This document shows positions 1 to 64,000 of a stretch of DNA of 64,000 nucleotides, piece after piece. The notes under the pieces are model-generated. The model did not search any database. It saw only the letters and a program-made list of their open reading frames with translations, and was not told the origin of the DNA. The position numbers and the translations under genes are program-made. The DNA comes from Agrococcus jejuensis. GTDB taxonomy: Bacteria > Actinomycetota > Actinomycetes > Actinomycetales > Microbacteriaceae. The stretch covers positions 349,245 to 413,244 of the forward strand of contig NZ_VEFR01000002.1 of NCBI RefSeq assembly GCF_007679035.1, in the 5' to 3' direction. The stretch's first letter is position 1; each line of letters begins with the position of its first letter.

Positions 1-1
1 C

Positions 2-403
2 CTCGGCGCCTTCGCCGTCGCGTGCACCATCCTCGCGTGGGTGCCCAACCTGTGGCTCTTCGCCGTCGGGCTCGCGCTCGCGGGCTTCACGGCGCAGCTG
101 TTCATGACGAACGCGAACTCGACGGTGCAGCTGTCGACGGCGCCCGAGATGCGCGGCCGGGTCATGGCGCTCTACTCCGCCGTGTTCCTCGGCGGCACGC
201 CCATCGGCGCCCCGATCGTCGGCTGGGTCGCGGATGCGTACGGCCCCCGCTGGGCGATCATGGTCGCCGTCGCCACGGCCCTCGTCGCGTTCGCGATCGG
301 TGCCGTGTGGTGGTCGCGCCAGCGCCGCGCCGACCGCATGAGCCGCACGGGCACCCTCCGCCTGGCGGAGGTCACCGAGGAGCTGCAGACGACGAAGGCG
401 TAG
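2..403 (+). CDS. MFS transporter, C-terminal fragment (5' end lies outside the window)
   Basis: The frame is open from the window edge to the stop at 401-403. The translation shows hydrophobic transmembrane segments typical of an MFS C-terminal half (GFTAQLFMT, LYSAVFLGGTPIGAPIVGWVADAYGPRWAIMVAVATALVAFAIGAVWW). Confidence 0.6.
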   Translation, partial: LGAFAVACTILAWVPNLWLFAVGLALAGFTAQLFMTNANSTVQLSTAPEMRGRVMALYSAVFLGGTPIGAPIVGWVADAYGPRWAIMVAVATALVAFAIGAVWWSRQRRADRMSRTGTLRLAEVTEELQTTKA

Positions 404-414
404 CCCCACCAGCC

Positions 415-500
415 GGTCGAGGAGCGGGCGCCCTTCGAGACGGCTGCTCGCTGCGCTCGAGGCCTCCTCAGGATCCGCTGCGCGAGCACGCGTCACGATG
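415..500. repeat. Partial copy of a dispersed GC-rich palindromic intergenic element (CCAGCcGGTCGAGGAGCG...GCTCGCTGCGCTCGAGG)
   Basis: It shares the boxes GGTCGAGGAGCG and GCTCGCTGCGCTCGAGG with elements at 12641-12800, 48100-48790, 52895-53200, 54125-54200, 59575-59665 and 62440-62610. Confidence 0.4.
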
Positions 501-598
501 CTTCACATTCGAACGAATCGGGAATGTCGACGCGTTCGCAGCGTTGCAGTCCTCTGGTCAGCGTCGACCACTCCATCCGCCCATCCGAAGGAGCCGAC

Positions 599-1174
599 AT
601 GACCATCGTCGACCGCACCGCCCCCACCGACCACGCCATCCTCGACGTGCTGCAGGAGCGCTGGAGCCCCCGCGCCTACGAGCCCGTCGAGATCGACGAG
701 TCCCTGCTGTCGAAGGCGCTCGAGGCCGCCCGCTGGAGCCCCTCCGCCTACAACGCGCAGCCCTGGCGCTTCGTGGTCGCCCGCCGCGGCACCGAGGCGT
801 TCGACCGCGTCGTCGGCGCGCTCGCCGAGTTCAACCAGCTCTGGGCGCCCAACGCATCCGTGCTCATCCTCGCGATCGCCGAGGTGACGAACGAGGAGGG
901 TCGCGCGAACCCGACCGCCGTCTACGACCTCGGCCAGGCGGTCGCGCACCTCACCATCCAGGCGCACGCCGACGGCCTCGTCGTGCACCAGATGTCGGGC
1001 TTCGACGCCGACGCCGCCGCGCAGGCGTTCGACCTCGACGAGCGCCTGCAGCCCGTCACGGTCGTCGCCCTCGGCTCGCTCGGCGACGCCGCCGCGCTCG
1101 ACGCGATGCTGCGCGAGCGCGAGCACGCGCCCCGTGCCCGCAAGCCGCTGTCGGAGATCGTGCTGGGCTCCTGA
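599..1174 (+). CDS. Nitroreductase-family protein
   Basis: The translation (MTIVDRTAPTDHAILDVLQERWSPRAYE...SAYNAQPWRFVV) matches the nitroreductase fold signature. A good Shine-Dalgarno (AAGGAG) lies 6 nt upstream of the ATG at 599. The ORF-track start at 524 is probably an N-terminal over-extension. Confidence 0.8.
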   Translation: MTIVDRTAPTDHAILDVLQERWSPRAYEPVEIDESLLSKALEAARWSPSAYNAQPWRFVVARRGTEAFDRVVGALAEFNQLWAPNASVLILAIAEVTNEEGRANPTAVYDLGQAVAHLTIQAHADGLVVHQMSGFDADAAAQAFDLDERLQPVTVVALGSLGDAAALDAMLREREHAPRARKPLSEIVLGS

Positions 1175-1195
1175 CCGATCGGTCACCGCTGACGC

Positions 1196-1253
1196 CTGAT
1201 TGGGCAGCAGTGGTTCGCGACACGCCGTGCAGCGAGCCACTACTGCCCAATCG
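1196..1253. repeat. Palindromic element GATTGGGCAGcAGTGG-N22-CCACTACTGCCCAATC (copy 1 of 2)
   Basis: Near-perfect 15-16 bp inverted arms flank a loop containing GACACGCCGTGCAGC. A second copy with the same arms and a similar loop is at 51876-51934. The element is intergenic, between the nitroreductase stop and the GST start. Confidence 0.6.
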
Positions 1254-1306
1254 TCGTCTTCGCATCCCATCGCCGGCACAGAGGATGCGGCCGTAGCGTT
1301 GCAGGC

Positions 1307-2347
1307 ATGCCCTCCGACTACGTCGCCCCAGGCCAGGAGTACACGCGCGACACCGCGTACATCGAGTCGCGCATCACCGCGGACGGCGCCGACGGCTGGC
1401 CCGTCGAGCCCGGCCGCTACCGGCTGATCGTCGCGCGGGCGTGCCCATGGGCGAACCGCATGCTCATCGTGCGACGCCTGCTCGGGCTCGAGGATGCGCT
1501 GTCGGTCGGCATGTGCGGGCCGACGCACGACGCCCGTTCGTGGACGTTCGACCTCGACCCCGGCGGCGTCGATCCCGTGCTCGGCATCGAGCGCATCCAG
1601 GACGCGTACCTCGCGCGCGTGCCCGACTACCCGAAGGGCATCACGGTGCCTGCGATCGTCGACGTCCCCTCGGGTGCCGTCGTCACGAATGACTTCGCGC
1701 AGATGAGCCTCGACCTCTCCACCGAGTGGCGGCCGTACCACCGCGAGGGCGCGCCCGACCTGCTGCCGGCCGCGCAGCGCGAGGAGATGGATGCGGTGAT
1801 GCGCCGCGTCTACACCGAGGTGAACAACGGCGTCTACCGCTGCGGGTTCGCCGGATCGCAGGCCGCGTACGACGACGCCTACGACCGGCTCTGGACGGCG
1901 CTCGACTGGCTCGAGGATCGCCTCGCCACCCGGCGCTTCCTCATGGGCGACGCCATCACCGAGGCCGACGTGCGCCTCTTCACGACGCTCGCGCGCTTCG
2001 ATCCCGTCTACCACGGGCACTTCAAGGCGAATCGGCAGAGGCTGATCGAGCTCCCGGCGCTGTGGGGCTACGCGCGGGATCTCTTCCAGACCCCCGGCTT
2101 CGGCGACACGATCGACTTCGCGCAGATCAAGGAGCACTACTACGTCGTGCACGAGGACGTGAACCCCTCGGGCATCGTGCCGAAGGGGCCGGCGCTCGAC
2201 GGCTGGCTCGAGCCGCACGGCCGCGAGGCGCTGTCGACGGGAGGGTCGCCGTTCGGCGACGGCACGCCTCCCCCGCCGCCGCGCGACGAGGAGCTCGTGC
2301 CGCAGCACGCGACGCCGCTGCCCGGCGGGGTGGCCGCCTCGCGCTGA
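1307..2347 (+). CDS. Xi-class glutathione S-transferase / glutathionyl-hydroquinone reductase (YqjG/ECM4 family)
   Basis: The protein is 346 aa and carries the Cys-Pro-Trp-Ala active-site motif (ARACPWANR). It shows family-typical segments (GVYRCGFAGSQAAYD, RFDPVYHGHFK). Confidence 0.8.
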   Translation: MPSDYVAPGQEYTRDTAYIESRITADGADGWPVEPGRYRLIVARACPWANRMLIVRRLLGLEDALSVGMCGPTHDARSWTFDLDPGGVDPVLGIERIQDAYLARVPDYPKGITVPAIVDVPSGAVVTNDFAQMSLDLSTEWRPYHREGAPDLLPAAQREEMDAVMRRVYTEVNNGVYRCGFAGSQAAYDDAYDRLWTALDWLEDRLATRRFLMGDAITEADVRLFTTLARFDPVYHGHFKANRQRLIELPALWGYARDLFQTPGFGDTIDFAQIKEHYYVVHEDVNPSGIVPKGPALDGWLEPHGREALSTGGSPFGDGTPPPPPRDEELVPQHATPLPGGVAASR

Positions 2348-2365
2348 CCCTGGGAGGATCGAGGC

Positions 2366-2677
2366 ATGGGTCGGGTGCTCGCGCGCGTCGCCGCCGTCGC
2401 GGCGGGCGTCGCCGTGCTCGCGGGCCTCGCCTGGGGCGTCGCCTCGGTCACGATCCGCATGCAGGACTCGGCGGGAGCGCCGCTCGGCGTCGCGCCGATC
2501 CAGGCGCCCGGCTCGACGACCGCGCCGACGGACCCCGCGCCCACGGAGCCCACCCAGACGCAGGCGCCCGCCCCGGTCGAGCCCGCGCCCGTGCAGCCCG
2601 CCCCGGCGCAGCCGGCCCCGCCGTCGGACGACGACGACGATGACGATGACGACGTCGGCGAGCTCGACGACGACTGA
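2366..2677 (+). CDS. Small membrane-anchored or secreted Pro/Ala/Thr-rich protein with a poly-Asp C-terminal tail (hypothetical)
   Basis: The N-terminus is a hydrophobic signal or anchor (VAAVAAGVAVLAGLAWGVA). The rest is low-complexity (PAPTEPTQTQAPAPVEPAPVQPAPAQPAP) followed by DDDDDDDDD. GGGAGGA lies 8 nt upstream of the ATG. Confidence 0.5.
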   Translation: MGRVLARVAAVAAGVAVLAGLAWGVASVTIRMQDSAGAPLGVAPIQAPGSTTAPTDPAPTEPTQTQAPAPVEPAPVQPAPAQPAPPSDDDDDDDDDVGELDDD

Positions 2678-2713
2678 CACCGGCTGACGCCCCTGCGTCT
2701 CGGCGCAGCCGTC

Positions 2714-2785
2714 TGCGTCGCGCAGGCGATCCGGGTGGGCGGACGGAGGATGCGCCTCCGCGACCCCTGATCGCCCGCAGGACGC
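2714..2785. repeat. Hairpin element family P3 (GCGCAGGCGATCcGGGTGGGCGGA...CCCCTGATCGCCcGC)
   Basis: It is an imperfect long palindrome with outer arms GCAGGCGATC / GATCGCCnGC. It sits between convergent gene ends (2677 plus strand, 2813 minus strand). Related copies are at 3685-3760 and 54566-54642. Confidence 0.55.
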
Positions 2786-2812
2786 GACCGCGACCGCGGC
2801 GGATGCCGCGGG

Positions 2813-3633
2813 TCAGGCGCGCGCGAGCCCGCGGGACGCAGCGACCGTGCCGACGGCGCCGAGCAGTCGGGCGTCGCCGATCGGTGGGCCGCCGACCTCG
2901 TCGACGAGGCAGACGGCGACGCTCGTCGCGCCGACGTCGGCGAGCGCGCGGATCTGGCCGGCGATCGTCTCGGCCGACGAGTCCGCGGGCACCGACAGGA
3001 AGACGACCGCGGCGGGCGCGCCCTCGCGGCCCGCCGCATCCCACGCCTCGCGCACCACCGCGATGCGCTCGCGCGCCGCATCGACGTCTGCGCCCTCGGT
3101 GAGGATCACGCCGTCGCCGAGCTCGCCCGCGAGCGCCAGCGTGCGCTCGCGGATCGCACCGACGAGCAGCGGCGGCACCTCGGCGGGCGGCCAGCGCAGC
3201 TGCACGGCGTCGAGCTGCACGTACCGGCCGTCGCGCGACACCTCCTCGCCCGCGAGCAGCGGCCGCAGCGCCTCGACGTGCTCGCGCAGCAGCGTGAGCG
3301 GCGACTGCGCGCGCACGCCCGCCTGCCCCATCCAGTCGAGCACGCCGTGGCCGAAGCCCGGCAGCAGCCGACCGGGGAAGAGCCTCGCGAGCGTCGCGAC
3401 CTCCATGGCCTCGAGCGCGACGGTGCGCAGCGGCACGGGCATGAGACCGATGCCCACGCGGATGCGGGGCGTCCAGGCGAGGGCGGCCGCCGCGGCGGCG
3501 ACGCCCGACTCGGCGAAGCAGTCCTCCCACACCCACAGCTCGTCGAGCCCCGCGGCATCGGCGGCGACGGCCACCTCGCGGTAGGCCTCGGGCGGCTGAT
3601 CGGGCGGGATGATGAGGGCGACGTCGACCATGC
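2813..3633 (-). CDS. LLM-class (luciferase-like) flavin/F420-dependent oxidoreductase
   Basis: The translation from MVDVALIIPPDQ onward has typical LLM-family segments (ELWVWEDCF, TPRIRVGIGLMPVPLR, GRLLPGFGHGV). The ORF-track start at 3736 is probably over-extended. Confidence 0.7.
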
Positions 3634-3684
3634 CGGCGACGCTACCGCGCCCCTCCGACGCGCGCGCATCCCTCGCCTCGTCTC

Positions 3685-3760
3685 GTGCGCTGCGCAGGCG
3701 ATCACGGTGGGCGGAGGGAAGATGCCCCTCTGCCACCCCTGATCGCCCGCGAAGCGCAGC
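3685..3760. repeat. Hairpin element family P3 (second copy)
   Basis: Sequence: GCGCAGGCGATCACGGTGGGCGGAGGGAAGATGCCCCTCTGCCACCCCTGATCGCCCGCG. It lies immediately downstream (minus strand) of the response-regulator stop. Confidence 0.55.
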
Positions 3761-3773
3761 CGACCGACGGCGG

Positions 3774-4430
3774 TCAGCGGAAGCGGTAGCCCATGCCGCG
3801 CACGGTCTCGATGCGGTCGGCGCCGAGCTTCGCCCGCAGGTAGCGCACGTACACGTCGACGACGTTCGAGCCGGGGTCGAAGTCGTAGCCCCAGACCCGC
3901 GAGAGCAGCTGCTCGCGCGAGAGCACGTTGCCGCGGTTGCGCATGAGCTCCTCGGCGAGGGCGAACTCGCGCGCCGACAGGTCGACCTCGCGCCCGTCGA
4001 GCCGCGCGCGACGCGTGCGCACGTCGAGCACGACGCCGTCGGCCTCCACCTCGCTCGGCGCCGCAGCGCCCTCGCGGCGCATGCGCAGGCGGATGCGCGC
4101 GAGCAGCTCGTCGAAGCGGAAGGGCTTGGGCACGTAGTCGTCGGCGCCGCCCTCGAGCCCCGCGACCGTGTCGGCGGCGGAGGTGCGGGCCGTGAGCATG
4201 ATGACGGGCACCGTCGCGCCCGAGCCGCGCAGCCGCTCGAGCACCTCGAAGCCGTCGAGCCCCGGCAGGCCGACGTCGAGCACGACGAGGTCGAACTCGT
4301 CGCTCAGCGCGAGGTCGAGCGCCTCGGGGCCGGTCGCGGCGACGGTCGTCGCGAAGCCCGCGGCGCGCAGCCCCTTCTCGACGAACGCGCTGATGCGCAC
4401 CTCGTCCTCGGCGATCAGGATCGACGGCAT
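3774..4430 (-). CDS. OmpR-family two-component response regulator
   Basis: The receiver domain is recognisable (ILIAEDEVRISAFVEKGL...DLVVLDVGLPGLDG) and so is the winged-helix output domain (LSAREFALAEELMRN...VDVYVRYLRAKL, MGYRF). The start is assigned at the ATG for MPSILIAEDE; the ORF-track N-terminal extension overlaps the kinase gene. Confidence 0.85.
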   Translation of the reverse strand: MPSILIAEDEVRISAFVEKGLRAAGFATTVAATGPEALDLALSDEFDLVVLDVGLPGLDGFEVLERLRGSGATVPVIMLTARTSAADTVAGLEGGADDYVPKPFRFDELLARIRLRMRREGAAAPSEVEADGVVLDVRTRRARLDGREVDLSAREFALAEELMRNRGNVLSREQLLSRVWGYDFDPGSNVVDVYVRYLRAKLGADRIETVRGMGYRFR

Positions 4431-4452
4431 CCGCTCCCCCTCGCGCTCGCGG

Positions 4453-5952
4453 TCACGCTCGACCATCCTCGCCGACGGCCGCTGCCGACGCGCCGGGCGC
4501 GGCCCCGGCGGCCGCGACCGCCTCGTCGTCGATCGGCAGCGCCACGACGAACGCGGCGCCGCCCTCGACGGCGTCGTCGACGCGTGCCGTGCCGCCGTGC
4601 GCCTCGGCGATCCGGCGCACGATCGACAGGCCCAGGCCGCTGCCCTCGCGCCCACGGCCGGTCTCGACGCGTCGGAATCGCTCGAACACGGCCTCCTTGT
4701 GCGCGTCGGGCACGCCGGGCCCCGCATCCTGCACGACGAGCTCGACGTGGTCGCCGGCGCGCCGCGACGCGACCGTGACGTCGCCGCCCGCGTGCGTCAC
4801 GGCGTTCTGCACGAGCTGCAGCATCGCCTGCGTGATGCGCTCGACGTCGACCATCGCGACGACGCGCGCCGTCGAGCCGAGCCGCACCGTCGCGCCCTCG
4901 ATGCCCGACGCCGTCGTCGCGACCTGCTCCGTGAGCTCGGCGACGTCGGTCGCGCGGAAGCGGAACGCCTCGACGCGGTCGACGCTCGACGCGCGTTGGA
5001 TGTCGCCGACGAGCCCCGCCATGCGGTCGAGCTCGGAGATCGCCACGTCGCGCGCCTGCTCGACGTCGGCCGGGTCGCGCGCATCCATGAGCTCGAGGTG
5101 GCCGCGCACGATCGTGACGGGCGTCTTCAGCTCGTGCCCGACGTCGTCGAGCAGGCGCTGCTGCGCGGCGAGGGATCCGTCGAGCCGGTCGAGCATGGCG
5201 TTGACGGTGACGCCGAGCTGCGAGACGTCGTCGTTGCCCGTCACGGGCACGCGCTCGGAGACGCCGGATGCGGCGATGCGCTCGGCGAGCTGCCGCAGGT
5301 CGCGGATGGGGCGCAGCAGCCGGCCGGCGATCGCGAAGCCGATCACGAGCACGGCGAGCACGCCGATGGCGGCCGCGAGCAGGAAGACGCTCGCCGCGGC
5401 GTCGAGCTCGGCGAGCTCGGCGACGAGGTCGTAGCCGGTGACGAAGATCGCGGTCGTCGCCGCGTCGCCCTCGCCCACGACGATCGGCACGGCCACGTAG
5501 CGCAGCGTGACGTCGGCGCGCGCGTCGGCGTCGGCGTCGGCGATCGTGCCGATCACGACCTGCGCGCCCTCCGTCTCGGCGGTGACGCGCGCCGCGAGCC
5601 CGTCGACGCGTGCAAGGTTCACGTCCATCTGCACGCCCGGCACGAGCGCCGCCTGGCCCGCGATGACGCCGAGCGCGCCGGTGTTGTCGTCGGGGGCGAT
5701 GCGGGTGAGCGCTGCCGTGAGCAGCGCCTCGGCGCTCGACCAGCCGCCGTCCGGCGACTCCGACGCGAGGAAGCGCACCGACTCGACCGACGACAGCAGC
5801 TGCGTGTCGACCTGGTCGAGGATGCGGTTGCGCTCGACGACGTAGGCCGTGACGCCGGCCGCGAGCACCGCGAGCGTCGCCACGAGCCCGAGGGCCGCCA
5901 CGATCCGCGTGCGCACGCTGACGACCGGCAGTCGACTCCGCCGCTCGCCCAT
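4453..5952 (-). CDS. Sensor histidine kinase
   Basis: It has an N-terminal transmembrane segment, then a HAMP-like region, an H-box (LLDDVGHELKTPVT) and a HATPase_c region (GSGLGLSIVRRIAEAHGG). It lies directly upstream of the response regulator on the same strand. Confidence 0.85.
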   Translation of the reverse strand: MGERRSRLPVVSVRTRIVAALGLVATLAVLAAGVTAYVVERNRILDQVDTQLLSSVESVRFLASESPDGGWSSAEALLTAALTRIAPDDNTGALGVIAGQAALVPGVQMDVNLARVDGLAARVTAETEGAQVVIGTIADADADARADVTLRYVAVPIVVGEGDAATTAIFVTGYDLVAELAELDAAASVFLLAAAIGVLAVLVIGFAIAGRLLRPIRDLRQLAERIAASGVSERVPVTGNDDVSQLGVTVNAMLDRLDGSLAAQQRLLDDVGHELKTPVTIVRGHLELMDARDPADVEQARDVAISELDRMAGLVGDIQRASSVDRVEAFRFRATDVAELTEQVATTASGIEGATVRLGSTARVVAMVDVERITQAMLQLVQNAVTHAGGDVTVASRRAGDHVELVVQDAGPGVPDAHKEAVFERFRRVETGRGREGSGLGLSIVRRIAEAHGGTARVDDAVEGGAAFVVALPIDDEAVAAAGAAPGASAAAVGEDGRA

Positions 5953-5991
5953 GCCCCCATCCTGCCCGCCCCGGCACCGTGCGGCCTGTCA

Positions 5992-6009
5992 CATGAGAGC
6001 AGTCTCATG
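5992..6009. promoter_or_regulatory. 18-bp palindrome CATGAGAgcagTCTCATG in the divergent region between the kinase/regulator operon and the phosphotransferase gene
   Basis: It is a perfect 7+7 inverted repeat, relatively AT-rich for this genome. A near-identical palindrome (CATGAGAGgtCTCTCATG) occurs at 7574-7591. Confidence 0.4.
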
Positions 6010-6052
6010 CAAGGCCAGCGATCGCCCAGCGGCGCCTGGAAGGATCGGGGGC

Positions 6053-7195
6053 ATGGAGTCGCGGCCCGCCGAGCACGTGCTGCTCGAGGAGGCGTTGGGC
6101 CGCCCCGGGCGCCTCATCTCCCGCGACCCGTTCGGCGCGGGCGTCATCGCCGGATTCGAGGTCGACGACGACGGCACGACGCTCACCTACTTCGTCGACA
6201 CCTCGGGCGAGGACGTGCCCGAGGAGACGGGGCTCGTGCTGCGCTCGGGCGACGCGCTGCAGGCGCGCGTCTGGCTGCATCCCGCCGATCCGCGCCTGCC
6301 GACGCTGCCCGTCGCCGCGTTCGGCGAGTCGGCGGCGCGACTGCTCGAGCGCTTCGGCATCGCAGGCACGTTCGAGTCGGAGATCGTCGCCTATCGACCG
6401 GGCAAGCGCGCGGTGCTGCGGCTGCGCGGCGAGGAGGCGGAGCACTTCCTGAAGATCGTGCCGCCCGGCGTCACCGAGCACATCGCGAGCCTGCACTCGG
6501 CGCTCGCGAAGGCTGGCGTGCCCGTGCCGCGCATCCCTCGCTGGGCGCCGCAGGGCTGCATGCTCATCGAGCAGGCGAAGGGGCTCGCGGGACCGAAGGC
6601 CGCTCTGTCGCTCGCGCCCGATGCGCTGCTGCAGGCGGTGGACGTCGTGCGGCTGGGGCTCGAGCGCGCCGAGATCACGGGTGCCGCCCGGCCGGCGCTC
6701 GGATCCCGCATCGACTGGTACGCCGCACGCCTCGCGCAGGTCTCGCCCGAGCGGGCGGGTCTCGCGATGGCGCTGCGCGACGCCGTGCACGCCCGCCGCC
6801 GCGACGTGACGCTGCCCGTCGTCGTGCACGGCGACCTGCACCTCGGCCAGCTCTTCTTCACCGACGACGTCGTGACGGGACTCATCGACGTCGACACCGC
6901 GGGCGTCGGCGACCGCGACGAGGACTCCGCCGCGTTCATCGGCCACGCCCGCACGAGCGCGCTGCTCACCGAGGCGGCAGGCCGGTCGGAGGCGGCGCTC
7001 GCCCTGCACGTGCTCGCCGACGTCGCATCCGAGCGCTGGCTCGACGGCCCGCACTCGCGCTCGCTCACGGCGGCGCACCTCATCGCGCACGCGCTGTCGG
7101 CGATCGAGCAGGGTGCGGGCGACCGCGCCGACCGGATGCTCGACGAGGCCTCGTCGCTCGTGCACGTGGCGCCGAAGGCGGCGAGCGCGGGCTGA
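6053..7195 (+). CDS. Phosphotransferase-family protein (aminoglycoside phosphotransferase / APH-like kinase fold)
   Basis: The catalytic-loop motif VVHGDLHLGQ is present, as is the metal-binding motif IDVDTAGVGD. The ATG at 6053 follows the palindromic site. Confidence 0.7.
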   Translation: MESRPAEHVLLEEALGRPGRLISRDPFGAGVIAGFEVDDDGTTLTYFVDTSGEDVPEETGLVLRSGDALQARVWLHPADPRLPTLPVAAFGESAARLLERFGIAGTFESEIVAYRPGKRAVLRLRGEEAEHFLKIVPPGVTEHIASLHSALAKAGVPVPRIPRWAPQGCMLIEQAKGLAGPKAALSLAPDALLQAVDVVRLGLERAEITGAARPALGSRIDWYAARLAQVSPERAGLAMALRDAVHARRRDVTLPVVVHGDLHLGQLFFTDDVVTGLIDVDTAGVGDRDEDSAAFIGHARTSALLTEAAGRSEAALALHVLADVASERWLDGPHSRSLTAAHLIAHALSAIEQGAGDRADRMLDEASSLVHVAPKAASAG

Positions 7196-7224
7196 GGCGC
7201 TGCGGCTCGGCTCGTGCCTGGCTA

Positions 7225-7565
7225 CGCGGTCGGTCGGTCGGCGATTGGTCACGATCGGCTCATGACTGGTCACGATCGGCGCCTGACTGGTCACGATTGG
7301 CCCATGACTGGTCAGAGTTGGCAGCCAGCTGCGACCAGTCGACGACCAACCATGACCAGTGCTCGACCGAGCCATCGGCGAGTGGTCCACTCGTCGCGGT
7401 GACTGGTCACTCGATCCGGCGATCGGTCACTCGTTGTGGCGACTGGTCACTCGTCGGGATCGACTGGTCACCGATCGTTCCCACGAGCGACCATTCCCGA
7501 CCACGAGCGACCAGTCAGCACCACGTGTGACCAGTCAGGCCCACGAGCGACCGATCGACCGCCCG
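7225..7565. repeat. Minisatellite-like array of about 15 units with a ~21-bp period and core (T)GACTGGTCA(C) or its complement GACCAGTC
   Basis: Examples: gattggtcacgatcggctca / tgactggtcacgatcggcgcc / tgactggtcacgattggccca / tgactggtcagagttggcagc ... The units switch to the complementary orientation (cgaccagtc) in the second half. No coherent protein is encoded; the six-frame peptides are 7-aa periodic. Confidence 0.7.
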
Positions 7566-7573
7566 CATCTGCG

Positions 7574-7591
7574 CATGAGAGGTCTCTCATG
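7574..7591. promoter_or_regulatory. 18-bp palindrome CATGAGAGgtCTCTCATG, about 77 bp upstream of the small secreted protein gene
   Basis: It is a perfect 8+8 inverted repeat and a second copy of the motif at 5992-6009. Confidence 0.4.
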
Positions 7592-7667
7592 CGGTCGTCA
7601 TACCCGCCTCACGGGGTCTCGCGAGAGTGGTGCTCGCACACAGGGAGCACCGAAGAAGGAGACCATC

Positions 7668-8108
7668 ATGGAGCAGCGCACCTGGATCACCGTCGGCGCA
7701 GCCGGCACCCTCGGCCTCGGCCTCGTCGCAGCCGGAGCCCTCGCCACCGCCAACGCCATGGACGTCGACGACGCGACGCAGGTCGCGCAGGGCGGCGTCG
7801 TGGTCGGCGACGACCTCGTCGAGCGGCCGGGCGTCACCATCCGCGTCACCGACGGGCACGCATCCGTCGTCTCGGCGCCCACCGCGTCGAGCGCCCCCGC
7901 AGCGCCGGCCCCCACGAGCTCGGCTCCGTCGGCGCCCACGGCCCCGGCACCCGCACCCACCCAGTCGGCGATCTCGGCGCCGTCGCCCGTCGCCGCCCCG
8001 GCTCCCGCCCCGGCCCCCGCCCCCGCCCCGGCGCCCGCTCCCGCATGGGACAGCGCGCCGTCGGCGGCCAGCCCCGTCTCGCCCGTCTCCGCCCCCTCGG
8101 GCGACTGA
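7668..8108 (+). CDS. Small secreted Ala/Pro-rich protein (hypothetical) with a (PA)n tract
   Basis: A strong Shine-Dalgarno (AAGGAGA) lies 7 nt upstream of the ATG. The signal peptide is MEQRTWITVGAAGTLGLGLVAAGALATANA, and the C-terminus includes PAPAPAPAPAPAPAPA. The nucleotide sequence there is a CCCCGC/CCCGGC microsatellite. Confidence 0.6.
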   Translation: MEQRTWITVGAAGTLGLGLVAAGALATANAMDVDDATQVAQGGVVVGDDLVERPGVTIRVTDGHASVVSAPTASSAPAAPAPTSSAPSAPTAPAPAPTQSAISAPSPVAAPAPAPAPAPAPAPAPAWDSAPSAASPVSPVSAPSGD

Positions 8109-8214
8109 CGAGGGCTGGAGGGGTCGGCGTCCGACCGTCGGACGTCGACCCCTCCGCACTCCCCCGGCGCCGCCGACGCATCCTGCGTCGACGGCGCCGC
8201 TGCGTGCGTCCGGA

Positions 8215-8600
8215 CGAGCTGACTGGTCACGCGTGGTTGGGAATGGTCGCTCGTTGCAACCACGAGTGACCAGTCGAAGGTGACGAGTGACCAGTCGGCG
8301 CAACGAGTGACCAGCCGGTGCCGCAGCGGTCAGCGGATGCGGCGCTGGTCGCTCGCCTCGCATGGAGGACGACTGGTCGCAGTTGCACCGGACTGGTCGC
8401 AGTTGCGGTGCACCTGCGACCAGTCGAGCGTGCATCTTCGACCAGCCTGGTGCAATCGTGACCAGTCATGCCGGCGTCGGCGCGCGCCTCGTCGTCGACT
8501 GGTCGCGAATGGCTGTCGACTGGTCGGACTTGGCAGCCAACTGCGACCAGTCACGAGTCGACTGCGACCCGTCACGAGCCACGTGCGACCGGTCGTGGAG
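8215..8600. repeat. Second ~21-bp-period array with the same GACTGGTC / GACCAGTC core, about 17 units
   Basis: Examples: tgaccagtcgaaggtgacgag / tgaccagtcggcgcaacgag / actggtcgcagttgcaccgg / actggtcgcagttgcggtgcac / gaccagtcgagcgtgcatcttc ... It flanks the small secreted gene on the other side. Confidence 0.7.
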
Positions 8601-8603
8601 ACA

Positions 8604-8643
8604 GGCGGATGCGGGCGGCCCTGGCCGGCCGTCCGCATCCGCC
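8604..8643 (-). terminator. GC-rich stem-loop (GGCGGATGCGGGCGGCC...GGCCGTCCGCATCCGCC) just after the stop of the minus-strand M20 gene
   Basis: The stem is 17 bp with one mismatch. There is no clear U-tract, which is common in high-GC actinobacteria. Confidence 0.45.
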
Positions 8644-8653
8644 CTCCCGAGCG

Positions 8654-9832
8654 TCAGCCCTCGAACGTGGCCTTCGCGTCGGCGACGATCGCCGGGTCGC
8701 GGAACGCCGACAGCGCGGTCGCCGCGAGCATCACGGCACCGTCGGCGATCGCCGGCGGCGCCAGCTCGGCCGAGCCGGCCGCCGCCGCGAACTCGCGCGT
8801 GTGCGGTGCGACGTCGCGCGCGAGGCAGATCATCGGGTGGATCGACGGCACCACGTGGCTCACGTTGCCCATGTCGGTCGAGCCCGCGAGCGTCGGGTCG
8901 GGCTCGAGCTCGCGGCCCAGCACGCCGTACGCCGCCTCGGCGACGTCGACGAGCGTGACGTTCGACCGCAGCGAGAAGTACGGCGGCGTGTTCTCGGCGA
9001 TCTCGACCGTCGTGCCCGTCGCGAGCGCGGCGCCGTCGAAGCAGGCGCGCACGCGCGGCACGACGTCGGAGAGCAGGTGCTCGCGGTCGCCGGCGCGCAC
9101 GAAGATCCGCAGCGCCGCATGCTCGGGGATGATGTTCGGCGCCTGGCCGCCGTTCGTGATGATGGCGTGGATGCGCACGTCGTCGGTCATCTGCTGGCGC
9201 AGGAGGCCGATCGCCGTGAGCGACAGCGTCGCGGCGTCGAGCGCGTTGCGGCCGATCTCGGGGGCGCCGGCTGCGTGGGCCGCCTTGCCGTGGAAGTCGA
9301 CGTCGAGCGCGACGCGCGACAGCGACGAGCCGCGCACGGCGTCCGATCCCGACGGGTGCACCATGATCGCGAGGTCGACGCCGTCGAGCACGCCGCCGTC
9401 GATCATCGGCACCTTGCCGGCTGCGCCTTCCTCGCCCGGGCTGCCGATCACCACGAGGTGCGCGGGCACGGGCGACGCCACGAGCGCGTCCTTCACGAGC
9501 ATCCCCGCGCCGAGACCGGCGGCGGCGATGACGTTGTGGCCGCACGCGTGGCCGATCTCCTCGAGCGCGTCGTACTCGCAGAAGATCGCGATCGTCGGGG
9601 CGTCGGCGCCCGCACCCGGCGTCGACCAGCGGCCGACGAAGGCGGTCTCGAGACCGGCGAAGCCGCGCTCGACGGCGAAGCCCGCGAGCTCGAGCTCGGC
9701 CGTGAGGCGCGCGGCGGCGTGCGTCTCGGTGAAGCGGATCTCGGGATGCGCGTGCAGGTCGGCGGCGACGTCGACGAGCGTCGTGAGGCGCGCGGAGAGC
9801 AGCGTCTGCAGCTCGGCGATCGTCGCGGGCAT
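8654..9832 (-). CDS. M20-family amidohydrolase (AbgB / hippurate-hydrolase-like metallopeptidase)
   Basis: The 392-aa translation from MPATIAELQ has M20 metal-binding segments (IGHACGHN, GSPGEEGAAGK, HGKAAHAAG). It lies downstream of abgT on the same strand. Confidence 0.8.
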   Translation of the reverse strand: MPATIAELQTLLSARLTTLVDVAADLHAHPEIRFTETHAAARLTAELELAGFAVERGFAGLETAFVGRWSTPGAGADAPTIAIFCEYDALEEIGHACGHNVIAAAGLGAGMLVKDALVASPVPAHLVVIGSPGEEGAAGKVPMIDGGVLDGVDLAIMVHPSGSDAVRGSSLSRVALDVDFHGKAAHAAGAPEIGRNALDAATLSLTAIGLLRQQMTDDVRIHAIITNGGQAPNIIPEHAALRIFVRAGDREHLLSDVVPRVRACFDGAALATGTTVEIAENTPPYFSLRSNVTLVDVAEAAYGVLGRELEPDPTLAGSTDMGNVSHVVPSIHPMICLARDVAPHTREFAAAAGSAELAPPAIADGAVMLAATALSAFRDPAIVADAKATFEG

Positions 9833-9936
9833 CGCGGCGATGCCGGCCTCGGTGGCGGGACGCACGGTGGTGGTGATGGTGGGCACTGCAAGGACCTCCT
9901 TGGGGTCGGTCGGGGTGAGCGGAGCGGTGGCGGCGG

Positions 9937-11481
9937 TCACAGGGTCAGCCCGTGCCCCGGCCCGACGGGCAGGCCGAGCAGACCCCACACGAGGAACTGC
10001 AGCAGCCACACGCCCCAGATGACGAGGGTGAACGGGATGACGAGGCTGAAGAGCGTGCCGAGGCCGGCCTTGGGCGACCAGCGCTGCAGCAGGCCGAGCA
10101 CGACCGGCAGCATCGGGTTCATCGGCACGAGCGTGTTCGTGGCGGAGTCGGTGATGCGGAACGCGGCCTGCACGTAGGCCGGGTCGATGCCGGCGAGCAT
10201 GAACATCGGCACGAAGATCGGTGCGAGCAGGGTCCACAGCGCGGATCCGGATGCGAGCAGCAGCGCGGGCAGCGTGCAGAAGAGGCTGAACAGCAGCAGG
10301 CCGCCGATGCCGCCGAGGCCCGTCGCCTCCATGCCCTGCGCGCCGGCGGTGGCGATGAGCAGGCCGAGCTGCGACCAGTTGAACCACGCGATCGCCTGCG
10401 CGGCCGTGAAGATGACGACGATGAACGGCACGAGGTCCTTCACCGCGGCCGCCATGTGCTCGGGCACGTCGGTCGCCTTCGTCAGCGTCTTCGCGCCGAG
10501 GCCGTAGGCGACGCCGGCGACGAGGAACAGGAAGAGGATGAAGATCGGCAGCGCCGTCATGAACGGCGAGCGCAGGATCTGACCGCCCTCGCCCTGCAGC
10601 GGCGAGCCGGGCACGAGCAGCGCGGTCGCGACGAGCGCGAGGTAGGCGACCACCGAGATCGCGGCGATGCGCAGCCCGCGGCGCTCGATCGGCTCGAGCG
10701 GCTTCGACGCATCCTCGTCGGCCAGCCCGCCCTCGTACGGCGTGAGGCGCGGCTCGACGTAGCGCTGGCACACGATGGTGATGACGATGGCGAGGATGAG
10801 GGTCGACGTGGCCATGAAGAAGTAGTTGGCGACGGGCGACACCGATGCCTCGGGGTCGACGATCTGCGCCGCGGACGTCGTGATGCCCGAGAGCAGCACG
10901 TCGGTGCCTGCGGGCACGATGTTGGCGGAGAACCCGGCGACGACGGCCGCGTAGGAGGCGGCGAAGCCCGCGAGCGGGTGACGGCCGGCGGCGAGGAACG
11001 CGGCGGCCGCGAGCGGCGGCAGGATGACCATGGCCGAGTCGGAGGCCAGGTTGCCCATGAGGCTCACGAGCACGACGACGAAGGTCACGGCCCAGGCGGG
11101 CGCGGCGAGCACGGCGCCGCGCATCGCGGCCTTCAGCAGCCCGAGGCGCTCGGCGACGCCGATGCCGAGCATGACCGTGACGATGAGCCCGAGCGGCGGG
11201 AACGTGACGAAGTTCGTGATGGCGTTCGTGAGCGCGTAGACGGCGCCCTCGCCGGAGAGGATGCTGCGGATCGGCACCGTCTCCCCCGTCGCCGGGTCGG
11301 TCGTCTCGGCGCCGAGCAGCGCCGCGATGCCCGAGGCGACGGCGACGAGGCCGGCGATGATGAGGAAGAGGTAGAAGGGGTGGGGCAGCTTGTTGCCCAC
11401 CCGCTCGATGCCGCGCAGGATGCGCCCGCCGACGCCCTTGGCGTCGGCGAGCGTGAGCGTCGTGGTGGTGTCGGTGGACAT
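9937..11481 (-). CDS. abgT: AbgT-family transporter (p-aminobenzoyl-glutamate / dipeptide uptake)
   Basis: The 514-aa polytopic membrane protein starts MSTDTTTTLTLADAKGVGGRILRGIERVGNKLPHPFYLFLII, which is characteristic of the AbgT N-terminus. Confidence 0.85.
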   Translation of the reverse strand: MSTDTTTTLTLADAKGVGGRILRGIERVGNKLPHPFYLFLIIAGLVAVASGIAALLGAETTDPATGETVPIRSILSGEGAVYALTNAITNFVTFPPLGLIVTVMLGIGVAERLGLLKAAMRGAVLAAPAWAVTFVVVLVSLMGNLASDSAMVILPPLAAAAFLAAGRHPLAGFAASYAAVVAGFSANIVPAGTDVLLSGITTSAAQIVDPEASVSPVANYFFMATSTLILAIVITIVCQRYVEPRLTPYEGGLADEDASKPLEPIERRGLRIAAISVVAYLALVATALLVPGSPLQGEGGQILRSPFMTALPIFILFLFLVAGVAYGLGAKTLTKATDVPEHMAAAVKDLVPFIVVIFTAAQAIAWFNWSQLGLLIATAGAQGMEATGLGGIGGLLLFSLFCTLPALLLASGSALWTLLAPIFVPMFMLAGIDPAYVQAAFRITDSATNTLVPMNPMLPVVLGLLQRWSPKAGLGTLFSLVIPFTLVIWGVWLLQFLVWGLLGLPVGPGHGLTL

Positions 11482-11602
11482 GTGCGTGCTCCGGGGGGAT
11501 CGGTGCCGCGCCGTTGCGGCGGACGGACGTTGCGTGGCATCTTGCCGATCCCATGTCACGAACCGTGTTGCATGATCGATCCGCACCTCGGTTGCTGCGA
11601 TC

Positions 11603-12634
11603 ATGTTCGACATGCACCCCACGGTCCCCTCGCATCCGCACGACCTGTCGGATTCGGACCTGGCGCTCGTGGCCGCCCTGCAGGACGCGCCGCGGGCGTC
11701 GTGGGCGGCGATCGGACGCGTCATCGGCACGAGCGCACCCACCGCCAGGCGCCGCTGGGAGGCGATCGCCGCGTCGGGTGCGGCATGGACCACGACGTAT
11801 GCGGGCTTCTCGGCGGGGCTGCTGTTCGGCCTCGCCGAGGTGCGCTGCCGCCCCGGCACCGTCGACGCCGTCGCGGCTGCCCTGCGGCAGCATCCGAAGG
11901 TCATCTCCGTCACGGGCATGACGGGCGATCGCGACCTGTCGCTCACGATCCTCGCCGACGACATGGCGCAGTTCCGCAGGCTCATCCAGTCGTGGCTCGG
12001 CACCCACGAGGCGGTGACGGGCGTGCGCACGACGATCGTGACGCGCATGATCTCCGACGGCTCGCGGTGGCGCGCCGTCGGCCCGCCGCACGACCGCCCG
12101 CCGCAGTCGACGCTCGACGAGGGCCGCACCGACGGCGACGCCGCCACGGGTGAGCAGTGGCGCGCCGTGCTCACGGAGCTCGAGCGCGACGGCCGCGCGA
12201 GCGCGCGCGACATCGCCGCGCGCATCGGCACGTCGGAGGCGCACGCGCGCCGCGTCGTGCGGCGGCTGCTCGCGAGCGGATGGATCCAGCAGCGCATCGA
12301 CGTGTCCCTCGAGCAGCGCATGTGGCCGCACGCGCTCGCGCTGTGGCTCGTCGTGCCCGCCGCCCGGCTCGAGGCGACGGCCATGCAGATCGCCGACCTG
12401 CCGATGACGCGCATGTGCGCGGCCCTCGCCGGCGGCGCGTCGAACCTCTACGTCATCGTGTGGCTGCGCGAGATCGCCGACGCCGCGACCATGGAGGCCG
12501 AGCTCGCCCGCAGCCTCGAGCTGCGCGTGCTCGACCGCGCCATCCTGCTGCACTACTACAAGCGCGTCGGCCATCTCTTCGACGACGCGAACCGCCGCGA
12601 GGGCCACGTGTCGTGGCTGGCGCCGTCGCCGTAG
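11603..12634 (+). CDS. Lrp/AsnC-family transcriptional regulator with tandem domains
   Basis: Two HTH_AsnC plus RAM-like halves are visible (DLALVAALQDAPRASWAAIGRVIGTSAPTARRRWEA... and WRAVLTELERDGRASARDIAARIGTSEAHARRVVRRL...). It is transcribed divergently from the abgT-M20 operon. Confidence 0.8.
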   Translation: MFDMHPTVPSHPHDLSDSDLALVAALQDAPRASWAAIGRVIGTSAPTARRRWEAIAASGAAWTTTYAGFSAGLLFGLAEVRCRPGTVDAVAAALRQHPKVISVTGMTGDRDLSLTILADDMAQFRRLIQSWLGTHEAVTGVRTTIVTRMISDGSRWRAVGPPHDRPPQSTLDEGRTDGDAATGEQWRAVLTELERDGRASARDIAARIGTSEAHARRVVRRLLASGWIQQRIDVSLEQRMWPHALALWLVVPAARLEATAMQIADLPMTRMCAALAGGASNLYVIVWLREIADAATMEAELARSLELRVLDRAILLHYYKRVGHLFDDANRREGHVSWLAPSP

Positions 12635-12640
12635 GGGCGA

Positions 12641-12800
12641 CCGGCTGGCCGAGGAGCGGCCTTGGTGGGCACCTCTCGAGGCTCACTTCGTTCGCACCTC
12701 GAGGAGCGGTCATGGGAACCTCGTGGCGCGCTCCCCCTCCGACCCTCGAGGTGCGAGCGCAGCGAGCCTCGCAAGGGTCTCGCCGATCAGCAGTGGTGGC
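12641..12800. repeat. Dispersed GC-rich palindromic element (CCTCGAGGTGCGAGCGCAGCGAGCCTCG core)
   Basis: It contains CACCTCGAGGAGCGG and CCTCGAGGTGCGAGCGCAGCGAGCCTCGCAAGG, boxes shared with 59575-59665 and 62440-62610. Confidence 0.5.
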
Positions 12801-12837
12801 AGGATGCGAGCAGCGCATCCCCGAAGAAGGAGCCCGC

Positions 12838-13143
12838 ATGTCGTTCCAGGCCTACCTCGACGCCGTCGAGGCGAAGACCGGCAAGACCCCGCGGGCGCTC
12901 GTCGCCGAGGCGACGGAGCTCGGGTTCGGCGCCGACACGAAGGCCGGCCCCATCCTCGAATGGCTCAAGGATGCGTACGGACTCGGCCGCGGCCATGGGA
13001 TGGCGATGGTGCACGTGATCACGAAGGGCCCGGGCATCGGGTCGAAGCACGTCGGCTCGACGGGCTCGCACCGCGACGAGTCGGACACCCTCTGGCTCGA
13101 CGGCAAGGACGCCAAGCCCGCCGACTGGGGCCAGCAGGGCTGA
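12838..13143 (+). CDS. DUF4287-family small protein
   Basis: The 101-aa translation (MSFQAYLDAVEAKTGKTPRALVAEA...GHGMAMVHVI) matches DUF4287. A Shine-Dalgarno (GAAGGAG) lies 7 nt upstream. Confidence 0.7.
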   Translation: MSFQAYLDAVEAKTGKTPRALVAEATELGFGADTKAGPILEWLKDAYGLGRGHGMAMVHVITKGPGIGSKHVGSTGSHRDESDTLWLDGKDAKPADWGQQG

Positions 13144-13264
13144 CGCACGGCGCTGCGAGCGTCACCGAGGCGGTCGTCCGCTCCCCGGACCTCGGTGCTG
13201 CGAGCACGCGGACGCCCACGGGCCGGTCGACCCGAAGGTCGACCGGCCCGTCGCGCGTCGGGCG

Positions 13265-16200
13265 TCAGCCCTCGCCGCGTCGGCGGCGCACGCCGAGCAC
13301 GAGGCCGGCGCCGATCGCGAGCATCGCGGCGAGCGCGAGCCAGCCGGCGACCGCGACGCCCGTGCGCGGCAGGTCGCTGCCCGCCTGGCCGCCCTCGGCG
13401 CCCGACTCCGGGCCGCCGTCGTCGGATCCCGGACCGCTCGGAGCGGGAGCGCTGGGCTCGGGCGTGCCCGGGTCGCTCGGTGCGGGCGTGCCGGGATCGC
13501 TGGGACCGGGCGTGCCCGGGTCGCTGGGTCCGGGCGTGCCGGGGTCCTGCGCGAACTCGATGACGATCTCGCCGGTCACGATCGTGCCGTCGGCCGCGAT
13601 GCCCGTCCAGCGCACCGGCGTCGGGTTGCGGGTGAAGCCGACCTCGGGGGTGAACGTGACGAGGCCGGTGGCGACGTCGACCTCCCACACGCCCTCGCCG
13701 GGCACGACGAGTCGCTGCACCTGCGCGCCGAACGCGTCGAGCAGACGCACCGAGTCGCGCTGCAGGGTCGGCGACACGGATCCCGGGTCGACCGTCACGG
13801 GGCTGCCCTCGGGAGCGCTCGCCGCGATGTCGGCGACGACCTCGGTCGAGCCGGCCGTGACCTGCGGGCGGTACGTCGCCGCGGCGGCGGTGCCGTTGGC
13901 GTCGAGGACGCGGTAGGCGACGCCCGCGCCGATGCCGACGAATCCGGCCTCGGGCGTGAACACGATGCGACCGTCGACGAGCGCGTAGGAGCCCTCGCCG
14001 GCCACGACCACGACGGCCGCCGGGGCGCCGACCGCGTCCAGCAGCGTGAGCGACTCGCGCACGAGCGGCACCCCCGGGTCGCCGGCGGCGTCGTTCGCGA
14101 GCGGATCGACCGACTGCGGTGCGCGCTGCACGCCGCTCGACGAGTCGTCGGCGGCGACGGGCGTCACGGCCGAGACCGTCGCACGCGCCGTGCCGGTCGC
14201 GGGGATGCCGTTGGCGTCGCTCACGCGGTAGCCGACCGCGGGCGTCGTGCCCACGAAGCCGGGCTCCGGGGTGAAGACGAGCACGGGCGCGTCGCCGCTG
14301 CGGTCGATCGTCCAGACGCCCTGGCCGTCGACGACGACGCGGTCGATGGGCTGACCGGCGTCGTCGAGCAGCTGCAGCGTCTGCGGGCGCAGCGGCACGT
14401 CGGGGTCGCCGGCCTCGTCGTTCGCGAGCACGTCGACGACGACGGGTGCGCCCTGGCGGCCCGTGCCGAGGTCGGGGCTCGCGATCGGCGCGACGGCGCC
14501 GATCGTCGCGCCGACCGTCGCGGTCGCCACGGTGCCGTTGGCGTCGGCGACGCGGTACGGCACGGGCGTGGCGTCGCCCGAGAACGTCGCAGCGGGCGTG
14601 AAGACCACGACGGGCGCGGCAGGCGTCGAGCGGTCGATCGTCCACACGCCCTGGCCGTCGACGACGAGGCGGTCGACGCCTGCACCGTCGGCATCCACGA
14701 GCTCGAGGGTCGCGGGTCGCAGCGGCACGCTCGGGTGACCGGCGGCGTCGTTCGCGAGCACGTCGATCGTCGCGGCGGCACCCTGGCGGGCGGCGCCGAC
14801 GTCGTCCGTCGCGACGGGCAGCACGGCCGTGATGGTCACGCCGAGGGACGCGGTCGCGCGCGTGCCGTTGACGTCGGCCACGACGTAGCCCACCGGCGTC
14901 GCGTCGCCCCGGAACGTCGGCAGCGGCGTGAACACCACGCGCGGAGCGGCGGGGTCGTCGCGGTCGATCGACCAGGTGCCCTCGTCCTCGACCTCGCGGG
15001 TCGCGACGGGCTCGCCCGCGGCGTCGAGCAGCATGAGCGACGCCGGGTCGAGCGCGACGGCGGGGTCGCCGGCACGGTCGTTCGCGAGCGGGTCGATCCG
15101 CACGGGCGAACCCTGCAGAGCAGCGCCGGCGTCGTCGGCCGCCACCGGCGTCACGGCCGTGACCTCGGCGATGACGATCGCGGCCGTCGTCCAGGTGCCG
15201 TTGGCGTCGGCGACGGCGTACTGCACCGAGGCGCTGCCCGTGAAGGTCGGGTCGGTCGCGAACACGATGCGCGGCGTCGCACCGGCGCGGTCGATCGACC
15301 ACGTGCCGACGCCGGGCACCGACACCTCGTCGACGCGGGCGCCGTTGGCGTCGAGCAGCGTGAGCGACGACGCGACGAGCGGCACCCCGGGTGCACCGGC
15401 GCGGTCGTTGTCGAGCGGCGAGACGGCGACGACGGCGCCCTGGCGGGCCTCGCCCTCGTCGTCGACGGCGATGGGCGTCACGGGCGTGACGCGCACGGCG
15501 ACCTCGGCCGTGGCCGTCGCACCGTTGGCGTCGGCGATCCGGTAGGACACGGGCGTCGCGTCGCCTGCGAACGTCGCGAGCGGCTCGAACACGAGCCTCG
15601 GGGCCGCCGCATCCGTGCGGTCGATGCGCCAGGTGCCCTGGTCGGCCACGTCGAGCGTCGTCACGGCGTCGCCGGCCGCGTCGAGCAGCGTGAGCGTCGA
15701 CGGGCGCAGCGCGATCGACGGGTGGCCCGCCTGATCGTTCGCGAGCACGAGGATCGTCGCCGAGCGCCCCTGCGTCGTCGTGGCCTCGTCGTCGGTCGCG
15801 ACGGGCGTCACGGCGGTCGAGGTCGGCGTGAAGGTCGCCTCCACGGCCGTGCCGTTGGCGTCGGCGACGCGGTAGGCGACGGGCGTCGCGGCGCCGGTGT
15901 GGTCGGCCTCGGGCGTGAAGACGATGCGGGGGCCGCCCATGGCGTCGCGGTCGATGGCGTAGCGGCCCTCGCCGGCGACGACGAGCACGTCGACGGGTGC
16001 GCCGGCGGCGGTCAGCAGCGTGAGCGTCGACGGCACGAGGGGCACCTCGGTGCGACCGGGCACGTCGTTCGCGAGCGGTGCGATCGAGACGGGCGCGCCC
16101 TGCAGGCCGGACGCGACGTCGTCGACCGCCACGGGGGCGACGGCGGCGACCGCGACGACGATCTCGGCGCGCGCGAGCGTGCCGTTCGCGTCGGCGACGC

Positions 16201-19200
16201 GGTACTCGACGGGGGCCGCGTCGCCGCGGAACCCCGCGGCGGGCGCGAACCGCACGACCGGCAGGTCGTCATCGCCGAGCTCGATCGTCCACGTGCCCTC
16301 GTCGAGCACGAAGATGCGGTCGGTCGGCTCGCCGTCGGCGTCGAGCAGCGTGAGCGTCGACGGCACGAGCGGCACGTCGGGGTGGCCGGCGGCGTCGTTC
16401 GCGAGCACGTCGACGGTCATCGGCGCGCCCTGGTAGGTCTGGCCGCGGTCGGCCTCGGCCGTGGGCGTGACGGCGACGATCGTCGCAGCGATCGACGAGC
16501 TCGTGCGCGTGCCGTTGGCGTCGCGCACCTCGTACTCGATCGTCGCGGTGCCGCTGTAGTCGGCCTCGGGGGCGAACGTGACGGTGGGGCCTCCGGCGCC
16601 GGCGCGGTCGATCGACCAGGTGCCGACACCCGGCACCACGACGCGTGCGATGGGCTCGCCGTCCGCGTCGAGCAGCAGGAGCGAGTCGGCGTCGAGCGGC
16701 ACCTCGTCGAGGCCCGCGACGTCGTTGGCGAGCGGCGAGACCGTGACGGGCGCGCCCTGGCGGGCGGTGCCTGCGTCGGCGACGGCGACGGGTGCGACGC
16801 CCGTGATCGTCGCGGCGAAGCCGGCCTCGACGGTCGTGCCGTTCTCGTCGGCGACGCGGTAGCGCACGGCGTCCGCGGTGCCCGTGAAGCCGGGCAGCGG
16901 CGTGAACACGATGCGCGGACCGCCCTCGGCGTCCAGCTCGAGCGCGTACGTGCCCGCATCCGCGATCGTCACGCTCGGCGCGTCCGCGCCGTCCGCGTCG
17001 AGCAGCGTGAGCGTCGAGGGCACGAGCGGCACGTCGGGGTGGCCGGCCGCGTCGTTCGCGAGCGGTGCGACGGATGCGCGCGCACCCTGTCGCGCGGCGG
17101 CCTCGTCGTCGTTGGCGACGGGCACGACGGGAGCGACGCGCACGCCGACGGTCGAGGCCGCCGTCGTGCTGTTCGCGTCGGCGACGCGGTACGCGACGGT
17201 CGTCGCGGGACCCGCGAAGCCGAGCTCGGGTGCGAAGCGCACGACGGGGGCGGCCTCGACGGTGCGGTCGACGGTCCACGTGCCCTCGCCCGTCACGACG
17301 AGCTCGTCGACGGCGGTCTCGCCGTCGAGCAGCGTCAGGGTCGACGGCACGAGGGGCACGTCGGGGTCGCCCGCGGCGTCGTTCGCGACGACGTCGATCG
17401 TCACGGGAGCGCCCTGGCGGGTGCCGGCGGAGTTGGGGTTCGCGACGGGCAGCACGGCGCCGATCGTGGCCGTCGCGGTCGACGTCGCGGGGGTGCCGTT
17501 GGCGTCGGCGACGCGGTAGGCGACGGTCGACTGGCCGACGAAGCCGGGCAGCGGCGCGAAGACGAGCACGGGGGCGTCGACGTCGGCGCGGTCGACGGTC
17601 CAGGTGCCCTGCCCCTCGATCTCGAGCTCGTCGACGGCGGTCTCGCCATCGAGCAGCGAGAGCGATGCGGGCGCGAGCGGCACGTCGGGGTGGCCGGCGA
17701 CGTCGTTCTCGATGGCGTCGATCGTCACCGAGGCGCCCTGGCGGGCAGCGCCGCCGTCGGGAGCGGCCGTCGGGGTCACGGCGTCGATCGTCACGTCGAC
17801 GACGGCGGATGCGTGCGTGCCGTTGTCGTCGGAGACGCGGTACGCGATGGGGCTGGCATCGCCCGTGAAGCCGGGCAGCGGTGCGAAGACGAGGTACGGG
17901 CCGCCCGCGGTGGTGCGGTCGATCGTCCACGTGCCCTCGTCGGCGACCTCGATGCGGTCCACGGGGGCGCCGTCGACGAGCAGCGTGAGCGTGGCGGGGT
18001 CGAGCGGCACCTCGTCGAGCCCGGCGACGTCGTTCGCGAGCACCGCGATCGACACGGGCGCGCCCTGGCGGCCGGTGGCGGCGTCGGGGTCGGCGACGGG
18101 GGTCACGGCGAGCGACGTCGGCGTGAACGTCGCGCTCGTGCGGGTGCCGTTGGCGTCGGCGACGCGGTAGGTCACCGGCGTCGCGGCGCCGACCCACGCG
18201 TCGAGCGGCGTGAAGACGATGCGGGGGCCGCCCTCGGCGTCGGCATCGATCTCGTAGGTGCCCTGGCCGTCGATCGCGACGGTCGCGGCCGGCTGGCCGT
18301 CGGCGCCGAGCAGCTCGAGCGTCTCGGGGTCGAGCGGCACGTCGTCGCGGCCCGCCGCATCGTTCGCGAGGGGTGCGACCGAGACGGGAGCGCCCTGGCG
18401 GGCGGAGGCGACGTCGGCGGTCGCGACGGGCGTCACGGCCTCGACGACCGCGGTGACGGTCGCGATCGCGACGGTGCCGTTGGCGTCGGCGACGCCGTAG
18501 CGCGCGGGCGTCGCGGTGCCCCGGAAGGACGGCTCCGGGGTGAACGCGATGCGCGGCATCGTGGCGTCGGCGACCACGGCGTACGTGCCCTGGCCCGCGA
18601 CGGTCACGGTCGCGACGGGGGTGCCGGCGTCGTCGACGAGCGTGAGCGTCGTCGGGTCGAGCGGCACGTCGTCGAGGCCGGCCGCGTCGTTCGCGAGCGG
18701 TGCGACGGATGCGGTGGCACCCTGGCGCGAGGTGGCGACGTCGGGCCGCGCGATCGGCGTGACCGCGTCGATGATCGCGGTCGCGGTCGAGGTCGCGACG
18801 GTGCCGTTGGCGTCGGAGACGCGGTACGACACGGTCGAGGTGCTCGCGAACGAGGGCAGCGGTGCGAAGACGAGCACGGGGGCGTCCTCGTCGTCGCGGT
18901 CGACGCGCCACGTGCCCTGGCCGGCGATCTCGACCTCGTCGGCGGCGGCGCCCTCGGCGTCGACGAGCGTGAGGGTCGAGGCGACGATCGGCACGGCGGG
19001 GTGGCCGGCGTCGTCGTTCGCGACCGCGTCGATCGTCACGGTGGCGCCCTGACGGGCCTCGCCCGCGTCGGCGACGGCGATGGGCGTGACGGCTGCGATC
19101 GTGGCGGTGACCTGCGCGGTCGCCGTCGTGCCGTTGGCGTCGGCGACGACGTACGTCACGGCGTCGGGCGTGCCGACGTAGGTCGCGACGGGCGTGAAGA

Positions 19201-22200
19201 CGATGCGCGGCGCCACGAGGTTGGCGCGGTCGATCGTCCAGGTGCCGACGCCGTCGACCTCGATGCTCGTGACGGGGGCGCCGTCGACGAGCAGGCGCAC
19301 GGATGCGGGGTCGAGCGCGACGTCGGGGTGGCCGGCGGCGTCGTTCGTGAGCACGGCGACCGAGGCTGCGGCGCCCTGGCGGGCGGTGGCGGCATCGTCG
19401 GTCGCGGTGGGCGTGACGGCGACGAGCGTGGCGGTCGCGGTCGACGTCGCGACGGTGCCGTTGGCGTCGGCGACGCGGTAGGCGACGGTCGACGAGCCCG
19501 CGTACGTGGGCAGCGGCGTGAAGACGAGCACGGGCGCGCTCTCGGTGCGGCGGTCGACGGTCCAGGCTCCCTGGCCGTCGATCACGAGCTCGTCGACCGC
19601 AGCCTCGCCGTCGAGCAGCATGAGCGTCGGGCGGGCGAGCGGCACGTCGGCGGCGCCGGCGCGGTCGTTCGCGAGCGCGTCGATCGTGACCGTCGTGCCC
19701 TGGTGGGCCTCGCCGACGTCCGGCGTCGCGACGGGCGTGACGGCACCGATCGTCGGGGTGACGGTCGCGGTCGTTGTCGTGCCGTTGGCGTCGGCGACGC
19801 GATAGGTCACGGGCGCGGCCGTGCCGACGAACGACGGTGCGGGGGTGAACTCGACGCGCGGAGCCGCGGCCGTCGAGGCGTCGATGGCGTACGTGCCACC
19901 GACGACGCGCACGGTCGTCGCCGGTGCGCCGGTGCCGTCGAGCAGCGTGAGCGTCGAGGGCACGAGACGCACGTCGGGGTGGCCGGCGCGGTCGTTGGCG
20001 AGCACGGCGACGGAGGCCGGGGCGCCCTGTCGTGCGGAGGCGACGTCGGGGTTGGCGGTGGGCGTCACGGCGTCGATCGTCGCGGCGACGGCTGCCGTGG
20101 CCCGGGTGCCGTTGGCGTCGGCGATCGAGTAGTCGACGGGCGTGGCCTCGCCGACGAAGCCGGGCAGCGGCGTGAACACGACCCGCGGGGCGGATGCGGT
20201 GGCGCGGTCGATCGTCCAGGTGCCCTGGCCGTCGACGACGAGCTCGGTGACGAGCGCGCTGCCCGCGCCGACGAGGCGCAGGGAGGCGGGGTCGAGGGGC
20301 ACGGCCCGGTCGCCGGCGACGTCGTTGGCGAGCACGGGCAGCGACACGGGCGCGCCCTGGCGTGCCGAGCCCTCGTCGGCGTTGGCGACCGGCGTGACGG
20401 CCGTCAGCGTCGGCGTGAACGTCGCGGTCGTCGCCGTGCCGTTGGCGTCGGCGACGCGGTACGCGACGCCGGTCGCGGTGCCGACGAAGGCGGGCAGCGG
20501 CGTGAAGGCGATGCGGGGGCCGCCGGCGGCGGCGCGGTCGAGCGCGTACGTGCCCTGGTCCGCGACGACGAGCACGTCGACGGCGGTCGTGCCGTCGAGC
20601 AGCGTGATCGAGCCGGGCTCGAGCGCGACGGCGGCGTCGCCGGGCACGTCGTTCGCGAGCGGTGCGACGGCGACGGTCGAGCCCTGTCGGCCGGTCGCGG
20701 CGTCGTCGGCGGCGATGGGCGTCACGGCCGTGAGGGTCGCGGCGTACGTCGCGCTCGTCGTGGTGCCGTTGGCGTCGGCGACGCGGTAGGCCACGGCGTC
20801 GGCGGTGCCGACGTACGTCGTCTCGGGCGTGAAGACGATGCGGGGTCCGCCCTCCCCTCCGCGCTCGATGGCGTAGGTGCCCTGCCCGGGCACGCGCAGC
20901 GAGTCGACGGCAGCCGTGCCGTCGAGCAGCGTGAGCGTGTCGGCGTCGAGCTGCACGTCGGCGTGGCCGGGGATGTCGTTGCGCAGCGGCTCGACGGCGA
21001 CGGCTGCGCCCTGGCGACCCGTGGCGGCGTCGTCGATCGCCACGGGCGTCACGGCCGTGAGGGTCGGCGTCGCGGTCGACGTCGTGCGCGTGCCGTTGGC
21101 GTCGGCGACCGAGTAGGTGACGGACGCGGCGGTGCCGACGAAGGTCGCGTCGGGCGTGAAGACGACGCGCGGCGCGGCGGCGTTCGTCGCGTCGATCGCG
21201 TAGGAGCCTCCGGTGACCGCGACGGTCGTCGCGGGGGCGCCCTGGGCGTCGAGCAGCTGGAGCGTGCCGGGTCGCAGCGCGACGGCGGGGTCGCCGGCGA
21301 GATCGTTGGCGAGCACCGCCATCGAGACCCGCGCACCCTGGCGCGCGGTGCCGGCGTCGGGGTTGGCGACGGGCCGCACGGCCGAGAGGGTCGGGCGGAA
21401 GGTCGCGGTCGTCGTCGTGCCGTTGGCGTCGGCGACGCGGTAGGTCACGACGGTGGCGTTGCCGGTGAAGGTCGACACGGGCGTGAACACGATGCGCGGG
21501 CCGCCCTGGGCGCCGCGGTCGAGCGCGTACGTGCCCTGGCCGGCGACGACGACCTCGTCGACGACGGTCGTGCCGTCGAGCAGCGAGAGGGTCGCGGGGT
21601 CGAGCGGCACGTCGGGGTGGCCGGCGTCGTCGTTGTCCAGCGGAGCGACCGATGCGACGGCGCCCTGGCGCGCGGTGGCGAAGTCGTCGTCGGCGCTCGG
21701 CGTGACGGGGGCGATGGTCGCGGTGATGGTCGTGGTGGCGACCGTGCCGTTCTGGTCGCGCACCTCGTAGTCGATCGAGGCGTCGCCCGTGAATCCGCGC
21801 TCGGGCGCGAAGGTCACGGTGGGCGCGGCGGGGTCGGTGCGATCGACGGTCCAGCGGCCGACGCCGGCGACGACGAGCTCGGCGACGGGCTGACCGTCGT
21901 CGTCGAGCAGCGTGAACGACTCGGGGTCGAGCGGCACGTCGTCGATGCCGGGCGCGTCGTTCTCGAGGGGCGCGACCGTGACCGATGCGCCCTGGCGCGC
22001 TGCGCCGCCGTCGCGGGCGGCGACGGGCTGCACGCCCGAGATCGTGGGCGTGAAGCGCGCGGTCGTCGTGGTGCCGTTGGCGTCGGCGACGCGGTAGCGC
22101 ACGGGATCGGCGGGGCCGACGAACGATGCGAGCGGCGTGAAGACGATCGTGGGCACGCCGGCGACCTGCTCGATGCGGTACGAGCCTGCGGCGACGTCGA

Positions 22201-25200
22201 CGATCGTCGCGGGCTGGTCGTTCGCGTCGAGCAGCTCGAGCGTCTCGGGGTCGAGCGGCACGTCCGGGTGTCCGGCGGCGTCGTTCGCGAGCGGCGCGAC
22301 GGATGCCTCAGCACCCTGACGCGCGGCGGCCTGGTCGTCGGCGGCGACGGGCGTGACCGCCTCGAGCATCGCGGTGGCGCGCGCGGTCGTGACGGTGCCG
22401 TTGGCGTCGGCGACGGCGTAGGTCACGCGCGAGGTCGCACCGCCGAACGACGGCAGCGGGGTGAAGACGAGCACCGGCGCGGCGGCGACGGACCGGTCGA
22501 CGCGCCACGTGCCGCGATCCTGGACCACGAGCTCGTCGACGTCGTTGCCGGCGCCGTCCCGCAGCGTGAGCGTGGACTGCACGAGCGGCACGTCGGGGTG
22601 GCCGGCCTGGTCGTTGGCGACGGCGTCGATGCGCACGGGAAGGCCCTGGCGCTCCGACTGGCGGTCGTTCGTCGCCACGGGCACGACGGACGTGATCGTC
22701 GGCGTGAACGTCGACGAGGTGCGCGTGCCGTTGGCGTCGGCGACCGAGTAGGTCACGGGTGCGGCCTCGCCGGTGAACGATGCGGCAGGCGAGAAGACGA
22801 TGCGCGGCGCGGTCTCGGATGCCTCGATCGCGTAGCGGCCGCCGTCGACGTCGACGGTCGTCGCCGGCTGGCCCGCGGTGTCGAGCAGCACGAGCGTCGA
22901 GGGCACGAGCGGCACGTCGGCGAGGCCCGGGCGATCGTTCGCGAGCGGCGCGACGGATGCGGGCGCACCCTGGCGCGCGGCGGCGACGTCGGGCGTCGCG
23001 GTGGGCGTGACCGCCGTGATGGTCGCGGTCGCGACCGAGGTCGCAGCGGTGCCGTTGGCGTCGAGCACGCGGTAGGCGACCGGCTCGGTGGTGCCGACGA
23101 AGGAGGGCTGCGGCGTGAAGACGAGCACGGGCGCCTCGGCGGTGGTGCGGTCGACGCGCCATGCACCGACGACGGTGACGACCTCGTCGGTCGCCGCTCC
23201 GGCGCCGTCGAGCAGCGCGAGCGTCGCGGGTGCGAGCGGCACGTCGGCGTGGCCGGCGAGGTCGTTCGCGACGGCGTCGATGCGCACCGGGGCGCCCTGG
23301 CGCGCGGAGGCCCAGTCGGCCTGGGCCGTCGGGGTCACGGCGTCGATCGTCGGGGTGACGGTCGCGGTCGTCGTCGTGCCGTTGGCGTCGGCGACGCGGT
23401 ACGTCACGGGGGTCGCCTGCCCCGTGAACGACGGGATGGGCGTGAACTCGACGCGGGGGGCAGCGGCGTCGGCGCGCGTGATGGCGTAGGTGCCCTGGCC
23501 GTCGATCGTCACCGTCGCCGCGGGCTGGCCGTCGGCGCCGAGCAGCTCGAGCGTCGTGGGGCGCAGCGGCACGTCGGGGTGGCCGCTCGCGTCGTTCGCG
23601 AGCACGGCGACGGATGCGGGAGCGCCCTGACGGCCGGCGGCGACGTCGTCGGCGGCGAGCGGCGTGACCGCCGTGATCGTCGCGACGGCGGTCGAGGCGG
23701 CCTGGGTGCCGTTGGCGTCGAGCACCCGGTACGGGGCCGCGGTCGTGAGACCCGAGAAGCCGGGCAGCGGCGCGAAGACGAGCTCGGGGCCGCCGTCGGC
23801 GTCGAGGTCGACCGTCCAGGTGCCCTCGTCGGCGACGACGAGCTCGGTGACGGGCGTCGCGCCCGAGAGCAGGCGCAGCGTGGCGGGCTGGAGCGGCACG
23901 TCGGGGTCGCCGGCCTCGTCGTTGGCGAGCGCGTCGATGCGCACGGTCTCGCCCTGGCGGCCGTCGCCGGCGTCGGGGGCCGCGGTGGGCGTGACGGCCG
24001 TGAGGATGGCGCGGGCGGTGGCGTCGGCGGGCGTGCCGTTGTCGTCGCGCACGCGGTAGTCGACGGCGGCGGTGCCGACGAAGCCGGCGAGCGGCGTGAA
24101 GACGAGGCTCGCGGTGGCGCGGTCGATGGTCCAGGTGCCCTGGCCGTCGACGACGATCTCCGACACCTCGGCGTCGCCGTCGAGCAGCACGAGCGACGCG
24201 TCGTCGAGCGGCACGTCGGCGTCGCCGGGCTCGTCGTTCGCGAGCGCGTCGATCACGACGGTGGCGCCCTGGCGGGCCGTGCCCTCGTCGTCGATGGCGA
24301 CGGGCGTCACGGCGCCGATCGTGGCGATGGCGGTCGAGGTGGCCTGCGTGCCGTTCTCGTCGAGCACGCGGTAGGCGACGGCAGCCGTCGCGCCGGTGAA
24401 GGTCGCGAGGGGCGTGAAGACGAGCACGGGCTCGGCGCCGTCGCGGTCGACCGTCCAGGTGCCCTCGTTCGGCACGACGATCTCGTCGACGGGGGCGCCG
24501 TCGGCGAGCAGCGCGAGGGACGTGGGCCGCAGCGGCACGTCGGCGTCGCCGGCCTCGTCGTTGGCGAGGGCGTCGATCGTCGCGGGCGCGCCCTGTCGGG
24601 CGGAGCCGGCGTCGGGTCGCGCGATCGGCGTGACGGCGCCGATCGTCGGCGTGAATCGGGCGGTGGCGGTCGTGCCGTTGGCGTCGGCGACGCGGTAGGT
24701 CACGGGCGCGGCCTCGCCGGCGAAGGCGGCGTCGGGCGTGAAGACGATGCGCGGCTGCGCGCCGTCGACGATCGCGTACGAGCCGCCGGCGACCGTCACG
24801 GTCTCGGCGGGGGCGCCGTTCGCGTCGAGCAGCTCGAGCGTGTCGGCGACGAGGGGCACGTCGGCGTCGCCTGCGAGGTCGTTGGCGAGCGGTGCGACGG
24901 ATGCGGGCGCGCCCTGGCGCGCGCTGGCGACGTCGTCGACGGCGACGGGCGTCACGGCGCCGATCGTCACGGTGACGACCGCGGTCGTCGTGGTGCCGTT
25001 CGCGTCGGCGACGCGGTAGGTCACGGCGGTCGGCGTGCCCACGTACGAGGCGAGGGGCGTGAACACGACGCGCGGCGCCGACGCCGTGCGGGTGTCGAGC
25101 GCGTATGTGCCCGCGCCGTCGACGCGCACGGAGGTCGCGGGCTGCCCTGCCGCGTCGAGCAGCGTCACGGAGCCGGGTGCGAGCGGCACGTCGGGGTGGC

Positions 25201-28200
25201 CGGCGACGTCGTTGGCGAGCACGGCGACGGATGCGGCAGCACCCTGGCGCGCGCTGGCGACGTCGTCGACGGCGTCGGGCACGACGGCCTCGATCGTGGG
25301 GGTGACGGTCGCGGTCGTGGTGGTGCCGTTGGCGTCGGCGACGCGGTAGGTCACGGCGGTCGCGGTGCCCGCGAAGCTCGGGATCGGCGTGAAGACCACG
25401 CGCGGAGCAGCTGCGTCGGCGCGGGTGATCGCGTACGTGCCCTGGCCGGCGACGACGACCTCGGTCGTCTCGGCGCCCGTGCCGTCGAGCAGGCGCAACG
25501 TGTCGGGGCGCAGCGGCACGGCGGCGTCGCCGGCGGCGTCGTTCGCGAGCACGGCGACGGATGCCGCGGCACCCTGGCGCGCCGACGCCGTGTCGTTCGC
25601 GGCGACGGGCGTCACGGCCGTGATGGTCGGCGTGAAGGTCGAGGTCGCCGTCGTGCCGTTGGCGTCGGCGACGCGGTAGGTCGCGGGCGTCGCGGTGCCG
25701 GTGAAGGCGGGCGCCGGTGCGAAGACGAGCACGGGGCTCGCGGCGACGCTGCGGTCGACGCGGTAGCTGCCCTGACCGGGCACGAGCAGCAGGTCGACGG
25801 CGGCGTCGTTCGCGCCGACGAGCGTGAGCGACGAGCGCACGAGGGCGACGTCGACGTGGCCGCGAGCGTCGTTGGCGACGGCGTCGACCCGGACCTCGGC
25901 GCCCTGGCGCGCGGAGCCCGCGTCGGGGTTGGCGACGGGGGTCACGGCGGCGACGGTGATGCGGATGCTCGCGGTCGCGGTGGTGCCGTTGGCGTCGGCG
26001 ACGCGGTAGGGCACGGGGGTCGCGACGCCCGTGAAGCCGGGCAGCGGCGTGAAGGTCACGATGGCGCGGCCGTTGGCGGCGAACGAGAGCGCGTAGGTGC
26101 CCTGGCCCGAGATGGTGCGCTCGGCGGTCGCCTGGCCCGTGGGCGTGAGCAGCGTCACCGACGAGTCGACGAGCGGCACGGCGGGGTCGCCGGCGGCGTC
26201 GTTGCCGATGGGCACGACGGCGACCGCGCCTCCCTGGCGCGTGGTGGCCGAGTCGTCGGTCGCGGTCGGCGTGACGGGCGTGATCGTGGACGTCACGGTG
26301 GCGTCGGCGGTCGTGCCGTTGGCGTCGGCGATGCGGTAGCGCTGCGCCGTGGCCTCGCCCGTGAACGCAGGCAGGGGCGTGAAGACGATGCGCGGCGCGC
26401 TCGCCGTCGACCGGTCGATCGTCCAGGTCCCCTGGGTCGCGACCGTGATCGTCGTCGCGAGCTGCCCGTTGCCGTCGACGAGGCGCAGCGACGCGGGGTC
26501 GAGCGGCACGCCGGCGTCGCCGGCGGCGTCGTTGGCGAGCACGGCGACGGATGCGGGGGCACCCTGGCGCGCCGACGTCGTGTCGTTCGCCGCGGTCGGC
26601 GTCACGGGCGTGATCGTCGGCGTGATCGTGGAGGTCGCGACGGTGCCGTTCGCGTCGGCGACGCGGTAGGTCGCCGCGTTCGCCTGGCCGGTGAACGCGG
26701 GCAGCGGCGTGAAGCGCACGACGGGCATCGACGGCGTCGAGCGGTCGACGCGGTAGGTGCCCTGGCCCGCGACGACCACCTCGTCGACGGAGGCGCCGTT
26801 CGCGCCGACGAGCGCGAGCGTCGTGGGCTGGAGCGGGCGGCGCGCGTCGCCGGCGGCGTCGTTGCCGAGCGGTGCGACGGCCACGGCGGCCCCCTGGCGC
26901 GCGGTGCCGGCGTCGGGGTTGGCGACGGGCGTCACGGCCGTGAGCGTGGGCGTGTAGGCGGCGGTCGTCGTCGTGCCGTTCGCGTCGGCGACGCGGTACG
27001 AGACGGGCGTCGCGGAGCCGACGAACGTCGGCTCGGGCGTGAAGACGATGCGCGGGCTCGACGGCGTCGAGCGGTCGACCGTGTACGTGCCCTGGCCCGC
27101 GACGACGACCTGGTCGGTCGCCTGGCCGCCCGAGAGCAGCGTGAGCGTGCCCGGGGTGAGCGGCACGGCGGCGTTGCCGGCCTGGTCGTTGGCCAGCGGT
27201 GCGACCGACAGCGCGATGCCCTGCGCGCCGGTGGCGGCGTCGTTCGCGGCGACGGGCGTCACGCGCACGAACGTGGGCGTGAACGTGGTCGTCGCGGCGG
27301 TGCCGTTGGCGTCGGCGACGCGGTACGAGACGGATGCGGGCGTGCCGATGAAGGTGCGGTCGGGCGTGAACGTGATGGTCGTGCCGCTCAGCGCGTAGGT
27401 GCCGCCGGTGACGGCGAGCGAGGTGACGGCCTGGCCGGAGCCGTTCAGCAGCGTGAGGGTCGACGGCGCGAGCGGCACGTTCGGGTTGCCCGGTGCGTCG
27501 TTGGCGAGCGGCTGCGTCGACTGCGCGACGCCCTGCGGACCCGTGGTGGTGTCCGGCTGCAGCGCGGGGTTCACCGCCGTGACGGTCACGGCGAGCGTCG
27601 TGCGGCGGTGGTTGCCCTGTCCGTCCTCGACGTCGTAGGTGACGGGCGTCGCGGCGCCGCGGAAGGCGGCGAGGGGCGTGAAGACGACCTGGCCGTTCTG
27701 CACGGCGTACGTGCCCTGGCCCGAGACCGTGATGGAGCTGGCGAGCTGACCGGTCGAGGGGTCGACGAGGCGCAGCGTCGCGGGCACGACGTCGGTCGCG
27801 TCGTTCGCGAGCACGGCCACGGTCTGCGCGAGGCCCTGCGCGCCGGTCGACGCGTCGGGGCTCACGCCCGTCTGCACCGTCGCGGTCCACGTCGCGGTCG
27901 TCGTCGTGCCGTTGGCGTCGGCGACGCGGTACGGTGCCGCGGTGGCCACGCCCGTGAAGCCGGGCAGCGGCTGGAAGGTCAGCTGGCCGTCGACGACGCG
28001 CCAGGTGCCCTGGGATCCGACGGTGAGCGCGGTGACGGCGGTGGTGCCCGAGAGCAGCGTGAGCGTGGAGCGCACGAGCGGCACGGCGGCGTTGCCGGCC
28101 TGGTCGTTCGCGAGCGGGTCGATGCGCTGCAGCGCACCCTGCGCGCCCTGCGACACGTCGTTCGCGGCGGTGGGCGTCACGGCGGTCGTCGTCGCCGTGT

Positions 28201-30751
28201 AGGTCGAGGTCGCCGAGGTGCCATTCGCGTTCGTCACGCGGTAGGTGGCGCTCGGCGCCGTGCCCACGAAGGTGCTCGTGGGCGTGAAGACGAGGGTCGA
28301 GCCGCTCACCGAGTAGGTGCCACCCGTGACGGCGAGCGTCGAGACCGCCTGGCCGGAGCCGTTCAGCAGCGTGAGCGCCGACGCGTTCCAGCCGATGCTC
28401 GCGTTGCCCGTGGAGTCGTTCGCGTACGGGTTCACCGACTGGGCGACGCCCTGCGGACCCGTCGTGGCATCCGCGTTCGCCGCCGGGGTGACGGGCGTGA
28501 CGGTCGCGGCGATCGTCGCCTGCACGACCGTGCCCGCGGTGGTGCCGACGCGGTAGTCGATCTGGGTCGCGGCGCCCGTGAAGCTCGCGACGGGCGTGAA
28601 GACCACGGTGGTGCCGTTGACCGACCAGGTGCCCTGGCCCGAGACGGCGTACGACGTGACGGAGGCGCCCGTGGTGGGGTGCACGAGGCGCAGCGTCGAG
28701 CCGTCGAGCGTGACGCCCTGCGCGCCGTCGTTGGCGAGCACGGCGATGGTCTGGGCGACGCCCTGCGGTCCCGTCGACGCGTCGTCGACGGCGACCTGCG
28801 TCACGGTGGGCGTGTACCGGGCGGTCGCGGTGACGCCGCGCGAGTCGGCCACCTGGTAGCGCACGCCGGAGGCCTGGCCGACGAAGTCGGCGACGGGTGC
28901 GAACGCGATCGCTCCCGTCGACGTGTCGACCGTGTACGTGCCCTGGCCGGCGACGGCGAGCGACGTGACGGCGGACGTGCCGTCGAGGATGCGCACGGTC
29001 GACGGCACGAGCGGCACGGAGGCGACGCCGGGGGCGTCGTTCGAGAGCACGGCGGCGGTCTGCGTCGCGCCCTGGGCGCCGGTCGTGGCGTCGTCGCTCG
29101 CCGTGGGCGCGGCGGGCGCCGAGACGGTGACGGTGAGGGTCGCGGTCGTCGAGCGGCCCGCCTCGTCGGTGACGCGGTACGTGAGGGCGGGGGCGGTGCC
29201 GACGTAGCCGGCGGCGGGCGTGAAGGTGATGGCGCCGTCGGAGGTGCGCACGGTGAAGGTGCCCTGCGCCGTCGTGAGGGTCTGGACCCAGCTCGAGCCG
29301 GACTGCAGGCGCACGCTCGAGGGCACGAAGGCGACGCCGCCCGTCGTGTCGTTGTCGAGCACGGCCACGGTCGTGGCCGTCTCGAACGCGGTCGTGCGCG
29401 CGTCGTTCGCGGCCGACGGCTGCGGCACGGTGAGCGTGACGGCGTGGTCCTCGACCTCGCCTCGCTGCACGACGCCCGCGGGGTTCGCGACCATGGCGGC
29501 GGTCGTGCCGATGCGCAGGCGCGCGTAGGTCGGCGATGCGCTCGTCGCGCTCACGGCGTCGTCGGGCACGGTCCACGTGAGCGACGCCGAGCCGCTGGTG
29601 CATGTGGCCGTGGCGCGCTCGTCGCCGTCGAACGAGCCGTTGCCGTCGAAGTCGATCCACGCTGCGACGCTGTTCGTGCTCGACGTCGCGGCGGCGCACG
29701 ACACGGGCACCGTGACGCTCTGACGCGGTGCGACCGTGAGCGCGAAGCCCGCCGACAGCGCATCCTCGTCGTCGAGCCCGTTCTGGTCGTCGCCGACGGC
29801 GCCGGCGGTCGTGAAGGGCCCGGTCTCGGCATCGACGAGGCTGCCGAGGCGCGGCGTCGACTGCTGGCGCGTCGCGAGGGCGAAGGACGACGCGCTCACG
29901 TTCGTCGCGGTCGTCGAGACGGTGCCTCCCGAGAACGTGCTCACGAGCCCGTGCGTCGCCGTGCCGTAGGACGCAGGCGCATCGCTGTGGTCGAACGACG
30001 CCACGACGCCGAACGCAGCGGCCTGGATGCCGCCACCGAACAGGCGCACGCCCGTGATCGACGTGGCGCCCTCGGCCATCGCGACGACGACGTTCGTGCC
30101 CGAGCCGCACTCGCCGTTCGACGTCAGCGTGAGCTGGTTGGCCGTCGTGCTGCGCTGCGCGGTGACGTTGAAGCTCGGGCACACGCCGGCGGGCGTGCGG
30201 TCGAGGATGCGCCACGTGGCGCCCGAGGCGATGGTGCCGCGGATGCTCTCGCCCGACGCGAGGCTCTCGGCGTCCGCCATGACGAGGCCGTCGAGCGGGT
30301 AGGCGACGCCGCCGAGCGTCGCCGAGCAGGCGACGTCGAACTGCGAGGTGGCGCCGGTCTGCGTCGCGAGGCCGATCGACCCCGTGCCGGGGTAGAGGTT
30401 GTCGAGGTAGTCGCCGCTGTAGGAGCCGGGCGTGTACGGCGAGAGGATCTGGCCGGCGGTGTTGCGCTGCGTGTCACGAGCGAGGTTCGAGAGGGTGCAC
30501 GTCGTGACGAATGGCTGACCGTTGACCTGCACGGTGTTCGTCTGCGTCGCGCCCGAGTTCGCGATGGTGCCCGACCACTGGAACCAGTTGATCTCCGCGG
30601 GCAGCGCTCCGGTGCCACCCGTGGCGTACGCCGCCTGCGCCGGCGCGGGCGCGGTGACGAGCGGTGCCGCGAGGGCTCCGAGCAGCACGGCCACGAGTCC
30701 GACGAGGAGCCCATGGCGGAGCTTGCTGGGGCGCTGGCGGCGTGAGAGCAC
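13265..30751 (-). CDS. Giant (5,828 aa) LPXTG-anchored cell-surface protein with about 50 tandem Ig-like (Big_9 / tandem-95-type) repeats
   Basis: One uninterrupted 17,487-nt ORF with a GTG start. The signal peptide is VLSRRQRPSKLRHGLLVGLVAVLLGALAAPLVTAPAPAQA. The ~430-aa non-repetitive N-terminal region includes a GEVED-type motif (FDGNGSFDGDE...GEVEDHAVTL). About 50 repeats of ~95-100 aa follow, each with the signature ...ARQGA.V.V..LANDxAG...VPL.P.TL.LLD...GQGTY.VDR.....PR.VFTP...F.GTAT.VTYRVADANGTT.TAT.TPT...VTPVA.. After a PGTPGPSD x3 linker, the C-terminus ends with the sorting signal LPRTG plus a hydrophobic segment and RRRR. Confidence 0.85.
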   Translation of the reverse strand: MLSRRQRPSKLRHGLLVGLVAVLLGALAAPLVTAPAPAQAAYATGGTGALPAEINWFQWSGTIANSGATQTNTVQVNGQPFVTTCTLSNLARDTQRNTAGQILSPYTPGSYSGDYLDNLYPGTGSIGLATQTGATSQFDVACSATLGGVAYPLDGLVMADAESLASGESIRGTIASGATWRILDRTPAGVCPSFNVTAQRSTTANQLTLTSNGECGSGTNVVVAMAEGATSITGVRLFGGGIQAAAFGVVASFDHSDAPASYGTATHGLVSTFSGGTVSTTATNVSASSFALATRQQSTPRLGSLVDAETGPFTTAGAVGDDQNGLDDEDALSAGFALTVAPRQSVTVPVSCAAATSSTNSVAAWIDFDGNGSFDGDERATATCTSGSASLTWTVPDDAVSATSASPTYARLRIGTTAAMVANPAGVVQRGEVEDHAVTLTVPQPSAANDARTTAFETATTVAVLDNDTTGGVAFVPSSVRLQSGSSWVQTLTTAQGTFTVRTSDGAITFTPAAGYVGTAPALTYRVTDEAGRSTTATLTVTVSAPAAPTASDDATTGAQGATQTAAVLSNDAPGVASVPLVPSTVRILDGTSAVTSLAVAGQGTYTVDTSTGAIAFAPVADFVGQASGVRYQVADSRGVTATARYTPTVTQVAVDDASTGPQGVAQTIAVLANDGAQGVTLDGSTLRLVHPTTGASVTSYAVSGQGTWSVNGTTVVFTPVASFTGAATQIDYRVGTTAGTVVQATIAATVTPVTPAANADATTGPQGVAQSVNPYANDSTGNASIGWNASALTLLNGSGQAVSTLAVTGGTYSVSGSTLVFTPTSTFVGTAPSATYRVTNANGTSATSTYTATTTAVTPTAANDVSQGAQGALQRIDPLANDQAGNAAVPLVRSTLTLLSGTTAVTALTVGSQGTWRVVDGQLTFQPLPGFTGVATAAPYRVADANGTTTTATWTATVQTGVSPDASTGAQGLAQTVAVLANDATDVVPATLRLVDPSTGQLASSITVSGQGTYAVQNGQVVFTPLAAFRGAATPVTYDVEDGQGNHRRTTLAVTVTAVNPALQPDTTTGPQGVAQSTQPLANDAPGNPNVPLAPSTLTLLNGSGQAVTSLAVTGGTYALSGTTITFTPDRTFIGTPASVSYRVADANGTAATTTFTPTFVRVTPVAANDAATGAQGIALSVAPLANDQAGNAAVPLTPGTLTLLSGGQATDQVVVAGQGTYTVDRSTPSSPRIVFTPEPTFVGSATPVSYRVADANGTTTTAAYTPTLTAVTPVANPDAGTARQGAAVAVAPLGNDAAGDARRPLQPTTLALVGANGASVDEVVVAGQGTYRVDRSTPSMPVVRFTPLPAFTGQANAATYRVADANGTVATSTITPTITPVTPTAANDTTSARQGAPASVAVLANDAAGDAGVPLDPASLRLVDGNGQLATTITVATQGTWTIDRSTASAPRIVFTPLPAFTGEATAQRYRIADANGTTADATVTSTITPVTPTATDDSATTRQGGAVAVVPIGNDAAGDPAVPLVDSSVTLLTPTGQATAERTISGQGTYALSFAANGRAIVTFTPLPGFTGVATPVPYRVADANGTTATASIRITVAAVTPVANPDAGSARQGAEVRVDAVANDARGHVDVALVRSSLTLVGANDAAVDLLLVPGQGSYRVDRSVAASPVLVFAPAPAFTGTATPATYRVADANGTTATSTFTPTITAVTPVAANDTASARQGAAASVAVLANDAAGDAAVPLRPDTLRLLDGTGAETTEVVVAGQGTYAITRADAAAPRVVFTPIPSFAGTATAVTYRVADANGTTTTATVTPTIEAVVPDAVDDVASARQGAAASVAVLANDVAGHPDVPLAPGSVTLLDAAGQPATSVRVDGAGTYALDTRTASAPRVVFTPLASYVGTPTAVTYRVADANGTTTTAVVTVTIGAVTPVAVDDVASARQGAPASVAPLANDLAGDADVPLVADTLELLDANGAPAETVTVAGGSYAIVDGAQPRIVFTPDAAFAGEAAPVTYRVADANGTTATARFTPTIGAVTPIARPDAGSARQGAPATIDALANDEAGDADVPLRPTSLALLADGAPVDEIVVPNEGTWTVDRDGAEPVLVFTPLATFTGATAAVAYRVLDENGTQATSTAIATIGAVTPVAIDDEGTARQGATVVIDALANDEPGDADVPLDDASLVLLDGDAEVSEIVVDGQGTWTIDRATASLVFTPLAGFVGTAAVDYRVRDDNGTPADATARAILTAVTPTAAPDAGDGRQGETVRIDALANDEAGDPDVPLQPATLRLLSGATPVTELVVADEGTWTVDLDADGGPELVFAPLPGFSGLTTAAPYRVLDANGTQAASTAVATITAVTPLAADDVAAGRQGAPASVAVLANDASGHPDVPLRPTTLELLGADGQPAATVTIDGQGTYAITRADAAAPRVEFTPIPSFTGQATPVTYRVADANGTTTTATVTPTIDAVTPTAQADWASARQGAPVRIDAVANDLAGHADVPLAPATLALLDGAGAATDEVVTVVGAWRVDRTTAEAPVLVFTPQPSFVGTTEPVAYRVLDANGTAATSVATATITAVTPTATPDVAAARQGAPASVAPLANDRPGLADVPLVPSTLVLLDTAGQPATTVDVDGGRYAIEASETAPRIVFSPAASFTGEAAPVTYSVADANGTRTSSTFTPTITSVVPVATNDRQSERQGLPVRIDAVANDQAGHPDVPLVQSTLTLRDGAGNDVDELVVQDRGTWRVDRSVAAAPVLVFTPLPSFGGATSRVTYAVADANGTVTTARATAMLEAVTPVAADDQAAARQGAEASVAPLANDAAGHPDVPLDPETLELLDANDQPATIVDVAAGSYRIEQVAGVPTIVFTPLASFVGPADPVRYRVADANGTTTTARFTPTISGVQPVAARDGGAARQGASVTVAPLENDAPGIDDVPLDPESFTLLDDDGQPVAELVVAGVGRWTVDRTDPAAPTVTFAPERGFTGDASIDYEVRDQNGTVATTTITATIAPVTPSADDDFATARQGAVASVAPLDNDDAGHPDVPLDPATLSLLDGTTVVDEVVVAGQGTYALDRGAQGGPRIVFTPVSTFTGNATVVTYRVADANGTTTTATFRPTLSAVRPVANPDAGTARQGARVSMAVLANDLAGDPAVALRPGTLQLLDAQGAPATTVAVTGGSYAIDATNAAAPRVVFTPDATFVGTAASVTYSVADANGTRTTSTATPTLTAVTPVAIDDAATGRQGAAVAVEPLRNDIPGHADVQLDADTLTLLDGTAAVDSLRVPGQGTYAIERGGEGGPRIVFTPETTYVGTADAVAYRVADANGTTTSATYAATLTAVTPIAADDAATGRQGSTVAVAPLANDVPGDAAVALEPGSITLLDGTTAVDVLVVADQGTYALDRAAAGGPRIAFTPLPAFVGTATGVAYRVADANGTATTATFTPTLTAVTPVANADEGSARQGAPVSLPVLANDVAGDRAVPLDPASLRLVGAGSALVTELVVDGQGTWTIDRATASAPRVVFTPLPGFVGEATPVDYSIADANGTRATAAVAATIDAVTPTANPDVASARQGAPASVAVLANDRAGHPDVRLVPSTLTLLDGTGAPATTVRVVGGTYAIDASTAAAPRVEFTPAPSFVGTAAPVTYRVADANGTTTTATVTPTIGAVTPVATPDVGEAHQGTTVTIDALANDRAGAADVPLARPTLMLLDGEAAVDELVIDGQGAWTVDRRTESAPVLVFTPLPTYAGSSTVAYRVADANGTVATSTATATLVAVTPTATDDAATARQGAAASVAVLTNDAAGHPDVALDPASVRLLVDGAPVTSIEVDGVGTWTIDRANLVAPRIVFTPVATYVGTPDAVTYVVADANGTTATAQVTATIAAVTPIAVADAGEARQGATVTIDAVANDDAGHPAVPIVASTLTLVDAEGAAADEVEIAGQGTWRVDRDDEDAPVLVFAPLPSFASTSTVSYRVSDANGTVATSTATAIIDAVTPIARPDVATSRQGATASVAPLANDAAGLDDVPLDPTTLTLVDDAGTPVATVTVAGQGTYAVVADATMPRIAFTPEPSFRGTATPARYGVADANGTVAIATVTAVVEAVTPVATADVASARQGAPVSVAPLANDAAGRDDVPLDPETLELLGADGQPAATVAIDGQGTYEIDADAEGGPRIVFTPLDAWVGAATPVTYRVADANGTRTSATFTPTSLAVTPVADPDAATGRQGAPVSIAVLANDVAGLDEVPLDPATLTLLVDGAPVDRIEVADEGTWTIDRTTAGGPYLVFAPLPGFTGDASPIAYRVSDDNGTHASAVVDVTIDAVTPTAAPDGGAARQGASVTIDAIENDVAGHPDVPLAPASLSLLDGETAVDELEIEGQGTWTVDRADVDAPVLVFAPLPGFVGQSTVAYRVADANGTPATSTATATIGAVLPVANPNSAGTRQGAPVTIDVVANDAAGDPDVPLVPSTLTLLDGETAVDELVVTGEGTWTVDRTVEAAPVVRFAPELGFAGPATTVAYRVADANSTTAASTVGVRVAPVVPVANDDEAAARQGARASVAPLANDAAGHPDVPLVPSTLTLLDADGADAPSVTIADAGTYALELDAEGGPRIVFTPLPGFTGTADAVRYRVADENGTTVEAGFAATITGVAPVAVADAGTARQGAPVTVSPLANDVAGLDEVPLDADSLLLLDADGEPIARVVVPGVGTWSIDRAGAGGPTVTFAPEADYSGTATIEYEVRDANGTRTSSSIAATIVAVTPTAEADRGQTYQGAPMTVDVLANDAAGHPDVPLVPSTLTLLDADGEPTDRIFVLDEGTWTIELGDDDLPVVRFAPAAGFRGDAAPVEYRVADANGTLARAEIVVAVAAVAPVAVDDVASGLQGAPVSIAPLANDVPGRTEVPLVPSTLTLLTAAGAPVDVLVVAGEGRYAIDRDAMGGPRIVFTPEADHTGAATPVAYRVADANGTAVEATFTPTSTAVTPVATDDEATTTQGRSATILVLANDQAGHPSIALRPSTLTLLDAAGDAVTTLDVADQGTWRIDRTDAAAPRLVFEPLATFAGDATPVSYRIADANGATATAEVAVRVTPVTPIAVDDEGEARQGAVVAVSPLDNDRAGAPGVPLVASSLTLLDANGARVDEVSVPGVGTWSIDRAGATPRIVFATDPTFTGSASVQYAVADANGTWTTAAIVIAEVTAVTPVAADDAGAALQGSPVRIDPLANDRAGDPAVALDPASLMLLDAAGEPVATREVEDEGTWSIDRDDPAAPRVVFTPLPTFRGDATPVGYVVADVNGTRATASLGVTITAVLPVATDDVGAARQGAAATIDVLANDAAGHPSVPLRPATLELVDADGAGVDRLVVDGQGVWTIDRSTPAAPVVVFTPAATFSGDATPVPYRVADANGTVATATVGATIGAVAPIASPDLGTGRQGAPVVVDVLANDEAGDPDVPLRPQTLQLLDDAGQPIDRVVVDGQGVWTIDRSGDAPVLVFTPEPGFVGTTPAVGYRVSDANGIPATGTARATVSAVTPVAADDSSSGVQRAPQSVDPLANDAAGDPGVPLVRESLTLLDAVGAPAAVVVVAGEGSYALVDGRIVFTPEAGFVGIGAGVAYRVLDANGTAAAATYRPQVTAGSTEVVADIAASAPEGSPVTVDPGSVSPTLQRDSVRLLDAFGAQVQRLVVPGEGVWEVDVATGLVTFTPEVGFTRNPTPVRWTGIAADGTIVTGEIVIEFAQDPGTPGPSDPGTPGPSDPGTPAPSDPGTPEPSAPAPSGPGSDDGGPESGAEGGQAGSDLPRTGVAVAGWLALAAMLAIGAGLVLGVRRRRGEG

Positions 30752-30867
30752 GGCGAGGAGACCTCTCGGAGGGCATGACTGCAGGGATTGCGACGAGCGC
30801 AGAGATGCTCCGGCGGCACTGATTCCGTAGCGTCACGATCCTATGCGTCCGCACCGCACATTCGTGA

Positions 30868-30892
30868 GGAATTGTCAACGGCATTGACGCTT
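30868..30892 (-). promoter_or_regulatory. Candidate promoter/operator of the giant gene: an AT-richer patch with a TTGACA hexamer inside an inverted repeat TGTCAAcggcaTTGAC
   Basis: It lies about 120 bp upstream (on the minus strand) of the GTG start. Local GC is lower than surroundings. No convincing -10 was found by eye. Confidence 0.3.
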
Positions 30893-31207
30893 CCGCCCGA
30901 GGCTCATGCGGCGTGCCCTTGTACCCCGGTGAGTCGAGGACACTTCATGTATTTCGCTCGTCCACGGAACGGGGTACAGGATCGGCGTGTCGCACGCCGA
31001 CGCGCGGCCAGGTCGTTCGATCGACGTACGAGACGCCTGACGCGGCACGACGCTTCGATGGCCTCCCGACGCGAGGGGGCCACCGACGCCCGCCCTCGGC
31101 GAGGGTCAGCGGCCCCTGCCGCGTCGCGATCGCGGCCGGCTCGTCGGCGGCGGTCGGGTCGAGCACGGCATCCCCGCGGCGGTCGTCGACGACGACCGCC
31201 GCTGCGG

Positions 31208-32794
31208 TCATCGCGCGTCGGAGGCCTCGTGGCCCGCCGGGGGCTGCTCGCCACCCAGGATCGACGACGCAGCGGCGGCGACTCCCGAGTCGCCGGCCGA
31301 CCGGCGCTGCGCACCCGCGACGGCGGAGCCCGCGGCGTTGCCCTGAGCCGTGGCGTTGATGACCTGCTGCAGGTCGATGCCCGTGGCGTCCTTCATCATC
31401 GTCGTCATGGAGGCGATGTTGCCCACCATGTCCGCCGTGAGCTTGTTCGTGCCGTCGGCCGAGACGACCGTGATGTTCGACGAGGCGTAGGCCTTCGCGA
31501 ACGCCTCGGCGACCTCGGGCAGGCGCTCGAGCAGCTCCTGCGCGAGCACGAACTGGCTGTTCTCGGCGAGGGCGGCGGCGCGAGCGGCGATGGCGTCGCC
31601 CTCTGCGCGACCGCGGGCCGAGATCGCCTCGGCCTCGGCGCGACCCTTGGCGGCGACGGCCACGGCCTCGGCCTCGCCCTCTGCCTTCTGCGCCTCGGCG
31701 GCAGCGATGCGCGACGTGCGCTGGGCGTTGCCTCGCGCCTCGGTCACGCTGGCCTCGGCGACACCCTCGGCCTTCTGCGCCTCGGCACGAGCCTCGCGGG
31801 CTGCACGGTCGGCGTTCGCCTCGGTCGACTTCGCGACGGCGTTCGCCTCGGCCGTGATGCGGATGCGGTAGGCCTCGGCGTCGGCGACCTTGCGCACCTC
31901 GGCGTTCAGCGTCTGCTCCTTGAGCTCGGCTTCGCGCTGGGCGGTGATCTCCTCCTGCTGCACGATCGCCTGACGCTGCACGGCATCCTCGAGCGGCTTC
32001 GCCGCGTTCGCCTGCGCGAGCGCCTTGTCGGTCTCGGCCTGCACGGCCGCCTCCTGCAGCTGCAGCACGCGGTTGGCCTCGAGGATCTGCTTCTTCGCCT
32101 CGATCGACGCCTGCTCGGCCGCCTTCTGCGCCTCGGTGTTCGCGATCGCGGCCGCACGCTGCACGGCCGCCGACTCGGGCACGCCGAGGTTCGCGATGTA
32201 GTTCTGGGTGTCGTTGATCTCCTGGATCTGCAGGGTGTCGACGTTGAGGCCCTGCTTCGTCAGCGCATCCTCGGCCGCCTGCAGCACCGCGTCGGCGAGC
32301 GCCTTGCGGTCGTGGATGATCTCGAGCACCGTGAGCGAGCCGATGATGCCGCGGAGCGAGCCCGAGAGCACCTCCTGCGTGGACGACTCGATCTCCTCCT
32401 GCTGCGAGAGGAATCGCTGGGCCGCGTGGCGGATCATCTCCTCGGAGCCACCGACCTTGATGACGGCGACGGCCTGCGCGTGGATCGTGATGCCGTTGCG
32501 GGTCTGCGCCGTCGTGTTGAACAGCAGTCGGCGCGAGCGCAGCGACATGCGGAAGTGCTTCTGCACGAACGGCATGACGAAGATGCCGCCACCCGTGACG
32601 ACCTTCTGGCCCGAGAGGTCGGTGACCTCCTCGCCCTTGGCGTCGATGTACGTGCGGCCCTTGCGGCCCGTGACGATGATCGCCTCGTCGGGCTCCGCGA
32701 TGCGGTAGCGGCGGATGGCGCCGAAGACGAGCAGCAGGAGGACGATGACGCCGAGTGCGATGAGCACGACGAGGCCGAGGTCGAGACCGAGCAC
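31208..32794 (-). CDS. Flotillin-family (SPFH / band-7) membrane-microdomain protein
   Basis: It has an N-terminal transmembrane segment, an SPFH region (RYRIAEPDEAIIVTGRKG...VMPFVQKH...) and a long Ala/Glu-rich coiled-coil (EAQKAAEQASIEAKKQILEANR...). Confidence 0.8.
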   Translation of the reverse strand: MLGLDLGLVVLIALGVIVLLLLVFGAIRRYRIAEPDEAIIVTGRKGRTYIDAKGEEVTDLSGQKVVTGGGIFVMPFVQKHFRMSLRSRRLLFNTTAQTRNGITIHAQAVAVIKVGGSEEMIRHAAQRFLSQQEEIESSTQEVLSGSLRGIIGSLTVLEIIHDRKALADAVLQAAEDALTKQGLNVDTLQIQEINDTQNYIANLGVPESAAVQRAAAIANTEAQKAAEQASIEAKKQILEANRVLQLQEAAVQAETDKALAQANAAKPLEDAVQRQAIVQQEEITAQREAELKEQTLNAEVRKVADAEAYRIRITAEANAVAKSTEANADRAAREARAEAQKAEGVAEASVTEARGNAQRTSRIAAAEAQKAEGEAEAVAVAAKGRAEAEAISARGRAEGDAIAARAAALAENSQFVLAQELLERLPEVAEAFAKAYASSNITVVSADGTNKLTADMVGNIASMTTMMKDATGIDLQQVINATAQGNAAGSAVAGAQRRSAGDSGVAAAASSILGGEQPPAGHEASDAR

Positions 32795-32959
32795 GAGGGT
32801 CCTTCGTTTCGAGGGAGGGGATGCTCGCCCAACCTATGGAAGTCGTCTGGACGGCTCCTGGCCGGCGGCTCGACGATGCCTCGGCCGAGGACGGTCCCCC
32901 ACCAGCGAGCGCCGTCCTCACGACCGTCGCGTGACGTGCGCCCTTCGAGCCCGGGCCGC

Positions 32960-33778
32960 TCAGTCCGAGTGCGTCGACGCCGGCAGCATGATGCCCTCGA
33001 ACGGGGCGACGCCGGTCTCGTACGCCCGCTCGTCGTCCTGCGAGATCACGGTGCCGCCGATGAAGAGGCTGACGCCCGAGTCGGTCTCCGTCCACGCACC
33101 CTCGGGGGCCGTGTCGCGACGCACGTCCCAGATCGACACCCACACCCACATGGAGTCGCGCTCGGCCATCCCCGCCCACATCCACATCGCGTCGGGGTCG
33201 AGGGAGCCGAACTGCGCCACGACCTGCTCGTCGCGGTCGGCCTCGGTCTCGTAGTCGTAGGGCTCGCGCTCGTGATCCCAGACGATCGGTCCGTAGCCGA
33301 GGTCGGCGAGCTCGGCGCCGAGCGCAGCGGCCATCGCGGACCAGTCGGCATCGGCAGCGAGGCCGTCGCCGAGGTTCGTGGGCGAGTTGTAGACGCGGTG
33401 CAGCGTCGGCCCGCCGTAGCCGTTGCCGCCGCCGGTCGGCAGGACGTCGTCGGCGTTGCCCGTAGGCACCAGCGACCACTCGAGCTCGGGGACGACCGGC
33501 TCGACCGCGGCGGCGAGCGCGACGAGCTCCGCGTCGCCCACCGCCTCGACCTCCTCGGCGCGAGGCGCGGCGAGCACGGAGGCGGGGTCCTGGGAGGCGT
33601 CGGCCGGGTAGTCGGCCCAGTCGAGCACCACCTGGCTGCCGTCGTCGGCCGTGACCGTGGCCGTGGGGCTCGGAGGGTCGACGAGACGCTCGAGCATGAC
33701 GGCACCGGTCGCGAGCCCGGCGACGACGATCGCGGCGACGCCGCCGATCGCGAGGGTGAGTCGGGTGGGAGCGCGCAT
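32960..33778 (-). CDS. Hypothetical protein with an N-terminal membrane anchor and an acidic, Trp-rich extracellular domain
   Basis: The 272-aa ORF starts MRAPTRLTLAIGGVAAIVVAGLATGAV and has no recognisable family. It is co-directional with, and upstream of, the flotillin gene. Confidence 0.45.
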   Translation of the reverse strand: MRAPTRLTLAIGGVAAIVVAGLATGAVMLERLVDPPSPTATVTADDGSQVVLDWADYPADASQDPASVLAAPRAEEVEAVGDAELVALAAAVEPVVPELEWSLVPTGNADDVLPTGGGNGYGGPTLHRVYNSPTNLGDGLAADADWSAMAAALGAELADLGYGPIVWDHEREPYDYETEADRDEQVVAQFGSLDPDAMWMWAGMAERDSMWVWVSIWDVRRDTAPEGAWTETDSGVSLFIGGTVISQDDERAYETGVAPFEGIMLPASTHSD

Positions 33779-33897
33779 CGCCTCGACGGTAGCCGCGCGC
33801 CCCTGGGAGGCGCGTCGTCCGCGCGGATGATCCCTCGGCGCCGCGTCGCGGTCGCGGACGACGCGCGACGAGCCAGGGCGACCGCGCCCTTGACCCC

Positions 33898-35304
33898 TCA
33901 GGCCCGCGTCACGTCGCGCTCGAGCGCCTCGAGCGTGCGCCCGCGCGACTCCGGCAGGCGCCAGAGCACGAAGGCGAGCGCGCACCCGCCGAGCACGGCG
34001 AAGCCGAAGAAGGTGCCCGAGATGCCGACGGAGGCGACGAGCGTCGGGAAGGCGAGCGCGAGCGCCGCGTTCGTGATCCAGTTCGCGAACGCGCCCACGC
34101 CGACGCCGAGCCCGCGCATCCGCATGGGGAAGATCTCCGACAGCGTGACCCAGAACGCCACGTTGAGGAACGTCTGCATGGCGCCGACGAACGCGACGAC
34201 GAGCACGAGGATCACGATCGGCCGCGCGGGGTCGCCGGGCTGCAGCACGAGCGAGGCGACGCCGATGAGCACCTGGCAGATCGTGGTGAGCCCGAAGCCG
34301 AGCACGAACGTCGTGCGCCGGTTCACGCGGTCCATCATCCACAGCGCCACGATGCCGCCGAGCACGGCGATGACGCCGGGCGCGACGTTGGCGACGAGCG
34401 CCGCCTGACGCTCGAAGCCGGACTCCACGAGCACGGTCTGGCCGTAGTACATGATCGCGTTGATGCCCGTGACCTGCTGGCCGATGCCGAGGCCGATGCC
34501 CGTGAGCAGGATCGCCAGCAGGCGGCGGTCGCGCACGACGTCGGCCAGCGTGACCCGGTCCGCCTGGCGGAGGCGTGCGATGGCCTCGACGTCGGCGAGC
34601 TCGGCGGCGGCGCGCTCGGGCGTGCGGATGCGCTGCAGCACCGCGAGCGCCTCGTCGCGGCGGCCGTGGTCGACGAGCCAGCGGGGCGACTCCGGCATGC
34701 GCAGCATGCCGACGAACAGGGCGGCGGCGGGCAGGGCGCAGACGGCGAACATGATGCGCCACACGCCGTCGAGGTGACCGAGCTGCGCGCCGAGGATGGC
34801 GTTGACCACGAATGCCGCGAGCTGTCCCGAGACGATCGCGAGCTCGTTGCGGCCCGAGAGGGAGCCGCGGATCTCGTGCGGTGCGAGCTCGGCGAGGTAG
34901 ACGGGCACGACCGTCGAGGCGCCGCCGACGGCGAGGCCCAGCGCCACGCGGCCGACCACGAGCACCTCGAGGCTCGGCGACGCCACGACCACGAGGGCGC
35001 CGACGAAGAAGAGCACCGCGAGCGCCACGATCGTCGTGCGGCGGCCGCGCGCATCCGACACGCGCCCGCCCACGAGCGCGCCGATCGCGGCGGCGAAGAC
35101 GAGCGACGACGTGGCGATGCCCTGCGTCAGCGGCGTGAGGCCGAGCTCCTGCGTCATCGGCAGCAGCGCGCCGTTGATGACGCCCGTGTCGTAGCCGAAC
35201 AGCAGCCCGCCGAGGCACGCGACGACCGCGACGAGGCCGAGCCTGCGTCGATGCGGTCCGTCGCCGAGCGGGGGCAGCGTGGCGGGGGCGCTCGGCGCGG
35301 TCAT
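33898..35304 (-). CDS. MFS sugar-porter-family transporter
   Basis: The 469-aa protein carries sugar-transporter signatures (GLLFGYDTGVINGA, GRVSDARGRRTT, PESPRWL, motif region QQVTGINAIMYYG). Confidence 0.85.
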   Translation of the reverse strand: MTAPSAPATLPPLGDGPHRRRLGLVAVVACLGGLLFGYDTGVINGALLPMTQELGLTPLTQGIATSSLVFAAAIGALVGGRVSDARGRRTTIVALAVLFFVGALVVVASPSLEVLVVGRVALGLAVGGASTVVPVYLAELAPHEIRGSLSGRNELAIVSGQLAAFVVNAILGAQLGHLDGVWRIMFAVCALPAAALFVGMLRMPESPRWLVDHGRRDEALAVLQRIRTPERAAAELADVEAIARLRQADRVTLADVVRDRRLLAILLTGIGLGIGQQVTGINAIMYYGQTVLVESGFERQAALVANVAPGVIAVLGGIVALWMMDRVNRRTTFVLGFGLTTICQVLIGVASLVLQPGDPARPIVILVLVVAFVGAMQTFLNVAFWVTLSEIFPMRMRGLGVGVGAFANWITNAALALAFPTLVASVGISGTFFGFAVLGGCALAFVLWRLPESRGRTLEALERDVTRA

Positions 35305-35363
35305 GGTCCTCCTCGATCCGACCCTCCATCCTGGCAGCGGATGGATGCGCCGGGCGCCCTGCG

Positions 35364-36914
35364 CTACGACGTGCGTCGCATCCTGCGCACGCGTCGCGAC
35401 GCTCGGGCCGCGGCGTCGCGCATCCGACCGGACGGCCACGCGCGATGCAGGGCGACGCCGTCGAGCCCGGTCACGAGCGTCGTGCGACGACCGGCGAGCA
35501 GCGGCGAGCGTCCGGCGGCGGCGACGACGGAGGGGTCGACCCGCACGGCCGCGTCGACGTCGCCTCCGGCGCGCCGCGCCCGCACGAGCAGCGGGAGGTC
35601 GGTGCCGCCCGCATCCGCGCCGAACGCGCGGATCGGGTCGATGGAGACGGACGCGACGCCGTGCGCGTCGACGACGCACGATCCGATGCGGCGATCGTGC
35701 CCCCCGTCGACGCCGCGCACGAGGAGGTCGACGCGGTCGACGGGCGACTCGCCGAGCACCTCGGCGTACAGGTCGCCGAGCCACGGCGGACCGTGCCACG
35801 CCTCGGCGGCGTCGTCGGTCAGCCGCAGGCGCAGTCGCAGCCGCAGGCCGCCGCCGCGCGACCAGCGAGCGTCGACGAGCTGCGCAGTGCCCACGGACGC
35901 TCGCACCTCCTCGGCGGCGAGGGCGAGGAGGTCCGCGCGCCTGCCGGCGCGCAGCAGCGCGACGCGCAGCCGGTTCGGCCCGGAGAGCCCCGCGTCGACG
36001 CCGAGGCCGAACCTGCGCTCGACGAGCGGCGTCACGACGTCGAGCAGGCGCTCGCGGTACGCGTCGGGGTAGCGCAGCATCTGCCGCCCCGTCAGCCGCT
36101 TGAGGATCTTGCTGCGCAACCAGTGCCCCAGCAGCCGATCGCGCAGCTCGCCGGGCTCGGTGTGCTGCTCGACCACGTCGAGCACGGTCTCGAGGTGCGG
36201 GTAGTACGTCTCGGGCTCGATGCGCGACGAGCTCGCGCTGCCCGGCTGCTTGACCCAGGCGTAGCAGGGCGTGCTGGCGAGGATCGAGATGACGTCGGCC
36301 GCGAAGTACGCCTGCATGACGAAGAGGTGGTCCTCGAGCCGCACGCGGCCCTCGGGGAAGCGGATGCCGTGCTGCCGCAGGAACGCGGTGCGGAACATCT
36401 TGTGGGGCGTGAGCATCTGCAGCAGCGGGTCGACGCCGAGGCGGGCGTCGAACACGTCGCGACGGAAGATGGCCTCGGGGATCGCGCGCCCGACGCCGAC
36501 CTCGCGACCGACGACGACGTCGGAGCCGTGCTCGTCGGCGACGTCGCACAGGCGCTCGAGCGCCTCGGGGAAGAGGTGGTCGTCCTGGTCGACGAGCTGC
36601 ACGAAGGTGCCGCGCGCCTCGTCGATGCCGCGGTTGCGCGGCGTCCCCGGCCATCCCGAGTGCGGCAGGGAGAGCACGCGCACGTGGGGTCGTTCGCGCG
36701 CGATCGCCTCGAGCTGCGCGGCCGTCTCGTCGCCGGATCCGTCGTCGCACAGCAGCACCTCGAAGCGGTCCTGCGCGAGCGTCTGCGCGTCGAGCGATGC
36801 GATCAGCGGATCGATCGCGGCACCTGGACGGAACACCGGCACGACGACCGACACGCGGATCGGCCCCGCCTCGTGCGCGGCCATCGTGCGTCGGTCGATC
36901 CCATCCGTGGTCAT
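35364..36914 (-). CDS. Family-2 glycosyltransferase with a large C-terminal extension
   Basis: The GT2 N-terminal domain is clear (VSVVVPVFRPGAAIDPLIASLDAQT...EVLLCDDGSGDET...QLVDQDD). The C-terminal ~250 aa has no recognisable family. Confidence 0.75.
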   Translation of the reverse strand: MTTDGIDRRTMAAHEAGPIRVSVVVPVFRPGAAIDPLIASLDAQTLAQDRFEVLLCDDGSGDETAAQLEAIARERPHVRVLSLPHSGWPGTPRNRGIDEARGTFVQLVDQDDHLFPEALERLCDVADEHGSDVVVGREVGVGRAIPEAIFRRDVFDARLGVDPLLQMLTPHKMFRTAFLRQHGIRFPEGRVRLEDHLFVMQAYFAADVISILASTPCYAWVKQPGSASSSRIEPETYYPHLETVLDVVEQHTEPGELRDRLLGHWLRSKILKRLTGRQMLRYPDAYRERLLDVVTPLVERRFGLGVDAGLSGPNRLRVALLRAGRRADLLALAAEEVRASVGTAQLVDARWSRGGGLRLRLRLRLTDDAAEAWHGPPWLGDLYAEVLGESPVDRVDLLVRGVDGGHDRRIGSCVVDAHGVASVSIDPIRAFGADAGGTDLPLLVRARRAGGDVDAAVRVDPSVVAAAGRSPLLAGRRTTLVTGLDGVALHRAWPSGRMRDAAARASRRVRRMRRTS

Positions 36915-36976
36915 CGAAGGATGGTGACAGAGCGACGGGGCGCGCGCTCGCCGATGCGAGCGGGATGCGATCCGTG

Positions 36977-37927
36977 CTACCCGTCGGCCGGGCGATGGCT
37001 GCGGAGGCCACGGAGGCCGCCGATCCCCACGTCGGCGAGCGGGATGCCGCGCACGAGGCGGCGCCACGGATGCTCGGCGAGCGTCCACAGCATGCCGCCC
37101 TCGACGTCGATCGCGAGGTCCTCGCAGCCGACCGGCAGCGCCACCTCGGTGCGGCGCAGGGCGTCGCCCGGCCCCGACCAGAGCGCGCCGGGCCGCATGC
37201 CGCGCGACTGCGAGACGAGCACGGTCTCCCCGACCCGCACGACGCCCTGCATGCGCGCCACGCCCGTCGGCACGGGCGCGAGCGGCGGCCACGCGTCTCC
37301 TCCCGCGGGCACGACCGACTCGACGATGCGGCCCGCGTCGTCGGTGCGGTACTCGCCGACGAGCACGCTCGGCTGCACGGTGCCGTCGGCGTCGAACGCG
37401 CGACCGAGGAAGGAGCAGCGGATCGGCACCTCGTGCACGTGCGCGCGCACGACGGCCCGGCCGCGAGCGCCGAACGAGGGGCTCCGCGACCCGCGCAGCC
37501 GCCGCGCCTCGGCCCCCCGCACGTCGCGCACGTCGGCGAGGTCGAACTCCCACACGCCCTCGCGCGTCGCCGCGACGAGCAGCCGGTCGCCGATCCAGGC
37601 GAGGCCGCCTGCGTGGATGCGCGCGGGCGCGAGCGCTTCGGCCCCGTCGGGGATCGCGAGCGCCAGGTCGATGCTCGTGCCGCGCGCGAGGTCGACGAGC
37701 GTGATGCGCGACGCGAGGTGCTGCGTGCCCGCCGCGTCCTTGCGGAACCAGCTCACGGCGAGCGTGCGCCGACCGCGCCACGTGCCCACGTCGATGCCCT
37801 GCGGATACCACCTGCGAGCCACGGCGCGATGGCTCAGCCAGCGCAGGTCGATCGTCGAGCGGCCGGTCCGCAGCAGCGGTCGCCACGAGCGCAGGCGGGA
37901 GAGGAGCACGGCCCCATCGTCGCGCAT
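36977..37927 (-). CDS. Hypothetical protein (no recognisable domain)
   Basis: The 316-aa ORF sits between kdgK and the GT2 gene on the same strand with short gaps. The start codon is uncertain. Confidence 0.4.
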   Translation of the reverse strand: MRDDGAVLLSRLRSWRPLLRTGRSTIDLRWLSHRAVARRWYPQGIDVGTWRGRRTLAVSWFRKDAAGTQHLASRITLVDLARGTSIDLALAIPDGAEALAPARIHAGGLAWIGDRLLVAATREGVWEFDLADVRDVRGAEARRLRGSRSPSFGARGRAVVRAHVHEVPIRCSFLGRAFDADGTVQPSVLVGEYRTDDAGRIVESVVPAGGDAWPPLAPVPTGVARMQGVVRVGETVLVSQSRGMRPGALWSGPGDALRRTEVALPVGCEDLAIDVEGGMLWTLAEHPWRRLVRGIPLADVGIGGLRGLRSHRPADG

Positions 37928-37960
37928 CCGCGCACCGCGGCCGGCCGCCGCGCTGGTGCG

Positions 37961-38905
37961 CTACCGGTCGACGGGGTCGCCGCCGCCGCGCACGAGCTCG
38001 GCGACGTCGGCGGGGGTGGGCATGGCCTCCCAGTCGCCCTCGGCGCGGCACGCGCATGCACCGGCGGCGGATGCCGTGCGCAGGCGGGTCGCGTGGTCGG
38101 CGCCGCGCACGAGCTCGGCGAGGTAGCCGCCCACGAACGCGTCGCCGGCGCCCACGGTGTCGGCGACGGGCACGCGGTACGCGTCGACGCGCAGCACCTC
38201 GTCGCCGTCGACGCCCACGGCGCCGCGGTCGCCGAGCTTCACGACGGCCCGCGCCGGGCCGAGCGCCTGCAGCGCGAGCGCGAGCGCGTCGTCCGACTCG
38301 CCCGACACGAGGATGCGCGCCTCGTCGTCGCCCGCGAACACGACGTCGGCGAGCGCGACGAGCTCGCGATACCGGGGCGCGGCGTCGGCGTGCGACCACA
38401 GCTTCGACCGGTGGTTCACGTCGAACGACACGAGCGTGCCGACCTCGCGCGCATGGCGCACGGCGTGCAGCACGGCCTCCGCCGACGTCGCCGAGAGCGC
38501 GAGGCCGATGCCGGTGACGTGCAGCACGTCGGCCGCCGCGATCGCGTCGAGGTCGACGTCGGCGGGCGACAGCCGCGAGCCGGCGTTGCCGTCGCGGTAG
38601 TAGGTGACGCGGCTGCGGCCGAGGTGCGGCCGGTCCTTGAGCATGATCGCGGTCGGCACCTCGGCGTCGACGGCGACGTGCGCCGTCACGTGCTCGGCGC
38701 GCAGCGTGCGCAGGATGCGGCGGCCGACGGCGTCGTCGCCCACGCGGCCGATCCACGACGTCGGGATGCCGAGGCGCGCCGTCGCGATCGCGACGTTCGT
38801 CTCGGCGCCGCCGAACGACAGCTCGGCGTCGCCCACGACGTCGAAGCCGCCCGTGCGACGCGCGAGCACGAGCCCGAGGGCCTCGCCGAGCGTCACGACG
38901 CTCAT
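37961..38905 (-). CDS. kdgK: PfkB-family sugar kinase, 2-dehydro-3-deoxygluconokinase-like
   Basis: Ribokinase-fold motifs are present (GGAETNVAIATARLG, anion hole DTVGAGDAFVGGYL). Its start overlaps the eda stop (ATGA). Confidence 0.8.
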   Translation of the reverse strand: MSVVTLGEALGLVLARRTGGFDVVGDAELSFGGAETNVAIATARLGIPTSWIGRVGDDAVGRRILRTLRAEHVTAHVAVDAEVPTAIMLKDRPHLGRSRVTYYRDGNAGSRLSPADVDLDAIAAADVLHVTGIGLALSATSAEAVLHAVRHAREVGTLVSFDVNHRSKLWSHADAAPRYRELVALADVVFAGDDEARILVSGESDDALALALQALGPARAVVKLGDRGAVGVDGDEVLRVDAYRVPVADTVGAGDAFVGGYLAELVRGADHATRLRTASAAGACACRAEGDWEAMPTPADVAELVRGGGDPVDR

Positions 38906-39520
38906 GCCGGCACCGCCTCGGCGATCGCGACGGCGCGTGCGGCGATGGCCGCGACCGCATCCGCGCCCTCGCGCATCGCGGGGCCTGCGGCGAGCCACGA
39001 CCCAGAGACGGCGAACACCGCCGGATGCGCGAGGTGCGTGGCGAGCGTCGACTCGCTCACGCCGCCCGAGGGCATGAAGGTCACGTCGGCGAAGACGGAG
39101 GCGTACGCGTCGAGCAGCGCGAGGCCGCCCGCGACGCCGGCGGGGAAGAGCTTGAGCCGACGCAGGCCGAGGTCGCGCGCCATCGTGACCTCGGTGGCCG
39201 TCATGACGCCGGGCAGCACGTCGACGCCCGCCGCCTGCGCGACGGCGACGACGTCGGCCGAGAGGCCGGGCGACACGAGGAACCGCGCGCCGGCATCGAT
39301 CGCCGCGCGCGCCTGGTCGGCGTCGAGCACCGTGCCGGCGCCGGCAACGAGGTCGCCGCGGCTCGCGATCGTGCGCAGCGCATCCATCGCGTGCGGCGTG
39401 CGCAGCGCGACCTCGACGATGCCGATGCCGCCCGCGACGAGCCCGTCGGCGAGCGCCGCCGACTCCCCCGGCGTCGACGGTGCGGCGAGCGGCACGAGGC
39501 GGTGCCCGGCGACGGCGCTC
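38902..39520 (-). CDS. eda: 2-dehydro-3-deoxyphosphogluconate (KDPG) aldolase
   Basis: The 206-aa translation matches the Eda family (GIGIVEVALRTPHAMDALRTIA, GAGTVLD, KLFPA). Confidence 0.8.
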
Positions 39521-40271
39521 ATCGGGCCAGCCAGCCGCCGTCGACGGGCAGGATCGCGCCCGTCACGTACGCGGCCGCGGGGCTCGCGAGGAACACCGTC
39601 GCGCCGCCGAGGTCGTCCGCACGGCCCCAGCGGCCCGCCGGGATGCGCTCGAGGATGGCCGCCGAGCGGTCGGGGTCGTCGCGCAGCGCCTCGGTGTTGT
39701 CGGTCGCGATGTAGCCGGGCGCGATGCCGTTCACCGTGACGCCACGGCTGGCCCACTCGTTCGACAGCGCGTGCACGAGGCCCGCGACGCCCGACTTCGC
39801 GGCCGCGTAGCCCGGCACGTTGATGCCGCCCTGGAACGTCAGGAGGCTCGCGGTGAAGATGATGCGGCCGTGGCCGCGCTCGAGCATGCCCGCGGCGACG
39901 GCCTGCGAGAGCACGAACTGGCTCGACAGGTTCACCTGCAGCACCTCGTCCCACCACTCGAGCGGGTGCTCGGCGGCAGGCGCGCGGCGGATCGTGCCCG
40001 CGTTGTTCACGAGGATGTCGGCACCGCCGACGCGCGCGCCGAAGGCCTCGACGGCGGCGCGGTCGGAGAAGTCGACGGCGTGGCCCTCGAATGCGCGACC
40101 GAGGTCGCGCACACGGCGGCCGATCTCGCCGCCGTCGGCCTCCTGGCTCGACGAGGCGGCGACGATGTCGGCGCCGGCCTCGGCGAGCGCGAGGGCCATG
40201 GCGAAGCCGATGCCGCGGCGCGCGCCGGTGACGACGGCCGTCTGGCCCGTGAGGTCGAACGAGACGGTCAT
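39519..40271 (-). CDS. kduD: SDR-family 2-dehydro-3-deoxy-D-gluconate 5-dehydrogenase (KduD-like)
   Basis: The nucleotide-binding motif TGARRGIG is present, and so is the catalytic Y-x3-K (YAAAKSGVAGL). Confidence 0.75.
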   Translation of the reverse strand: MTVSFDLTGQTAVVTGARRGIGFAMALALAEAGADIVAASSSQEADGGEIGRRVRDLGRAFEGHAVDFSDRAAVEAFGARVGGADILVNNAGTIRRAPAAEHPLEWWDEVLQVNLSSQFVLSQAVAAGMLERGHGRIIFTASLLTFQGGINVPGYAAAKSGVAGLVHALSNEWASRGVTVNGIAPGYIATDNTEALRDDPDRSAAILERIPAGRWGRADDLGGATVFLASPAAAYVTGAILPVDGGWLAR

Positions 40272-41293
40272 GCGCGGGCTCCCTGCACGTCGACGAGGAT
40301 CTTCATGGCGTCGCCGACCGCGAGGGCCTCGAACGCGGCCTGCGTGTCGTCGAGGGGCACGACGCGCGTGATGAGCTCGTCGGCGGGCACCTGACCGGAG
40401 GCGAGCAGGTCGACGGCGCGCTCGAAGTCGGCGCGCTCGTAGACGCGAGCGCCGATGAGCTCGAGCTCGCGCCAGAAGACGCGGTGCAGGTCGATCGGCA
40501 CGGGCTGCGCGTGGATGGCGACCATGACGACGCGGCCGCGCACGCGGGCGAGGTGCGGGCTCGACAGCGCGGTGGCGGCGACGCCGGCGACCTCGAACAC
40601 GACGTCGGCGCCTGCGCCGCCCGTGCGCTCGTCGACCACCGCGGGCACGTCGGCGCCGATGGGGTCGAGGGTGTCGGCGCCGAGGCGCTCGGCGAGCGCG
40701 CGGCGCTCGGCGTTGGGCTCGACGACGAGCACGTGCGCACCGGTCGCGCGAGCGACGAGGGCGATGAGCTGGCCGATGGGGCCGCCGCCCACGACGACGA
40801 CATGCTCGCCCGCGGCGACGCGGCCTCGGGCCACGTCGTGGCACGCGACGGCGAGGGGCTCGACGAGCGCCGCGTGGCGCAGGGAGAGGGATGCGGGCAG
40901 CGGCACGATGAGCGCCGCATCCACGTTCCACCGCTCCTGCAGCGAGCCGGGGCTGTCGATGCCGACGAAGTTGAGGCGCTGGCAGACGTGACCGTTGCCG
41001 GCCTCGCACGCGGGGCACGAGCCGCACGCGTCGAGCGGCATGACGGTGACCTGGTCGCCGACCGCGATGTCCGTCACGCCCTCGCCGACCGCGGCGATCG
41101 TGCCGCTCATCTCGTGGCCGATCGACTGCGGCGTCGTGACGCGGGAGTCCATCGAGCCGTGCAGCACGTGCAGGTCGGTGCCGCAGATGCCGGTGTAGGC
41201 GACGTCGATCTGCACCTGGCCCGCGGCGGGCTCGGTGGCGGCGACCTCGTCGACGGTGATGCGGTGCTCGCCGCGGTACTGCGCTGCCCTCAT
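40268..41293 (-). CDS. Zinc-dependent medium-chain alcohol/polyol dehydrogenase (idonate / sorbitol / threonine-dehydrogenase type)
   Basis: The zinc-binding segment is GICGTDLHV...GHEMSGT, with structural-zinc cysteines CGSCPACEAGNGHVC and a Rossmann motif VVVGGGPIG. Confidence 0.8.
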   Translation of the reverse strand: MRAAQYRGEHRITVDEVAATEPAAGQVQIDVAYTGICGTDLHVLHGSMDSRVTTPQSIGHEMSGTIAAVGEGVTDIAVGDQVTVMPLDACGSCPACEAGNGHVCQRLNFVGIDSPGSLQERWNVDAALIVPLPASLSLRHAALVEPLAVACHDVARGRVAAGEHVVVVGGGPIGQLIALVARATGAHVLVVEPNAERRALAERLGADTLDPIGADVPAVVDERTGGAGADVVFEVAGVAATALSSPHLARVRGRVVMVAIHAQPVPIDLHRVFWRELELIGARVYERADFERAVDLLASGQVPADELITRVVPLDDTQAAFEALAVGDAMKILVDVQGARA

Positions 41294-41424
41294 GCGCGGA
41301 TGCTCCCTTGGATCCGTGAAACTTGCTTCCATCCGAAGGTCCACGTTGCGGAACTTCGTTTCGTGACGCTACCGTACCCGAAGCGGTCGTCCCACGCACC
41401 GCGGAACTTCAACGAGGAGGATCC

Positions 41425-42438
41425 ATGCGCAGCATGAGGGTCGGCGCCATCGCCGGCATCGCGACCGTCGGACTCGCCCTGGCGGCGTGCTCGGGCGGCA
41501 CGGGCGGCGAGGGCGGCTCCGCCGACCAGACCGTCTTCCGCGTCGCGTTCAACCAGGACATCGACCACCCGCAGGCGCAGGCGCTGCTCGAGGTGTCGGA
41601 TGCGCTCGAGGAGGCGACCGACGGCGCCTACCGCTTCGAGCTCTTCACCGACGAGACGCTCGGCGACCAGGCCGCGACGATCGAGCAGGTCCAGTCCGGC
41701 ACCCTCGACTTCGCGATCGTCGCAGGCAGCCTGCTCGAGAACTTCGAGCCCGACTTCTCGGTCGTGAACCTGCCGTACCTCTACGAGTCGCCCGAGCACC
41801 AGATGACCGTGCTCAACGACCCCGAGATCATGGGCGACCTCTACGAGACCGTCGTCGACGACAGCATCCAGGTGCTCACGGCCTACCACGGCGGCGTGCG
41901 CAACGTGTACACGACCGAGGGCCCCATCGAGACGCCCGAGGACCTCGCGGGCCTCAAGATCCGCGTCATCGGCTCGGACACGAACGTGCTCATGATGGAG
42001 CTCATGGGCGGCGTCGGCACCCCGATGGCGCAGGGCGAGGTCTACACGGCCATCCAGTCGGGCGTGCTCGACGGCGCCGAGAACAACGAGCTCATCTACT
42101 CGACGCTCAGCCACGACGAGATCGCCGGCTACTACTCGTACACGCAGCACCTCATGATGCCCGACTACCTCATCGCGAGCCCGACCGTCTGGGACGGCCT
42201 CGACGACGAGACGCGCGGCATCCTCGAGGACCTGCTCGCCGACAGCGTCGACACCGAGCTCGAGCTCTTCGCGACCGCCGTCGACGAGGCGGTCGCCGCC
42301 GCCGAGGAGGCCGGTGCGCAGTTCTCGGACGCCGACGTCGACGCCTTCCGCGAGGCCGTGCTGCCCATCCACGAGGAGCGGGTCACGAGCGACCTCACGC
42401 AGTCGATCTACGACGCGATCGACGCGGCGCGAGGCTGA
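41425..42438 (+). CDS. dctP: TRAP transporter substrate-binding subunit (DctP family), a lipoprotein
   Basis: The lipobox is LALAACSG. DctP-family body segments include NLPYLYESPEH and GLKIRV. The Shine-Dalgarno is GAGGAGGA. Confidence 0.85.
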   Translation: MRSMRVGAIAGIATVGLALAACSGGTGGEGGSADQTVFRVAFNQDIDHPQAQALLEVSDALEEATDGAYRFELFTDETLGDQAATIEQVQSGTLDFAIVAGSLLENFEPDFSVVNLPYLYESPEHQMTVLNDPEIMGDLYETVVDDSIQVLTAYHGGVRNVYTTEGPIETPEDLAGLKIRVIGSDTNVLMMELMGGVGTPMAQGEVYTAIQSGVLDGAENNELIYSTLSHDEIAGYYSYTQHLMMPDYLIASPTVWDGLDDETRGILEDLLADSVDTELELFATAVDEAVAAAEEAGAQFSDADVDAFREAVLPIHEERVTSDLTQSIYDAIDAARG

Positions 42439-42440
42439 CG

Positions 42441-42968
42441 ATGGCGAACGCCGTGACCACGTTCGAGACCTGGCTCACCAGGGTGCTCCGCGTCATCTGC
42501 GCCACGCTCTTCGCAGTGCTCGTGGCGCTCGTGACCTGGCAGGTCTTCACCCGGCTCGTGCTCGGGGACCCGAGCCCGTGGACGGAGGAGGCGGCTCGCT
42601 ACGCCTTCGTCTGGGTGAGCCTCATCGGCATCGCGATCGCGGTCGCCGAGAAGGCCGACGTGGTCATGGAGTTCGTCGTCGAGCGCCTGCCGAGGGCGCT
42701 GCAGCGCGTCGCCGACGTGCTCGCCTACCTCTCCACCCTGTCGTTCGTCGTGTACGCCATGATCATCGGCGGCTTCGAGCTCGTCGACCTCGCGTGGGGG
42801 CAGCGCAACCCGCTGCTGCCCCTCACGCAGGGCCAGCTGTACCTCGTGATCCCCATCTCGGGCGTCCTGCTCGCGCTCTTCCTGCTCCTGCACCTCGGTC
42901 GCGTGCTCGCACCCGGCTACGCAGGGCGCGAGGGCTTCCACGAGGACCCCGCGGCGGCCGGCGCATGA
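42441..42968 (+). CDS. dctQ: TRAP transporter small permease (DctQ)
   Basis: The 175-aa protein has 4 transmembrane segments and lies immediately after dctP. Confidence 0.8.
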   Translation: MANAVTTFETWLTRVLRVICATLFAVLVALVTWQVFTRLVLGDPSPWTEEAARYAFVWVSLIGIAIAVAEKADVVMEFVVERLPRALQRVADVLAYLSTLSFVVYAMIIGGFELVDLAWGQRNPLLPLTQGQLYLVIPISGVLLALFLLLHLGRVLAPGYAGREGFHEDPAAAGA

Positions 42969-44272
42969 TCGATCCAGCGCTCATCGGCGCCATCCTCATC
43001 GGTGGCCTCGTCATCCTGCTCGCGGTCGGCGCCCCCGTGTCGATCTCCATCGCGCTGCCGTCGGCGGTGTGCATGCTCCTCATCTCCGACTTCGACCGCG
43101 GCGCCATCACGAGCGCGCAGCAGATGGTGCGCGGCGCCAACTCGTTCGCGTTGCTCGCCATCCCGTTCTTCGTGCTCGCCGGCGTCATCATGAACAACGG
43201 CGGCATCGCCGAACGGCTCATCAACCTCGCCCGCGTGCTCGTGGGCAGGATGCCGGCGCCGCTCGTGCAGTCGAACGTCATCGCGAACGCGATCTTCGGC
43301 ACCGTCTCGGGCTCGGCCGTCGCCTCGGCGGCCGCCGTCGGCTCGACGATGGCGCCGATGCAGAAGCGCGAGGGCTACGACCCCGCCTTCGCGGCCGCCG
43401 CGAACGTCGCCTCGGCGCCGTCGGGCATGCTCATCCCGCCGAGCAACACGCTCATCGTCTACTCGCTCGCCGCCGGCGGCACCTCGGTCGGCGCGCTCTT
43501 CCTCGCCGGCTACGTGCCCGGCTTCCTGTGGGCGCTCGCGTGCGCGGTCGTCGTGTTCCTCTACGCCCGCAAGCACCCCGAGCTCAAGGGCAAGCCGTGG
43601 CCCGCGCCGTCGGTCTTCCTCACGACCTTCCTCAAGGCGCTGCCGTCGCTCGGCCTCATCGTCGTCGCCATCGGCGGCATCGTCGCCGGCTTCTTCACCC
43701 CCACCGAGGGCTCGGCGATCGCGGTGCTCTACGCGCTCGCGCTGTCGTTCGCCTACCGCACGATCAAGGTCCGCGACCTGCCGCGCATCCTGCTCGAGGC
43801 GTGCCGCACGTCGTCGATCGTGATCTTCCTCATCGCGGTCTCGACGATCATGGGCTTCGTCATGACGTACGCGCGGCTGCCGCAGCTCATGGCGGATGCG
43901 CTGTTCGGCTGGACGGACTCGAAGGTCGTCGTGCTGCTCATCATGATGCTGCTGCTGCTCGTCATCGGCATCCCGCTCGACCCCACGCCGGCGATCCTCA
44001 TCTTCACGCCGATCTTCCTGCCCATCGCCGTCTCGTACGGGATCGACCCCGTGCACTTCGGCATCATGATGGTCTTCAACCTGTCGATCGCGGTGATCTC
44101 GCCACCATCGGCACCGGTGCTCTTCGTGGGCGCGCAGGTGGCGAAGGTGCGGCTCGAGCCCGTCATCAAGCACCTGCTGCCGTTCATGGCCGTGCTCATC
44201 GTGCTGCTGTTCGTCATCGTGTTCGTGCCCGAGATCTCGCTGTGGCTGCCGCAGCTCGCCGGCCTCCTGTGA
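42965..44272 (+). CDS. dctM: TRAP transporter large permease (DctM)
   Basis: The 435-aa polytopic protein has DctM-typical segments (IPFFVLAGVIMNNGGIAERL). Its start overlaps the dctQ stop (ATGA). Confidence 0.85.
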   Translation: MIDPALIGAILIGGLVILLAVGAPVSISIALPSAVCMLLISDFDRGAITSAQQMVRGANSFALLAIPFFVLAGVIMNNGGIAERLINLARVLVGRMPAPLVQSNVIANAIFGTVSGSAVASAAAVGSTMAPMQKREGYDPAFAAAANVASAPSGMLIPPSNTLIVYSLAAGGTSVGALFLAGYVPGFLWALACAVVVFLYARKHPELKGKPWPAPSVFLTTFLKALPSLGLIVVAIGGIVAGFFTPTEGSAIAVLYALALSFAYRTIKVRDLPRILLEACRTSSIVIFLIAVSTIMGFVMTYARLPQLMADALFGWTDSKVVVLLIMMLLLLVIGIPLDPTPAILIFTPIFLPIAVSYGIDPVHFGIMMVFNLSIAVISPPSAPVLFVGAQVAKVRLEPVIKHLLPFMAVLIVLLFVIVFVPEISLWLPQLAGLL

Positions 44273-44289
44273 CCGAAGAAAGGACTCCC

Positions 44290-45123
44290 ATGCCCTCCGC
44301 CTACCGTCCCGGCCGCCCCGAGGACATCCCCGGCCTCGACCAGGCCGCGCTGCGCGACCGCTACCTCGTGCAGGGGCTGCTGACGCCCGGCGAGGTGCGC
44401 ACGGTCGTCACGCACTTCGACCGCGTCGTCGCGGTCGGCGCGGTGCCGACGGATGCGCCGCTGTCGCTCGAGGCCGTGCCGGAGATCCGCTCGGAGCGGT
44501 TCCTCGACCATCGCGAGATCGGCATCGCGAACGTGGGCGGCGCCGGCACGATCGTCGCCGACGGCGAGCGGTTCGCCATGGCGCCCGAGGCGCTGCTGTA
44601 CCTGGGCCGCGGCACGAGGGAGGTCGTCTTCGAGTCCGACGACGCCGCGAGCCCCGCCGCGTTCTACGGCTTCTCGGCACCCGCCCACGCGACGTTCCCG
44701 AACGCGCTCGCGACGCCGGCCGACGGCACGATCCGCGAGCTGGGCGACCAGGCGACGTCGAACCGGCGCACGCTGCGCCAGGTGATCCACGAGGACGGCA
44801 TCCGCTCATGCCAGGTGGTGATGGGCATCACGCGCCTGCACGAGGGCAGCATGTGGAACACGATGCCGGCGCACACGCACGACCGCCGCACCGAGCTCTA
44901 CCTCTACTTCGACCTCGCGGCCGACGCCCGGGTCGTGCACCTCATGGGTGAGCCCGACGAGACGCGCCACCTCATGGCCGCGTCCGGCGACCTCATCCTG
45001 TCGCCGTCGTGGTCGCTGCACTCGGGCGTAGGCTCATCGAACTACGCGTTCGTGTGGGCCATGGCGGGCGAGAACCAGTCGTTCGACGACATGGACTCGG
45101 TGCCGATCGCCGCGATGCGGTGA
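44290..45123 (+). CDS. kduI: 5-dehydro-4-deoxy-D-glucuronate isomerase (KduI)
   Basis: The 277-aa protein has a cupin fold and matches KduI (GSMWNTMPAHTHDRRTELYLYF...SPSWSLHSG). Confidence 0.8.
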   Translation: MPSAYRPGRPEDIPGLDQAALRDRYLVQGLLTPGEVRTVVTHFDRVVAVGAVPTDAPLSLEAVPEIRSERFLDHREIGIANVGGAGTIVADGERFAMAPEALLYLGRGTREVVFESDDAASPAAFYGFSAPAHATFPNALATPADGTIRELGDQATSNRRTLRQVIHEDGIRSCQVVMGITRLHEGSMWNTMPAHTHDRRTELYLYFDLAADARVVHLMGEPDETRHLMAASGDLILSPSWSLHSGVGSSNYAFVWAMAGENQSFDDMDSVPIAAMR

Positions 45124-45137
45124 CGGGAGGGAGTCAC

Positions 45138-45917
45138 GTGGTGCTGGAGCAGATCGACCGCTCGGCCGCCCCCGCTGCGGGGGCGAGCGAGAAGACCCTG
45201 CGCGTGCTGCAGGCCGCGCTCGAGCACCCGCGCTTCACCGACATCGTCGCCGAGGCCGGCCTCGCCAAGGCGACGGTGCACCGCATCCTCGCGACGCTCG
45301 TCGAGCAGGAGTTCATCGCCGGCGACGCCGACCACGGCTACCGCGCCGGCCCGAGCCTGCTGACGCTCGCGGGGCGCGCGCTCGCCTCGGTCGACATCTC
45401 GTCGATCGCCGAGCCGATCGTCGACGACCTCGTCGCCCGCGTCGACTGCACCGTGCACGTGGGCGTGCTCACCGACGCCGAGATGGTCTACGTCATCCGC
45501 AAGGACGCGTCGAAGCCCTACCGCATGCGCTCGCGCGTCGGCCTCGGCATCCCGATGCACTGCTCGGGCATGGGCAAGGCCGTGCTCGCGTCGTGGAGCC
45601 CCGAGCGCGTCGACCAGCTCGTCGCACGCGAGGGGCTGCCGGCTCGCACCGAGCTGACGATCACCACCCCCGAGGCGCTGCACGAGGAGCTCGCACGCGT
45701 CGCGGCACGCGGCTACGCGATGGACCTCGGCGAGAACGAGGTGGGCACGGTGTGCGTCTCGGCACCCATCCGCGACCACTCGGGCGCCGTCACCTACGGG
45801 CTGTCGATCTCGTCGATCGCGCTCGAGCACCCCGGCACGTCGATCGAGGCGCTCGCTCCCGCCGCGATCGAGGCGGCCGACGAGATCTCGCGACTGCTGG
45901 GCGCGCCGAGCGCCTGA
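45138..45917 (+). CDS. IclR-family transcriptional regulator (KdgR-like)
   Basis: It starts at a GTG preceded by GGGAGGGAG. The HTH segment is FTDIVAEAGLAKATVHRILATL and an IclR effector domain follows. It ends the dctPQM-kduI operon. Confidence 0.8.
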   Translation: MVLEQIDRSAAPAAGASEKTLRVLQAALEHPRFTDIVAEAGLAKATVHRILATLVEQEFIAGDADHGYRAGPSLLTLAGRALASVDISSIAEPIVDDLVARVDCTVHVGVLTDAEMVYVIRKDASKPYRMRSRVGLGIPMHCSGMGKAVLASWSPERVDQLVAREGLPARTELTITTPEALHEELARVAARGYAMDLGENEVGTVCVSAPIRDHSGAVTYGLSISSIALEHPGTSIEALAPAAIEAADEISRLLGAPSA

Positions 45918-45933
45918 GTCGGACGGCCGTCGG

Positions 45934-46254
45934 CTACGCCGCGACGGCGACGGCGACGGGAGCGGCTGCGACGACCGCGGCGACGACCATGCCCGCCGGT
46001 CGGTTCGCGTGGCGCATCATGTCCTCGAGGCGATCGCGGTCGAGCGCGGGCTGGGCGCCGGCGGCGAACGTGTAGCGCAGCATCGCCGAGGGATGGATCC
46101 ACAGCGACTCGCGGCTCCCGCCGGCGTCGATCGAGAGCACGAACGCCTCCTGGCGTCGGAGCTTGGCGACGACGATCGCCGACACGTGCACGAGCGTCTC
46201 GTCGTCGATCGTGAACGACGCGTCGCTGCTGGTGCCGTAGTGCAGAGTGCCCAT
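45934..46254 (-). CDS. Small conserved actinobacterial protein of unknown function (DUF-type)
   Basis: The 106-aa translation starts MGTLHYGTSSDASFTIDDETLVHVSAIVVAKLRRQEAFVLSI, which resembles a widespread family of small actinobacterial proteins. Confidence 0.45.
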   Translation of the reverse strand: MGTLHYGTSSDASFTIDDETLVHVSAIVVAKLRRQEAFVLSIDAGGSRESLWIHPSAMLRYTFAAGAQPALDRDRLEDMMRHANRPAGMVVAAVVAAAPVAVAVAA

Positions 46255-46278
46255 GGTTGCTCCTCGGGGTCGGTGCGG

Positions 46279-46512
46279 TCAGGCCGCTGCGGATTGCGCG
46301 GACTCGAGCTCGAGCCGCCGTGCGAGAGCGCCACGACGGAACGCGGCGTGGAGCCTGCGTCGCGCGCTGCGCTCGGCGTCGCGCGCGTCGAACGGCATGA
46401 CGAGATCCCAGAGCGTGTCGGCGGTGAGCGCGGGATCGGGGTCGCCGCGCAGGCCGGCACGCACGCCGAGCGCCCTGGCGGTGGCCAGGTTCGCGGCGGT
46501 GAGGGACTGCAT
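46279..46512 (-). CDS. Hypothetical small protein (weak call)
   Basis: It is a 77-aa ORF with codon bias consistent with coding. There is no recognisable family. Confidence 0.25.
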   Translation of the reverse strand: MQSLTAANLATARALGVRAGLRGDPDPALTADTLWDLVMPFDARDAERSARRRLHAAFRRGALARRLELESAQSAAA

Positions 46513-46629
46513 GGATCCGACTCAAGCAGAACGGCTTCCGTTTAGCAAGTTTGTCAAGATGAATGTTTGCAGACATGGCCGCTTCTCGTGGCACTATGGT
46601 CGAGAGGACAGCGATGCGAAGGAGGGGCC

Positions 46630-47130
46630 GTGACCGATCGCGGACCACAGGCGACGACCGGATTCACCTACGACGCCTCCGCATCCAGCGACGGACCCGA
46701 GGCCATGCTGAATCTGCTGCTCGAGTACCGCGAGGCCGAGGCCGCGCTGCGGCGCCGCGTCGCCGACGACCTCGAGATCGGCGACCTCGACCTGCTCGGC
46801 CTGCGCTACATCGCTCGCGCCGCGGAGCAGGGAGCGCCGCTGCGTCCCTCCGACCTGCGCGACCTGCTGCTCATCACGACCGGCTCCACCACCGCACTCC
46901 TCGACCGGCTCGAGACGCGCGGACTCGCGACGCGCGCGCCGCATCCGACCGACCGACGCTCCTCGGTGCTCGAGCTCGACGAGGCCGCGACCGCGATCGT
47001 GCGCGACGCGCTCGACGGCATGCAGGCGAGCATCCTCGACGTCGCAGAGCACCTCGATCCGCACGACCGCGCGACCGCCATCCGCGTGCTCCGCGACCTC
47101 ATCGCCGCCACCCGCACCGCCAGCGCCTAG
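46630..47130 (+). CDS. MarR-family transcriptional regulator
   Basis: The winged HTH is visible (LRPSDLRDLLLITTGSTTALLDRLETRGLATRAPHPTDRRS). The start is a GTG preceded by GAAGGAGGGG; the ATG at 46705 is an alternative start. Confidence 0.7.
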   Translation: MTDRGPQATTGFTYDASASSDGPEAMLNLLLEYREAEAALRRRVADDLEIGDLDLLGLRYIARAAEQGAPLRPSDLRDLLLITTGSTTALLDRLETRGLATRAPHPTDRRSSVLELDEAATAIVRDALDGMQASILDVAEHLDPHDRATAIRVLRDLIAATRTASA

Positions 47131-47262
47131 CGCCGCGACGAGCGCCCGCGTGCGCCGATAGCCTGCCAGCATGAGCGCCGCCGCCCGGATCCTCGCGACG
47201 ACGCGACGCCCGTGCGCGCCGGCGCACGTCGACGCCGTCGCGACAGACCGGCGGGACGCCGC

Positions 47263-47682
47263 GTGAGGGTCGTGCGCGGACGCGTGCACCTCGCGGTCGG
47301 CGGTCCCATCGATCCGACGCTCGCCTGGCAGCGCTACGCCCGCATCGACCGGTGGACGTGGTGGTCGCGCCATCTCGACCGCGTCGACGTCGACGGCGAC
47401 GAGCTGCGCATCCGCCCCGGGCTCACCGGCCGGGTCGCGTCCGGTCCGTTCGTCGCGCGCTTCACGGTGGACGCGGTCGACGAGCCCGCACGCACGTGGA
47501 CCTGGACGGTGCGCGCGGGCATCGTGCGGCTGCGGCTCGAGCACGCGGTGCTGCCGGCGACGCAGATCGGCACGCAGCGCGAGGGCACGCTCACGCGGCT
47601 CGTGCTGCACGGCCCGCTGCCGATCACGATGGCGTACGCGCCGATCGCGGCGCTGGCGCTGCAGCGGCTCGTGCGCCGCTGA
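47263..47682 (+). CDS. SRPBCC-superfamily (polyketide-cyclase / AHSA1-like) protein
   Basis: The ~140-aa protein shows the beta-rich pattern typical of SRPBCC partners of MarR regulators. The start is GTG (VRVVRGRVHLAV...). Confidence 0.5.
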   Translation: MRVVRGRVHLAVGGPIDPTLAWQRYARIDRWTWWSRHLDRVDVDGDELRIRPGLTGRVASGPFVARFTVDAVDEPARTWTWTVRAGIVRLRLEHAVLPATQIGTQREGTLTRLVLHGPLPITMAYAPIAALALQRLVRR

Positions 47683-47696
47683 GCCCCCAGGGGGCG

Positions 47697-48077
47697 CTAG
47701 CCGCGCGCGGGTGCGTCGTCGCCGAGGTCGGCGAGCGCCACGGCGATCGCACCGGTCGCCGCGTCGATGTGCGCGTCGAACTGCAGCTGCGCGATCGGGC
47801 GCAGGATGGGGCGACGCGCGTGGTTCGCGGCTGCTTCGCGCGCCTCGTCGGTCGCCTGCGTGGCGGCGAGCAGGCACATCGCCACCGAGCGGTCGAGGTC
47901 GGTGTCGCCGAGGTGACGATTCGCGGACGCGGCGCACGCGCCGATGCGGTCGAGCTGCGCGGCGTCGCGGATGCCGATCGTCTCGTCGTCGAAGCGGCGC
48001 AGCAGGCTCTGCATCTCGAGGAGGTCGGTGGTGACGTCGTTCGGCACGCAGACGATCATGCACCCATCGGCCGTCAT
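47697..48077 (-). CDS. Hypothetical protein
   Basis: It is a 126-aa ORF with no confident family. Confidence 0.3.
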   Translation of the reverse strand: MTADGCMIVCVPNDVTTDLLEMQSLLRRFDDETIGIRDAAQLDRIGACAASANRHLGDTDLDRSVAMCLLAATQATDEAREAAANHARRPILRPIAQLQFDAHIDAATGAIAVALADLGDDAPARG

Positions 48078-48099
48078 CGCGCGAAGCGGGGGCTGCGCG

Positions 48100-48790
48100 T
48101 CCGCTGGGATCGTGGTGCTCCGGCCTCCCCGTCAGCTGGTCGAGAGCCGTCCTTCCCTTGCCGCCCTCCGTCCGGGGACGCCCTCCTTCCAGCTGGTCGA
48201 GGAGGCCCCGAGCGCAGCGAGGAGCCGTCTCGAGACCACGCGACGTGCCCGCTCGGCGCGACCACGCGCGTGGCCGGGCAGGAGCAGCGCTCCCGTGGTC
48301 TCGTGACGCGGGCTCGCCCAGGGGCTCGCGCGCTCCTCGACCAGCTGGATGGGGGCCGCCCGGCCCGCCCGCCCCTTGCCGCCCTCCGTCCGGGGACGCC
48401 CTCCTCCCAGCTGGTCGAGGAGGCCCCGAGCGCAGCGAGGAGCCGTCACGAGACCACGCGACGTGCCCGCTCGACGCGACCACGCTCATGCTGGTGGGGA
48501 GCCGCCCGGCCCGCCCGCCCCTTGCCGCCCTCCCTCCGGGGACGCCCTCCTCCCCGCTGGTCGAGGAGCGCAGGCGCGAAGCGCCTCCGCGTCACGAGAC
48601 CACGCGACGTGCCCGCCCGAGGCGACCACGCGCGTGGCCGGGCAGGAGCCGCGCTCGCGTGGTCTCGTGACGCGTGCTCGCCCAGGGGCTCGCGCGCTCC
48701 TCGACCAGCTGGTGGGGAGCCGAACGGCCCGTGAGGTACGAACGCAGAGCCTCGAACGGCCCCCTCAGGACACGCGAGCCCCCACCACCG
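48100..48790. repeat. Tandem block of composite GC-rich palindromic repeats, about 3 copies of a ~210-bp A+B unit
   Basis: The unit has two parts. Part A is CAGCTGGTGGGGAGCCGCCCGGCCCGCCCGCCCCTTGCCGCCCTCCGTCCGGGGACGCCCTCCTCC. Part B is CAGCTGGTCGAGGAGGCCCCGAGCGCAGCGAGGAGCCGTCACGAGACCACGCGACGTGCCCGC...CGCGTGGTCTCGTGACGCG.GCTCGCCCAGGGGCTCGCGCGCTCCTCGAC. CGTCACGAGACCACGCG and CGCGTGGTCTCGTGACG are exact reverse complements. Confidence 0.7.
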
Positions 48791-51743
48791 CATCCGCCAG
48801 CACGCCGTCCGCCCACTCGCGGGCCACGTCGCCGACGTCGAGCGGTCCCGACGCGTCGTGCCTGCCGTACTCGCCGACGCGCGTGGCGCCGCGGGCAGCG
48901 AGCGCCTCGTCGACGCGCTCCGACCCGCGCGAGTACGTCTTCGCGTACGAACGGTCGCCCATCCCGAAGACCGCGTACCGCAGCGCGTCGAGCCGACCCG
49001 AGCCGGCGACGAGCGCCTCGTGGAAGGGCCGCGCAGCGGTCGGCACCTCGCCGTCGCCGTACGTCGAGCAGACGACGAGGTGGATGCGCGACGCGTCGAG
49101 CGCCTCGGGGTCGGCGTTGGCGAGGTCGACGACAGCCACGTCGGTGCGGCCCGCGAGGTGCTGCGCGAGGTCCTCGGCGACGAGCTCGGCGCCGCCCGAC
49201 TCCGTGCCGAAGAGGATCGTCACGGGCACGCCGACGCCGCCCGCCGCATCCGCGACGGCCCCGATCTCCGGCAGCGCGATCGACGCGTCCGCCGCGACTG
49301 CCCGCAGCGCGTCGATCGTGCGCAGCTTCGCGCGCCGCCGGCCGGGCGCGGCCGCGAGCGTCTCGGCGACGTCGATGCGCCGCCAGCCGTCGAAGTCCGT
49401 CGCGCCGTCGAAGTCGGCGACGCCCGGCCGACCGATGGGCACGGCACCCGTCGACAGGTCGTCGAGCACGAGCCCCGCGAGCCCCTTCGCGTCGGTGCGC
49501 TGGTCGGGGATGGTGCCACGGGGTCCGCGGCGCAGCCAGCCGGCGACGTAGAGGCCCGGCTCGACGCGGCCATCGGCGTGCGCGCCGGGCTCGACCAGGC
49601 AGTCGTCGCCTGCCGCGAAGCCGATCGCGGTCACGACCGACGACGCCTCGAGCACCCGCTCCCCCGCGGGCGTCGCCACGCGCATGCCCGCGACGGCCTC
49701 GGCACCGAGCACCGCGACGGGCGTCGCACCGAACCACCAGTGGATGCGCACGCGCACGTCCCCGACCATCCCGGACGCGCGAGCGGCGAGCGCGCGCACG
49801 GCATCCATGCGCGCATCCTTGCCCTCGGGCACGGTGGCGAGGTCGACGTCGTGCACGACGTGCTCGACCCCGGCGAGCGTGGCGAGCTCGCGCACCATCA
49901 CGGGGTCGAAGCGTGCTGCGTCGGGCGCGGAGCGACCCACGAGATGCACGTCGCGCACGTCGCCGGCGAGCGCGTGCCGCACGGCGTCGTCGACGTCGGT
50001 GCCGTCGAACTCGGCGGGGTCGCGGACGACGAGCCGCGCCACGTCCATCGCCACGTTGCCGTGGCCCACGATCACGACCGAGCGGCCGAGCGACGGCACG
50101 TCGGCCTCGTCGGGGTGGCCGTTCAGGATGCGCGTGACCGTGCCCGCTCCGACCACACCGGGCAGCGAGGCGCCCGGGATCGCGAGCGCCGCGTCGGCCG
50201 AGAGCCCCGTCGCCAGCACGACCGCGTCGTAGTCGCGACGCAGGCGGGCCAGCGCGTCGGCGTCCACGTGCACGCCGCCGACGAACCGCACGCCCTCGTG
50301 CAGGAACAGCCGGTCGAACTGCCGCGCGACCGCCTTCGTGCCCTGGTGGTCGGCGGCGACGCCGTGCCGCACGAGCCCGTACGGCACGGGCAGGCGATCC
50401 ACGACGTCGAGGTGCGCGGCAGGCAGCGCGCGCCGCAGGGCCTGCGCCGAGAAGCAGCCCGCGGGCCCCGAGCCGACGATCGCGATGCGCGGCGCGAGCG
50501 CGGGCGCCGCGGCATCCCGCGCGGCGTCGACCGCGACCGACGCGCCCGCCGGGGCCACGGCATCCCACGCGATGGGCATCGAGAGCATGCCGCGGAACAC
50601 CCAGCCGCCGACCTCCGCCGGTCGGTCCGGCACGAGGTCGAGGCCGCGCAGCCGATCGAAGAGCATCGGCAGCGCCACGTCGGCCACCGCCGAGCGCGCC
50701 GCCCAGTTGCCGAGGCACACGTGCACGCCCTTCGAGAAGGCGAGGTGCGGCTTGACCTCGCGGCGCACGTCGAACGCGTCCGCGCGATCCCACACCGACT
50801 CGTCGCGGTTCGCGGAGAGGATGCAGATGCCGAGCCTCGCCCCTCGCGGCAGCGTGACGCCGGCGAGCTCGACCTCGCGCGTCGTCTGCCGCGAGTACAG
50901 CCCGATGGGCGAGATCCAGCGGATCGTCTCCTCGAACGCCGTCGGCCACAGGGTTGCATCCGCCTCGATGATGCGGCGCTGCTCGGGGTGCTGCAGCACG
51001 GCCCATGCGGCGACGCCCAGCGCGTCGCGCGGCTCGTTGAGCCCGCCGCCGATCGTCATCTTTACGTTGGCTCGGATGCGCTCGATGGGCATCTCGTAGT
51101 CGGGGATGCGGATGAGCTGCGAGAGGAGCGAGTGGTCGGGGTGCTTCGCGTGCCACGCGAGCATCTCGTCGAGCGCGGCGTCGACCTCGTCGAACGAGCG
51201 CTCGCCCCTCGCCCACACGTCGGGGTCGTCGGCGTAGTTGCCGGTCGCGTCGATGAGCGTCTGCGACCACCGCTGCAGGTCGGTCTGGTGCACGTTGTGC
51301 AGGCCGAGCATCTCGCGCAGGTTCTCGGCGGCGAAGGGGGCGGCGAAGTCCCAGATGAGGTCGGCCTCGCCAGGACCCTTCGCGATCATCTCGTCGAGGT
51401 AGCGCGCGGCGTTGCGCTCGAAGACGCTGCGCCACACGCGCTTCACGACGCCGGGCCGCAGCGTCGGCTGCCACGCCTTCCGCTCGAGGTGGTGCTCGGG
51501 GTCGTCGCGTCGCAGCATCGAGTGCCCCATGGCGCGGATCTGCAGCGACCCCTCCTCGTTCGCCGAGAAGGTCGCCTGGTCGACCTCGGTCGCGTGCACG
51601 GCGTCGTAGGTCGTGACGAGGTACCGGCCGACGGCGGGCACCCAGTGCACGCCGCCCTCGGCGCGCAAGCGCTCGTAGATGGGGAAGGGGTCGCGGTACA
51701 GGTCGGCGATCTGCACCCAGTCGGCGACGGGAGGGGTCGGCAT
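48765..51743 (-). CDS. Self-sufficient cytochrome P450 fused to an adrenodoxin-reductase-like FAD/NADPH reductase and a C-terminal flavodoxin (P450-FprA/XplB-like-flavodoxin)
   Basis: It is a single 992-aa ORF. The N-terminal P450 has the ExxR motif EETIRW and the Cys-ligand loop FSKGVHVCLGNWAARS. The middle domain has GxGxxG (IAIVGSGPAGCF), a second Rossmann fold (VVIVGHGNVAMDVARLV) and an adrenodoxin-reductase-like segment (YVAGWLRRGPRGTIPDQRTDAK). The C-terminal flavodoxin has VTILFGTESGGAELVAEDLA...VVCSTYGDGE...YAVFGMGDRSY. Confidence 0.85.
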   Translation of the reverse strand: MPTPPVADWVQIADLYRDPFPIYERLRAEGGVHWVPAVGRYLVTTYDAVHATEVDQATFSANEEGSLQIRAMGHSMLRRDDPEHHLERKAWQPTLRPGVVKRVWRSVFERNAARYLDEMIAKGPGEADLIWDFAAPFAAENLREMLGLHNVHQTDLQRWSQTLIDATGNYADDPDVWARGERSFDEVDAALDEMLAWHAKHPDHSLLSQLIRIPDYEMPIERIRANVKMTIGGGLNEPRDALGVAAWAVLQHPEQRRIIEADATLWPTAFEETIRWISPIGLYSRQTTREVELAGVTLPRGARLGICILSANRDESVWDRADAFDVRREVKPHLAFSKGVHVCLGNWAARSAVADVALPMLFDRLRGLDLVPDRPAEVGGWVFRGMLSMPIAWDAVAPAGASVAVDAARDAAAPALAPRIAIVGSGPAGCFSAQALRRALPAAHLDVVDRLPVPYGLVRHGVAADHQGTKAVARQFDRLFLHEGVRFVGGVHVDADALARLRRDYDAVVLATGLSADAALAIPGASLPGVVGAGTVTRILNGHPDEADVPSLGRSVVIVGHGNVAMDVARLVVRDPAEFDGTDVDDAVRHALAGDVRDVHLVGRSAPDAARFDPVMVRELATLAGVEHVVHDVDLATVPEGKDARMDAVRALAARASGMVGDVRVRIHWWFGATPVAVLGAEAVAGMRVATPAGERVLEASSVVTAIGFAAGDDCLVEPGAHADGRVEPGLYVAGWLRRGPRGTIPDQRTDAKGLAGLVLDDLSTGAVPIGRPGVADFDGATDFDGWRRIDVAETLAAAPGRRRAKLRTIDALRAVAADASIALPEIGAVADAAGGVGVPVTILFGTESGGAELVAEDLAQHLAGRTDVAVVDLANADPEALDASRIHLVVCSTYGDGEVPTAARPFHEALVAGSGRLDALRYAVFGMGDRSYAKTYSRGSERVDEALAARGATRVGEYGRHDASGPLDVGDVAREWADGVLADAVVGARVS

Positions 51744-51875
51744 CGGTTCGCTCCGCTTCCACGCGCAGCACCGTCGCTGCACATGCATCCAGCATCCGTC
51801 GTGGTCTTCCTCGTGAAAAGCGGAGAGATGCGACCTGCAACTGCGATAGAACCGAGGAAGCGGTGATTGGTCACT

Positions 51876-51934
51876 TCTGTCGTTCGATTGGGCAGTAGTG
51901 GCGGACGACACGCCGCAGCACGTGCAACTACTGC
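51876..51934. repeat. Palindromic element CGATTGGGCAGTAGTGG-N25-CAACTACTGCCCAATCG (copy 2 of 2)
   Basis: It has perfect 15-bp arms. The loop (GACACGCCGCAGCACG) is similar to that of the copy at 1196-1253. It lies in the divergent region between the P450 fusion and the LysR gene. Confidence 0.6.
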
Positions 51935-51960
51935 CCAATCGACGATGGGAGACCGCCCGC

Positions 51961-52887
51961 GTGACCCCCGACTCGCCCATCCCCGACTTCACGCTGCGAC
52001 AGCTCGCGTACCTCGTGGCCGCGGCCGACGACGGCACGATCGCGGCGGCGGCGGCGCGGCTGCACGTGTCGGCGTCGGCGATCTCGGATGCGATCAGCGA
52101 GCTCGAGCGCTCCCTCGGCGCGCACCTCGCCATCCGTCGCCGCGCGCACGGGCTCACGCTCACGAGCGCCGGCGCGCACGTGGTCGCGCAGGCGCGTCCG
52201 CTGCTGGCAGCGGCGCGCGAGCTCTCGACGAGCCTCCACGCCGACGGCGCGCTCGTGGGGCCGATCACGATCGCCTGCTTCCCGACGCTCGCGCCCACGA
52301 TCCTGCCGCCGCTGCTCGCGGGCTTCGCCGCCGAGCATCCCGGCGTCGACCTGCACGTGGTCGAGACGACGCAGGACGGCCTCGCCGGCCGCATCGAGTC
52401 GGGCGAGATCGACGTCGCGTTCGTGTACGAGACGCTCGTGCCCGGCAACCCGCGCCGTCGTCGCCTGTACGCCCTGCCCGCGCACGTCGTGCTCGCCGCC
52501 GACGACCCGCTCGCCGCGCAGCCGACCGTGCGGCTGGAGACCCTCGTCGATCGCGACCTCATCCTGCTCGACGCGCCCCCGTCGAGCGAGCACACGCTCT
52601 CGCTGTTCGCGGCCCGCGGGCTCACCCCGCGCATCCGCCAACGCGTGCGCAGCTACGAAGCGGTGCGCACGCTCGTGGGCCGCGGGCTCGGCTACGGCAT
52701 CCTCGTGCAGCGGCCGGCGAACCCGGCGAGCTACGAGGGCTTCCCGCTCGCGCTGCGCGAGATCGCGCCGGCGGTCGACCCGGTCGGCGTCGACGTCATC
52801 TGGTCGGCGGATGCGGATGCTCCGCCGCGCGTGCGCGCGCTCATCGACTTCGCGACGTCGCTGGAATGGCGTTCACCGACGACCTGA
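51961..52887 (+). CDS. LysR-family transcriptional regulator, divergent from the P450 fusion
   Basis: The HTH segment is FTLRQLAYLVAAADDGTIAAAAARLHVSASAISDAISELE and a LysR substrate-binding domain follows. The start is placed at the GTG (VTPDSPIPDF). The earlier ORF-track start at 51898 would make the protein overlap the palindromic element. Confidence 0.7.
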   Translation: MTPDSPIPDFTLRQLAYLVAAADDGTIAAAAARLHVSASAISDAISELERSLGAHLAIRRRAHGLTLTSAGAHVVAQARPLLAAARELSTSLHADGALVGPITIACFPTLAPTILPPLLAGFAAEHPGVDLHVVETTQDGLAGRIESGEIDVAFVYETLVPGNPRRRRLYALPAHVVLAADDPLAAQPTVRLETLVDRDLILLDAPPSSEHTLSLFAARGLTPRIRQRVRSYEAVRTLVGRGLGYGILVQRPANPASYEGFPLALREIAPAVDPVGVDVIWSADADAPPRVRALIDFATSLEWRSPTT

Positions 52888-52894
52888 CGGCTCC

Positions 52895-53200
52895 CCGCAC
52901 ATCCCACGTTCCCCTTCGACGCGCACTCCTCCCAGCTGGTCGAGGCCCGAGCGCAGCGGGGAGCCGTCACGAGACCACGCGACGTGCCCGCACGACGCGG
53001 CCACGCACGTGGCTGGGCAGGAGCTGCGGTCGCGTGGTCTCGTGACGCGTGCTCGCTGCGCTCGCGCGCTCCTCGACCAGCTGGTGGGGTCCGCCCGATG
53101 CCCCTGGCGCTCCGCTCCCCTGACCGCTCCCCGAGGTGCGAGCGAACCGAGCCTCCAGAGGCGCCCGCCGCAGACCCCACCAGGCATCCCCCACCCCGCC
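52895..53200. repeat. Dispersed composite element: B-type hairpin unit plus a CCTCGAGGTGCGAGCGAACCGAGCCTCCAGAGG box
   Basis: It is near-identical to part B of the tandem block at 48100-48790 (CAGCTGGTCGAGG...CGTCACGAGACCACGCGACGTGCCCGC...CGCGTGGTCTCGTGACGCG...CTCCTCGACCAGCTGG). The box shared with 59575-59665 and 62440-62610 follows. Confidence 0.55.
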
Positions 53201-53217
53201 CGGGATACGCTGTGGCG

Positions 53218-53718
53218 ATGCCCGACTCCGTGCCGACGCCGGCTGACGACGCCGCTGCGACCGCATCCCCGAGCCCCGCATCCATCGCGCCCGGCTCGCT
53301 CGTGTGGCGCATCAAGTCGTCGCTCATCGGCTACGTGCGCGGCATGTCCGACGGCGAGGTGCTGGTCGACGACGGCGTGCACGAGACCCCGCACGGCTTC
53401 GCGTTCCCGCCGAGGGGCGCCGACGGCGACACGCTGCGCTTCGGTGGCGTCGTGACGTTCCAGGGCCACAACGGCATGATGCACGTCGAGCTGTCGGAGC
53501 CGTCGCTCACGCCCGTCGGCGACGGCTGGCGCGTGGAGTTCTCCGACCCGGATGCGCCGACGGTGCGGCTGCACTTCGCCGACGTCGCGTCGGTCGTGAC
53601 CGGCGGCGATGGCACGCAGCACGGCACGGGCACGTTCCTCGCCGCCGACGGCGCCGACCTCTTCTTCGGGCCGTACGAGCAGGGCACCCCGCTCGACGAC
53701 CCGTTCGTGCAGGGCTGA
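53218..53718 (+). CDS. HtaA-domain-containing protein with no obvious signal peptide
   Basis: The translation contains LVWRIKSSLIGYV...GFAFP...FGGVVTFQGHNGMMHVELSEP..., which matches the HtaA (heme-binding) domain pattern L.WG.K.SF..Y...F.G.V.F.GH.G.L. The N-terminal 30 aa are low-complexity and not signal-peptide-like. Confidence 0.5.
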   Translation: MPDSVPTPADDAAATASPSPASIAPGSLVWRIKSSLIGYVRGMSDGEVLVDDGVHETPHGFAFPPRGADGDTLRFGGVVTFQGHNGMMHVELSEPSLTPVGDGWRVEFSDPDAPTVRLHFADVASVVTGGDGTQHGTGTFLAADGADLFFGPYEQGTPLDDPFVQG

Positions 53719-53729
53719 CGGAGCCGACC

Positions 53730-54110
53730 GTGGTCGACCTCGCGTGGTGGGAGGTCGAGACGCCGTGGCCCGATCGCTTCCGCGAGTTCCACGGTGCGAT
53801 GTGGGGGTGGACGTTCGAGCCCGCCTTCGAGGACGCGGGGATCGGCCGCTACTGGATCGTGAAGGAGCACACGTCGGCGACGATCGGCGGGCTCTGGGAG
53901 TCGGCGGCGCTGCGCCCGCCGGTCGCCGGCGCGCGCATGTACCTCGTCGTGGAGGACCTGGAGGCGACGCTCGCGTACGCCGTCGGGCACGGCGCGAGCA
54001 TCGAGCGGCAGCGCACGGGCCTCGGCGGCGACGACCGGTGGTTCGCGATCTTCCGCGATCCGGCGGGCGTCTCGTGGGGCATCTGGACGGACAACGAGGC
54101 GGCTGCCTGA
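53730..54110 (+). CDS. VOC-family (glyoxalase / bleomycin-resistance fold) protein
   Basis: The ~126-aa protein starts at a GTG just after the HtaA stop. Typical VOC segments are present (LAWWEVETP...RMYLVVEDLEATLAYAVGHGA...FAIFRDPAGVSWGIW). Confidence 0.6.
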   Translation: MVDLAWWEVETPWPDRFREFHGAMWGWTFEPAFEDAGIGRYWIVKEHTSATIGGLWESAALRPPVAGARMYLVVEDLEATLAYAVGHGASIERQRTGLGGDDRWFAIFRDPAGVSWGIWTDNEAAA

Positions 54111-54124
54111 GACCCGCCGGCGGC

Positions 54125-54200
54125 CCCATCCCCATCCGCTGGTCGAGGAGCGCGCGACCGCAGCGAGCCCGCGTCACGACACTCGAGTCACCCCGAGCAC
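54125..54200. repeat. Partial dispersed element (GCTGGTCGAGGAGCGCGCGACCGCAGCGAGCCCGCGTCACGAC)
   Basis: It carries box 1 plus box 2 of the dispersed family. Confidence 0.4.
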
Positions 54201-54227
54201 CTCGATGAGCGAACCGAGGGGCGCGGG

Positions 54228-54482
54228 TCAGGCGACGACGACCCCGGCTCCGATCGCCATCACGAGCAGGATGAAGCCGACGATGCCGGCGGCCGAGGCC
54301 ACCACGGTGACGACCTTCGGGAAGGCGCGGTCGCGCTGGTGTGCGCGGAATCTCACGACGAGCACCACGATCGCGAGCGCCACCGCGATCGCGCCGAGCA
54401 CGCCGAGCGTCTGGAAGACGGGCGTGAGGTCGGCGGTGAGCGGATCGGAGGGTCCGGCGTCGTCGCCTGCGAGGAACAGCAT
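54228..54482 (-). CDS. Small two-transmembrane membrane protein (hypothetical)
   Basis: The 84-aa protein has two hydrophobic helices (VLGAIAVALAIVVLVV and IVGFILLVMAIGAGVVVA). Confidence 0.4.
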   Translation of the reverse strand: MLFLAGDDAGPSDPLTADLTPVFQTLGVLGAIAVALAIVVLVVRFRAHQRDRAFPKVVTVVASAAGIVGFILLVMAIGAGVVVA

Positions 54483-54565
54483 GGTGTCACGCTGCTCCCC
54501 TCCGGCCCCGCGTCGCGCCGCCTGGACAGCCCACGGGCTCGCCCGCTATGTGCGCCGCGCCCATC

Positions 54566-54642
54566 CGTGCGTCTCGCAGGCGATCCGGGCGAATGAAGGG
54601 ACGATGCCCCCTCTGCCACCCCTGATCGCCTGCGATACGCAA
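54566..54642. repeat. Hairpin element family P3 (third copy)
   Basis: Sequence: CGTCTCGCAGGCGATCCGGGCGAATGAAGGGACGATGCCCCCTCTGCCACCCCTGATCGCCTGCGATACGCAA. Confidence 0.55.
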
Positions 54643-54659
54643 CCGACCCGTCCGAAGCG

Positions 54660-54732
54660 ATTGCGTTTCGCAGGCGATTCCGCGAGCCAAGGGAGCATTC
54701 CCCTCGGCTCGCGGAATCGCCTGCGAAACGCA
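54660..54732. repeat. Long perfect hairpin element family P2 (TTGCGTTTCGCAGGCGATTCCGCGAGCC-loop-GGCTCGCGGAATCGCCTGCGAAACGCA)
   Basis: The 28-bp arms are perfectly complementary around the loop AAGGGAGCATTCCCCTC. It lies downstream of the proX stop (minus strand), which is consistent with a terminator or REP-like role. Confidence 0.65.
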
Positions 54733-54805
54733 GACACGCCGCCCCGCACACGCCAGCGAGGCGGCGACCCGAAGGTCACCGCCCCGCCCGCCGTCGAGGA
54801 TCCGA

Positions 54806-55717
54806 CTACTCGACGACGATCGTGTCGAACGCGTCGGGGTTCGCCTCGAGCCACGCCTCGATGGCCTCGGCCTCGCGGCCGTCCCCGTACTCGTTGACGA
54901 CCATGTCCTCCAGCGATGCGTACTGCTCGTCGGTCAGCTGGATGCCGGCGATGTACTCCGCCGCCTCGGGGAACTCGTCCGCGAAGCCGTCGGTGCCGAG
55001 GAAGTGCAGGCCCTCCGTGCCGCCCATGAGGCCGTTCGGGTCCTCGAGCGCGCGCAGGTCGTACGCCTCGTTCGCCCAGTACGGCGCCCACGAGGTCACG
55101 ACGATGTCGCGCTCGGCGGCGATGGCCGTGTCGAGCTCGGCGAGCATCGCGGCGGTCGAGGAGGTGACGAGCTCGTAGTCGTCGAGGCCGGCCTCGGGCA
55201 TCATCGACTCGGTCTGGGCGGTGAGGCCCGCGCCGGGCTCGATGCCGACGATCTGGCCGCCGAAGCGGTCCGCCTGGCCGACGAGCTCGTCGATCGACGT
55301 GATGTCGACGTAGTCGGGCACCGACAGGTTGAGGCTCGCGCCCTCGTAGTACGTGCCGAGGTCCTCGATGCTGTCGCCGTACTCCTCCATGTAGGAGGCG
55401 TGGGTCAGCTCGGGCCATGCCGACGGGTAGATGTCGACGTCGCCCTGGGCGAGGCCCGTATAGAGCGGGCCCGCCTCGGTGAGCTCCTGCATCTCGACGG
55501 TGTAGCCGAGCTGCTCGAGCTGGTTCTCGAGCAGGTAGGCGGTCGAGAGGCCGTCGGTCCACGAGGGCAGGAAGCCGAGCGTGATGGTGCCGAGGCTGTC
55601 GCCGGAGCCCTCGCCCGAGCCTCCCTCGGTCTGGTTGCCGGTGGCGCAGCCGGTGAGCGCGAGCGCGGCGGCGGCGCCGATCGCGGCGATGCCGGTGAGA
55701 CGGGTGCGATGCATCAT
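54806..55717 (-). CDS. proX: Glycine-betaine/proline ABC transporter substrate-binding lipoprotein (ProX / OpuAC-like)
   Basis: The lipobox is LALTGCATG and the translation matches the OpuAC family. It is the last gene of the proVWX operon. Confidence 0.8.
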   Translation of the reverse strand: MMHRTRLTGIAAIGAAAALALTGCATGNQTEGGSGEGSGDSLGTITLGFLPSWTDGLSTAYLLENQLEQLGYTVEMQELTEAGPLYTGLAQGDVDIYPSAWPELTHASYMEEYGDSIEDLGTYYEGASLNLSVPDYVDITSIDELVGQADRFGGQIVGIEPGAGLTAQTESMMPEAGLDDYELVTSSTAAMLAELDTAIAAERDIVVTSWAPYWANEAYDLRALEDPNGLMGGTEGLHFLGTDGFADEFPEAAEYIAGIQLTDEQYASLEDMVVNEYGDGREAEAIEAWLEANPDAFDTIVVE

Positions 55718-55767
55718 GTCCTCTTTCGTGTGTCGTTCGTGCGTTGCGTATGGATGGAGGGGATGGG

Positions 55768-56693
55768 TCAGGCGACCTGCGCGAGGCCGCGCTGCGCGTC
55801 GCTCACGACGGCGCGCTTCGAGGCCGCACGCCGGCGCTGCAGGATGCCGAGCAGCGACCAGCGGTAGTCGCGGGCGGCGCCGAGCGCAGCGGTGAGGCGG
55901 TCGAGGTAGACGGCGATGATGACGACGCTCAGGCCGGCCTCGACGCCCGTGGCGATGTCCACGGTCGACATGGCCTGCACGATCTCGGAGCCGAGCCCGG
56001 GGGCGCCGGCGATGCCGGCGATGACGGCCATCGACAGCGCGAGCATGATGACCTGGTTGATGCCGGTCATGATCGTGGGCATCGCCAGCGGCAGCTGCAC
56101 GCCGCGCAAGATCTGCCCGGGCTTCGCGCCGAAGGCGTACCCGGCCTCGACGGTCTCGCCGTCGACGCCGCGGATGCCGAGCTCCGTGAGCCGCACGCCG
56201 GGCGGCAGCGAGAAGATGATCGTCGCCACGAGGCCCGGCACGACGCCGATCGAGAAGAAGACGATCGCCGGGATGAGGTAGACGAAGCCGGGCATGGCCT
56301 GCATGAGGTCGAGGATCGGCCGCAGGATGGCGCTGAACCGGTCGCTGCGCGCGGCGAGGATGCCGAGCGGCACGGCCACGAGCACGGTCACGACGGTGGC
56401 GACGAGCACGAGCGCGAGCGTCTGCATCGCGGTGATCCACTGGCCCATGCCGAGGATGAGCGCGAACGTGATGGCGGTGCCGAGGGCGAACTGCCACGAG
56501 CGCAGCAGCCAGGCGAGCAGCGCGGCGATCACGATGACGACGACGATGGGCGTCGACACGAGCAGCTCGGTGAGCGAGCGCACGAGCGTGCCCATCACCA
56601 TCGAGAGCGTGCCGAGCAGCCAGTCGAGGTTGTCGCGCATCCAGCGCACGGCGTCCTCGGCCCACATGCCGATGGGGATGCGGAAGCCATCCA

Positions 56694-56694
<1 letters not shown>
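55768..56694 (-). CDS. proW: Glycine-betaine/proline ABC transporter permease (ProW / OpuAB-like)
   Basis: The 308-aa polytopic protein has BPD_transp_1-type segments. Confidence 0.85.
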
Positions 56695-57977
<1,283 letters not shown>

Positions 57978-58398
57978 GTGCACCTCACGCCGCCGCGCAG
58001 GATGGCGCGCGGCAGCATCGGTCGCGTCCGGGTCAGCGGTCCGGCGGCGCGCATCCATGACGGACGGCGCACGGCGCGGATGTCGGATCTGCGCCACGGG
58101 CCACCGACCGTACGCTCGCCGGTCTGGTGCCGCGGTGCTCACGCACCTGCAGGCATCACCAGCGACCGCGGACTGGTCGGATCGGGCCCCGAGGGACCGC
58201 ATCCACCATGTCTCCGAGGATTGCTCGATGCAACCGCGCTGAGGGCTTGCGCACTGCTGGCACCGCGACTATCACGTGCGTGCGTAGCAAAGCCTCGTGC
58301 ATGCTTCCCGGCCGCGATCGTGCGCCGAACGTTGCCCTTTCGTGACCTTCCCGCGCGGGTCGGCGGGCGGTCGGCGCCCCCTGCTATGCCCGCCTCGG

Positions 58399-58471
58399 AT
58401 TGCGTTTCGCAGGCGATTCCGGGCTCCGAGGGAGCATTCCCCTCGGCTCCCGGAATCGCCTGCGAAACGCA
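58399..58471. repeat. Long hairpin element family P2 (second copy, with compensatory arm changes)
   Basis: Sequence: GATTGCGTTTCGCAGGCGATTCCGGGCTCCGAGGGAG-CATTC-CCCTCGGCTCCCGGAATCGCCTGCGAAACGCAATC. Inner-arm positions differ from copy 1 but pairing is retained. Confidence 0.65.
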
Positions 58472-58482
58472 ATCGGCGGCAC

Positions 58483-58848
58483 CTAGCCGGCGTCCTCCAC
58501 GAGGTTCAGCTGGGTGCCGTCGAGGTCGACGAGGTAGCCGATGCGCAGGCCGCTCGCCTCGCGCCGCACGGGGTGCAGGCGAGGGCAGCCGGTCGTCGCC
58601 TCGGGCACGCCGGCGGCACGGATGTCGGCCACGAGCGCGTCGACGTCGGCGACGCGCAGCACGCACATCGCGGCCGTCGTCGCCGGGTCGACGTCGGGCT
58701 GGTGCGAGAACTCCAGCTGCACGGTGCCGCGCCGCAGGATGAGCCAACCGTCGTCGTCGAAGGTGCGCTCGAACCCCAGCGAGCCGTAGAACGCGGTCGT
58801 CGCCTCGAACGATCGCGACGGCAGCACGGGGATGGCGCGGTCGCTCAT
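58483..58848 (-). CDS. VOC-family (glyoxalase / bleomycin-resistance-like) protein
   Basis: The translation is 121 aa (MSDRAIPVLPSRSFEATTAFYGSLGFERTFDDDGWLILRRGTVQLEF...). Confidence 0.6.
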   Translation of the reverse strand: MSDRAIPVLPSRSFEATTAFYGSLGFERTFDDDGWLILRRGTVQLEFSHQPDVDPATTAAMCVLRVADVDALVADIRAAGVPEATTGCPRLHPVRREASGLRIGYLVDLDGTQLNLVEDAG

Positions 58849-59513
58849 CCCGGGTCGACCCCGAAGTCGCCGCCGCGCGCATCCGCCACCCGGCGCTCGG
58901 CCTCGGGCACGTGCTGCTTCGCGTCCTCGTACGCGGCCGGCGTCTCGCCCTCGGCCGTCGGGCCCGGCGACGGGCGGTAGATGGTGCGCAGCATGCCGGT
59001 GGGCAGCGCCTCGGCGTGCTCGAGCGCGAAGTGCTGCATGGCGCCGTCGTCGAACAGGCGCTCGCCCGCCCGCGCCGCGACGGGGTGGATGAGCAGCCGC
59101 AGCTCGTCGAGCTCGCCCGCCGCGAGCAGCTGCCGCACGATCGAGAGCGAGCCGGCGACGAGCACCTTGTCGACGCCTTCGGCGCGGAGCGCGCGAGCGG
59201 CAGCGACGACGTCGTCGGTGCGCTCGACCGCGCGCCAGCCGAGCTCCTGGTCGCCGCGGGTGGCGACGACCTTGCGCAGGTCGCCGAGCTCCTTGGCGAA
59301 GCCGGCATCCTCGCCACCCGCCGCCTCGCGATCGGGCCAGGCGCCGGCGAACGAGTCGTAGGTGACGCGGCCGAGCAGCAGGGCGTCGGCACCCGCGTAG
59401 TCCTCGCCGACGGCGGCGCCGACCGCGTCGTCGAAGTACGGGAAGTGCCAGTCGGGGTCGATCTCGGCGACGCCGTCGAGCGAGATGAACAGGGTCGAGA
59501 CGATCGTCGTCAC
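58845..59513 (-). CDS. Dihydrofolate-reductase-family protein (RibD C-terminal-domain-like)
   Basis: The 222-aa protein starts VTTIVSTLFISLDGV, followed by LLLGRVTYDSFAGAWP and LIHPVAARAGERLF. The start is a GTG preceded by GGAGGTG. Confidence 0.7.
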   Translation of the reverse strand: MTTIVSTLFISLDGVAEIDPDWHFPYFDDAVGAAVGEDYAGADALLLGRVTYDSFAGAWPDREAAGGEDAGFAKELGDLRKVVATRGDQELGWRAVERTDDVVAAARALRAEGVDKVLVAGSLSIVRQLLAAGELDELRLLIHPVAARAGERLFDDGAMQHFALEHAEALPTGMLRTIYRPSPGPTAEGETPAAYEDAKQHVPEAERRVADARGGDFGVDPG

Positions 59514-59574
59514 GCCGCACCTCCGTCGGTCGGGTCCGTTCGACCCTACGCCCCCGACCGCGCCTGACCGATGC

Positions 59575-59665
59575 CCGCCTCCTCGAGCTCGTGACGCAGT
59601 GCGCCGCCCCCATGCCCGCTCCTCGAGGTGCGAGCGAAGCGAGCCTCGAGAGGAGCCCCACCGAC
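59575..59665. repeat. Dispersed element with the CCTCGAGGTGCGAGCGAAGCGAGCCTCGAGAGG palindromic box
   Basis: The same box is found at 62440-62520 and, in variant form, at 12740-12780 and 53110-53160. Confidence 0.5.
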
Positions 59666-59844
59666 GACGCCAGCCCCCGCATGCGCACGCCGCCGACCAC
59701 GGGAGCGACACCGGCTGCCTATGACCTCCCCATGGCTTGCAGCCAGAAGCGTCGCTACCAGCCCACGAGCCGACCGGTGTTCCGTATCCTGAGCAGACCC
59801 ATTCCCTGACCCACGAGAGAGCAACCCCCGTGAGCCATCGAAGC

Positions 59845-59940
59845 CCCGCCTCCGACTCGGAGTGCCACAGTCCCAGCCCCGACTCGGAGGGACGAAGTCC
59901 CGACTCCGACTCGGAGGGCCGAAGGCCCAGCCCGACCCTG
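59845..59940. repeat. Three tandem ~31-bp units, each with CGACTCGGAG and a short GNA-loop hairpin (GGGACgaaGTCCC / GGGCCgaaGGCCC), 30-120 bp upstream of the first CNNM gene
   Basis: Sequence: gcctccgactcggagtgccacagtcccagc / cccgactcggagggacgaagtcccgactc / cgactcggagggccgaaggcccagcccg. Confidence 0.45.
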
Positions 59941-59969
59941 ATGCGCCGCCCCCGAGGGGGTGAGGACCA

Positions 59970-61385
59970 GTGATCGAGGCAGTGCTCACGCTGCTGCTGG
60001 GCGTGCTGCTGACGTTGGCGATCATCGCCGCGTGCGGCTTCTTCGTGGCGCAGGAGTTCGCCTACATGTCGGTCGACCGCTCGCGGATCGCAGCGAAGGC
60101 ATCCGCCGGCGACGCGCAGGCGAAGCGCGTGCAGGAGATCACGAAGCGCACGTCGTTCATGCTGTCGGGCGCGCAGCTCGGCATCACCGTGACGGGCCTG
60201 CTCATCGGCTACGTCGCGGAGCCGCTCATCGGCGAGTCCCTCGGCGTGCTGCTGGGCGGCGTCGGCATCCCCACGGGTGTCAGCGTGCTCATCGGCACCA
60301 CAGGCGCACTCGTGCTGGCGACGATCGTCACGATGATCTTCGGCGAGCTGTACCCGAAGAACTACGCGATCGCGAACCCCGAGCCGCTCGCTCGCGCGCT
60401 CGCCATCCCGACGCGCATCTACCTGCTGGCCTTCGGCTGGCTCATCACGGTCTTCGACCATGCGGCGAACGCGCTGCTGCGCCTCGTGCGCATCGAGCCG
60501 CTCGAGGACGTGGATGCGAGCGCCAACCGCACCGACCTCGAGGCGATCGTCGAGGAGTCGCGGATCAGCGGGCACCTGCCCGCCGACCTGTCGATGATGA
60601 TCGACCGCATCCTCGACTTCCCGCAGCGCGACGTGGAGCACGCGATGGTGCCGCGGTCGCGCGTGGATGCCGTGGCGCCGGAGTCCACGATCGGCGAGGT
60701 GCGGGCGCTCATGGCGACCGGCCACACCCGCTATCCCGTGGTCGACGAGCACGACTCCCCCGTGGGCGTCGTGGCGCTCGTCGACGTGCTGCGCTCGACC
60801 GCGCCGCTGACCACGCCCGTCACCGAGGTGATGACGGAGGCCGTGGTGCTGCCCGCGACGATGCTGCTGCCCGCTGCGCTCGACCGCATGCAGCGCACCC
60901 GCAACGAGCTCGTCTGCGTCGTCGACGAGCACGGCTCGTTCGACGGCATCCTCACGATCGAGGACCTGACCGAGGAGGTCGTGGGCGAGATCGTCGACGA
61001 GCACGACGCCGACGAGATCGCCGTCGTCGCGAGCGGCGACCACGCGTGGGTGCTGCCGGGCGACGTGCACGTCGACGAGGTCGAGCGCCTCATCGGCCAC
61101 GACCTGCCCGAGGGCGACGACGAGACGATCGCGGGCGTCGCCATCCGCCACCACGGCGACCTGCCGGTGGTCGGCGACCTCGTGCGGGTCGACCTGCCCG
61201 AGGAGGCCGGCGAGATGGTCGAGGGCATCGAGATCGACCGCTGGCTCGAGATCGAGGTCACCGAGGTCGAGCGGCACGTGCCGTCGCAGGTGGCGCTGCG
61301 GCTGCTGACGCTCGACCGGAACGCGGATGCCGACGAGGCCGATGCGGTCGACGCGTCGGCCGCGGACGAGGAGGTGGCCCGATGA
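59970..61385 (+). CDS. CNNM/CorC-family (hemolysin-family) membrane protein: DUF21, CBS pair and CorC_HlyC domains
   Basis: The 471-aa protein has N-terminal transmembrane helices, then CBS-pair segments (MVPRSRVDAV...VVDEHDSPVGVV) and a C-terminal transporter-associated domain. The start is a GTG after GGGGTGAGGA. Confidence 0.85.
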   Translation: MIEAVLTLLLGVLLTLAIIAACGFFVAQEFAYMSVDRSRIAAKASAGDAQAKRVQEITKRTSFMLSGAQLGITVTGLLIGYVAEPLIGESLGVLLGGVGIPTGVSVLIGTTGALVLATIVTMIFGELYPKNYAIANPEPLARALAIPTRIYLLAFGWLITVFDHAANALLRLVRIEPLEDVDASANRTDLEAIVEESRISGHLPADLSMMIDRILDFPQRDVEHAMVPRSRVDAVAPESTIGEVRALMATGHTRYPVVDEHDSPVGVVALVDVLRSTAPLTTPVTEVMTEAVVLPATMLLPAALDRMQRTRNELVCVVDEHGSFDGILTIEDLTEEVVGEIVDEHDADEIAVVASGDHAWVLPGDVHVDEVERLIGHDLPEGDDETIAGVAIRHHGDLPVVGDLVRVDLPEEAGEMVEGIEIDRWLEIEVTEVERHVPSQVALRLLTLDRNADADEADAVDASAADEEVAR

Positions 61386-62398
61386 GCTGGTGGGTCGTCG
61401 CACTGATCACGACGCTGCTCATCGTCGCGAGCGCGTTCTTCGTCATCGTCGAGTTCGCGCTGCTCGCCGCGCGCCGTCACCGGCTCGAGGAGGAGGCGCC
61501 TCGCAGCGCATCCGCTCGCGCCGCGCTGCGCGGCGTCAACGAGCTCACCGTCATGCTCGCGTTCGCGCAGCTCGGCATCACGCTGTGCACCTTCCTGCTC
61601 GGCGCGATCACGAAGCCCGCGATCGACTACGCGCTGTCGCCCGTGTTCGAGGCCTGGGGGCTGCCCTTCTGGGCGGCCGACGTGCTGGCGTTCATGCTCG
61701 CGCTCGTCGTCGTCACCTTCCTGCACCTCGTCATCGGCGAGATGGCACCGAAGTCGTGGGCGATCGCGCACCCCGAGACGGCCGCGAAGGCGACCGGCAT
61801 CCTGGCGCGTGCCATGACCTGGCCGCTGCGCCCGTTCCTGCTGTGGATCAACCACATCGCGAACCGGCTGGTGCAGGCGTCGGGCGTCGAGCCCGTCGAG
61901 AAGGCTGCCGCGGGCGGGCAGGACATCGACACGATCCGCGAGCTCGTCGCGCACTCGAAGGCCGCGGGCGTGCTCGAGACGCAGTACTCGGAGCCGATCG
62001 CCAAGGCGATCTCGCTCACGACGCTCACGATCGGCGACGTCGTGCAGACGCATGCGGCGCCGACGTCGGTGCCCTCGTCGGCGTCCGCTGCGGACGTGCA
62101 GGCGGCGTCGGCCGCGTCGGGTCACCTGCGCGTGCTCGTCGGCTCGGGTGCGGGCGCACGCGTCGTGCACGTGCGCGACACCCTCGCCGTCGCGGCGTCG
62201 ACCCCGGTCGAGTCGCTGGCGCGGGATGCGTTCGCGGTGACGCCGGACACGTCGGTGCACGACGCGCTCGCGCGCATGCGCCGCGAGCGCGTGCAGCTGG
62301 CGACGGTCGTCTCCGACTCATCGCTCGTCGGCGTCGTGACGCTCGACGACCTCCTGCGCGAGGTGCTCCCCGGCCCGGCCGACCCCGTCCCCGCCTAG
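61382..62398 (+). CDS. Second CNNM/CorC-family membrane protein (DUF21 plus CBS pair)
   Basis: The 338-aa protein has a start that overlaps the upstream stop (ATGA). It lacks the C-terminal CorC_HlyC module. Confidence 0.8.
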   Translation: MSWWVVALITTLLIVASAFFVIVEFALLAARRHRLEEEAPRSASARAALRGVNELTVMLAFAQLGITLCTFLLGAITKPAIDYALSPVFEAWGLPFWAADVLAFMLALVVVTFLHLVIGEMAPKSWAIAHPETAAKATGILARAMTWPLRPFLLWINHIANRLVQASGVEPVEKAAAGGQDIDTIRELVAHSKAAGVLETQYSEPIAKAISLTTLTIGDVVQTHAAPTSVPSSASAADVQAASAASGHLRVLVGSGAGARVVHVRDTLAVAASTPVESLARDAFAVTPDTSVHDALARMRRERVQLATVVSDSSLVGVVTLDDLLREVLPGPADPVPA

Positions 62399-62439
62399 CA
62401 GCGTCGAGGGTCTCGGCCCGATATGAGGGCACATCGGGC

Positions 62440-62610
62440 CGAGACCCTCGACGCCACTGCCCGCTCCTCGAGGTGCGAGCGAGGCGAGCCTCGAGAGGGG
62501 CCCCGATCGAGGCCGCTCCCCCACCAGCTGGTCGAGGAGGCCGCTCGCGCAGCGAGCAGCCGTCACGAGACCCGAGTCACGACCGGCGCACCGGCCCGCG
62601 ACCACGCAGG
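62440..62610. repeat. Composite dispersed element (CCTCGAGGTGCGAGCGAGGCGAGCCTCGAGAGG box plus CCAGCTGGTCGAGGAGG...CGTCACGAGAC boxes)
   Basis: It combines the three boxes seen separately at other loci. Confidence 0.5.
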
Positions 62611-62703
62611 CATGACGCCGCATGACGCCCACCCCTCGCCACCCCTGACGCGCGCCCGTACCGTCGCCGCCAGGGACAGCCACCGCATCCGAGGGAGCTC
62701 GCC

Positions 62704-63366
62704 ATGACCACATCCACCCGCACCGTCGCCGACCAGGTGTCGGAGTTCGACGTCGGCTTCGCCGAGACCATCGGTCCCGACCTGTCGGCGGTCTTCGCCA
62801 AGGAGCAGGCCGACCTGAACGCGGCGGGCACCCCCGCGGGCGCCGTCGCCGCGGGCGATCCCCTCCCCGACGCGACCCTCACCACCGTCGACGGCCAGCA
62901 GGTGACCCTCGCATCCGTGCTCGACGGCGCCCCCGCCGTCATCGTCTTCTACCGCGGCGCGTGGTGCCCGTACTGCAACATCACGCTGCAGCACTACGAG
63001 CAGACCCTCGCGGCGACGCTGCGCGAGCAGGGCGTCGGCCTCGTCGCGATCAGCCCCCAGACCCCGGATGGGTCGCAGGCGGCGGTCGCGAACGGCGAGC
63101 TGTCGTTCACGGTGCTGTCCGACCCGGCGAACGCCCTCGCGAGCCAGCTCGGCATCGTCACCGCGCCGAGCGCCGAGGCGCAGGAGGCGCACACGACGCT
63201 CGGCTTCGCGGTGCAGGACTCGAACGCCGACGACACCCCCGGCATCCCGTTCCCGACGGTGCTCGTGGTGGATGCATCGGGCACCGTGCGCTTCGCCGAC
63301 GTGCACGTCGACTACACGACGCGCACGGAGACCGAGGAGATCCTCGAGGCGGTCGCCGCGCTCTGA
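62704..63366 (+). CDS. Peroxiredoxin-like / AhpC-TSA redoxin-family protein
   Basis: The translation is 220 aa. It has the active-site context VIVFYRGAWCPYCN, a thioredoxin fold. Confidence 0.75.
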   Translation: MTTSTRTVADQVSEFDVGFAETIGPDLSAVFAKEQADLNAAGTPAGAVAAGDPLPDATLTTVDGQQVTLASVLDGAPAVIVFYRGAWCPYCNITLQHYEQTLAATLREQGVGLVAISPQTPDGSQAAVANGELSFTVLSDPANALASQLGIVTAPSAEAQEAHTTLGFAVQDSNADDTPGIPFPTVLVVDASGTVRFADVHVDYTTRTETEEILEAVAAL

Positions 63367-63422
63367 CGATCCGGTCGGCTCCTCCTGCATCGCGACGATG
63401 CGGGAGGAGCCCATCCCGTGAC

Positions 63423-63953
63423 TCAGCTCCAGCGCTCTCCGACATGCCCGCGGTAGCCGCGGGCGGCGATCGCCTGCAGCACCGGTCGCACGTCGAACGA
63501 CGCCGGATTCACCACGACCCGGTCGCCGTCGCTGCCGCGCACCTCGAGCACGGGGACGCCACGATGCGAGCGCAGGCTCGAGGCGACGATGTCGTCGTAG
63601 ACGACGCAGCGCACCCGTCCGAGCGCCGTGCGCTGGTAGACGCGGTCGTCGAGCACGGCGAGGCGCCAGTTGCGGTGCAGCACGACGATGCCCAGTCCGC
63701 CGAGCACCATCGCGACCGAGGCGATCCGCATCGGCACCGGGTCGTCGGCCTCGTCGAGTCCGAACGCGACGAGCGCCATGAGCGCGCCGGCGACGAGGAT
63801 GAGCCACCCGAGCAGGGCGATCACGATCGGCAGGCGCACGCCGCCCCCGATCGCGGGCGTCGGCCTGCGCCGCATCCATCGGCTCGCCAGCCCGACGAGG
63901 GCCACGACCGCGACCGTCGCGGCTGCGACCAGCACGGGGCGCATCCACTCCAT
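63423..63953 (-). CDS. Membrane protein with two N-terminal transmembrane helices and a PH-like C-terminal domain (hypothetical)
   Basis: The 176-aa protein has hydrophobic helices (VLVAAATVAVVALVGL and LPIVIALLGWLILVAGALMALVAF) followed by a soluble domain. Confidence 0.45.
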   Translation of the reverse strand: MEWMRPVLVAAATVAVVALVGLASRWMRRRPTPAIGGGVRLPIVIALLGWLILVAGALMALVAFGLDEADDPVPMRIASVAMVLGGLGIVVLHRNWRLAVLDDRVYQRTALGRVRCVVYDDIVASSLRSHRGVPVLEVRGSDGDRVVVNPASFDVRPVLQAIAARGYRGHVGERWS

Positions 63954-64000
63954 CGCTCAGCCCTTCGTGTCGCGCGTCGTCGCGATCAGCCGTCGACCCG

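Follow-up and report, generated by a model that had tools for sequence, protein, structure and literature searches.

Two near-identical inverted repeats lie ahead of neighbouring transcription units in the 64-kb stretch of DNA analysed here (the window), raising the question of whether they are operators and, if so, which regulator binds them and which genes it controls. We consider it likely, with a probability of roughly three in four, that the adjacent response regulator (RR), a member of the OmpR family, has its core operator sites in these two palindromes and would use them to activate a local circuit. The two-component system to which RR belongs is, judged by sequence comparison, an uncharacterised one that occurs phylum-wide in actinobacteria and lies nearest to the CusR/CopR/SilR subfamily.

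Two unique palindromes in a three-unit locus

The palindromes and the genes around them are as follows.

5992..6009, no strand: box 1, predicted palindromic operator core CATGAGAGCAGTCTCATG, midway in the 100 bp that separate the HK/RR operon from the divergent APH-like gene
7574..7591, no strand: box 2, CATGAGAGGTCTCTCATG, a perfect palindrome of 8-2-8 form, 76 nt ahead of the small secreted-protein gene
4453..5952, minus strand: sensor histidine kinase (HK), 499 aa, with HAMP, HisKA and HATPase domains; autoregulation from box 1 predicted
3774..4466, minus strand: OmpR-family RR, with Response_reg and Trans_reg_C domains; the proposed box binder
6053..7195, plus strand: APH-family gene (antibiotic-kinase fold), 380 aa, PF01636 with E 1.3e-9; predicted box 1 target
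7668..8108, plus strand: open reading frame for a small secreted protein, 146 aa, with signal peptide and a Shine-Dalgarno sequence AAGAAGGAG at 7653-7661; predicted box 2 target

The coordinates and sequences that the first-pass annotation had assigned to the two repeats were confirmed. It had left the spacer between the arms at two or four nucleotides; the repeats themselves stand, and on closer definition both copies have one geometry, 7-4-7, or 8-2-8 with a mismatched inner pair in box 1. They share the pattern CATGAGA-N4-TCTCATG, of which the 64-kb window holds these two sites only. A search allowing up to three mismatches found no further copy in the window, and in a weight-matrix scan the boxes scored 25.4 and 29.8 bits, the next best site reaching 5.5 bits, which upholds the earlier statement that there is no other copy in 64 kb. 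Likewise, the palindromes are indeed AT-richer than their surroundings (50% G+C against 73.6% for the window). The start codons of HK and APH are 39 nt and 43 nt, respectively, away from box 1. For box 2 a place about 77 bp upstream of the small gene had been given; the position holds, the exact distance being 76 nt with the ATG at 7668 rather than 7669.

In the window operon HK precedes RR, both on the minus strand and divergent from the plus-strand APH-family gene, so that the gene context originally described for box 1 is correct. Orthologues of RR are 218-220 aa long, from which the true RR start may be the ATG at 4430. HK has two transmembrane segments flanking a sensor domain of about 150 aa, followed by the HAMP, HisKA and HATPase domains. 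The sensor domains of 44 HK orthologues contain no invariant pattern of the metal-ligand residues His, Cys and Met, and the idea of a metal-sensing kinase was rejected on this basis. The best solved relative of the APH-like protein is capreomycin phosphotransferase (E 1e-7). The HGDLHLGQ motif of the APH-like protein had suggested a maltokinase, a candidate that was discarded since the maltokinase match had an E value of 0.0066 and included no significant stretch. The small protein carries a signal peptide with an AxA cleavage motif (ATANA/MD) and then an Ala/Pro/Ser/Val-rich low-complexity tail; it has no Pfam or NCBIfam match, and the same kind of small secreted Ser/Pro/Ala-rich protein lies downstream of the box across the phylum.

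The small gene had also been called repeat-flanked. Its proposed place as a co-regulated gene gained support, but the GACTGGTC repeat arrays beside it proved to be a clade-specific insertion, between the APH stop and box 2, outside the conserved circuit, and the idea that they belong to the regulatory device was dropped. A. versicolor lacks them at this locus, although its genome has them elsewhere, and beyond this Agrococcus clade they do not occur. A 146-bp tandem repeat at 48.3 kb is unrelated to this family.

Conservation of the boxes with the two-component system

We compared the locus with 73 related genome loci (808 kb), which extend from Microbacteriaceae as far as Acidimicrobiia and Nitriliruptoria. 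In most of these the APH-like gene is found linked to the HK-RR pair, and the linked module occurs in Microbacteriaceae, Micrococcaceae, Propionibacteriales, Pseudonocardia, Acidimicrobiia and Nitriliruptoria; RR identity in these loci is 55-77% once the closest relatives within Agrococcus are set aside. The same two positions, upstream of HK and between HK and APH on the one hand and upstream of the small gene on the other, are occupied by a box with the family consensus SATGAGAG-NN-CTCTCATS. Across the 808 kb there were 17, 34 and 61 sites at zero, one and two mismatches, respectively, against 0, 0-2 and 0-4 per composition-matched simulation, and only 3 of 101 sites were intragenic. The frequent random occurrence that had been named as refuting the proposal was thus not seen, there being two sites in the window and numbers far above simulation in the related loci.

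Chance similarity of two short, functionless palindromes would be conceivable from the window by itself, which offers two copies only, each of them short. However, no exact match appeared in 100 dinucleotide-preserving shuffles of the window, where none is expected by chance, and the phylum-wide conservation at fixed positions refutes coincidence, leaving it a negligible probability. The conservation check that had been proposed for orthologous intergenic regions likewise came out in favour of the motif, which is kept across several actinobacterial classes at fixed distances from start codons. In orthologous HK-APH intergenic regions the typical distance from the box is 39-45 nt to the HK start and 34-45 nt to the APH start, and in 28 promoters of the equivalent small gene the box lies 44-127 nt upstream. 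From box end to start codon the median is 45 nt for HK and 44 nt for APH, and five small genes have exactly 44 nt. Among metagenomic contigs with an exact box, 43 of 120 have the module within 3 kb; many of the remainder are short fragments with the box ahead of a small signal-peptide protein or of an HK/RR N-terminus.

If these are genuine operators, they might still be bound by a different transcription factor encoded elsewhere, for which the two-component system would be just one target among others. Palindromes are more usual for one-component regulators than for the OmpR family, and the 64-kb window contains further genes. Against this, at a threshold of at least 14 bits, the box was present in 43 of the 44 loci with the two-component system and in 1 of the 13 without it (Fisher 2e-10, phylogeny being ignored); the APH genes of the latter may be paralogous. 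A strict pattern had given 32/44, which underestimates conservation because Microbacterium uses a TAAGAG arm, and was replaced by the weight matrix. Moreover, in loci where the APH gene does not adjoin the kinase operon, such as L043, L054, L055, L056 and L065, the box still accompanies that operon, and no other conserved regulator gene appears in the locus maps. Together with the features of the operator and of RR described below, these data make a regulator encoded elsewhere unlikely. The original proposal, that one dimeric regulator, probably the adjacent RR, co-regulates three units, gains support from the non-random motif, its conservation and this co-occurrence.

Evidence for a DNA site rather than an RNA element

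We also considered whether the palindromes could act at the RNA level as conserved hairpins, either as a 3' terminator or stabiliser of the APH mRNA or as a 5'-UTR element, since both fold into hairpins of 7-9 bp and box 2 in most taxa either overlaps the APH stop codon or comes immediately after it. What is conserved, however, is sequence and not pairing. None of 63 box instances departs from the TGAGA/TCTCA core, and where one arm has changed, the other has not followed, so that pairing is lost (at pair 4-15, 8 A-C against 0 A-T); an invariant core with arms that change independently, without compensating pairs, fits a DNA operator and not an RNA hairpin. A T-run and a terminator-like site were looked for and neither was found, two of three contexts folded no better than shuffles, and an Rfam search returned no family match, its far sub-threshold microRNA-like matches falling on the repeat arrays alone. 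Position also speaks against an RNA role: box 1 is upstream of both divergent genes, box 2 of the window lies 379 nt beyond the APH stop, and in A. versicolor, whose small-gene cassette has the inverse orientation, box 2 no longer adjoins the APH 3' end and has moved along with the small gene, still 83 nt upstream of it. An RNA-level function is accordingly highly improbable.

Identity of the regulator

The best NCBIfam match of RR is cztR_silR_copR, at 209.3 bits (cut-off 279.2), and that of HK is cztS_silS_copS, at 163.4 bits (cut-off 292.55). Since both fall below the cut-offs of the heavy-metal subfamily, comparison with CusR and its relatives is by analogy to relatives and not to a proven member of the family. 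RR orthologues in other genera are 74-79% identical (340-360 bits), some of them automatically labelled CusR. The closest solved structure is M. tuberculosis PrrA (1ys6), likewise an actinobacterial OmpR-family protein and the best PDB match (178 bits, E 2e-51). The syntenic orthologues score about twice as high as PrrA, which therefore looks like a paralogue, and the similarity values do not make RR an orthologue of mycobacterial PrrAB. In M. tuberculosis prrA precedes prrB, an order opposite to the HK-RR order of the window. Literature searches by box sequence or by named system gave no match, and those by box sequence turned up no PrrA motif of such a kind.

The RR recognition helix, SNVVDVYVRYLR, is nearly invariant. 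Its V203A substitution tracks the TAAGA arm variant of the box (13/14 against 0/27), which is a further point against a different DNA-binding factor, albeit weak evidence in that essentially one clade is involved.

Likeness to heavy-metal-type operators

Most OmpR-family regulators bind direct repeats. Members of the nearest subfamily (CusR, CopR, PcoR and AgrR), however, bind 16-bp inverted repeats in divergent promoters, which favours a dimeric regulator of this type and again counts against a different factor. CopR and PcoR have their inverted repeats within 16 bp, and AgrR of Cupriavidus metallidurans, a type II activator that autoregulates, uses a 6-4-6 inverted repeat plus in-phase direct repeats, with footprints at about -74 to -40 and -60 to -26 in its divergent region, and controls small periplasmic proteins (prsQ) (PMC7380067). 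CusR of E. coli binds AAAATGACAAnnTTGTCATTTT between the divergent cusRS and cusCFBA operons and a second box at pcoE, while Pseudomonas CusR binds ATTCATnnATGTAAT and activates both divergent operons, the regulons being restricted (PMC11195947).

The boxes described here share the architecture. The 63 instances can be read as ATGAGA-N4-TCTCAT or ATGAGAG-NN-CTCTCAT, that is, as a 16-bp inverted repeat of the 6-4-6 or 7-2-7 form, and the site adjoins the two-component operon in a divergent promoter region, as would suit autoregulation. The likeness is closest to the E. coli CusR box, with which there is a common 7-2-7 inverted repeat and the same outer bases (ATGA...TCAT), a site between a divergent two-component operon and a target operon, an OmpR-family regulator with a very restricted, local regulon, and a second box at a separate small-protein gene, which drives plasmid-encoded periplasmic PcoE there and would drive the box 2 gene here. 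In contrast, the half-sites diverge in their inner bases (GAG/CTC here, CAA/TTG there), HK precedes RR in this operon, with both proteins below the subfamily cut-off, and instead of metal efflux or metal-binding genes an APH-like kinase and a Ser/Pro/Ala-rich secreted protein are the predicted targets. Neither of the known half-sites TGACAA and ATTACA is present, the half-site here being TGAGAG. The curated cztR_silR_copR and cztS_silS_copS models are not passed, and no metal genes, whether for efflux, oxidase or metal binding, are conserved in the locus maps, the conserved predicted targets being the APH-fold kinase and the Ser/Pro/Ala-rich secreted protein. Compared with the AgrR box (ATTACA-N4-TGTAAT), half-site sequence and phylum differ, AgrR responding to silver, and the extra repeats here lie on the promoter-proximal side only, with strict 11-bp spacing. 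As with Pseudomonas CusR, CopR and CzcR, one palindrome in a divergent region would serve both operons, including the regulator's own; in Pseudomonas, however, three paralogous regulators act on one site with differing outcomes, whereas there is no sign of cross-regulation here.

A proposed composite operator at probably activated promoters

Downstream of box 2 the following additional elements were recognised.

7597..7601, plus strand: extra half-site 1 (GTCAT), 11 bp after the right half-site of box 2
7608..7612, plus strand: extra half-site 2 (CTCAC), 22 bp after the right half-site of box 2, overlapping the would-be -35 position
7623..7628, plus strand: putative -10 element (GAGAGT), 31 nt beyond box 2, for the promoter of the small gene, proposed from manual comparison

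Across 44 promoters, TCA or TTA occurs at box offset 25 in 17 and at offset 36 in 31, and is almost absent at other offsets. Both positions keep an 11-bp phase with the TCA inside the box (offset 14) and run towards the regulated gene, giving same-orientation half-sites every 10-11 bp (offsets 14, 25 and 36) in the manner of OmpR/PhoB-type operators. This signature, too, counts against a different factor. Microbacterium has CTTAG at the extra half-site position, matching the CTCTTA arm of its box. On the APH side of box 1 in the window canonical extra half-sites are absent and CCAGCG-N5-CCAGCG stands instead; no clear ones were found on the HK side.

A scan for E. coli-type consensus sigma-70 promoters gave no match and is uninformative for a 74% G+C genome. 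By eye, a GAnnGT element can be assigned as -10 exactly 31 nt after the box in the window, in L001 (GACAGT) and in L002 (GATGGT), and in three Agrococcus promoters the last half-site ends 10 nt before this -10-like element. Summing 31 nt, a 6-nt -10 hexamer and 7 nt gives 44 nt, which would be the distance expected for leaderless transcripts. In PhoB-type activated promoters phased repeats take the -35 position. The 11-bp-phased half-sites, at the presumed -35 position about 10 nt upstream of the putative -10, would resemble the PhoB pho box and OmpR-type direct repeats in this respect, but the core here is an inverted repeat to which the direct repeats are auxiliary.

From position, then, activation is likely rather than repression. 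It is nevertheless conceivable that RR binds the boxes but mainly represses, or has opposite effects at individual promoters, given that one palindrome would serve two divergent promoters 100 bp apart and that on the HK side of Microbacterium the box is about 26 nt from the -10-like element instead of the 31 nt at other promoters, which could alter the outcome. CopR, CusR and CzcR are documented to act with opposite outcomes at a site they share; Pseudomonas CopR, for example, activates cusRS and blocks pcoA2 (PMC11195947). A predominantly repressing or mixed role is quite unlikely, however, since the box lies upstream of the proposed -10/-35 region and not over the -10 or start site, the phased half-sites take the presumed -35 position as in PhoB-type activated promoters, and AgrR and CusR are activators with positive autoregulation.

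Proposed circuit and its implications

In the mechanism that we favour, with RR as activator, phosphorylated RR would bind as a dimer to the 16-18-bp inverted repeat ATGAGA-N4-TCTCAT, and at the small-gene promoter and in most lineages' APH promoters further protomers would occupy the two additional half-sites, 11-bp phased, up to -35. RR so placed, at roughly -62 to -45 relative to the transcription start, would activate transcription. Being central in the 100-bp divergent region, box 1 would serve both divergent units, the kinase/regulator operon (by positive autoregulation) and the APH-like gene, while box 2 would drive the small secreted Ala/Pro/Ser-rich protein from its own promoter. RR thus probably controls its own operon, the kinase-like gene and the small secreted protein, in a circuit that comparative analysis suggests is conserved across Actinobacteria, and the regulon appears to be local to these three transcription units.

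This provides a concrete, testable regulon and operator for a widespread actinobacterial two-component system that databases name only generically or by an automatic "CusR" label. With the operator model, targets could be predicted in one step in any genome, reporter strains could be designed to find the signal, and "copper resistance regulator" annotations could be corrected, as the target genes give them no support. No principle is overturned; rather, the composite site, its strict spacing and the natural inversion of the cassette offer a clean case of how the OmpR family uses inverted repeats at divergent, probably leaderless promoters. If the model is true, one inverted and three phased direct half-sites would show the CusR-type head-to-head and PhoB-type tandem arrangements combined in one promoter. 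More tentatively, the box may mark a previously unrecognised Actinobacteria-wide module that is unrelated to metals, comprising a CusR-like system, an enzyme of the antibiotic-kinase fold and a secreted, intrinsically disordered Ala/Pro/Ser-rich protein, for which envelope or xenobiotic sensing is possible. Were this so, RR could induce both a kinase that acts in the cytoplasm to modify a compound entering the cell and a secreted partner with a feedback effect on the sensor.

Two palindromes beside a two-component system

The first-pass annotation described two near-identical palindromes within 64 kb and no third copy. Exactly two matches to CATGAGA-N4-TCTCATG are indeed present at the positions it gave (boxes 1 and 2, below), compared with none in 100 dinucleotide-preserving shuffles of the window, and tolerating up to three mismatches still returned two sites. 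A weight matrix scored boxes 1 and 2 at 25.4 and 29.8 bits, respectively, the runner-up in 64 kb reaching 5.5 bits. The boxes are AT-richer than their surroundings, as had been noted (50% G+C versus 73.6% for the window), and the gene context was also read correctly: an operon of a sensor histidine kinase (HK) and a response regulator (RR), a divergent gene of the antibiotic-kinase fold (APH-like) and a small secreted-protein gene.

Features of the locus
4466-3774, minus strand: RR, OmpR family, directly downstream of HK
5952-4453, minus strand: HK, with HAMP, HisKA and HATPase domains
5992-6009: box 1, CATGAGAGCAGTCTCATG, midway in the 100-bp divergent HK/APH-like region
6053-7195, plus strand: APH-family gene, divergent from HK/RR
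7243-7560 and 8208-8600: repeat arrays of 20-21-bp units with core GACTGGTC
7574-7591: box 2, CATGAGAGGTCTCTCATG, ending 76 nt upstream of the small-gene ATG
7597-7601 and 7608-7612: extra half-sites after box 2, GTCAT and CTCAC
7668-8108, plus strand: small gene, 146 aa, with a signal peptide, an Ala/Pro/Ser/Val-rich tail and a strong Shine-Dalgarno sequence

The APH-like protein shares 87% identity with its counterpart in Agrococcus versicolor and 81% with that in Agrococcus sp. SGAir0287, which assigns the 64 kb to an Agrococcus (Microbacteriaceae). Its best solved relative is capreomycin phosphotransferase (E 1e-7), and it is related only distantly to antibiotic kinases. The small-gene product, which matched nothing in Pfam or NCBIfam, is a low-complexity secreted protein. 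Near the HK/RR locus, an ORF at 2366-2677 encodes a second such small protein: its N-terminus resembles a signal peptide, its middle is rich in Pro and Ala, and its poly-Asp tail is specified by (GAC)16 at 2627-2674.

Conservation of the box across Actinobacteria

A profile of the APH-like protein retrieved 73 genome loci, in most of which an HK-then-RR pair adjoins the APH-like gene. Loci with the pair include Propionibacteriales, Micrococcaceae, Pseudonocardia, Acidimicrobiia and Nitriliruptoria, RR identity being 55-77% beyond the closest Agrococcus relatives. Within 808 kb of these loci, SATGAGAG-NN-CTCTCATS occurred at 17, 34 and 61 sites with 0, 1 and 2 mismatches, versus 0, 0-2 and 0-4 per run in composition-matched simulations, showing that the motif is not randomly frequent. 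It is kept in orthologous intergenic regions at three positions: 5' of HK, in the HK-APH gap, and at or just past the APH-like stop codon, where it lies upstream of a gene for a small signal-peptide protein. A symmetrised weight matrix found sites at the expected positions in 12/12 loci missed by the strict pattern, and only 3 of 101 box sites were intragenic. Boxes of at least 14 bits were present in 43/44 loci with the two-component system versus 1/13 without it (Fisher 2e-10, a statistic that ignores phylogeny). The exact 16 specified bases also matched 120 metagenome contigs: in 43 the module lies no more than 3 kb from the box, 16 have a low GC content and probably match by chance, and many of the other 61 are short fragments whose box precedes, by 30-120 bp, a small signal-peptide protein or an HK/RR N-terminus. 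We put the probability that the boxes are functional cis-regulatory elements at about 0.95.

The Microbacterium arm has drifted to TAAGAGA-NN-TCTCATC, and the A. citreus group has the variant box GTGAGAGAAGCCTCAC. In three loci of the A. citreus / A. sediminis group (L003, L019 and L059), the two-component system has an APH-like paralogue on either side; the one divergent from HK carries the modified box and is followed by a canonical one before the small gene. Extra boxes downstream of the RR gene, preceding genes for a 1045-aa protein (locus L033, 3413) and a 153-aa lipoprotein-like protein (locus L026, 3305), may be lineage-specific regulon additions.

The boxes could in principle act as RNA structures. 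However, folding was no better than for shuffles in two of three local contexts, the TGAGA/TCTCA core is unchanged in 63/63 instances, and arm changes are one-sided and break pairing (pair 4-15, for instance, shows A-C eight times and A-T never). Searches for a terminator-like site and in Rfam were both negative, and together these observations make a DNA site far more probable than an RNA structure. A second stable hairpin, GGTGCTCGCACACAGGGAGCACC at 7628-7650, separates the putative -10 element from the small-gene Shine-Dalgarno sequence and could be a 5'-UTR element; the segment 7565-7670 was more stable than its shuffles (z = -2.8).

Promoter anatomy and the candidate regulator

Beyond the palindrome, in the direction of the regulated gene, come two extra right half-sites at exact 11-bp phasing. 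Across 44 promoters of small genes and APH genes, TCA/TTA stands at box offset 25 in 17 and at offset 36 in 31, is almost absent elsewhere in the 40 nt after the box, and continues the register of the box's own TCA at offset 14. The last Microbacterium half-site is CTTAG, matching that genus's own CTCTTA arm. Box 1 has CCAGCG-N5-CCAGCG (6015-6031) on its APH side, at the 11-bp-phased positions but not as canonical half-sites; other lineages have CTCAC half-sites at matching positions, and this repeat may be either coincidental or an auxiliary site that has diverged. No clear extra repeats were found on the HK side.

Three small-gene promoters of Agrococcus have a -10-like GAnnGT at a distance of exactly 31 nt past the box. 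The median distance from box to start codon is 45 nt for HK and 44 nt for APH, with five small genes at exactly 44. Since 44 = 31 + 6 + 7 is the value expected of leaderless genes, those with 44-45 nt spacing may be leaderless; the box would then cover roughly -62 to -45, with the phased half-sites in the -35 position, an activator geometry.

Half-sites phased 11 bp apart are an OmpR/PhoB signature. This phasing, the co-occurrence of box and two-component system, the lack of any other conserved regulator gene in the locus maps, a recognition helix (SNVVDVYVRYLR) almost invariant in 43 RR orthologues, and RR V203A, which accompanies the TAAGA arm variant (13/14 versus 0/27, essentially one clade), make the adjacent RR the obvious candidate. 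We consider it likely that this RR binds the boxes, and activation is the favoured, if less secure, outcome. The best curated family matches, cztR_silR_copR for RR and cztS_silS_copS for HK, both fall under cut-off, and several sources automatically label RR orthologues CusR, none giving a specific name. Among solved structures, M. tuberculosis PrrA comes closest; it looks like a paralogue because its score (178 bits) is about half that of syntenic orthologues from other genera (340-360 bits).

Comparison with known operators

The E. coli CusR box, AAAATGACAAnnTTGTCATTTT, lies between divergent cusRS and cusCFBA, with a second at pcoE, whose product is a small periplasmic protein; the Pseudomonas CusR site is ATTCATnnATGTAAT, from which the regulator activates the operons on both sides, and the regulons of both CusR proteins are very restricted (PMC11195947). 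The Cupriavidus AgrR site is a 6-4-6 inverted repeat plus in-phase direct repeats, bound by an autoregulating type II activator, and CopR and PcoR have inverted-repeat sites within 16 bp (PMC7380067). The Agrococcus box resembles CusR/AgrR-type operators in geometry, placement and local-regulon logic, and shares its outer bases, ATGA...TCAT, with the E. coli CusR box. The system differs, however, in half-site sequence, sub-threshold family scores, gene order and targets, and no metal-ligand pattern is conserved in the HK sensor domain across orthologues. By analogy, therefore, the boxes would work like a CusR/AgrR-type operator, in a system that we do not class as a metal-sensing CusRS.

Cassette inversion and repeat arrays

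Box 2 and the small gene form a cassette (7574-8108) that is inverted in A. versicolor (locus L001, 7340-7890) relative to the window, the related locus L002 and outgroups. Despite this, the A. versicolor box is still found 83 nt ahead of the small gene, so box 2 belongs to that gene and not to the APH 3' end. Inverted arrays lie exactly at both breakpoints in the window and in L002, which has 4 + 4 units on either side of the same cassette. In the window's arrays, stretches of 2-4 direct units give way to 2-4 inverted ones, which makes five long, imperfect hairpins in all. The core in its fuller form (often TGACTGGTCA) comes close to a palindrome, and the left and right arrays are mutually inverted (95-nt arms, 84% complementary). 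The two arrays hold 19 of the 21 exact GACTGGTC cores in the 64-kb window. Recombination between arrays would fit the inversion, but A. versicolor has no array remnants at the cassette; it does have an array between convergent genes (L001, 12017-12200). Fetched loci beyond this Agrococcus clade contain no GACTGGTC arrays, and the arrays look like a dispersed intergenic repeat of REP/BIME type that is specific to the clade. An intergenic-looking 146-bp tandem duplication at 48344-48631 (two copies, 87% match) was checked and is unrelated. A very long tandem repeat at 14021-27333 (period ~330 bp, ~40 copies, 67% match) presumably represents a giant gene for a surface protein built of ~110-aa repeats.

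Our literature search found no paper reporting the box or naming the system. In conclusion, there is good support for the prediction that a two-component system widespread among, and uncharacterised in, the Actinobacteria has a conserved operator and a local regulon of three units.

What the first reader, a model, noticed from the sequence alone, without database searches (positions are those of the whole stretch)
7225..8600. Two ~350-400 bp arrays of a 21-bp-period repeat with a palindromic TGACnnGTCA core bracket a small secreted (PA)n protein gene
On both sides of the 7668-8108 gene the DNA is organised as roughly 15-17 consecutive ~21-bp units, for example tgactggtcacgatcggcgcc. Each unit carries the 10-bp near-palindrome TGAC(T/C)(G/A)GTCA (also read as GACCAGTC) plus a variable ~11-bp spacer. 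Orientation of the degenerate core switches within each array.

A 21-bp spacing is two helical turns, which puts every core on the same face of the helix. That is the arrangement expected for cooperative binding of a dimeric DNA-binding protein, as with iterons, partition-site arrays or a titration sponge. It is not expected for coding DNA, and no frame encodes a plausible protein. It is also not CRISPR: the repeats and spacers are about 10 bp each and there are no cas genes.

The enclosed gene itself contains a (CCCCGC)n microsatellite that encodes PAPAPA.
Basis: seen in the sequence. Interest (0 to 1): 0.65.

Follow-up and report, generated by a model that had tools for sequence, protein, structure and literature searches.

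The report
Dispersed foldback repeat arrays, nuclease-linked
The two 21-bp repeat arrays are real, but they are local copies of a repeat family scattered through the intergenic DNA of Agrococcus and other actinobacteria, and the same repeats flank a single DNA-binding nuclease gene, an association I could not find described and which resembles the REP/RAYT system with a different enzyme.

Summary
19 of the window's 21 exact GACTGGTC cores lie in 7264-8552, with 20/21-bp periodicity (z 5-6), and the arrays are non-coding.

The arrays are not disordered. They form five foldback modules, each a run of '+' units (GACTGGTCRC plus a ~10-nt spacer) followed by a run of inverted units.

The same modules occur at many intergenic sites in Agrococcus, Marmoricola and other actinobacteria. 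They lie mostly at gene 3' ends. So this is a dispersed repeat family, not an operator, iteron or partition site for this locus.

In three Agrococcus and two Marmoricola genomes the same units flank, on both sides, a ~300-aa protein with an AbiEi-like wHTH and a DUF559/Vsr-like nuclease. Ten of ten homologues examined elsewhere are also flanked by inverted tandem arrays or hairpins (one weakly). These differ in sequence between lineages and have periods of about 2 or 3 helical turns.

Best reading: the units are binding sites of that nuclease, which maintains or spreads them in trans, as in REPIN/RAYT but with a different enzyme. This is inferred, not shown.

The arrays vary in unit number between 98%-identical strains. 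They also mark rearrangement breakpoints around the small gene.

The parts
7243..7361 (.). Foldback module A1. Four '+' units (cores at 7243, 7264, 7285, 7306), then two inverted units (7331-7340, 7352-7361). The '+-' junction is 27 bp core to core.
   Evidence: Strain GCA_029960005.1 (L129) has five '+' units here.
7380..7556 (.). Foldback module A2. Five '+' units (a degenerate one at about 7380, then 7401, 7421, 7441, 7462) and four inverted units (7487, 7507, 7527, 7547).
   Evidence: Inverted repeat I2 7420-7454 / 7523-7557. ssDNA fold z -4.6 for 7236-7560.
7573..7592 (.). 20-bp near-perfect palindrome GCATGAGAGGTCTCTCATGC upstream of the small gene. Probably the gene's own operator or promoter element. 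It is not part of the repeat family.
   Evidence: Read. Conserved in L047 and L033 and in L129 and L130.
7668..8108 (+). Small gene for a 146-aa Pro/Ala-rich protein with a hydrophobic N-terminus (secretion is inferred by eye, no predictor was run). It has a (CCGCCC)n tract at 7993-8044 and no Pfam match. It is a passenger lying between modules.
   Evidence: Orthologues in L047, L033 (inverted), L129 and L130 (different upstream context).
8117..8155 (.). 19-bp-stem GC-rich hairpin just after the small gene's stop codon, a terminator-like structure without a U-tract.
   Evidence: I6, 95% complementary. No canonical terminator was found.
8221..8316 (.). Foldback module B1. Two '+' units (8221, 8241) and three inverted units (8266, 8287, 8307).
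   Evidence: I5, I9.
8343..8467 (.). Foldback module B2. Three '+' units (8343, 8371, 8391) and three inverted units (8416, 8438, 8458).
   Evidence: I4 95% and I10 94% complementary.
8497..8594 (.). Foldback module B3. Two '+' units (8497, 8518) and three inverted units (8543, 8564, 8585).
   Evidence: I3, I8. ssDNA fold z -7.2 for 8214-8600.
8604..8643 (.). 17-bp-stem hairpin next to the stop codon of the convergent M20 amidohydrolase gene (stop at 8654). Terminator-like.
   Evidence: (I7).

Best explanation
The two arrays are five tandemly juxtaposed copies of a dispersed, non-coding foldback repeat module. Each module is a run of 2-5 head-to-tail 20-21-bp units (conserved core GACTGGTCRC, semi-conserved spacer), followed after a fixed 27-bp junction by a run of the same units in inverted orientation.

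Shown:
- The family populates intergenic DNA, chiefly gene 3' ends, of Agrococcus (the window's genus), Marmoricola/Nocardioidaceae and a Jatrophihabitantaceae MAG.
- Within a genome the whole unit is homogenised. Between genomes only the core is shared.
- In these genomes the same units form inverted arrays on both sides of a gene for an AbiEi-like wHTH + DUF559 (Vsr/EDxHD-type) nuclease.
- Homologues of this gene across Actinobacteria are likewise flanked by lineage-specific inverted tandem arrays or hairpins.

Inferred mechanism:
- Each unit is a binding site for the wHTH domain of that nuclease.
- The 2- or 3-helical-turn spacing puts bound protomers on one face of the DNA and allows co-operative binding.
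- The protein, encoded elsewhere in the genome, maintains, homogenises and occasionally seeds the gene-less arrays in trans, through cleavage-initiated recombination or gene conversion.
- Unit number drifts by slippage.
- This parallels the way RAYT transposases are thought to serve REPINs.

Consequences at this locus: the arrays have no dedicated link to the small gene or to nearby regulators. As long inverted repeats they may secondarily act as bidirectional terminators, and they make the small gene a recombinationally unstable cassette.
For: Dispersal. The pattern scan returned 110 or more loci, with 9-27 loci each from A. versicolor, Agrococcus sp. CPCC 206402 and a Marmoricola MAG, all with the same run structure. 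Coding look-alikes in Streptomyces and elsewhere were excluded.

The window is an Agrococcus: 86-90% nt identity to L033 and L047.

Polarity rule. 33 of 33 simple two-orientation arrays read '+' then '-' in Agrococcus, Marmoricola A and the Jatrophihabitantaceae MAG. The junction length is fixed per genome: 27 bp in the window and CPCC 206402, 47 bp in A. versicolor.

The core is shared between genomes, while spacers are genome-specific and homogenised.

3'-end bias. Flanking genes are convergent 18, co-directional 17, divergent 4. Stop codons lie inside the cores.

Associated gene. All-vs-all clustering of ORFs near arrays gave one family directly flanked by arrays in several genomes. It carries AbiEi_4 + DUF559/MTES_1575. 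It is flanked on both sides by GACTGGTC arrays in L070, L108 and L026 and in the syntenic Agrococcus orthologues L111, L112 and L113.

Independent test by protein homology. 10 of 10 homologues examined have flanking inverted repeats (one weakly):
- L118: core GAGCGGTC, period 30.
- L119: 32-bp units, 5 upstream and 7 inverted downstream, 123-nt arms 84% complementary.
- L120, L122, L121: inverted tandem units on both sides (weak in L121).
- L114, L116, L117: single long hairpins on each side.

Protein. AF2 pLDDT is 90.8. The N-terminal part resembles Rv2827c and AbiEi. The C-terminal part resembles the I-Bth0305I homing-endonuclease catalytic domain (TM 0.79). D230, E241, Y242, G244, D257 and R260 are invariant. 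AbiEi-family wHTH proteins bind inverted repeats, co-operatively in S. agalactiae AbiEi (PMC7319586).

Dynamics.
- One extra 21-bp unit in a 98%-identical strain.
- An array is present in L113 where L111 has a 12-bp spacer.
- An array in A. versicolor (L033 6144-6350) sits where the window has only relics.
- The small gene is inverted in A. versicolor and lies in a different context in L130, with the breakpoint inside array A.
Against: - No binding or cleavage has been shown. The link between protein and unit is guilt by association.
- The Agrococcus and Marmoricola proteins are only 24-32% identical yet share the same core. A 39%-identical Micrococcales homologue has a completely different flanking repeat. 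So protein-core co-variation is not simple.
- The cognate gene is not in this window and was not demonstrated in the window's own genome.
- PD-(D/E)XK/Vsr-type nucleases are not known to mobilise repeats on their own.
- No target-site duplication was seen.
- For the lineages with other units I could not test whether the repeats are dispersed beyond the gene's flanks.
- Single-orientation arrays exist, so hairpin formation is not universal.
Confidence: 0.55

Rival explanations
1. The arrays are host-serving structural elements: bidirectional hairpin terminators, mRNA 3'-end stabilisers, or binding arrays for a nucleoid protein. They arise and expand by slippage and spread by recombination. The AbiEi/DUF559 gene is merely a frequently insulated selfish or foreign gene, not their cognate factor.
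For: There is a strong 3'-end and convergent-gene bias. Modules abut stop codons. Single-strand folding is strong. Arrays also bracket unrelated genes: DinB-like in L046, a secreted protein in L022, and the window's small gene.
Against: Terminator function does not require a core conserved across three families of Actinobacteria, nor helical-turn periods. Arrays of one orientation cannot form hairpins (L047 array A, L046). In the window, separate GC-rich hairpins already sit at both gene ends. Ten of ten homologues of one protein family being flanked by inverted repeats of differing sequence is hard to explain as coincidence.
Confidence: 0.2
2. The modules are MITE-like, foldback-type non-autonomous transposons. 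Their internally repetitive terminal inverted repeats are mobilised by a conventional transposase encoded elsewhere. The AbiEi/DUF559 gene, like the window's small gene, is cargo captured between the two arms.
For: The [+]n X [-]m architecture has X ranging from a 3-nt loop, through about 100 bp, to 1-2 genes. Three Marmoricola loci share the same internal 90-bp segment. There is presence/absence polymorphism. The small gene is found in a different context.
Against: No transposase family recurred near arrays in the ORF clustering. No target-site duplications were seen. The DUF559 gene is syntenic (ispG | gene | rseP) across four Agrococcus assemblies, so it is not hopping. The association of this particular 'cargo' with flanking inverted repeats holds across lineages whose repeats are unrelated.
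Confidence: 0.15
3. One reading: a locus-specific array of operator, iteron, partition or titration sites for a dimeric regulator encoded nearby, controlling the small gene.
For: The 20-21-bp phasing and near-palindromic core are real. Arrays lie on both sides of the gene in the window and in L047.
Against: The same units are present at dozens of unrelated loci and in other families of Actinobacteria. They are depleted from promoter (divergent) regions. The A. versicolor orthologue of the small gene lacks them. There is no plasmid similarity. The gene has its own conserved 20-bp palindrome at 7573-7592.
Confidence: 0.04
4. The arrays are chromosomal clt-like clusters of 8-bp recognition sequences for an FtsK-like conjugative DNA translocase (TraB), as on Streptomyces plasmids.
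For: TraB recognises repeated 8-bp TRS motifs, and clt-like clusters exist on Streptomyces chromosomes (stated in PMC4170104). Here the conserved core is 8 bp.
Against: No traB or conjugative genes adjoin the arrays. The units occur in strictly paired inverted runs and are linked to a nuclease gene. There is no plasmid match.
Confidence: 0.02

Closest known systems
REP / REPIN elements with their RAYT (REP-associated tyrosine transposase) genes (PMC3116915)
   Same: Both are short extragenic repeats present in many copies per genome. Both are organised as inverted partners that can form hairpins and are clustered into higher-order arrays. In both, a gene flanked by the same repeats sits at a stable, apparently vertically inherited position (here syntenic across four Agrococcus assemblies). 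In both, repeat sequence differs between lineages together with the gene.
   Different: The flanked gene is an AbiEi-wHTH + DUF559/Vsr-like PD-(D/E)XK nuclease, not a Y1/HUH transposase. The repeating unit is not itself a hairpin-forming palindrome. Each arm is a head-to-tail tandem array of 2-9 units phased at 2 or 3 helical turns. The host phylum is Actinobacteria.
Eukaryotic Foldback / Galileo-type transposons (PMC3573991, PMC4079207)
   Same: Both have long terminal inverted repeats built from tandem sub-repeats. The middle segment ranges from almost nothing to coding cargo. Arm length is variable. Both are associated with inversions and rearrangements.
   Different: This element is bacterial and far smaller. 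No transposase or target-site duplication has been identified. The associated protein is a nuclease of a different fold.
AbiEi / Rv2827c antitoxin operators (PMC7319586)
   Same: The associated protein shares the AbiEi two-domain fold (Foldseek hits 1ZEL and 6Y8Q). AbiEi-family proteins bind sets of inverted repeats, co-operatively in S. agalactiae AbiEi.
   Different: There is no AbiEii (DUF1814) toxin partner. A nuclease domain is fused instead. The repeats lie on both sides of the gene and are also dispersed genome-wide.
Plasmid iterons and ParR/parC-type centromere arrays
   Same: Both are about 20-bp direct repeats phased with the helix, which suits co-operative protein binding.
   Different: These arrays are not at an origin or next to rep or par genes. 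They are chromosomal, present at many loci, and always paired with an inverted run.
E. coli BIMEs (mosaics of REPs)
   Same: Both are intergenic clusters of oriented short repeats at gene 3' ends.
   Different: In BIMEs, REPs alternate orientation one by one (from my own knowledge, not checked here). Here there are runs of one orientation followed by runs of the other.

Membership tests
REP/REPIN-RAYT system | Short repeat, extragenic, many dispersed copies per genome | tested here: met
The arrays are non-coding.
REP/REPIN-RAYT system | Repeats organised as inverted pairs able to form a hairpin (REPIN) | tested here: met
   33/33 two-orientation arrays are '+' run then '-' run, with a fixed junction length per genome. 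Fold z is -4.6 and -7.2. However, each arm is a tandem array, not a single REP.
REP/REPIN-RAYT system | Cognate gene flanked by the repeats encodes a Y1/HUH tyrosine transposase (RAYT) | tested here: not met
   The flanked gene has AbiEi_4 + DUF559/MTES_1575 domains. Its fold matches AbiEi and I-Bth0305I. No other directly array-flanked family recurred in the ORF clustering.
Plasmid iterons / partition centromere | Direct repeats of about 17-22 bp in helical phase | tested here: met
   Period 20-21, z 5.3-6.3.
Plasmid iterons / partition centromere | Located at a replication origin or beside rep or par genes of a replicon, at one or few loci | tested here: not met
   The neighbours are an APH kinase, an M20 amidohydrolase and an AbgT-like transporter by my reading of the translation. 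Dozens of chromosomal loci carry the units. There is no plasmid match.
CRISPR array | Identical 23-47-bp repeats in one orientation, separated by unique spacers of similar size, usually with cas genes | tested here: not met
   The conserved core is 10 bp and the spacers of about 10 bp are similar to one another. Orientation flips within arrays. No cas gene was noted among the immediate neighbours; the rest of the window was not screened.
MITE / foldback transposon | Terminal inverted repeats and presence/absence polymorphism between related genomes | tested here: met
   Inverted arms. An array in L113 where L111 has a 12-bp spacer. L033 compared with the window.
MITE / foldback transposon | Target-site duplication and an autonomous partner encoding a transposase with the same ends | tested here: inconclusive
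   No target-site duplication was seen at inspected borders. A partner gene with the same ends exists, but it is a nuclease at a syntenic position, not a known transposase.
AbiE type IV toxin-antitoxin operator | Inverted repeats in the promoter of an abiEi-abiEii operon | tested here: not met
   No DUF1814/AbiEii gene lies next to any examined homologue. The repeats lie on both sides of the gene and are dispersed.
Known RNA families (Rfam) | Match reaching a family's gathering score | tested here: not met
   Only sub-threshold miRNA-like hairpin matches, 20-31 bits against thresholds of 78-128.

The most novel reading that the evidence does not exclude
AbiEi-wHTH/DUF559 nucleases and their flanking inverted tandem-repeat arrays would be a previously unrecognised, Actinobacteria-wide repeat-and-enzyme partnership, analogous to REPIN-RAYT but built on a Vsr/EDxHD-type nuclease. 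In some lineages (Agrococcus, Marmoricola) the enzyme's binding-site arrays have escaped to colonise dozens of intergenic regions. There they drive unit-number variation, inversions and relocation of the genes they bracket, such as the small gene in this window.
Probability: 0.45. Interest if true: 0.85.

Novelty: new variant of a known kind. Interest (0 to 1): 0.7.

Why it matters
Interspersed intergenic repeats are well characterised in Proteobacteria (REP, BIME, REPIN with RAYT transposases). To my knowledge they are poorly understood in high-GC Gram-positive bacteria.

If the association holds, three things follow:
- It gives the very common but functionally uncharacterised actinobacterial 'AbiEi domain / DUF559' proteins a concrete role and a predicted DNA target.
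- It shows that a repeat-enzyme partnership of the REPIN-RAYT type has arisen with an unrelated nuclease fold.
- It identifies a source of assembly breaks, VNTR-like variation and rearrangements in these genomes.

It is directly testable, because both the protein and its predicted 10-bp core are defined. For annotation, it warns against reading such arrays as locus-specific operators.

Tried and rejected
- Rfam scan of 6800-9000 at E<=1: only sub-threshold miRNA-like hairpins.
- Sigma-70 promoter and intrinsic-terminator scan: nothing.
- Pfam on the small gene: no family.
- Plasmid collection, blastn distant mode, with array A: no match.
- Viral contigs pattern scan: 6 stray single hits, not followed.
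- Literature searches found no description of such arrays or of a DUF559-repeat link. Terms tried: DUF559 + repeat/intergenic/palindromic, AbiEi + DUF559, REP/RAYT + Actinobacteria, foldback/MITE in bacteria.
- Several pattern hits outside Actinobacteria or in Streptomyces (L002, L025 and others) are coding peptide repeats such as EDDWSPP and GDQSGWG. They were set aside as unrelated.
- P0010 (A. sediminis homologue) could not be located by exact look-up.
- My crude GC3-based gene caller missed some genes, so neighbour orientation is undetermined for about half of the arrays.
It was redone with alignment A2.
- PADLOC and NCBIfam added only weak DUF559 and AbiEi matches.
- I looked for target-site duplications at module borders and saw none. 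The Jatrophihabitantaceae modules instead extend as palindromes.
Full report
**1. The observation**

The 8-mer GACTGGTC occurs 21 times in the 64-kb window, and 19 of these lie between 7264 and 8552. Dinucleotide shuffles give 3.05 on average and never reach 21.

Tandem Repeats Finder reports period-20 and period-21 arrays on both sides of the gene at 7668-8108. Autocorrelation against shuffles peaks at lag 21 (z 6.3) and lag 20 (z 5.9) in 7236-7560, and at lag 21 (z 5.3) in 8214-8600. A coding control has no such peak.

The arrays are non-coding. The 20/21-bp mixture breaks every frame, and GC falls to 0.64-0.69 against 0.72-0.78 in the flanking genes. The enclosed gene carries a period-6 tract at 7993-8044 that encodes PAPAPA.

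**2. Anatomy**

Extracting every core in register shows a directional unit: GACTGGTCRC followed by about 10-11 nt with a weak nnnTGG consensus. The orientation changes are ordered. Array A is 4 '+' units, 2 '-' units, then 5 '+' and 4 '-'. Array B is 2+,3-, then 3+,3-, then 2+,3-.

Each '+ run / - run' pair meets at a fixed 27-bp core-to-core junction and forms a long imperfect palindrome, with arms up to 95% complementary. As single strands the arrays fold much better than shuffles (z -4.6 and -7.2).

Separate GC-rich hairpins at 8117-8155 and 8604-8643 sit at the 3' ends of the small gene and of the convergent M20 amidohydrolase gene. Rfam finds nothing above threshold.

**3. A dispersed family, not a local device**

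After removing coding peptide repeats, the hits concentrate in a few genomes:
- Agrococcus versicolor: 12 loci.
- Agrococcus sp. CPCC 206402: 9 loci.
- Two Marmoricola MAGs: 27 and 7 loci.
- A Jatrophihabitantaceae MAG, plus single loci in Nocardioides, a Nocardioidaceae MAG and Agromyces.

The window itself is an Agrococcus, 86-90% identical to L033 and L047.

All of these genomes show the same run structure. Among arrays containing both orientations, 33 of 33 simple ones read '+' then '-' in Agrococcus, Marmoricola A and the Jatrophihabitantaceae MAG. In Marmoricola B, 4 of 4 read the other way. The '+-' junction length is fixed per genome, whereas '-+' distances are heterogeneous. So '+ run, junction, - run' is the module, and '-+' marks two abutting modules.

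Within a genome the whole 20-21-bp unit is homogenised. Between genomes only the core GACTGGTC(R)(C) is shared.

Where both neighbouring genes could be oriented, arrays lie between convergent genes 18 times, co-directional genes 17 times and divergent genes 4 times. They often begin or end exactly in a stop codon supplied by TGAC...GTCA. This distribution argues against an operator, iteron or partition function tied to this locus. There is also no similarity to any plasmid.

**4. The associated gene**

I clustered all GC3-supported ORFs from the array-bearing loci. One family was directly flanked by arrays in several genomes. It is a ~300-aa protein with an N-terminal AbiEi_4 wHTH and a C-terminal DUF559/MTES_1575 nuclease.

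In A. versicolor (L070), Marmoricola A (L108) and Marmoricola B (L026) it is flanked on both sides by GACTGGTC arrays of that genome's own subtype. L108, for example, has six '+' units, the gene, then four '-' units. No other member of the family occurs in the sampled DNA.

I then tested the link independently, starting from the protein.
- Agrococcus orthologues (62-69% identity; L111, L112, L113) sit at the same position, between ispG and the M50 protease gene, and carry GACTGGTC arrays on both sides. The gene diverges faster than its neighbours, 72-73% against 83-91% nt identity.
- A 49%-identical homologue (L118) has the same architecture with a different core (GAGCGGTCRC) and a 30-bp period.
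- Nocardioidaceae homologues have 31-32-bp units. L119 has five upstream and seven inverted downstream, with 123-nt arms 84% complementary. L120 and L122 are similar, and L121 shows it weakly.
- Three Microbacteriaceae homologues (L114, L116, L117) have one long hairpin of a lineage-specific sequence on each side.

So 10 of 10 homologues examined are bracketed by inverted repeats (one weakly), and the tandem periods cluster at about 2 or 3 helical turns.

The AlphaFold model is confident (pLDDT 90.8). Its N-terminal two-thirds match Rv2827c and AbiEi. Its C-terminal domain matches the catalytic domain of the homing endonuclease I-Bth0305I (TM 0.79) and the DUF559 structure 3HRL. Catalytic-type residues are invariant: D230, E241, Y242, G244, D257, R260. 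AbiEi-family proteins bind sets of inverted repeats (PMC7319586).

**5. Dynamics at and around this locus**

- A 97.9%-identical strain (GCA_029960005.1, L129) has five rather than four '+' units in module A1. Its contig breaks just after the small gene.
- Agrococcus sp. CPCC 206402 keeps arrays at both positions but with fewer units: five '+' upstream, and one '+' plus four '-' downstream. The last core there overlaps the M20 stop codon.
- A. versicolor has the small gene inverted between the same neighbours and no such arrays.
- In Logan assembly SRR28031437 the identical small protein follows GntR-CMD-Ldh_2 instead of HK-APH. Homology to the window starts at 7521, inside array A. A chimeric assembly cannot be excluded.
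- Elsewhere, L113 has an array between convergent genes where L111 has a 12-bp spacer. A. versicolor has an array (L033 6144-6350) where the window (12634-12838) has only relics.

**6. Interpretation**

Shown:
- A dispersed, polar, foldback repeat family exists.
- It is biased towards gene 3' ends.
- It is homogenised within each genome.
- It varies in unit number and in presence or absence between related genomes.
- It is consistently physically associated with one nuclease family across Actinobacteria.

Inferred:
- The units are binding sites of the wHTH domain.
- Helical phasing permits co-operative occupancy.
- The nuclease maintains or spreads the gene-less arrays in trans.

The closest analogue is REPIN-RAYT (PMC3116915). 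Membership fails on the defining enzyme, which would be a Y1 transposase, and the arms here are tandem arrays rather than single REPs. The architecture also recalls eukaryotic Foldback/Galileo elements (PMC3573991).

The rivals are host terminator or nucleoid-protein elements, MITEs of an unknown transposase, a local operator, and clt-like sites. They are weighed in the report sections.

Weak points:
- There is no biochemical evidence.
- Protein-core co-variation is imperfect: the same core accompanies proteins only 24-32% identical.
- No target-site duplications were seen.
- The cognate gene was not shown in the window's own genome.

**7. Novelty**

Six full-text searches found no description of these arrays or of a DUF559/AbiEi link to repeats. 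I rate this a new variant of a known kind: interspersed extragenic repeats with a cognate flanked gene. The probability that the enzyme-repeat partnership is real is substantial but unproven.

Noticed in passing
window 7573-7592: 20-bp near-perfect palindrome GCATGAGAGGTCTCTCATGC about 75 bp upstream of the small gene's start codon. It is conserved in every orthologous locus seen (L047, L033, L129, L130), even where the arrays differ or are absent. It is probably the gene's own operator.
   Followed up: partly
L033 1450-2014 versus window 7571-8134: In Agrococcus versicolor the small Pro/Ala-rich protein gene is inverted between the same flanking genes (APH kinase, M20 amidohydrolase), and the GACTGGTC arrays are absent. 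A different ~14-bp 'gcagcgcac' repeat lies upstream.
   Followed up: partly
L130 2263-2510 (Logan SRR28031437): The identical small protein sits downstream of GntR-CMD-Ldh_2 genes instead of HK-APH. A 3+,2- module lies at the junction, and homology to the window starts at 7521. This is either relocation of the cassette or an assembly chimera at the repeat.
   Followed up: partly
L129 2055-2165 versus window 7243-7322: A 97.9%-identical strain (GCA_029960005.1) has one extra 21-bp unit in module A1. Its contig ends in poly-G/C junk just after the small gene, so the arrays behave like VNTRs and break short-read assemblies.
   Followed up: yes
L108 5909-5912 and 7092-7166; L047 5297-5306; L070 1212-1221: Stop codons of flanking genes, and of the nuclease gene itself, are supplied by the TGA of TGAC..GTCA cores on either strand. 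The arrays therefore fill intergenic space right up to the coding sequence.
   Followed up: partly
L054 4300-4410, L060 7600-7700, L069 5320-5425: In the Marmoricola MAG a second, unrelated ~90-bp hairpin repeat (GTGAACATGGG...GGTGCTCCCCACGYGCTGCAGCRCGTGGGGAGCACC...) sits exactly in the centre of three GACTGGTC modules. It is either a nested second repeat family or a shared internal segment.
   Followed up: no
window 12634-12838 versus L033 6076-6453: The orthologous intergenic region has a full 6+,3- array in A. versicolor. The window has only degenerate relics (for example gcacctcgaGGAGCGGTCA) and a 'cacctcgagg' repeat.
   Followed up: partly
window 13265-30832 (- strand): A single very long high-GC3 open reading frame of about 5,850 codons lies just downstream of the studied region. 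It was not examined.
   Followed up: no
L002 539-900, L025 4415-4740: GACTGGTC at a strict 21-bp period in Streptomyces malaysiense, and irregular repeats in an Actinomycetota MAG, are coding peptide repeats (EDDWSPP, GDQSGWG). They are look-alikes that a motif scan alone would wrongly pool with the non-coding arrays.
   Followed up: yes
protein search results: Most homologues of the AbiEi/DUF559 protein in metagenome assemblies sit on contigs of only 1.0-1.5 kb, barely longer than the gene. This fits flanking repeats breaking assemblies, but the collection's median contig is also about 1 kb, so it is not decisive.
   Followed up: no

What the first reader, a model, noticed from the sequence alone, without database searches (positions are those of the whole stretch)
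13265..30751. A 17.5 kb single gene for a 5,828-aa sortase-anchored surface protein built from about 50 tandem Ig-like repeats
One uninterrupted ORF spans 27% of the window. The architecture is:
- a signal peptide ending in AQA;
- a ~430-aa unique N-terminal region with a GEVED-type motif (GEVEDHAVTL);
- a long run of ~95-100-aa repeats carrying the recurring signature ARQGA..VAVLANDxAG....VPL.P.TL.LLD...GQGTY.VDR...PRIVFTP...FTGTATPVTYRVADANGTTTTAT.TPTI.AVTPVA, which looks like the Big_9 / tandem-95 type;
- a PGTPGPSD x3 spacer;
- a canonical LPRTG plus hydrophobic plus RRRR sorting signal.

The repeats are near-identical at the nucleotide level, so copy number is probably recombinationally unstable and easily collapsed by short-read assembly. 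No sortase gene is present in the window. Giant repetitive adhesins like this are often strain-specific accessory genes.
Basis: partly seen in the sequence, partly recalled or inferred. Interest (0 to 1): 0.7.

Follow-up and report, generated by a model that had tools for sequence, protein, structure and literature searches.

The report
Giant CshA-type cell-wall-anchored fibrillar adhesin
This is one real 17.5 kb gene in an Agrococcus-like actinobacterium that encodes a 573 kDa surface fibre of the known CshA adhesin family: a sticky tip on a stalk of 49 Ig-like domains, unusually long and lysine-free, but with old, diverged repeats rather than unstable near-identical ones.

Summary
The ORF 13265..30751 (-) is real: 5,828 codons with no stop and coding-type codon GC (0.72/0.59/0.96).

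**Architecture:**
- Sec signal peptide
- CshA_NR2 adhesive domain
- GEVED domain
- 49 contiguous CshA-type Ig-like repeats (101-111 aa)
- Pro-rich spacer
- LPRTG sorting signal

It belongs to the CshA/CshB fibrillar-adhesin family. Big_9 and tandem-95 match only as weaker, overlapping models.

- The repeats are not near-identical. Mean identity is 64% for nucleotides and 49% for protein, and the longest exact nucleotide repeat is 43 nt.
- Copy number looks stable. Agrococcus versicolor has a syntenic orthologue of 5,819 aa with exactly 49 repeats. 41 of these 49 match best at the same index.

**Rates of change:** the tip evolves fast (dN/dS about 0.9). The flanking gene gives 0.16.

**Unusual features:**
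- Three times as many repeats as CshA.
- Four times as many as the next relative in the sample.
- No NR1 region.
- No lysine in the mature protein.
- Net charge about -349.

**Untested:** the ligand and the sortase.

**Verdict:** a new, extreme member of a known kind, of modest interest.

The parts
13265..30751 (-). Complete CDS of the giant adhesin: 5,828 aa, GTG start, TGA stop.
   Evidence: It is stop-free, and GC1/2/3 is 0.72/0.59/0.96. The start position matches the annotated start of the A. versicolor orthologue P0193.
30632..30751 (-). Sec-type signal peptide, aa 1-40: MLSRRQRPSKLRH, then a hydrophobic core, then APAQA|AY. It holds the only lysine in the protein.
   Evidence: Read from the translation. 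It is 80% identical in the orthologue. The cleavage site is inferred, not predicted by a tool.
30002..30595 (-). CshA_NR2-type adhesive tip domain, aa 53-250: a lectin-like beta-sandwich of the polymer-adhesin-domain class.
   Evidence: - Pfam PF18651: E 2.2e-39, 136 bits against a cut-off of 24.
- Head profile against PDB sequences: 5l2d (CshA NR2) E 1.5e-11 and 6yzg (CshB NR2) E 7e-10.
- AF2 model: pLDDT 93.
29669..30001 (-). Connector, aa 251-361, carrying the conserved DHSDAPASYG motif.
   Evidence: The motif aligns with VDSSDAPASYGEAYH in the CshA NR2 crystal construct. The region is confidently modelled but mostly coil.
29435..29668 (-). GEVED domain, aa 362-439, equivalent to CshA NR3. 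It ends in RGEVEDHAVTL.
   Evidence: Pfam PF20009: E 1.9e-13, 51.5 bits against a cut-off of 24.4. NR2 is invariably followed by GEVED in this family (PMC10952558).
27254..29416 (-). Stalk repeats R1-R7, aa 446-1166: the short subtype, 101-104 aa each.
   Evidence: Own HMM. Identity is 44% within the group and 42% to R8-R47. Each repeat is 66-88% identical to the repeat at the same index in A. versicolor.
14159..27253 (-). Stalk repeats R8-R47, aa 1167-5531: forty CshA-type Ig-like domains of 105-110 aa, joined by a short, nearly invariant AVTPVA linker.
   Evidence: - Own HMM scores of 120-154 bits each.
- PF19076 and TIGR04225 matches.
- Repeat profile hits PDB 6szc (CshA repeat) at E 8e-11.
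- Di-repeat AF2 model: pLDDT 96.4, pTM 0.82, all-beta.
13547..14158 (-). Stalk repeats R48-R49, aa 5532-5735: divergent membrane-proximal repeats.
   Evidence: Own HMM scores of 96.8 and 36 bits. Identity to R8-R47 is 40%.
13373..13546 (-). Acidic, Pro-rich wall-spanning spacer, aa 5736-5793. It has about four copies of an 8-aa unit of the PGTPGPSD type.
   Evidence: TRF: period 24, 4.0 copies, 83% matches. The orthologue has a different unit here, PVDPSVP x4.
13265..13372 (-). Cell-wall sorting signal: LPRTG, a 23-residue hydrophobic segment, then an RRRRGEG tail and the stop codon.
   Evidence: - NCBIfam TIGR01167: 21.0 bits against a cut-off of 15.9.
- Pfam Gram_pos_anchor: 19.9 bits against a cut-off of 20, so just below.
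- Motif position confirmed.
- The same LPRTG...RRRRG is present in the orthologue.
13218..13251 (.). Perfect 15-bp G+C-rich hairpin with a UUCG loop, starting 14 nt after the stop codon. It lies between the adhesin gene and the convergent DUF4287 gene. It is probably a terminator or a 3' stabiliser.
   Evidence: Inverted repeat I1. The RNA fold gives -50.2 kcal/mol, z = -6.1, and 0 of 200 shuffles fold as well. There is no U-tract. The function is inferred.
30752..31207 (-). The 456-nt upstream intergenic region. It is presumed to hold the promoter and 5' UTR. A GAGAGG Shine-Dalgarno-like element lies about 10 nt before the GTG start.
   Evidence: Sequence read directly. No sigma-70 consensus was found and no Rfam family matched. 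The promoter has not been located.

Best explanation
The gene encodes a monomeric, sortase-anchored fibrillar adhesin of the CshA/CshB family.

**Proposed mechanism**
1. The precursor is exported through Sec, and its 40-aa signal peptide is removed.
2. A housekeeping sortase encoded elsewhere in the genome cleaves the C-terminal LPRTG sorting signal between T and G. It then links the protein covalently to peptidoglycan.
3. The acidic, Pro-rich spacer crosses the cell wall.
4. Forty-nine tandem Ig-like CshA repeats, joined by short Pro-containing linkers, form a stalk. Its length is roughly 170-220 nm, estimated at about 3.5-4.5 nm per domain.
5. The stalk presents the NR2 domain (a lectin-like, polymer-adhesin-domain fold) and the GEVED domain at its tip. 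The tip binds a polymeric ligand, either glycan or protein, that is not yet known.

**Differences from S. gordonii CshA**
- There is no disordered NR1 'catch' segment, so only the NR2 'clamp' part of the CshA catch-clamp mechanism can apply.
- The organism is an environmental Microbacteriaceae, close to Agrococcus versicolor. Fibronectin is therefore unlikely to be the ligand.

**Evolution**
- The repeat array is ancient and positionally stable.
- The tip is the fastest-evolving part of the protein.

**Shown versus inferred**
- Shown: domain identities, repeat number, repeat divergence, orthology and the predicted folds.
- Inferred: export, anchoring, fibre length and adhesion.
For: **The gene is real**
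- The ORF is open and has coding-type codon composition.

**Domain identities**
- Pfam: CshA_NR2 136 bits, GEVED 51.5 bits, CshA_repeat 135-842 bits per piece, 49 stretches in total.
- NCBIfam: TIGR04225 127-729 bits and TIGR01167 21 bits, each above its cut-off.
- Own HMM: 49 contiguous repeats.

**Links to solved structures**
- The repeat profile hits the CshA repeat 6szc at E 8e-11.
- The head profile hits CshA NR2 (5l2d) at E 1.5e-11 and CshB NR2 (6yzg) at E 7e-10.
- The repeats hit authentic S. gordonii CshA fragments at about 33% identity, E 1e-49.

**Predicted folds**
- Di-repeat model: pLDDT 96, pTM 0.82. It resembles tandem Ig and cadherin rods.

**Literature**
- NR2 followed by GEVED sits at the tips of LPXTG-anchored stalk proteins. 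24% of NR2 homologues are actinobacterial, and their stalks are often CshA-like (PMC10952558).

**Conservation under selection**
- The syntenic orthologue in A. versicolor is 5,819 aa, with 49 repeats and LPRTG. It is 70% identical overall.
- dN/dS is 0.47 for the repeats and 0.70 for the connector plus GEVED region. For NR2 it is 0.93, close to the neutral value.
Against: - No sortase gene is in the window, and the rest of the genome could not be searched.
- Pfam Gram_pos_anchor is marginally below its cut-off (19.9 against 20).
- There are no expression data, and no promoter was found.
- The ligand is unknown. NR2 is only 15% identical to CshA NR2 in the structural alignment, and a single-sequence search of the PDB found nothing.
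- NR1 is absent, so the published catch-clamp mechanism cannot be transferred whole.
- The dN/dS of about 0.93 for NR2 could reflect relaxed constraint rather than diversifying selection. Nei-Gojobori estimates are unreliable in absolute terms at a GC3 of 96%.
- The fibre length is an estimate taken from typical Ig-domain dimensions. It was not measured on the model.
Confidence: 0.85

Rival explanations
1. It is a 'Periscope'-type, length-variable surface protein. Near-identical DNA repeats would recombine readily, so copy number would differ between strains and short-read assemblies would collapse the array.
For: CshA_repeat is listed among the folds found in Periscope proteins (PMC9704523). 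The array is long and regular: TRF reports a period of 330 nt and 40.7 copies.
Against: - Repeats average 64% nucleotide identity, with a maximum of 80%.
- The longest exact repeat is 43 nt.
- Adjacent repeats are no more similar than distant ones.
- An independently assembled genome of another species has exactly 49 repeats. 41 of the 49 match best at the same index.
- The in-register alignment is 78.7% identical over 11.5 kb. Out-of-register alignments reach about 69%.
Confidence: 0.04
2. The protein acts mainly as a homophilic or matrix-building scaffold, with function residing in the stalk rather than the tip. In this reading the strongly acidic, cadherin-like repeats bind Ca2+ and mediate cell-cell aggregation or biofilm cohesion, as in Bap/LapF-type proteins.
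For: - There are secondary matches to Cadherin_5, Cadherin_4 and Big_9.
- The di-repeat model resembles cadherins, RTX-adhesin extender repeats and the Bap C region.
- The mature protein has a net charge of about -349 and a pI of about 4.1.
- Asp and Asn residues are nearly invariant (D5, N22, D23, D91, N93) and include the LAND and ADANGT motifs.
Against: - A dedicated NR2 plus GEVED adhesive head is conserved at the tip. In this family the head is the binding module (PMC10952558).
- Ca2+ binding was not tested.
- The LAND motif is not conserved in the solved CshA repeat (alignment).
- This reading does not exclude tip-mediated adhesion.
Confidence: 0.12
3. It is a generic tandem-95/Big_9 repeat protein with no specific relationship to CshA. 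This is how public records name the orthologue.
For: UniRef names the A. versicolor orthologue 'Tandem-95 repeat protein', and GenBank calls it 'hypothetical protein'. Big_9 scores above its cut-off. NF012211 scores above its cut-off in one piece (172.7 against 90).
Against: - The CshA-specific models score 2.5 to 4 times higher on the same residues.
- Tandem-95 matches cover only part of the model, for example positions 29-90 of 98.
- The head is CshA_NR2 plus GEVED.
- PDB hits are to CshA and CshB themselves.
Confidence: 0.03
4. It is an assembly artefact or a decaying pseudogene: a chimeric or collapsed repeat array that merely happens to stay open in G+C-rich DNA.
For: Long spurious ORFs are common at 75% G+C. 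The plus strand carries a 5,336-aa shadow ORF over the same region.
Against: - The codon-position GC is that of a real gene. The shadow frame stays open only because its first codon position is the complement of the real gene's G/C-rich third position.
- An orthologue of the same length and repeat order exists in a separate assembly.
- dN/dS is 0.47 over 3,322 repeat codons.
- Every repeat is a full-length match to the HMM.
Confidence: 0.01

Closest known systems
Streptococcus gordonii CshA / CshB fibrillar adhesins (PDB 5l2d and 6yzg for NR2, 6szc for a repeat)
   Same: The domain order matches: signal peptide, NR2 adhesive domain, GEVED (NR3), tandem CshA-type repeats of about 100 aa, LPXTG anchor. 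All the family HMMs match. The DxSDAPxSYG and GEVED motifs are conserved.
   Different: - 49 repeats instead of 17, and 573 kDa instead of about 259 kDa.
- No intrinsically disordered NR1 'catch' region.
- A plain Sec signal rather than an FSIRK/YSIRK type.
- Repeats are about 33% identical to CshA repeats, and NR2 is about 15% identical.
- The mature protein has no lysine.
- The host is an environmental high-G+C actinobacterium, so fibronectin is unlikely to be the ligand.
Actinobacterial 'CshA/CshB family fibrillar adhesin-related proteins' (for example from Krasilnikovia, Ruania and Nocardioides; described by Barringer et al. 2023, PMC10952558)
   Same: They carry the same NR2 plus GEVED head at 35-50% identity. 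They have LPXTG or LAxTG anchors and sometimes CshA-like stalks.
   Different: Those found here are 0.5-3 kb... in protein terms 0.5-3 thousand aa long and have at most 12 CshA-type repeats. The paper reports that actinobacterial members are shorter than those of Firmicutes. This protein and its A. versicolor orthologue are length outliers.
Agrococcus versicolor JCM 16026 protein WP_344344253.1 / GAA2175476.1 (P0193)
   Same: It is the syntenic orthologue: 5,819 aa, 49 repeats in the same order, LPRTG, no lysine in the mature protein, and six conserved Cys residues in the head.
   Different: It is only 70% identical overall, and the head is about 60% identical, whereas the neighbouring SPFH protein is 94-95% identical. 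The Pro-rich spacer uses a different repeat unit. The protein is publicly named only 'hypothetical' or 'tandem-95 repeat protein'.
Polymer adhesin domain (PAD) proteins: Sgo0707, antigen I/II (SspB, SpaP), GbpC, PrgB
   Different: There is no detectable sequence similarity. Their stalks are different (alpha/PPII or other Ig types), and their ligands (glucan, DNA, LTA, SAG) cannot be transferred to this protein.
Periscope proteins (for example SasG, Rib, alpha C)
   Same: They are also rod-like arrays of tandem Ig-like repeats that project a functional tip from the cell wall.
   Different: Periscope proteins are characterised by highly similar tandem repeats and by repeat-number variation among strains and homologues. 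Here the repeats are 64% identical at the nucleotide level, and the number is identical in two species.

Membership tests
CshA/CshB-family fibrillar adhesin | N-terminal CshA_NR2 adhesive domain (PF18651) | tested here: met
   - Pfam: 136 bits against a cut-off of 24, aa 53-250, covering profile positions 2-196 of 196.
- Head profile hits 5l2d at E 1.5e-11.
CshA/CshB-family fibrillar adhesin | GEVED (NR3) domain directly downstream of NR2 | tested here: met
   PF20009: 51.5 bits against a cut-off of 24.4, aa 362-439. The first stalk repeat starts 13 residues after the GEVED motif begins (aa 433) and 9 after it ends; the paper reports 12-17 residues downstream of the motif.
CshA/CshB-family fibrillar adhesin | Stalk of tandem CshA-type repeats (PF19076 / TIGR04225) | tested here: met
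   49 repeats were found. TIGR04225 scores 127, 729 and 220 bits against a cut-off of 60 in the pieces scanned. The count is supported. The repeat profile hits 6szc at E 8e-11.
CshA/CshB-family fibrillar adhesin | C-terminal LPXTG cell-wall sorting signal | tested here: met
   The C-terminus reads LPRTG, a hydrophobic stretch, then RRRR. TIGR01167 scores 21.0 against 15.9. Pfam PF00746 scores 19.9 against 20, which is marginal.
CshA/CshB-family fibrillar adhesin | Intrinsically disordered NR1 'catch' region preceding NR2 (needed for the catch-clamp mechanism) | tested here: not met
   The mature N-terminus is at about aa 41, and the NR2 match starts at aa 53. The model is ordered from residue 1. 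This feature belongs to streptococcal CshA. It is not a feature of the wider NR2-GEVED family.
CshA/CshB-family fibrillar adhesin | Fibronectin binding and formation of surface fibrils | not testable with these tools
   This needs binding assays and electron microscopy.
Sortase-anchored surface protein | A cognate sortase in the genome | not testable with these tools
   There is none in the 64-kb window. The rest of the genome is not available, and the source genome is not in the searched collections.
Tandem-95 repeat protein (NF012211) | Score above the curated cut-off (90 bits) as the best-fitting repeat model | tested here: inconclusive
   Scores are 43.7, 172.7 and 47.8 bits, so only one of three pieces is above the cut-off. 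Matches cover only part of the model, and the score is always far below TIGR04225.
Big_9 bacterial Ig domain (PF17963) | Score above the gathering threshold | tested here: met
   Scores of 46.6-310 bits against a cut-off of 23.6. These matches overlap the CshA_repeat matches and are 2.5-3 times weaker. Big_9 is a related, less specific model.
Periscope proteins | Highly similar (near-identical) tandem repeats at the DNA level | tested here: not met
   Mean nucleotide identity is 64%, the maximum is 80%, and the longest exact repeat is 43 nt.
Periscope proteins | Repeat-number variation between strains or homologues | tested here: not met
   The window protein and the A. versicolor orthologue both have 49 repeats, and 41 of 49 are positionally orthologous. 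Only one comparison genome was available.
Polymer adhesin domain (PAD) superfamily | Lectin-like beta-sandwich fold shared with AgI/II-V, GbpC, PrgB and Sgo0707 | tested here: met
Sortase-polymerised pilins | A pilin-motif lysine for intermolecular isopeptide linkage (established knowledge of Gram-positive pili) | tested here: not met
   The mature protein contains no lysine at all. It therefore cannot act as a pilin acceptor subunit or form Lys-Asn isopeptide bonds.

The most novel reading that the evidence does not exclude
The stalk may act as a selected 'ruler'. Exactly 49 individually diverged domains are kept in register across species, even though the amino-acid sequence changes quickly. 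This suggests selection on fibre length, roughly 0.2 um, perhaps to reach beyond a capsule or EPS layer. It also suggests selection against inter-repeat similarity, to avoid misfolding or recombination.

The complete lack of lysine over 5,757 mature residues may likewise be adaptive. In an actinobacterium it could protect a very large, slowly exported precursor from pupylation. It could also protect the exposed fibre from trypsin-like proteases or from chemical cross-linking.
Probability: 0.2. Interest if true: 0.5.

Novelty: new member of a known kind. Interest (0 to 1): 0.3.

Why it matters
It extends the CshA/CshB fibrillar-adhesin architecture to an extreme in an environmental actinobacterium. 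It has three times the repeats of the streptococcal prototype. It also has four times the repeats of the next relative in the sample of 150 searched here.

It is also a clean counter-example to the usual assumption that giant repeat adhesins are recombinationally unstable. This 49-domain array is old, positionally orthologous between species and easy to assemble.

The conserved stalk length, the fast-evolving tip and the complete absence of lysine make it a useful natural case for two questions. How do very long tandem-domain proteins avoid misfolding and degradation? Is stalk length itself under selection?

On the practical side, the public orthologue is annotated only as 'hypothetical' or 'tandem-95' and could be re-annotated.

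Tried and rejected
- **Single-sequence PDB search with the head:** no hit. A profile built from homologues was needed.
- **Exact look-up of the neighbouring SPFH protein to identify the source genome:** nothing on record. The genome-contig scan found no 100% match either. The organism is therefore inferred only as a close relative of Agrococcus versicolor (SPFH 94-95% aa identity, flanks 89-91% nt identity).
- **The search for homologous proteins:** it returned only proteins shorter than 800 aa, so it could not be used for length comparisons. The all-against-library search served instead.
- **Promoter and terminator consensus scans:** nothing found.
- **Rfam over the whole window:** nothing found. 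This rules out a known riboswitch upstream of the gene.
- **Alternating two-repeat super-unit:** lag-2 identity is only 1-2 points higher than lag-1. The Y-type and W-type repeats are intermixed with no strict pattern. Rejected.
- **Twin-arginine export:** the SRRQRP sequence does not fit the S/T-RRxFLK motif. Rejected by inspection.
- **Back et al. 2020 (JBC) on CshA repeat architecture:** the paper is not held in the library.
- **Ca2+ sites and end-to-end distance:** they could not be examined on the models because coordinates are not exposed.
Full report

Mostly yes. ORF 13265..30751 on the minus strand is 5,828 codons long with no stop. Its codon-position G+C is 0.72/0.59/0.96, the pattern of real genes in this 74% G+C window.

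The 5,336-aa ORF on the plus strand (14735..30745) has the mirror pattern, 0.97/0.59/0.71. Its first codon position is the complement of the real gene's G/C-rich third position, so stop codons (all T-initial) almost never arise. It is a shadow, not a gene.

The GTG start at 30751 coincides with the annotated start of the orthologue. A GAGAGG element lies about 10 nt upstream.

**2. Anatomy**

| Residues | Feature | Evidence |
|---|---|---|
| aa 1-40 | Sec-type signal peptide ending APAQA\|AY | |
| aa 53-250 | Pfam CshA_NR2, E 2e-39, full-length match | |
| aa 251-361 | Connector with the DHSDAPASYG motif | |
| aa 362-439 | GEVED domain, E 2e-13 | |
| aa 446-5735 | 49 back-to-back repeats | |
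| aa 5736-5793 | Acidic Pro-rich spacer, 8-aa unit in about four copies | |
| aa 5794-5828 | LPRTG, 23 hydrophobic residues, RRRRGEG | |

- An HMM built from the repeats themselves finds 49 contiguous units. Pfam CshA_repeat stretches over the five pieces add up to 49.
- R1-R7 are a shorter subtype (101-104 aa). R8-R47 are 105-110 aa. R48-R49 are divergent.
- For the sorting signal, TIGR01167 scores 21.0 against a cut-off of 15.9. Pfam Gram_pos_anchor scores 19.9 against 20.
- A perfect 15-bp hairpin with a UUCG loop (-50 kcal/mol, z = -6.1) begins 14 nt after the stop codon. It lies between this gene and a convergent DUF4287 gene.

**3. Which family?**

The repeats are CshA-type. On the same 1,550 residues the scores compare as follows.

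| Specific model | Bits | Less specific model | Bits |
|---|---|---|---|
| PF19076 CshA_repeat | 842 | Big_9 | 310 |
| TIGR04225 CshA_fibril_rpt | 729 | tandem-95 (NF012211) | 173 |

- Tandem-95 is below its 90-bit cut-off in two of the three pieces scanned.
- A profile of the repeats hits the solved CshA repeat 6szc at E 8e-11.
- A profile of the head hits CshA NR2 (5l2d) at E 1.5e-11 and CshB NR2 (6yzg) at E 7e-10.
- Database hits to the repeats include authentic S. gordonii CshA fragments at about 33% identity.

The predicted folds agree with this.
- The AF2 head model is confident (pLDDT 93.2, pTM 0.90).

Barringer et al. 2023 (PMC10952558) report several relevant points.
- NR2 is invariably followed by GEVED (which corresponds to NR3) and sits at the tips of anchored stalk proteins.
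- 24% of NR2 homologues are actinobacterial, often with CshA-like stalks.
- Actinobacterial members are shorter than those of Firmicutes.

**4. The repeats are not near-identical, and the array is stable**

Within the gene:
- Pairwise identity among the 49 units averages 49% for protein (maximum 74%) and 64% for nucleotides (maximum 80%).
- The longest exact direct nucleotide repeat in the whole gene is 43 nt.
- TRF reports 67% matches.
- Adjacent repeats are no more similar than non-adjacent ones, 52.8% in both cases. There is therefore no sign of recent tandem duplication or concerted evolution.

Between species:
- The one scan of representative genomes found a syntenic orthologue in Agrococcus versicolor JCM 16026.
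- The SPFH/Band-7 gene immediately upstream is 94-95% identical at the protein level. Its DNA is about 91% identical, and a second conserved flank segment is 89% identical.
- The full orthologue is P0193 (WP_344344253.1). It is 5,819 aa, has exactly 49 repeats and ends in LPRTG...RRRRG.
- 41 of its 49 repeats find their best match at the same index in the window protein. Identity on the diagonal averages 70%, against 48% off the diagonal.
- The in-register DNA alignment is 78.7% identical over 11.5 kb. Out-of-register alignments reach about 69%.

All the duplications therefore predate the split of the two species, and copy number has not changed since. The low nucleotide identity also means that short-read collapse of the array is unlikely. 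The gene is not strain-specific, at least across these two species.

**5. Evolutionary rates**

Nei-Gojobori dN/dS against A. versicolor:

| Region | dN/dS |
|---|---|
| SPFH neighbour | 0.16 |
| Stalk repeats | 0.47 |
| Connector plus GEVED | 0.70 |
| NR2 tip | 0.93 |

Absolute values are unreliable at a GC3 of 96%. The ranking is still clear: the ligand-binding tip changes fastest. This matches the 'highly mutable ligand-binding fold' described for the family. It could also reflect relaxed constraint.

**6. How unusual is it?**

- The head was scored against 1.84 billion cluster representatives. Of the 150 best relatives, 14 carry CshA-type repeats.
- After the Agrococcus orthologue with 49 repeats, the next largest count is 12. 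S. gordonii CshA has 17 (PMC10952558).
- The mature protein is 5,757 aa, 573 kDa, with a pI of about 4.1 and a net charge of about -349.
- It contains no lysine at all. The same is true of the orthologue.
- The background lysine frequency in this window's genes is about 1%, so about 60 lysines would be expected (P about e^-60).
- Relatives are lysine-poor (median 0.8%), but no other relative longer than 2,000 aa falls below 0.1%.
- Lysine deserts are known to be common in Actinobacteria and have been linked to avoiding pupylation (PMC10665810). This protein is an extreme case of a known tendency.
- All six Cys residues are in the head and are conserved.

**7. Mechanism**

The proposed sequence is Sec export, sortase cleavage at LPRT|G, covalent attachment to peptidoglycan, and a Pro-rich spacer that crosses the wall. 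Forty-nine Ig-like domains would then form a stalk that displays the NR2 plus GEVED tip to bind an unknown polymer.

- The domain identities, folds, repeat number and orthology are shown by the analyses above.
- Export, anchoring, adhesion and fibre length are inferred.
- The length estimate of about 170-220 nm uses 3.5-4.5 nm per domain. This figure comes from general knowledge of Ig-like domains and, from memory, from the roughly 60-nm CshA fibrils.
- NR1 is absent, so only the 'clamp' half of the CshA catch-clamp mechanism can apply.
- Fibronectin is an unlikely ligand for an environmental Microbacteriaceae.
- Ca2+ binding by the nearly invariant Asp and Asn residues (LAND, ADANGT) is a plausible way to make the stalk rigid, but it was not tested.

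**8. Context**

- Downstream of the gene lie a convergent DUF4287 gene, a two-module AsnC/Lrp regulator and an AbgT transporter. Upstream lie SPFH/Band-7, an MFS sugar transporter and PfkB.
- There is no sortase and no second LPXTG protein in the window.
- No Rfam family and no consensus promoter was found.

**9. Verdict**

This is a real and correctly delimited gene. It is a new, extreme member of the known CshA/CshB fibrillar-adhesin family.

Its family label is approximate, and its inference of instability is wrong.

Interest is modest. The conserved count of 49 domains and the lysine-free stalk are the features worth following up.

Noticed in passing
window 13373-30631 (-), mature protein: The mature 5,757-aa protein has no lysine. 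The only K is at residue 10, in the signal peptide. The A. versicolor orthologue is the same. The background lysine frequency in this window is about 1%. The protein also has only 12 Met and 24 His, and all 6 Cys are in the head.
   Followed up: partly
window 14735-30745 (+): A 5,336-aa antisense 'shadow' ORF covers the adhesin gene. It stays open only because its first codon position is the complement of the G/C-rich third position of the real gene (GC1 0.97).
   Followed up: yes
window 14000-30000: There is sustained positive GC skew (+0.10 to +0.16) and negative AT skew on the plus strand across the whole gene. This reflects the Ala/Thr/Val/Asp/Pro-rich codon usage of the repeats. It is not a replication signal.
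   Followed up: no
window 13373-13546 (-) compared with the C-terminus of P0193: The Pro-rich wall spacer uses a different short repeat in the two species: PGTPGPSD-type here and PVDPSVP x4 in A. versicolor. This short, low-complexity part has been replaced or remodelled between the two species, unlike the Ig-like array.
   Followed up: partly
proteins P0186-P0250: Many giant proteins of 2,000-8,000 aa from the public library contain 10-33 tandem copies of a GEVED-like segment, matching aa 260-403 of the head. This is an architecture in which the GEVED-type domain itself is the repeated unit.
   Followed up: no
L001 691-8155 compared with window 32863-33911: A. versicolor has about 7.4 kb between the SPFH gene and the next conserved segment, where the window has about 1 kb. 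This is an insertion or deletion just upstream of the conserved SPFH-adhesin pair.
   Followed up: no
window 48765-52634 (-): A 1,289-aa ORF has Pfam hits to cytochrome P450 (C-terminal part only), a pyridine-nucleotide disulphide oxidoreductase and flavodoxin. It could be a P450-reductase fusion, or several genes merged by the long open frames typical of G+C-rich DNA.
   Followed up: no
window 11603-12634 (+): An AsnC/Lrp-family regulator with two HTH modules in one 343-aa ORF lies close to the 3' side of the adhesin gene, next to an AbgT-family transporter. No link to the adhesin was established.
   Followed up: no
window 13218-13251: A perfect 15-bp G+C-rich hairpin with a UUCG tetraloop (-50 kcal/mol) lies between the convergent adhesin and DUF4287 genes. 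It has no U-tract, as is common for actinobacterial terminators.
   Followed up: partly
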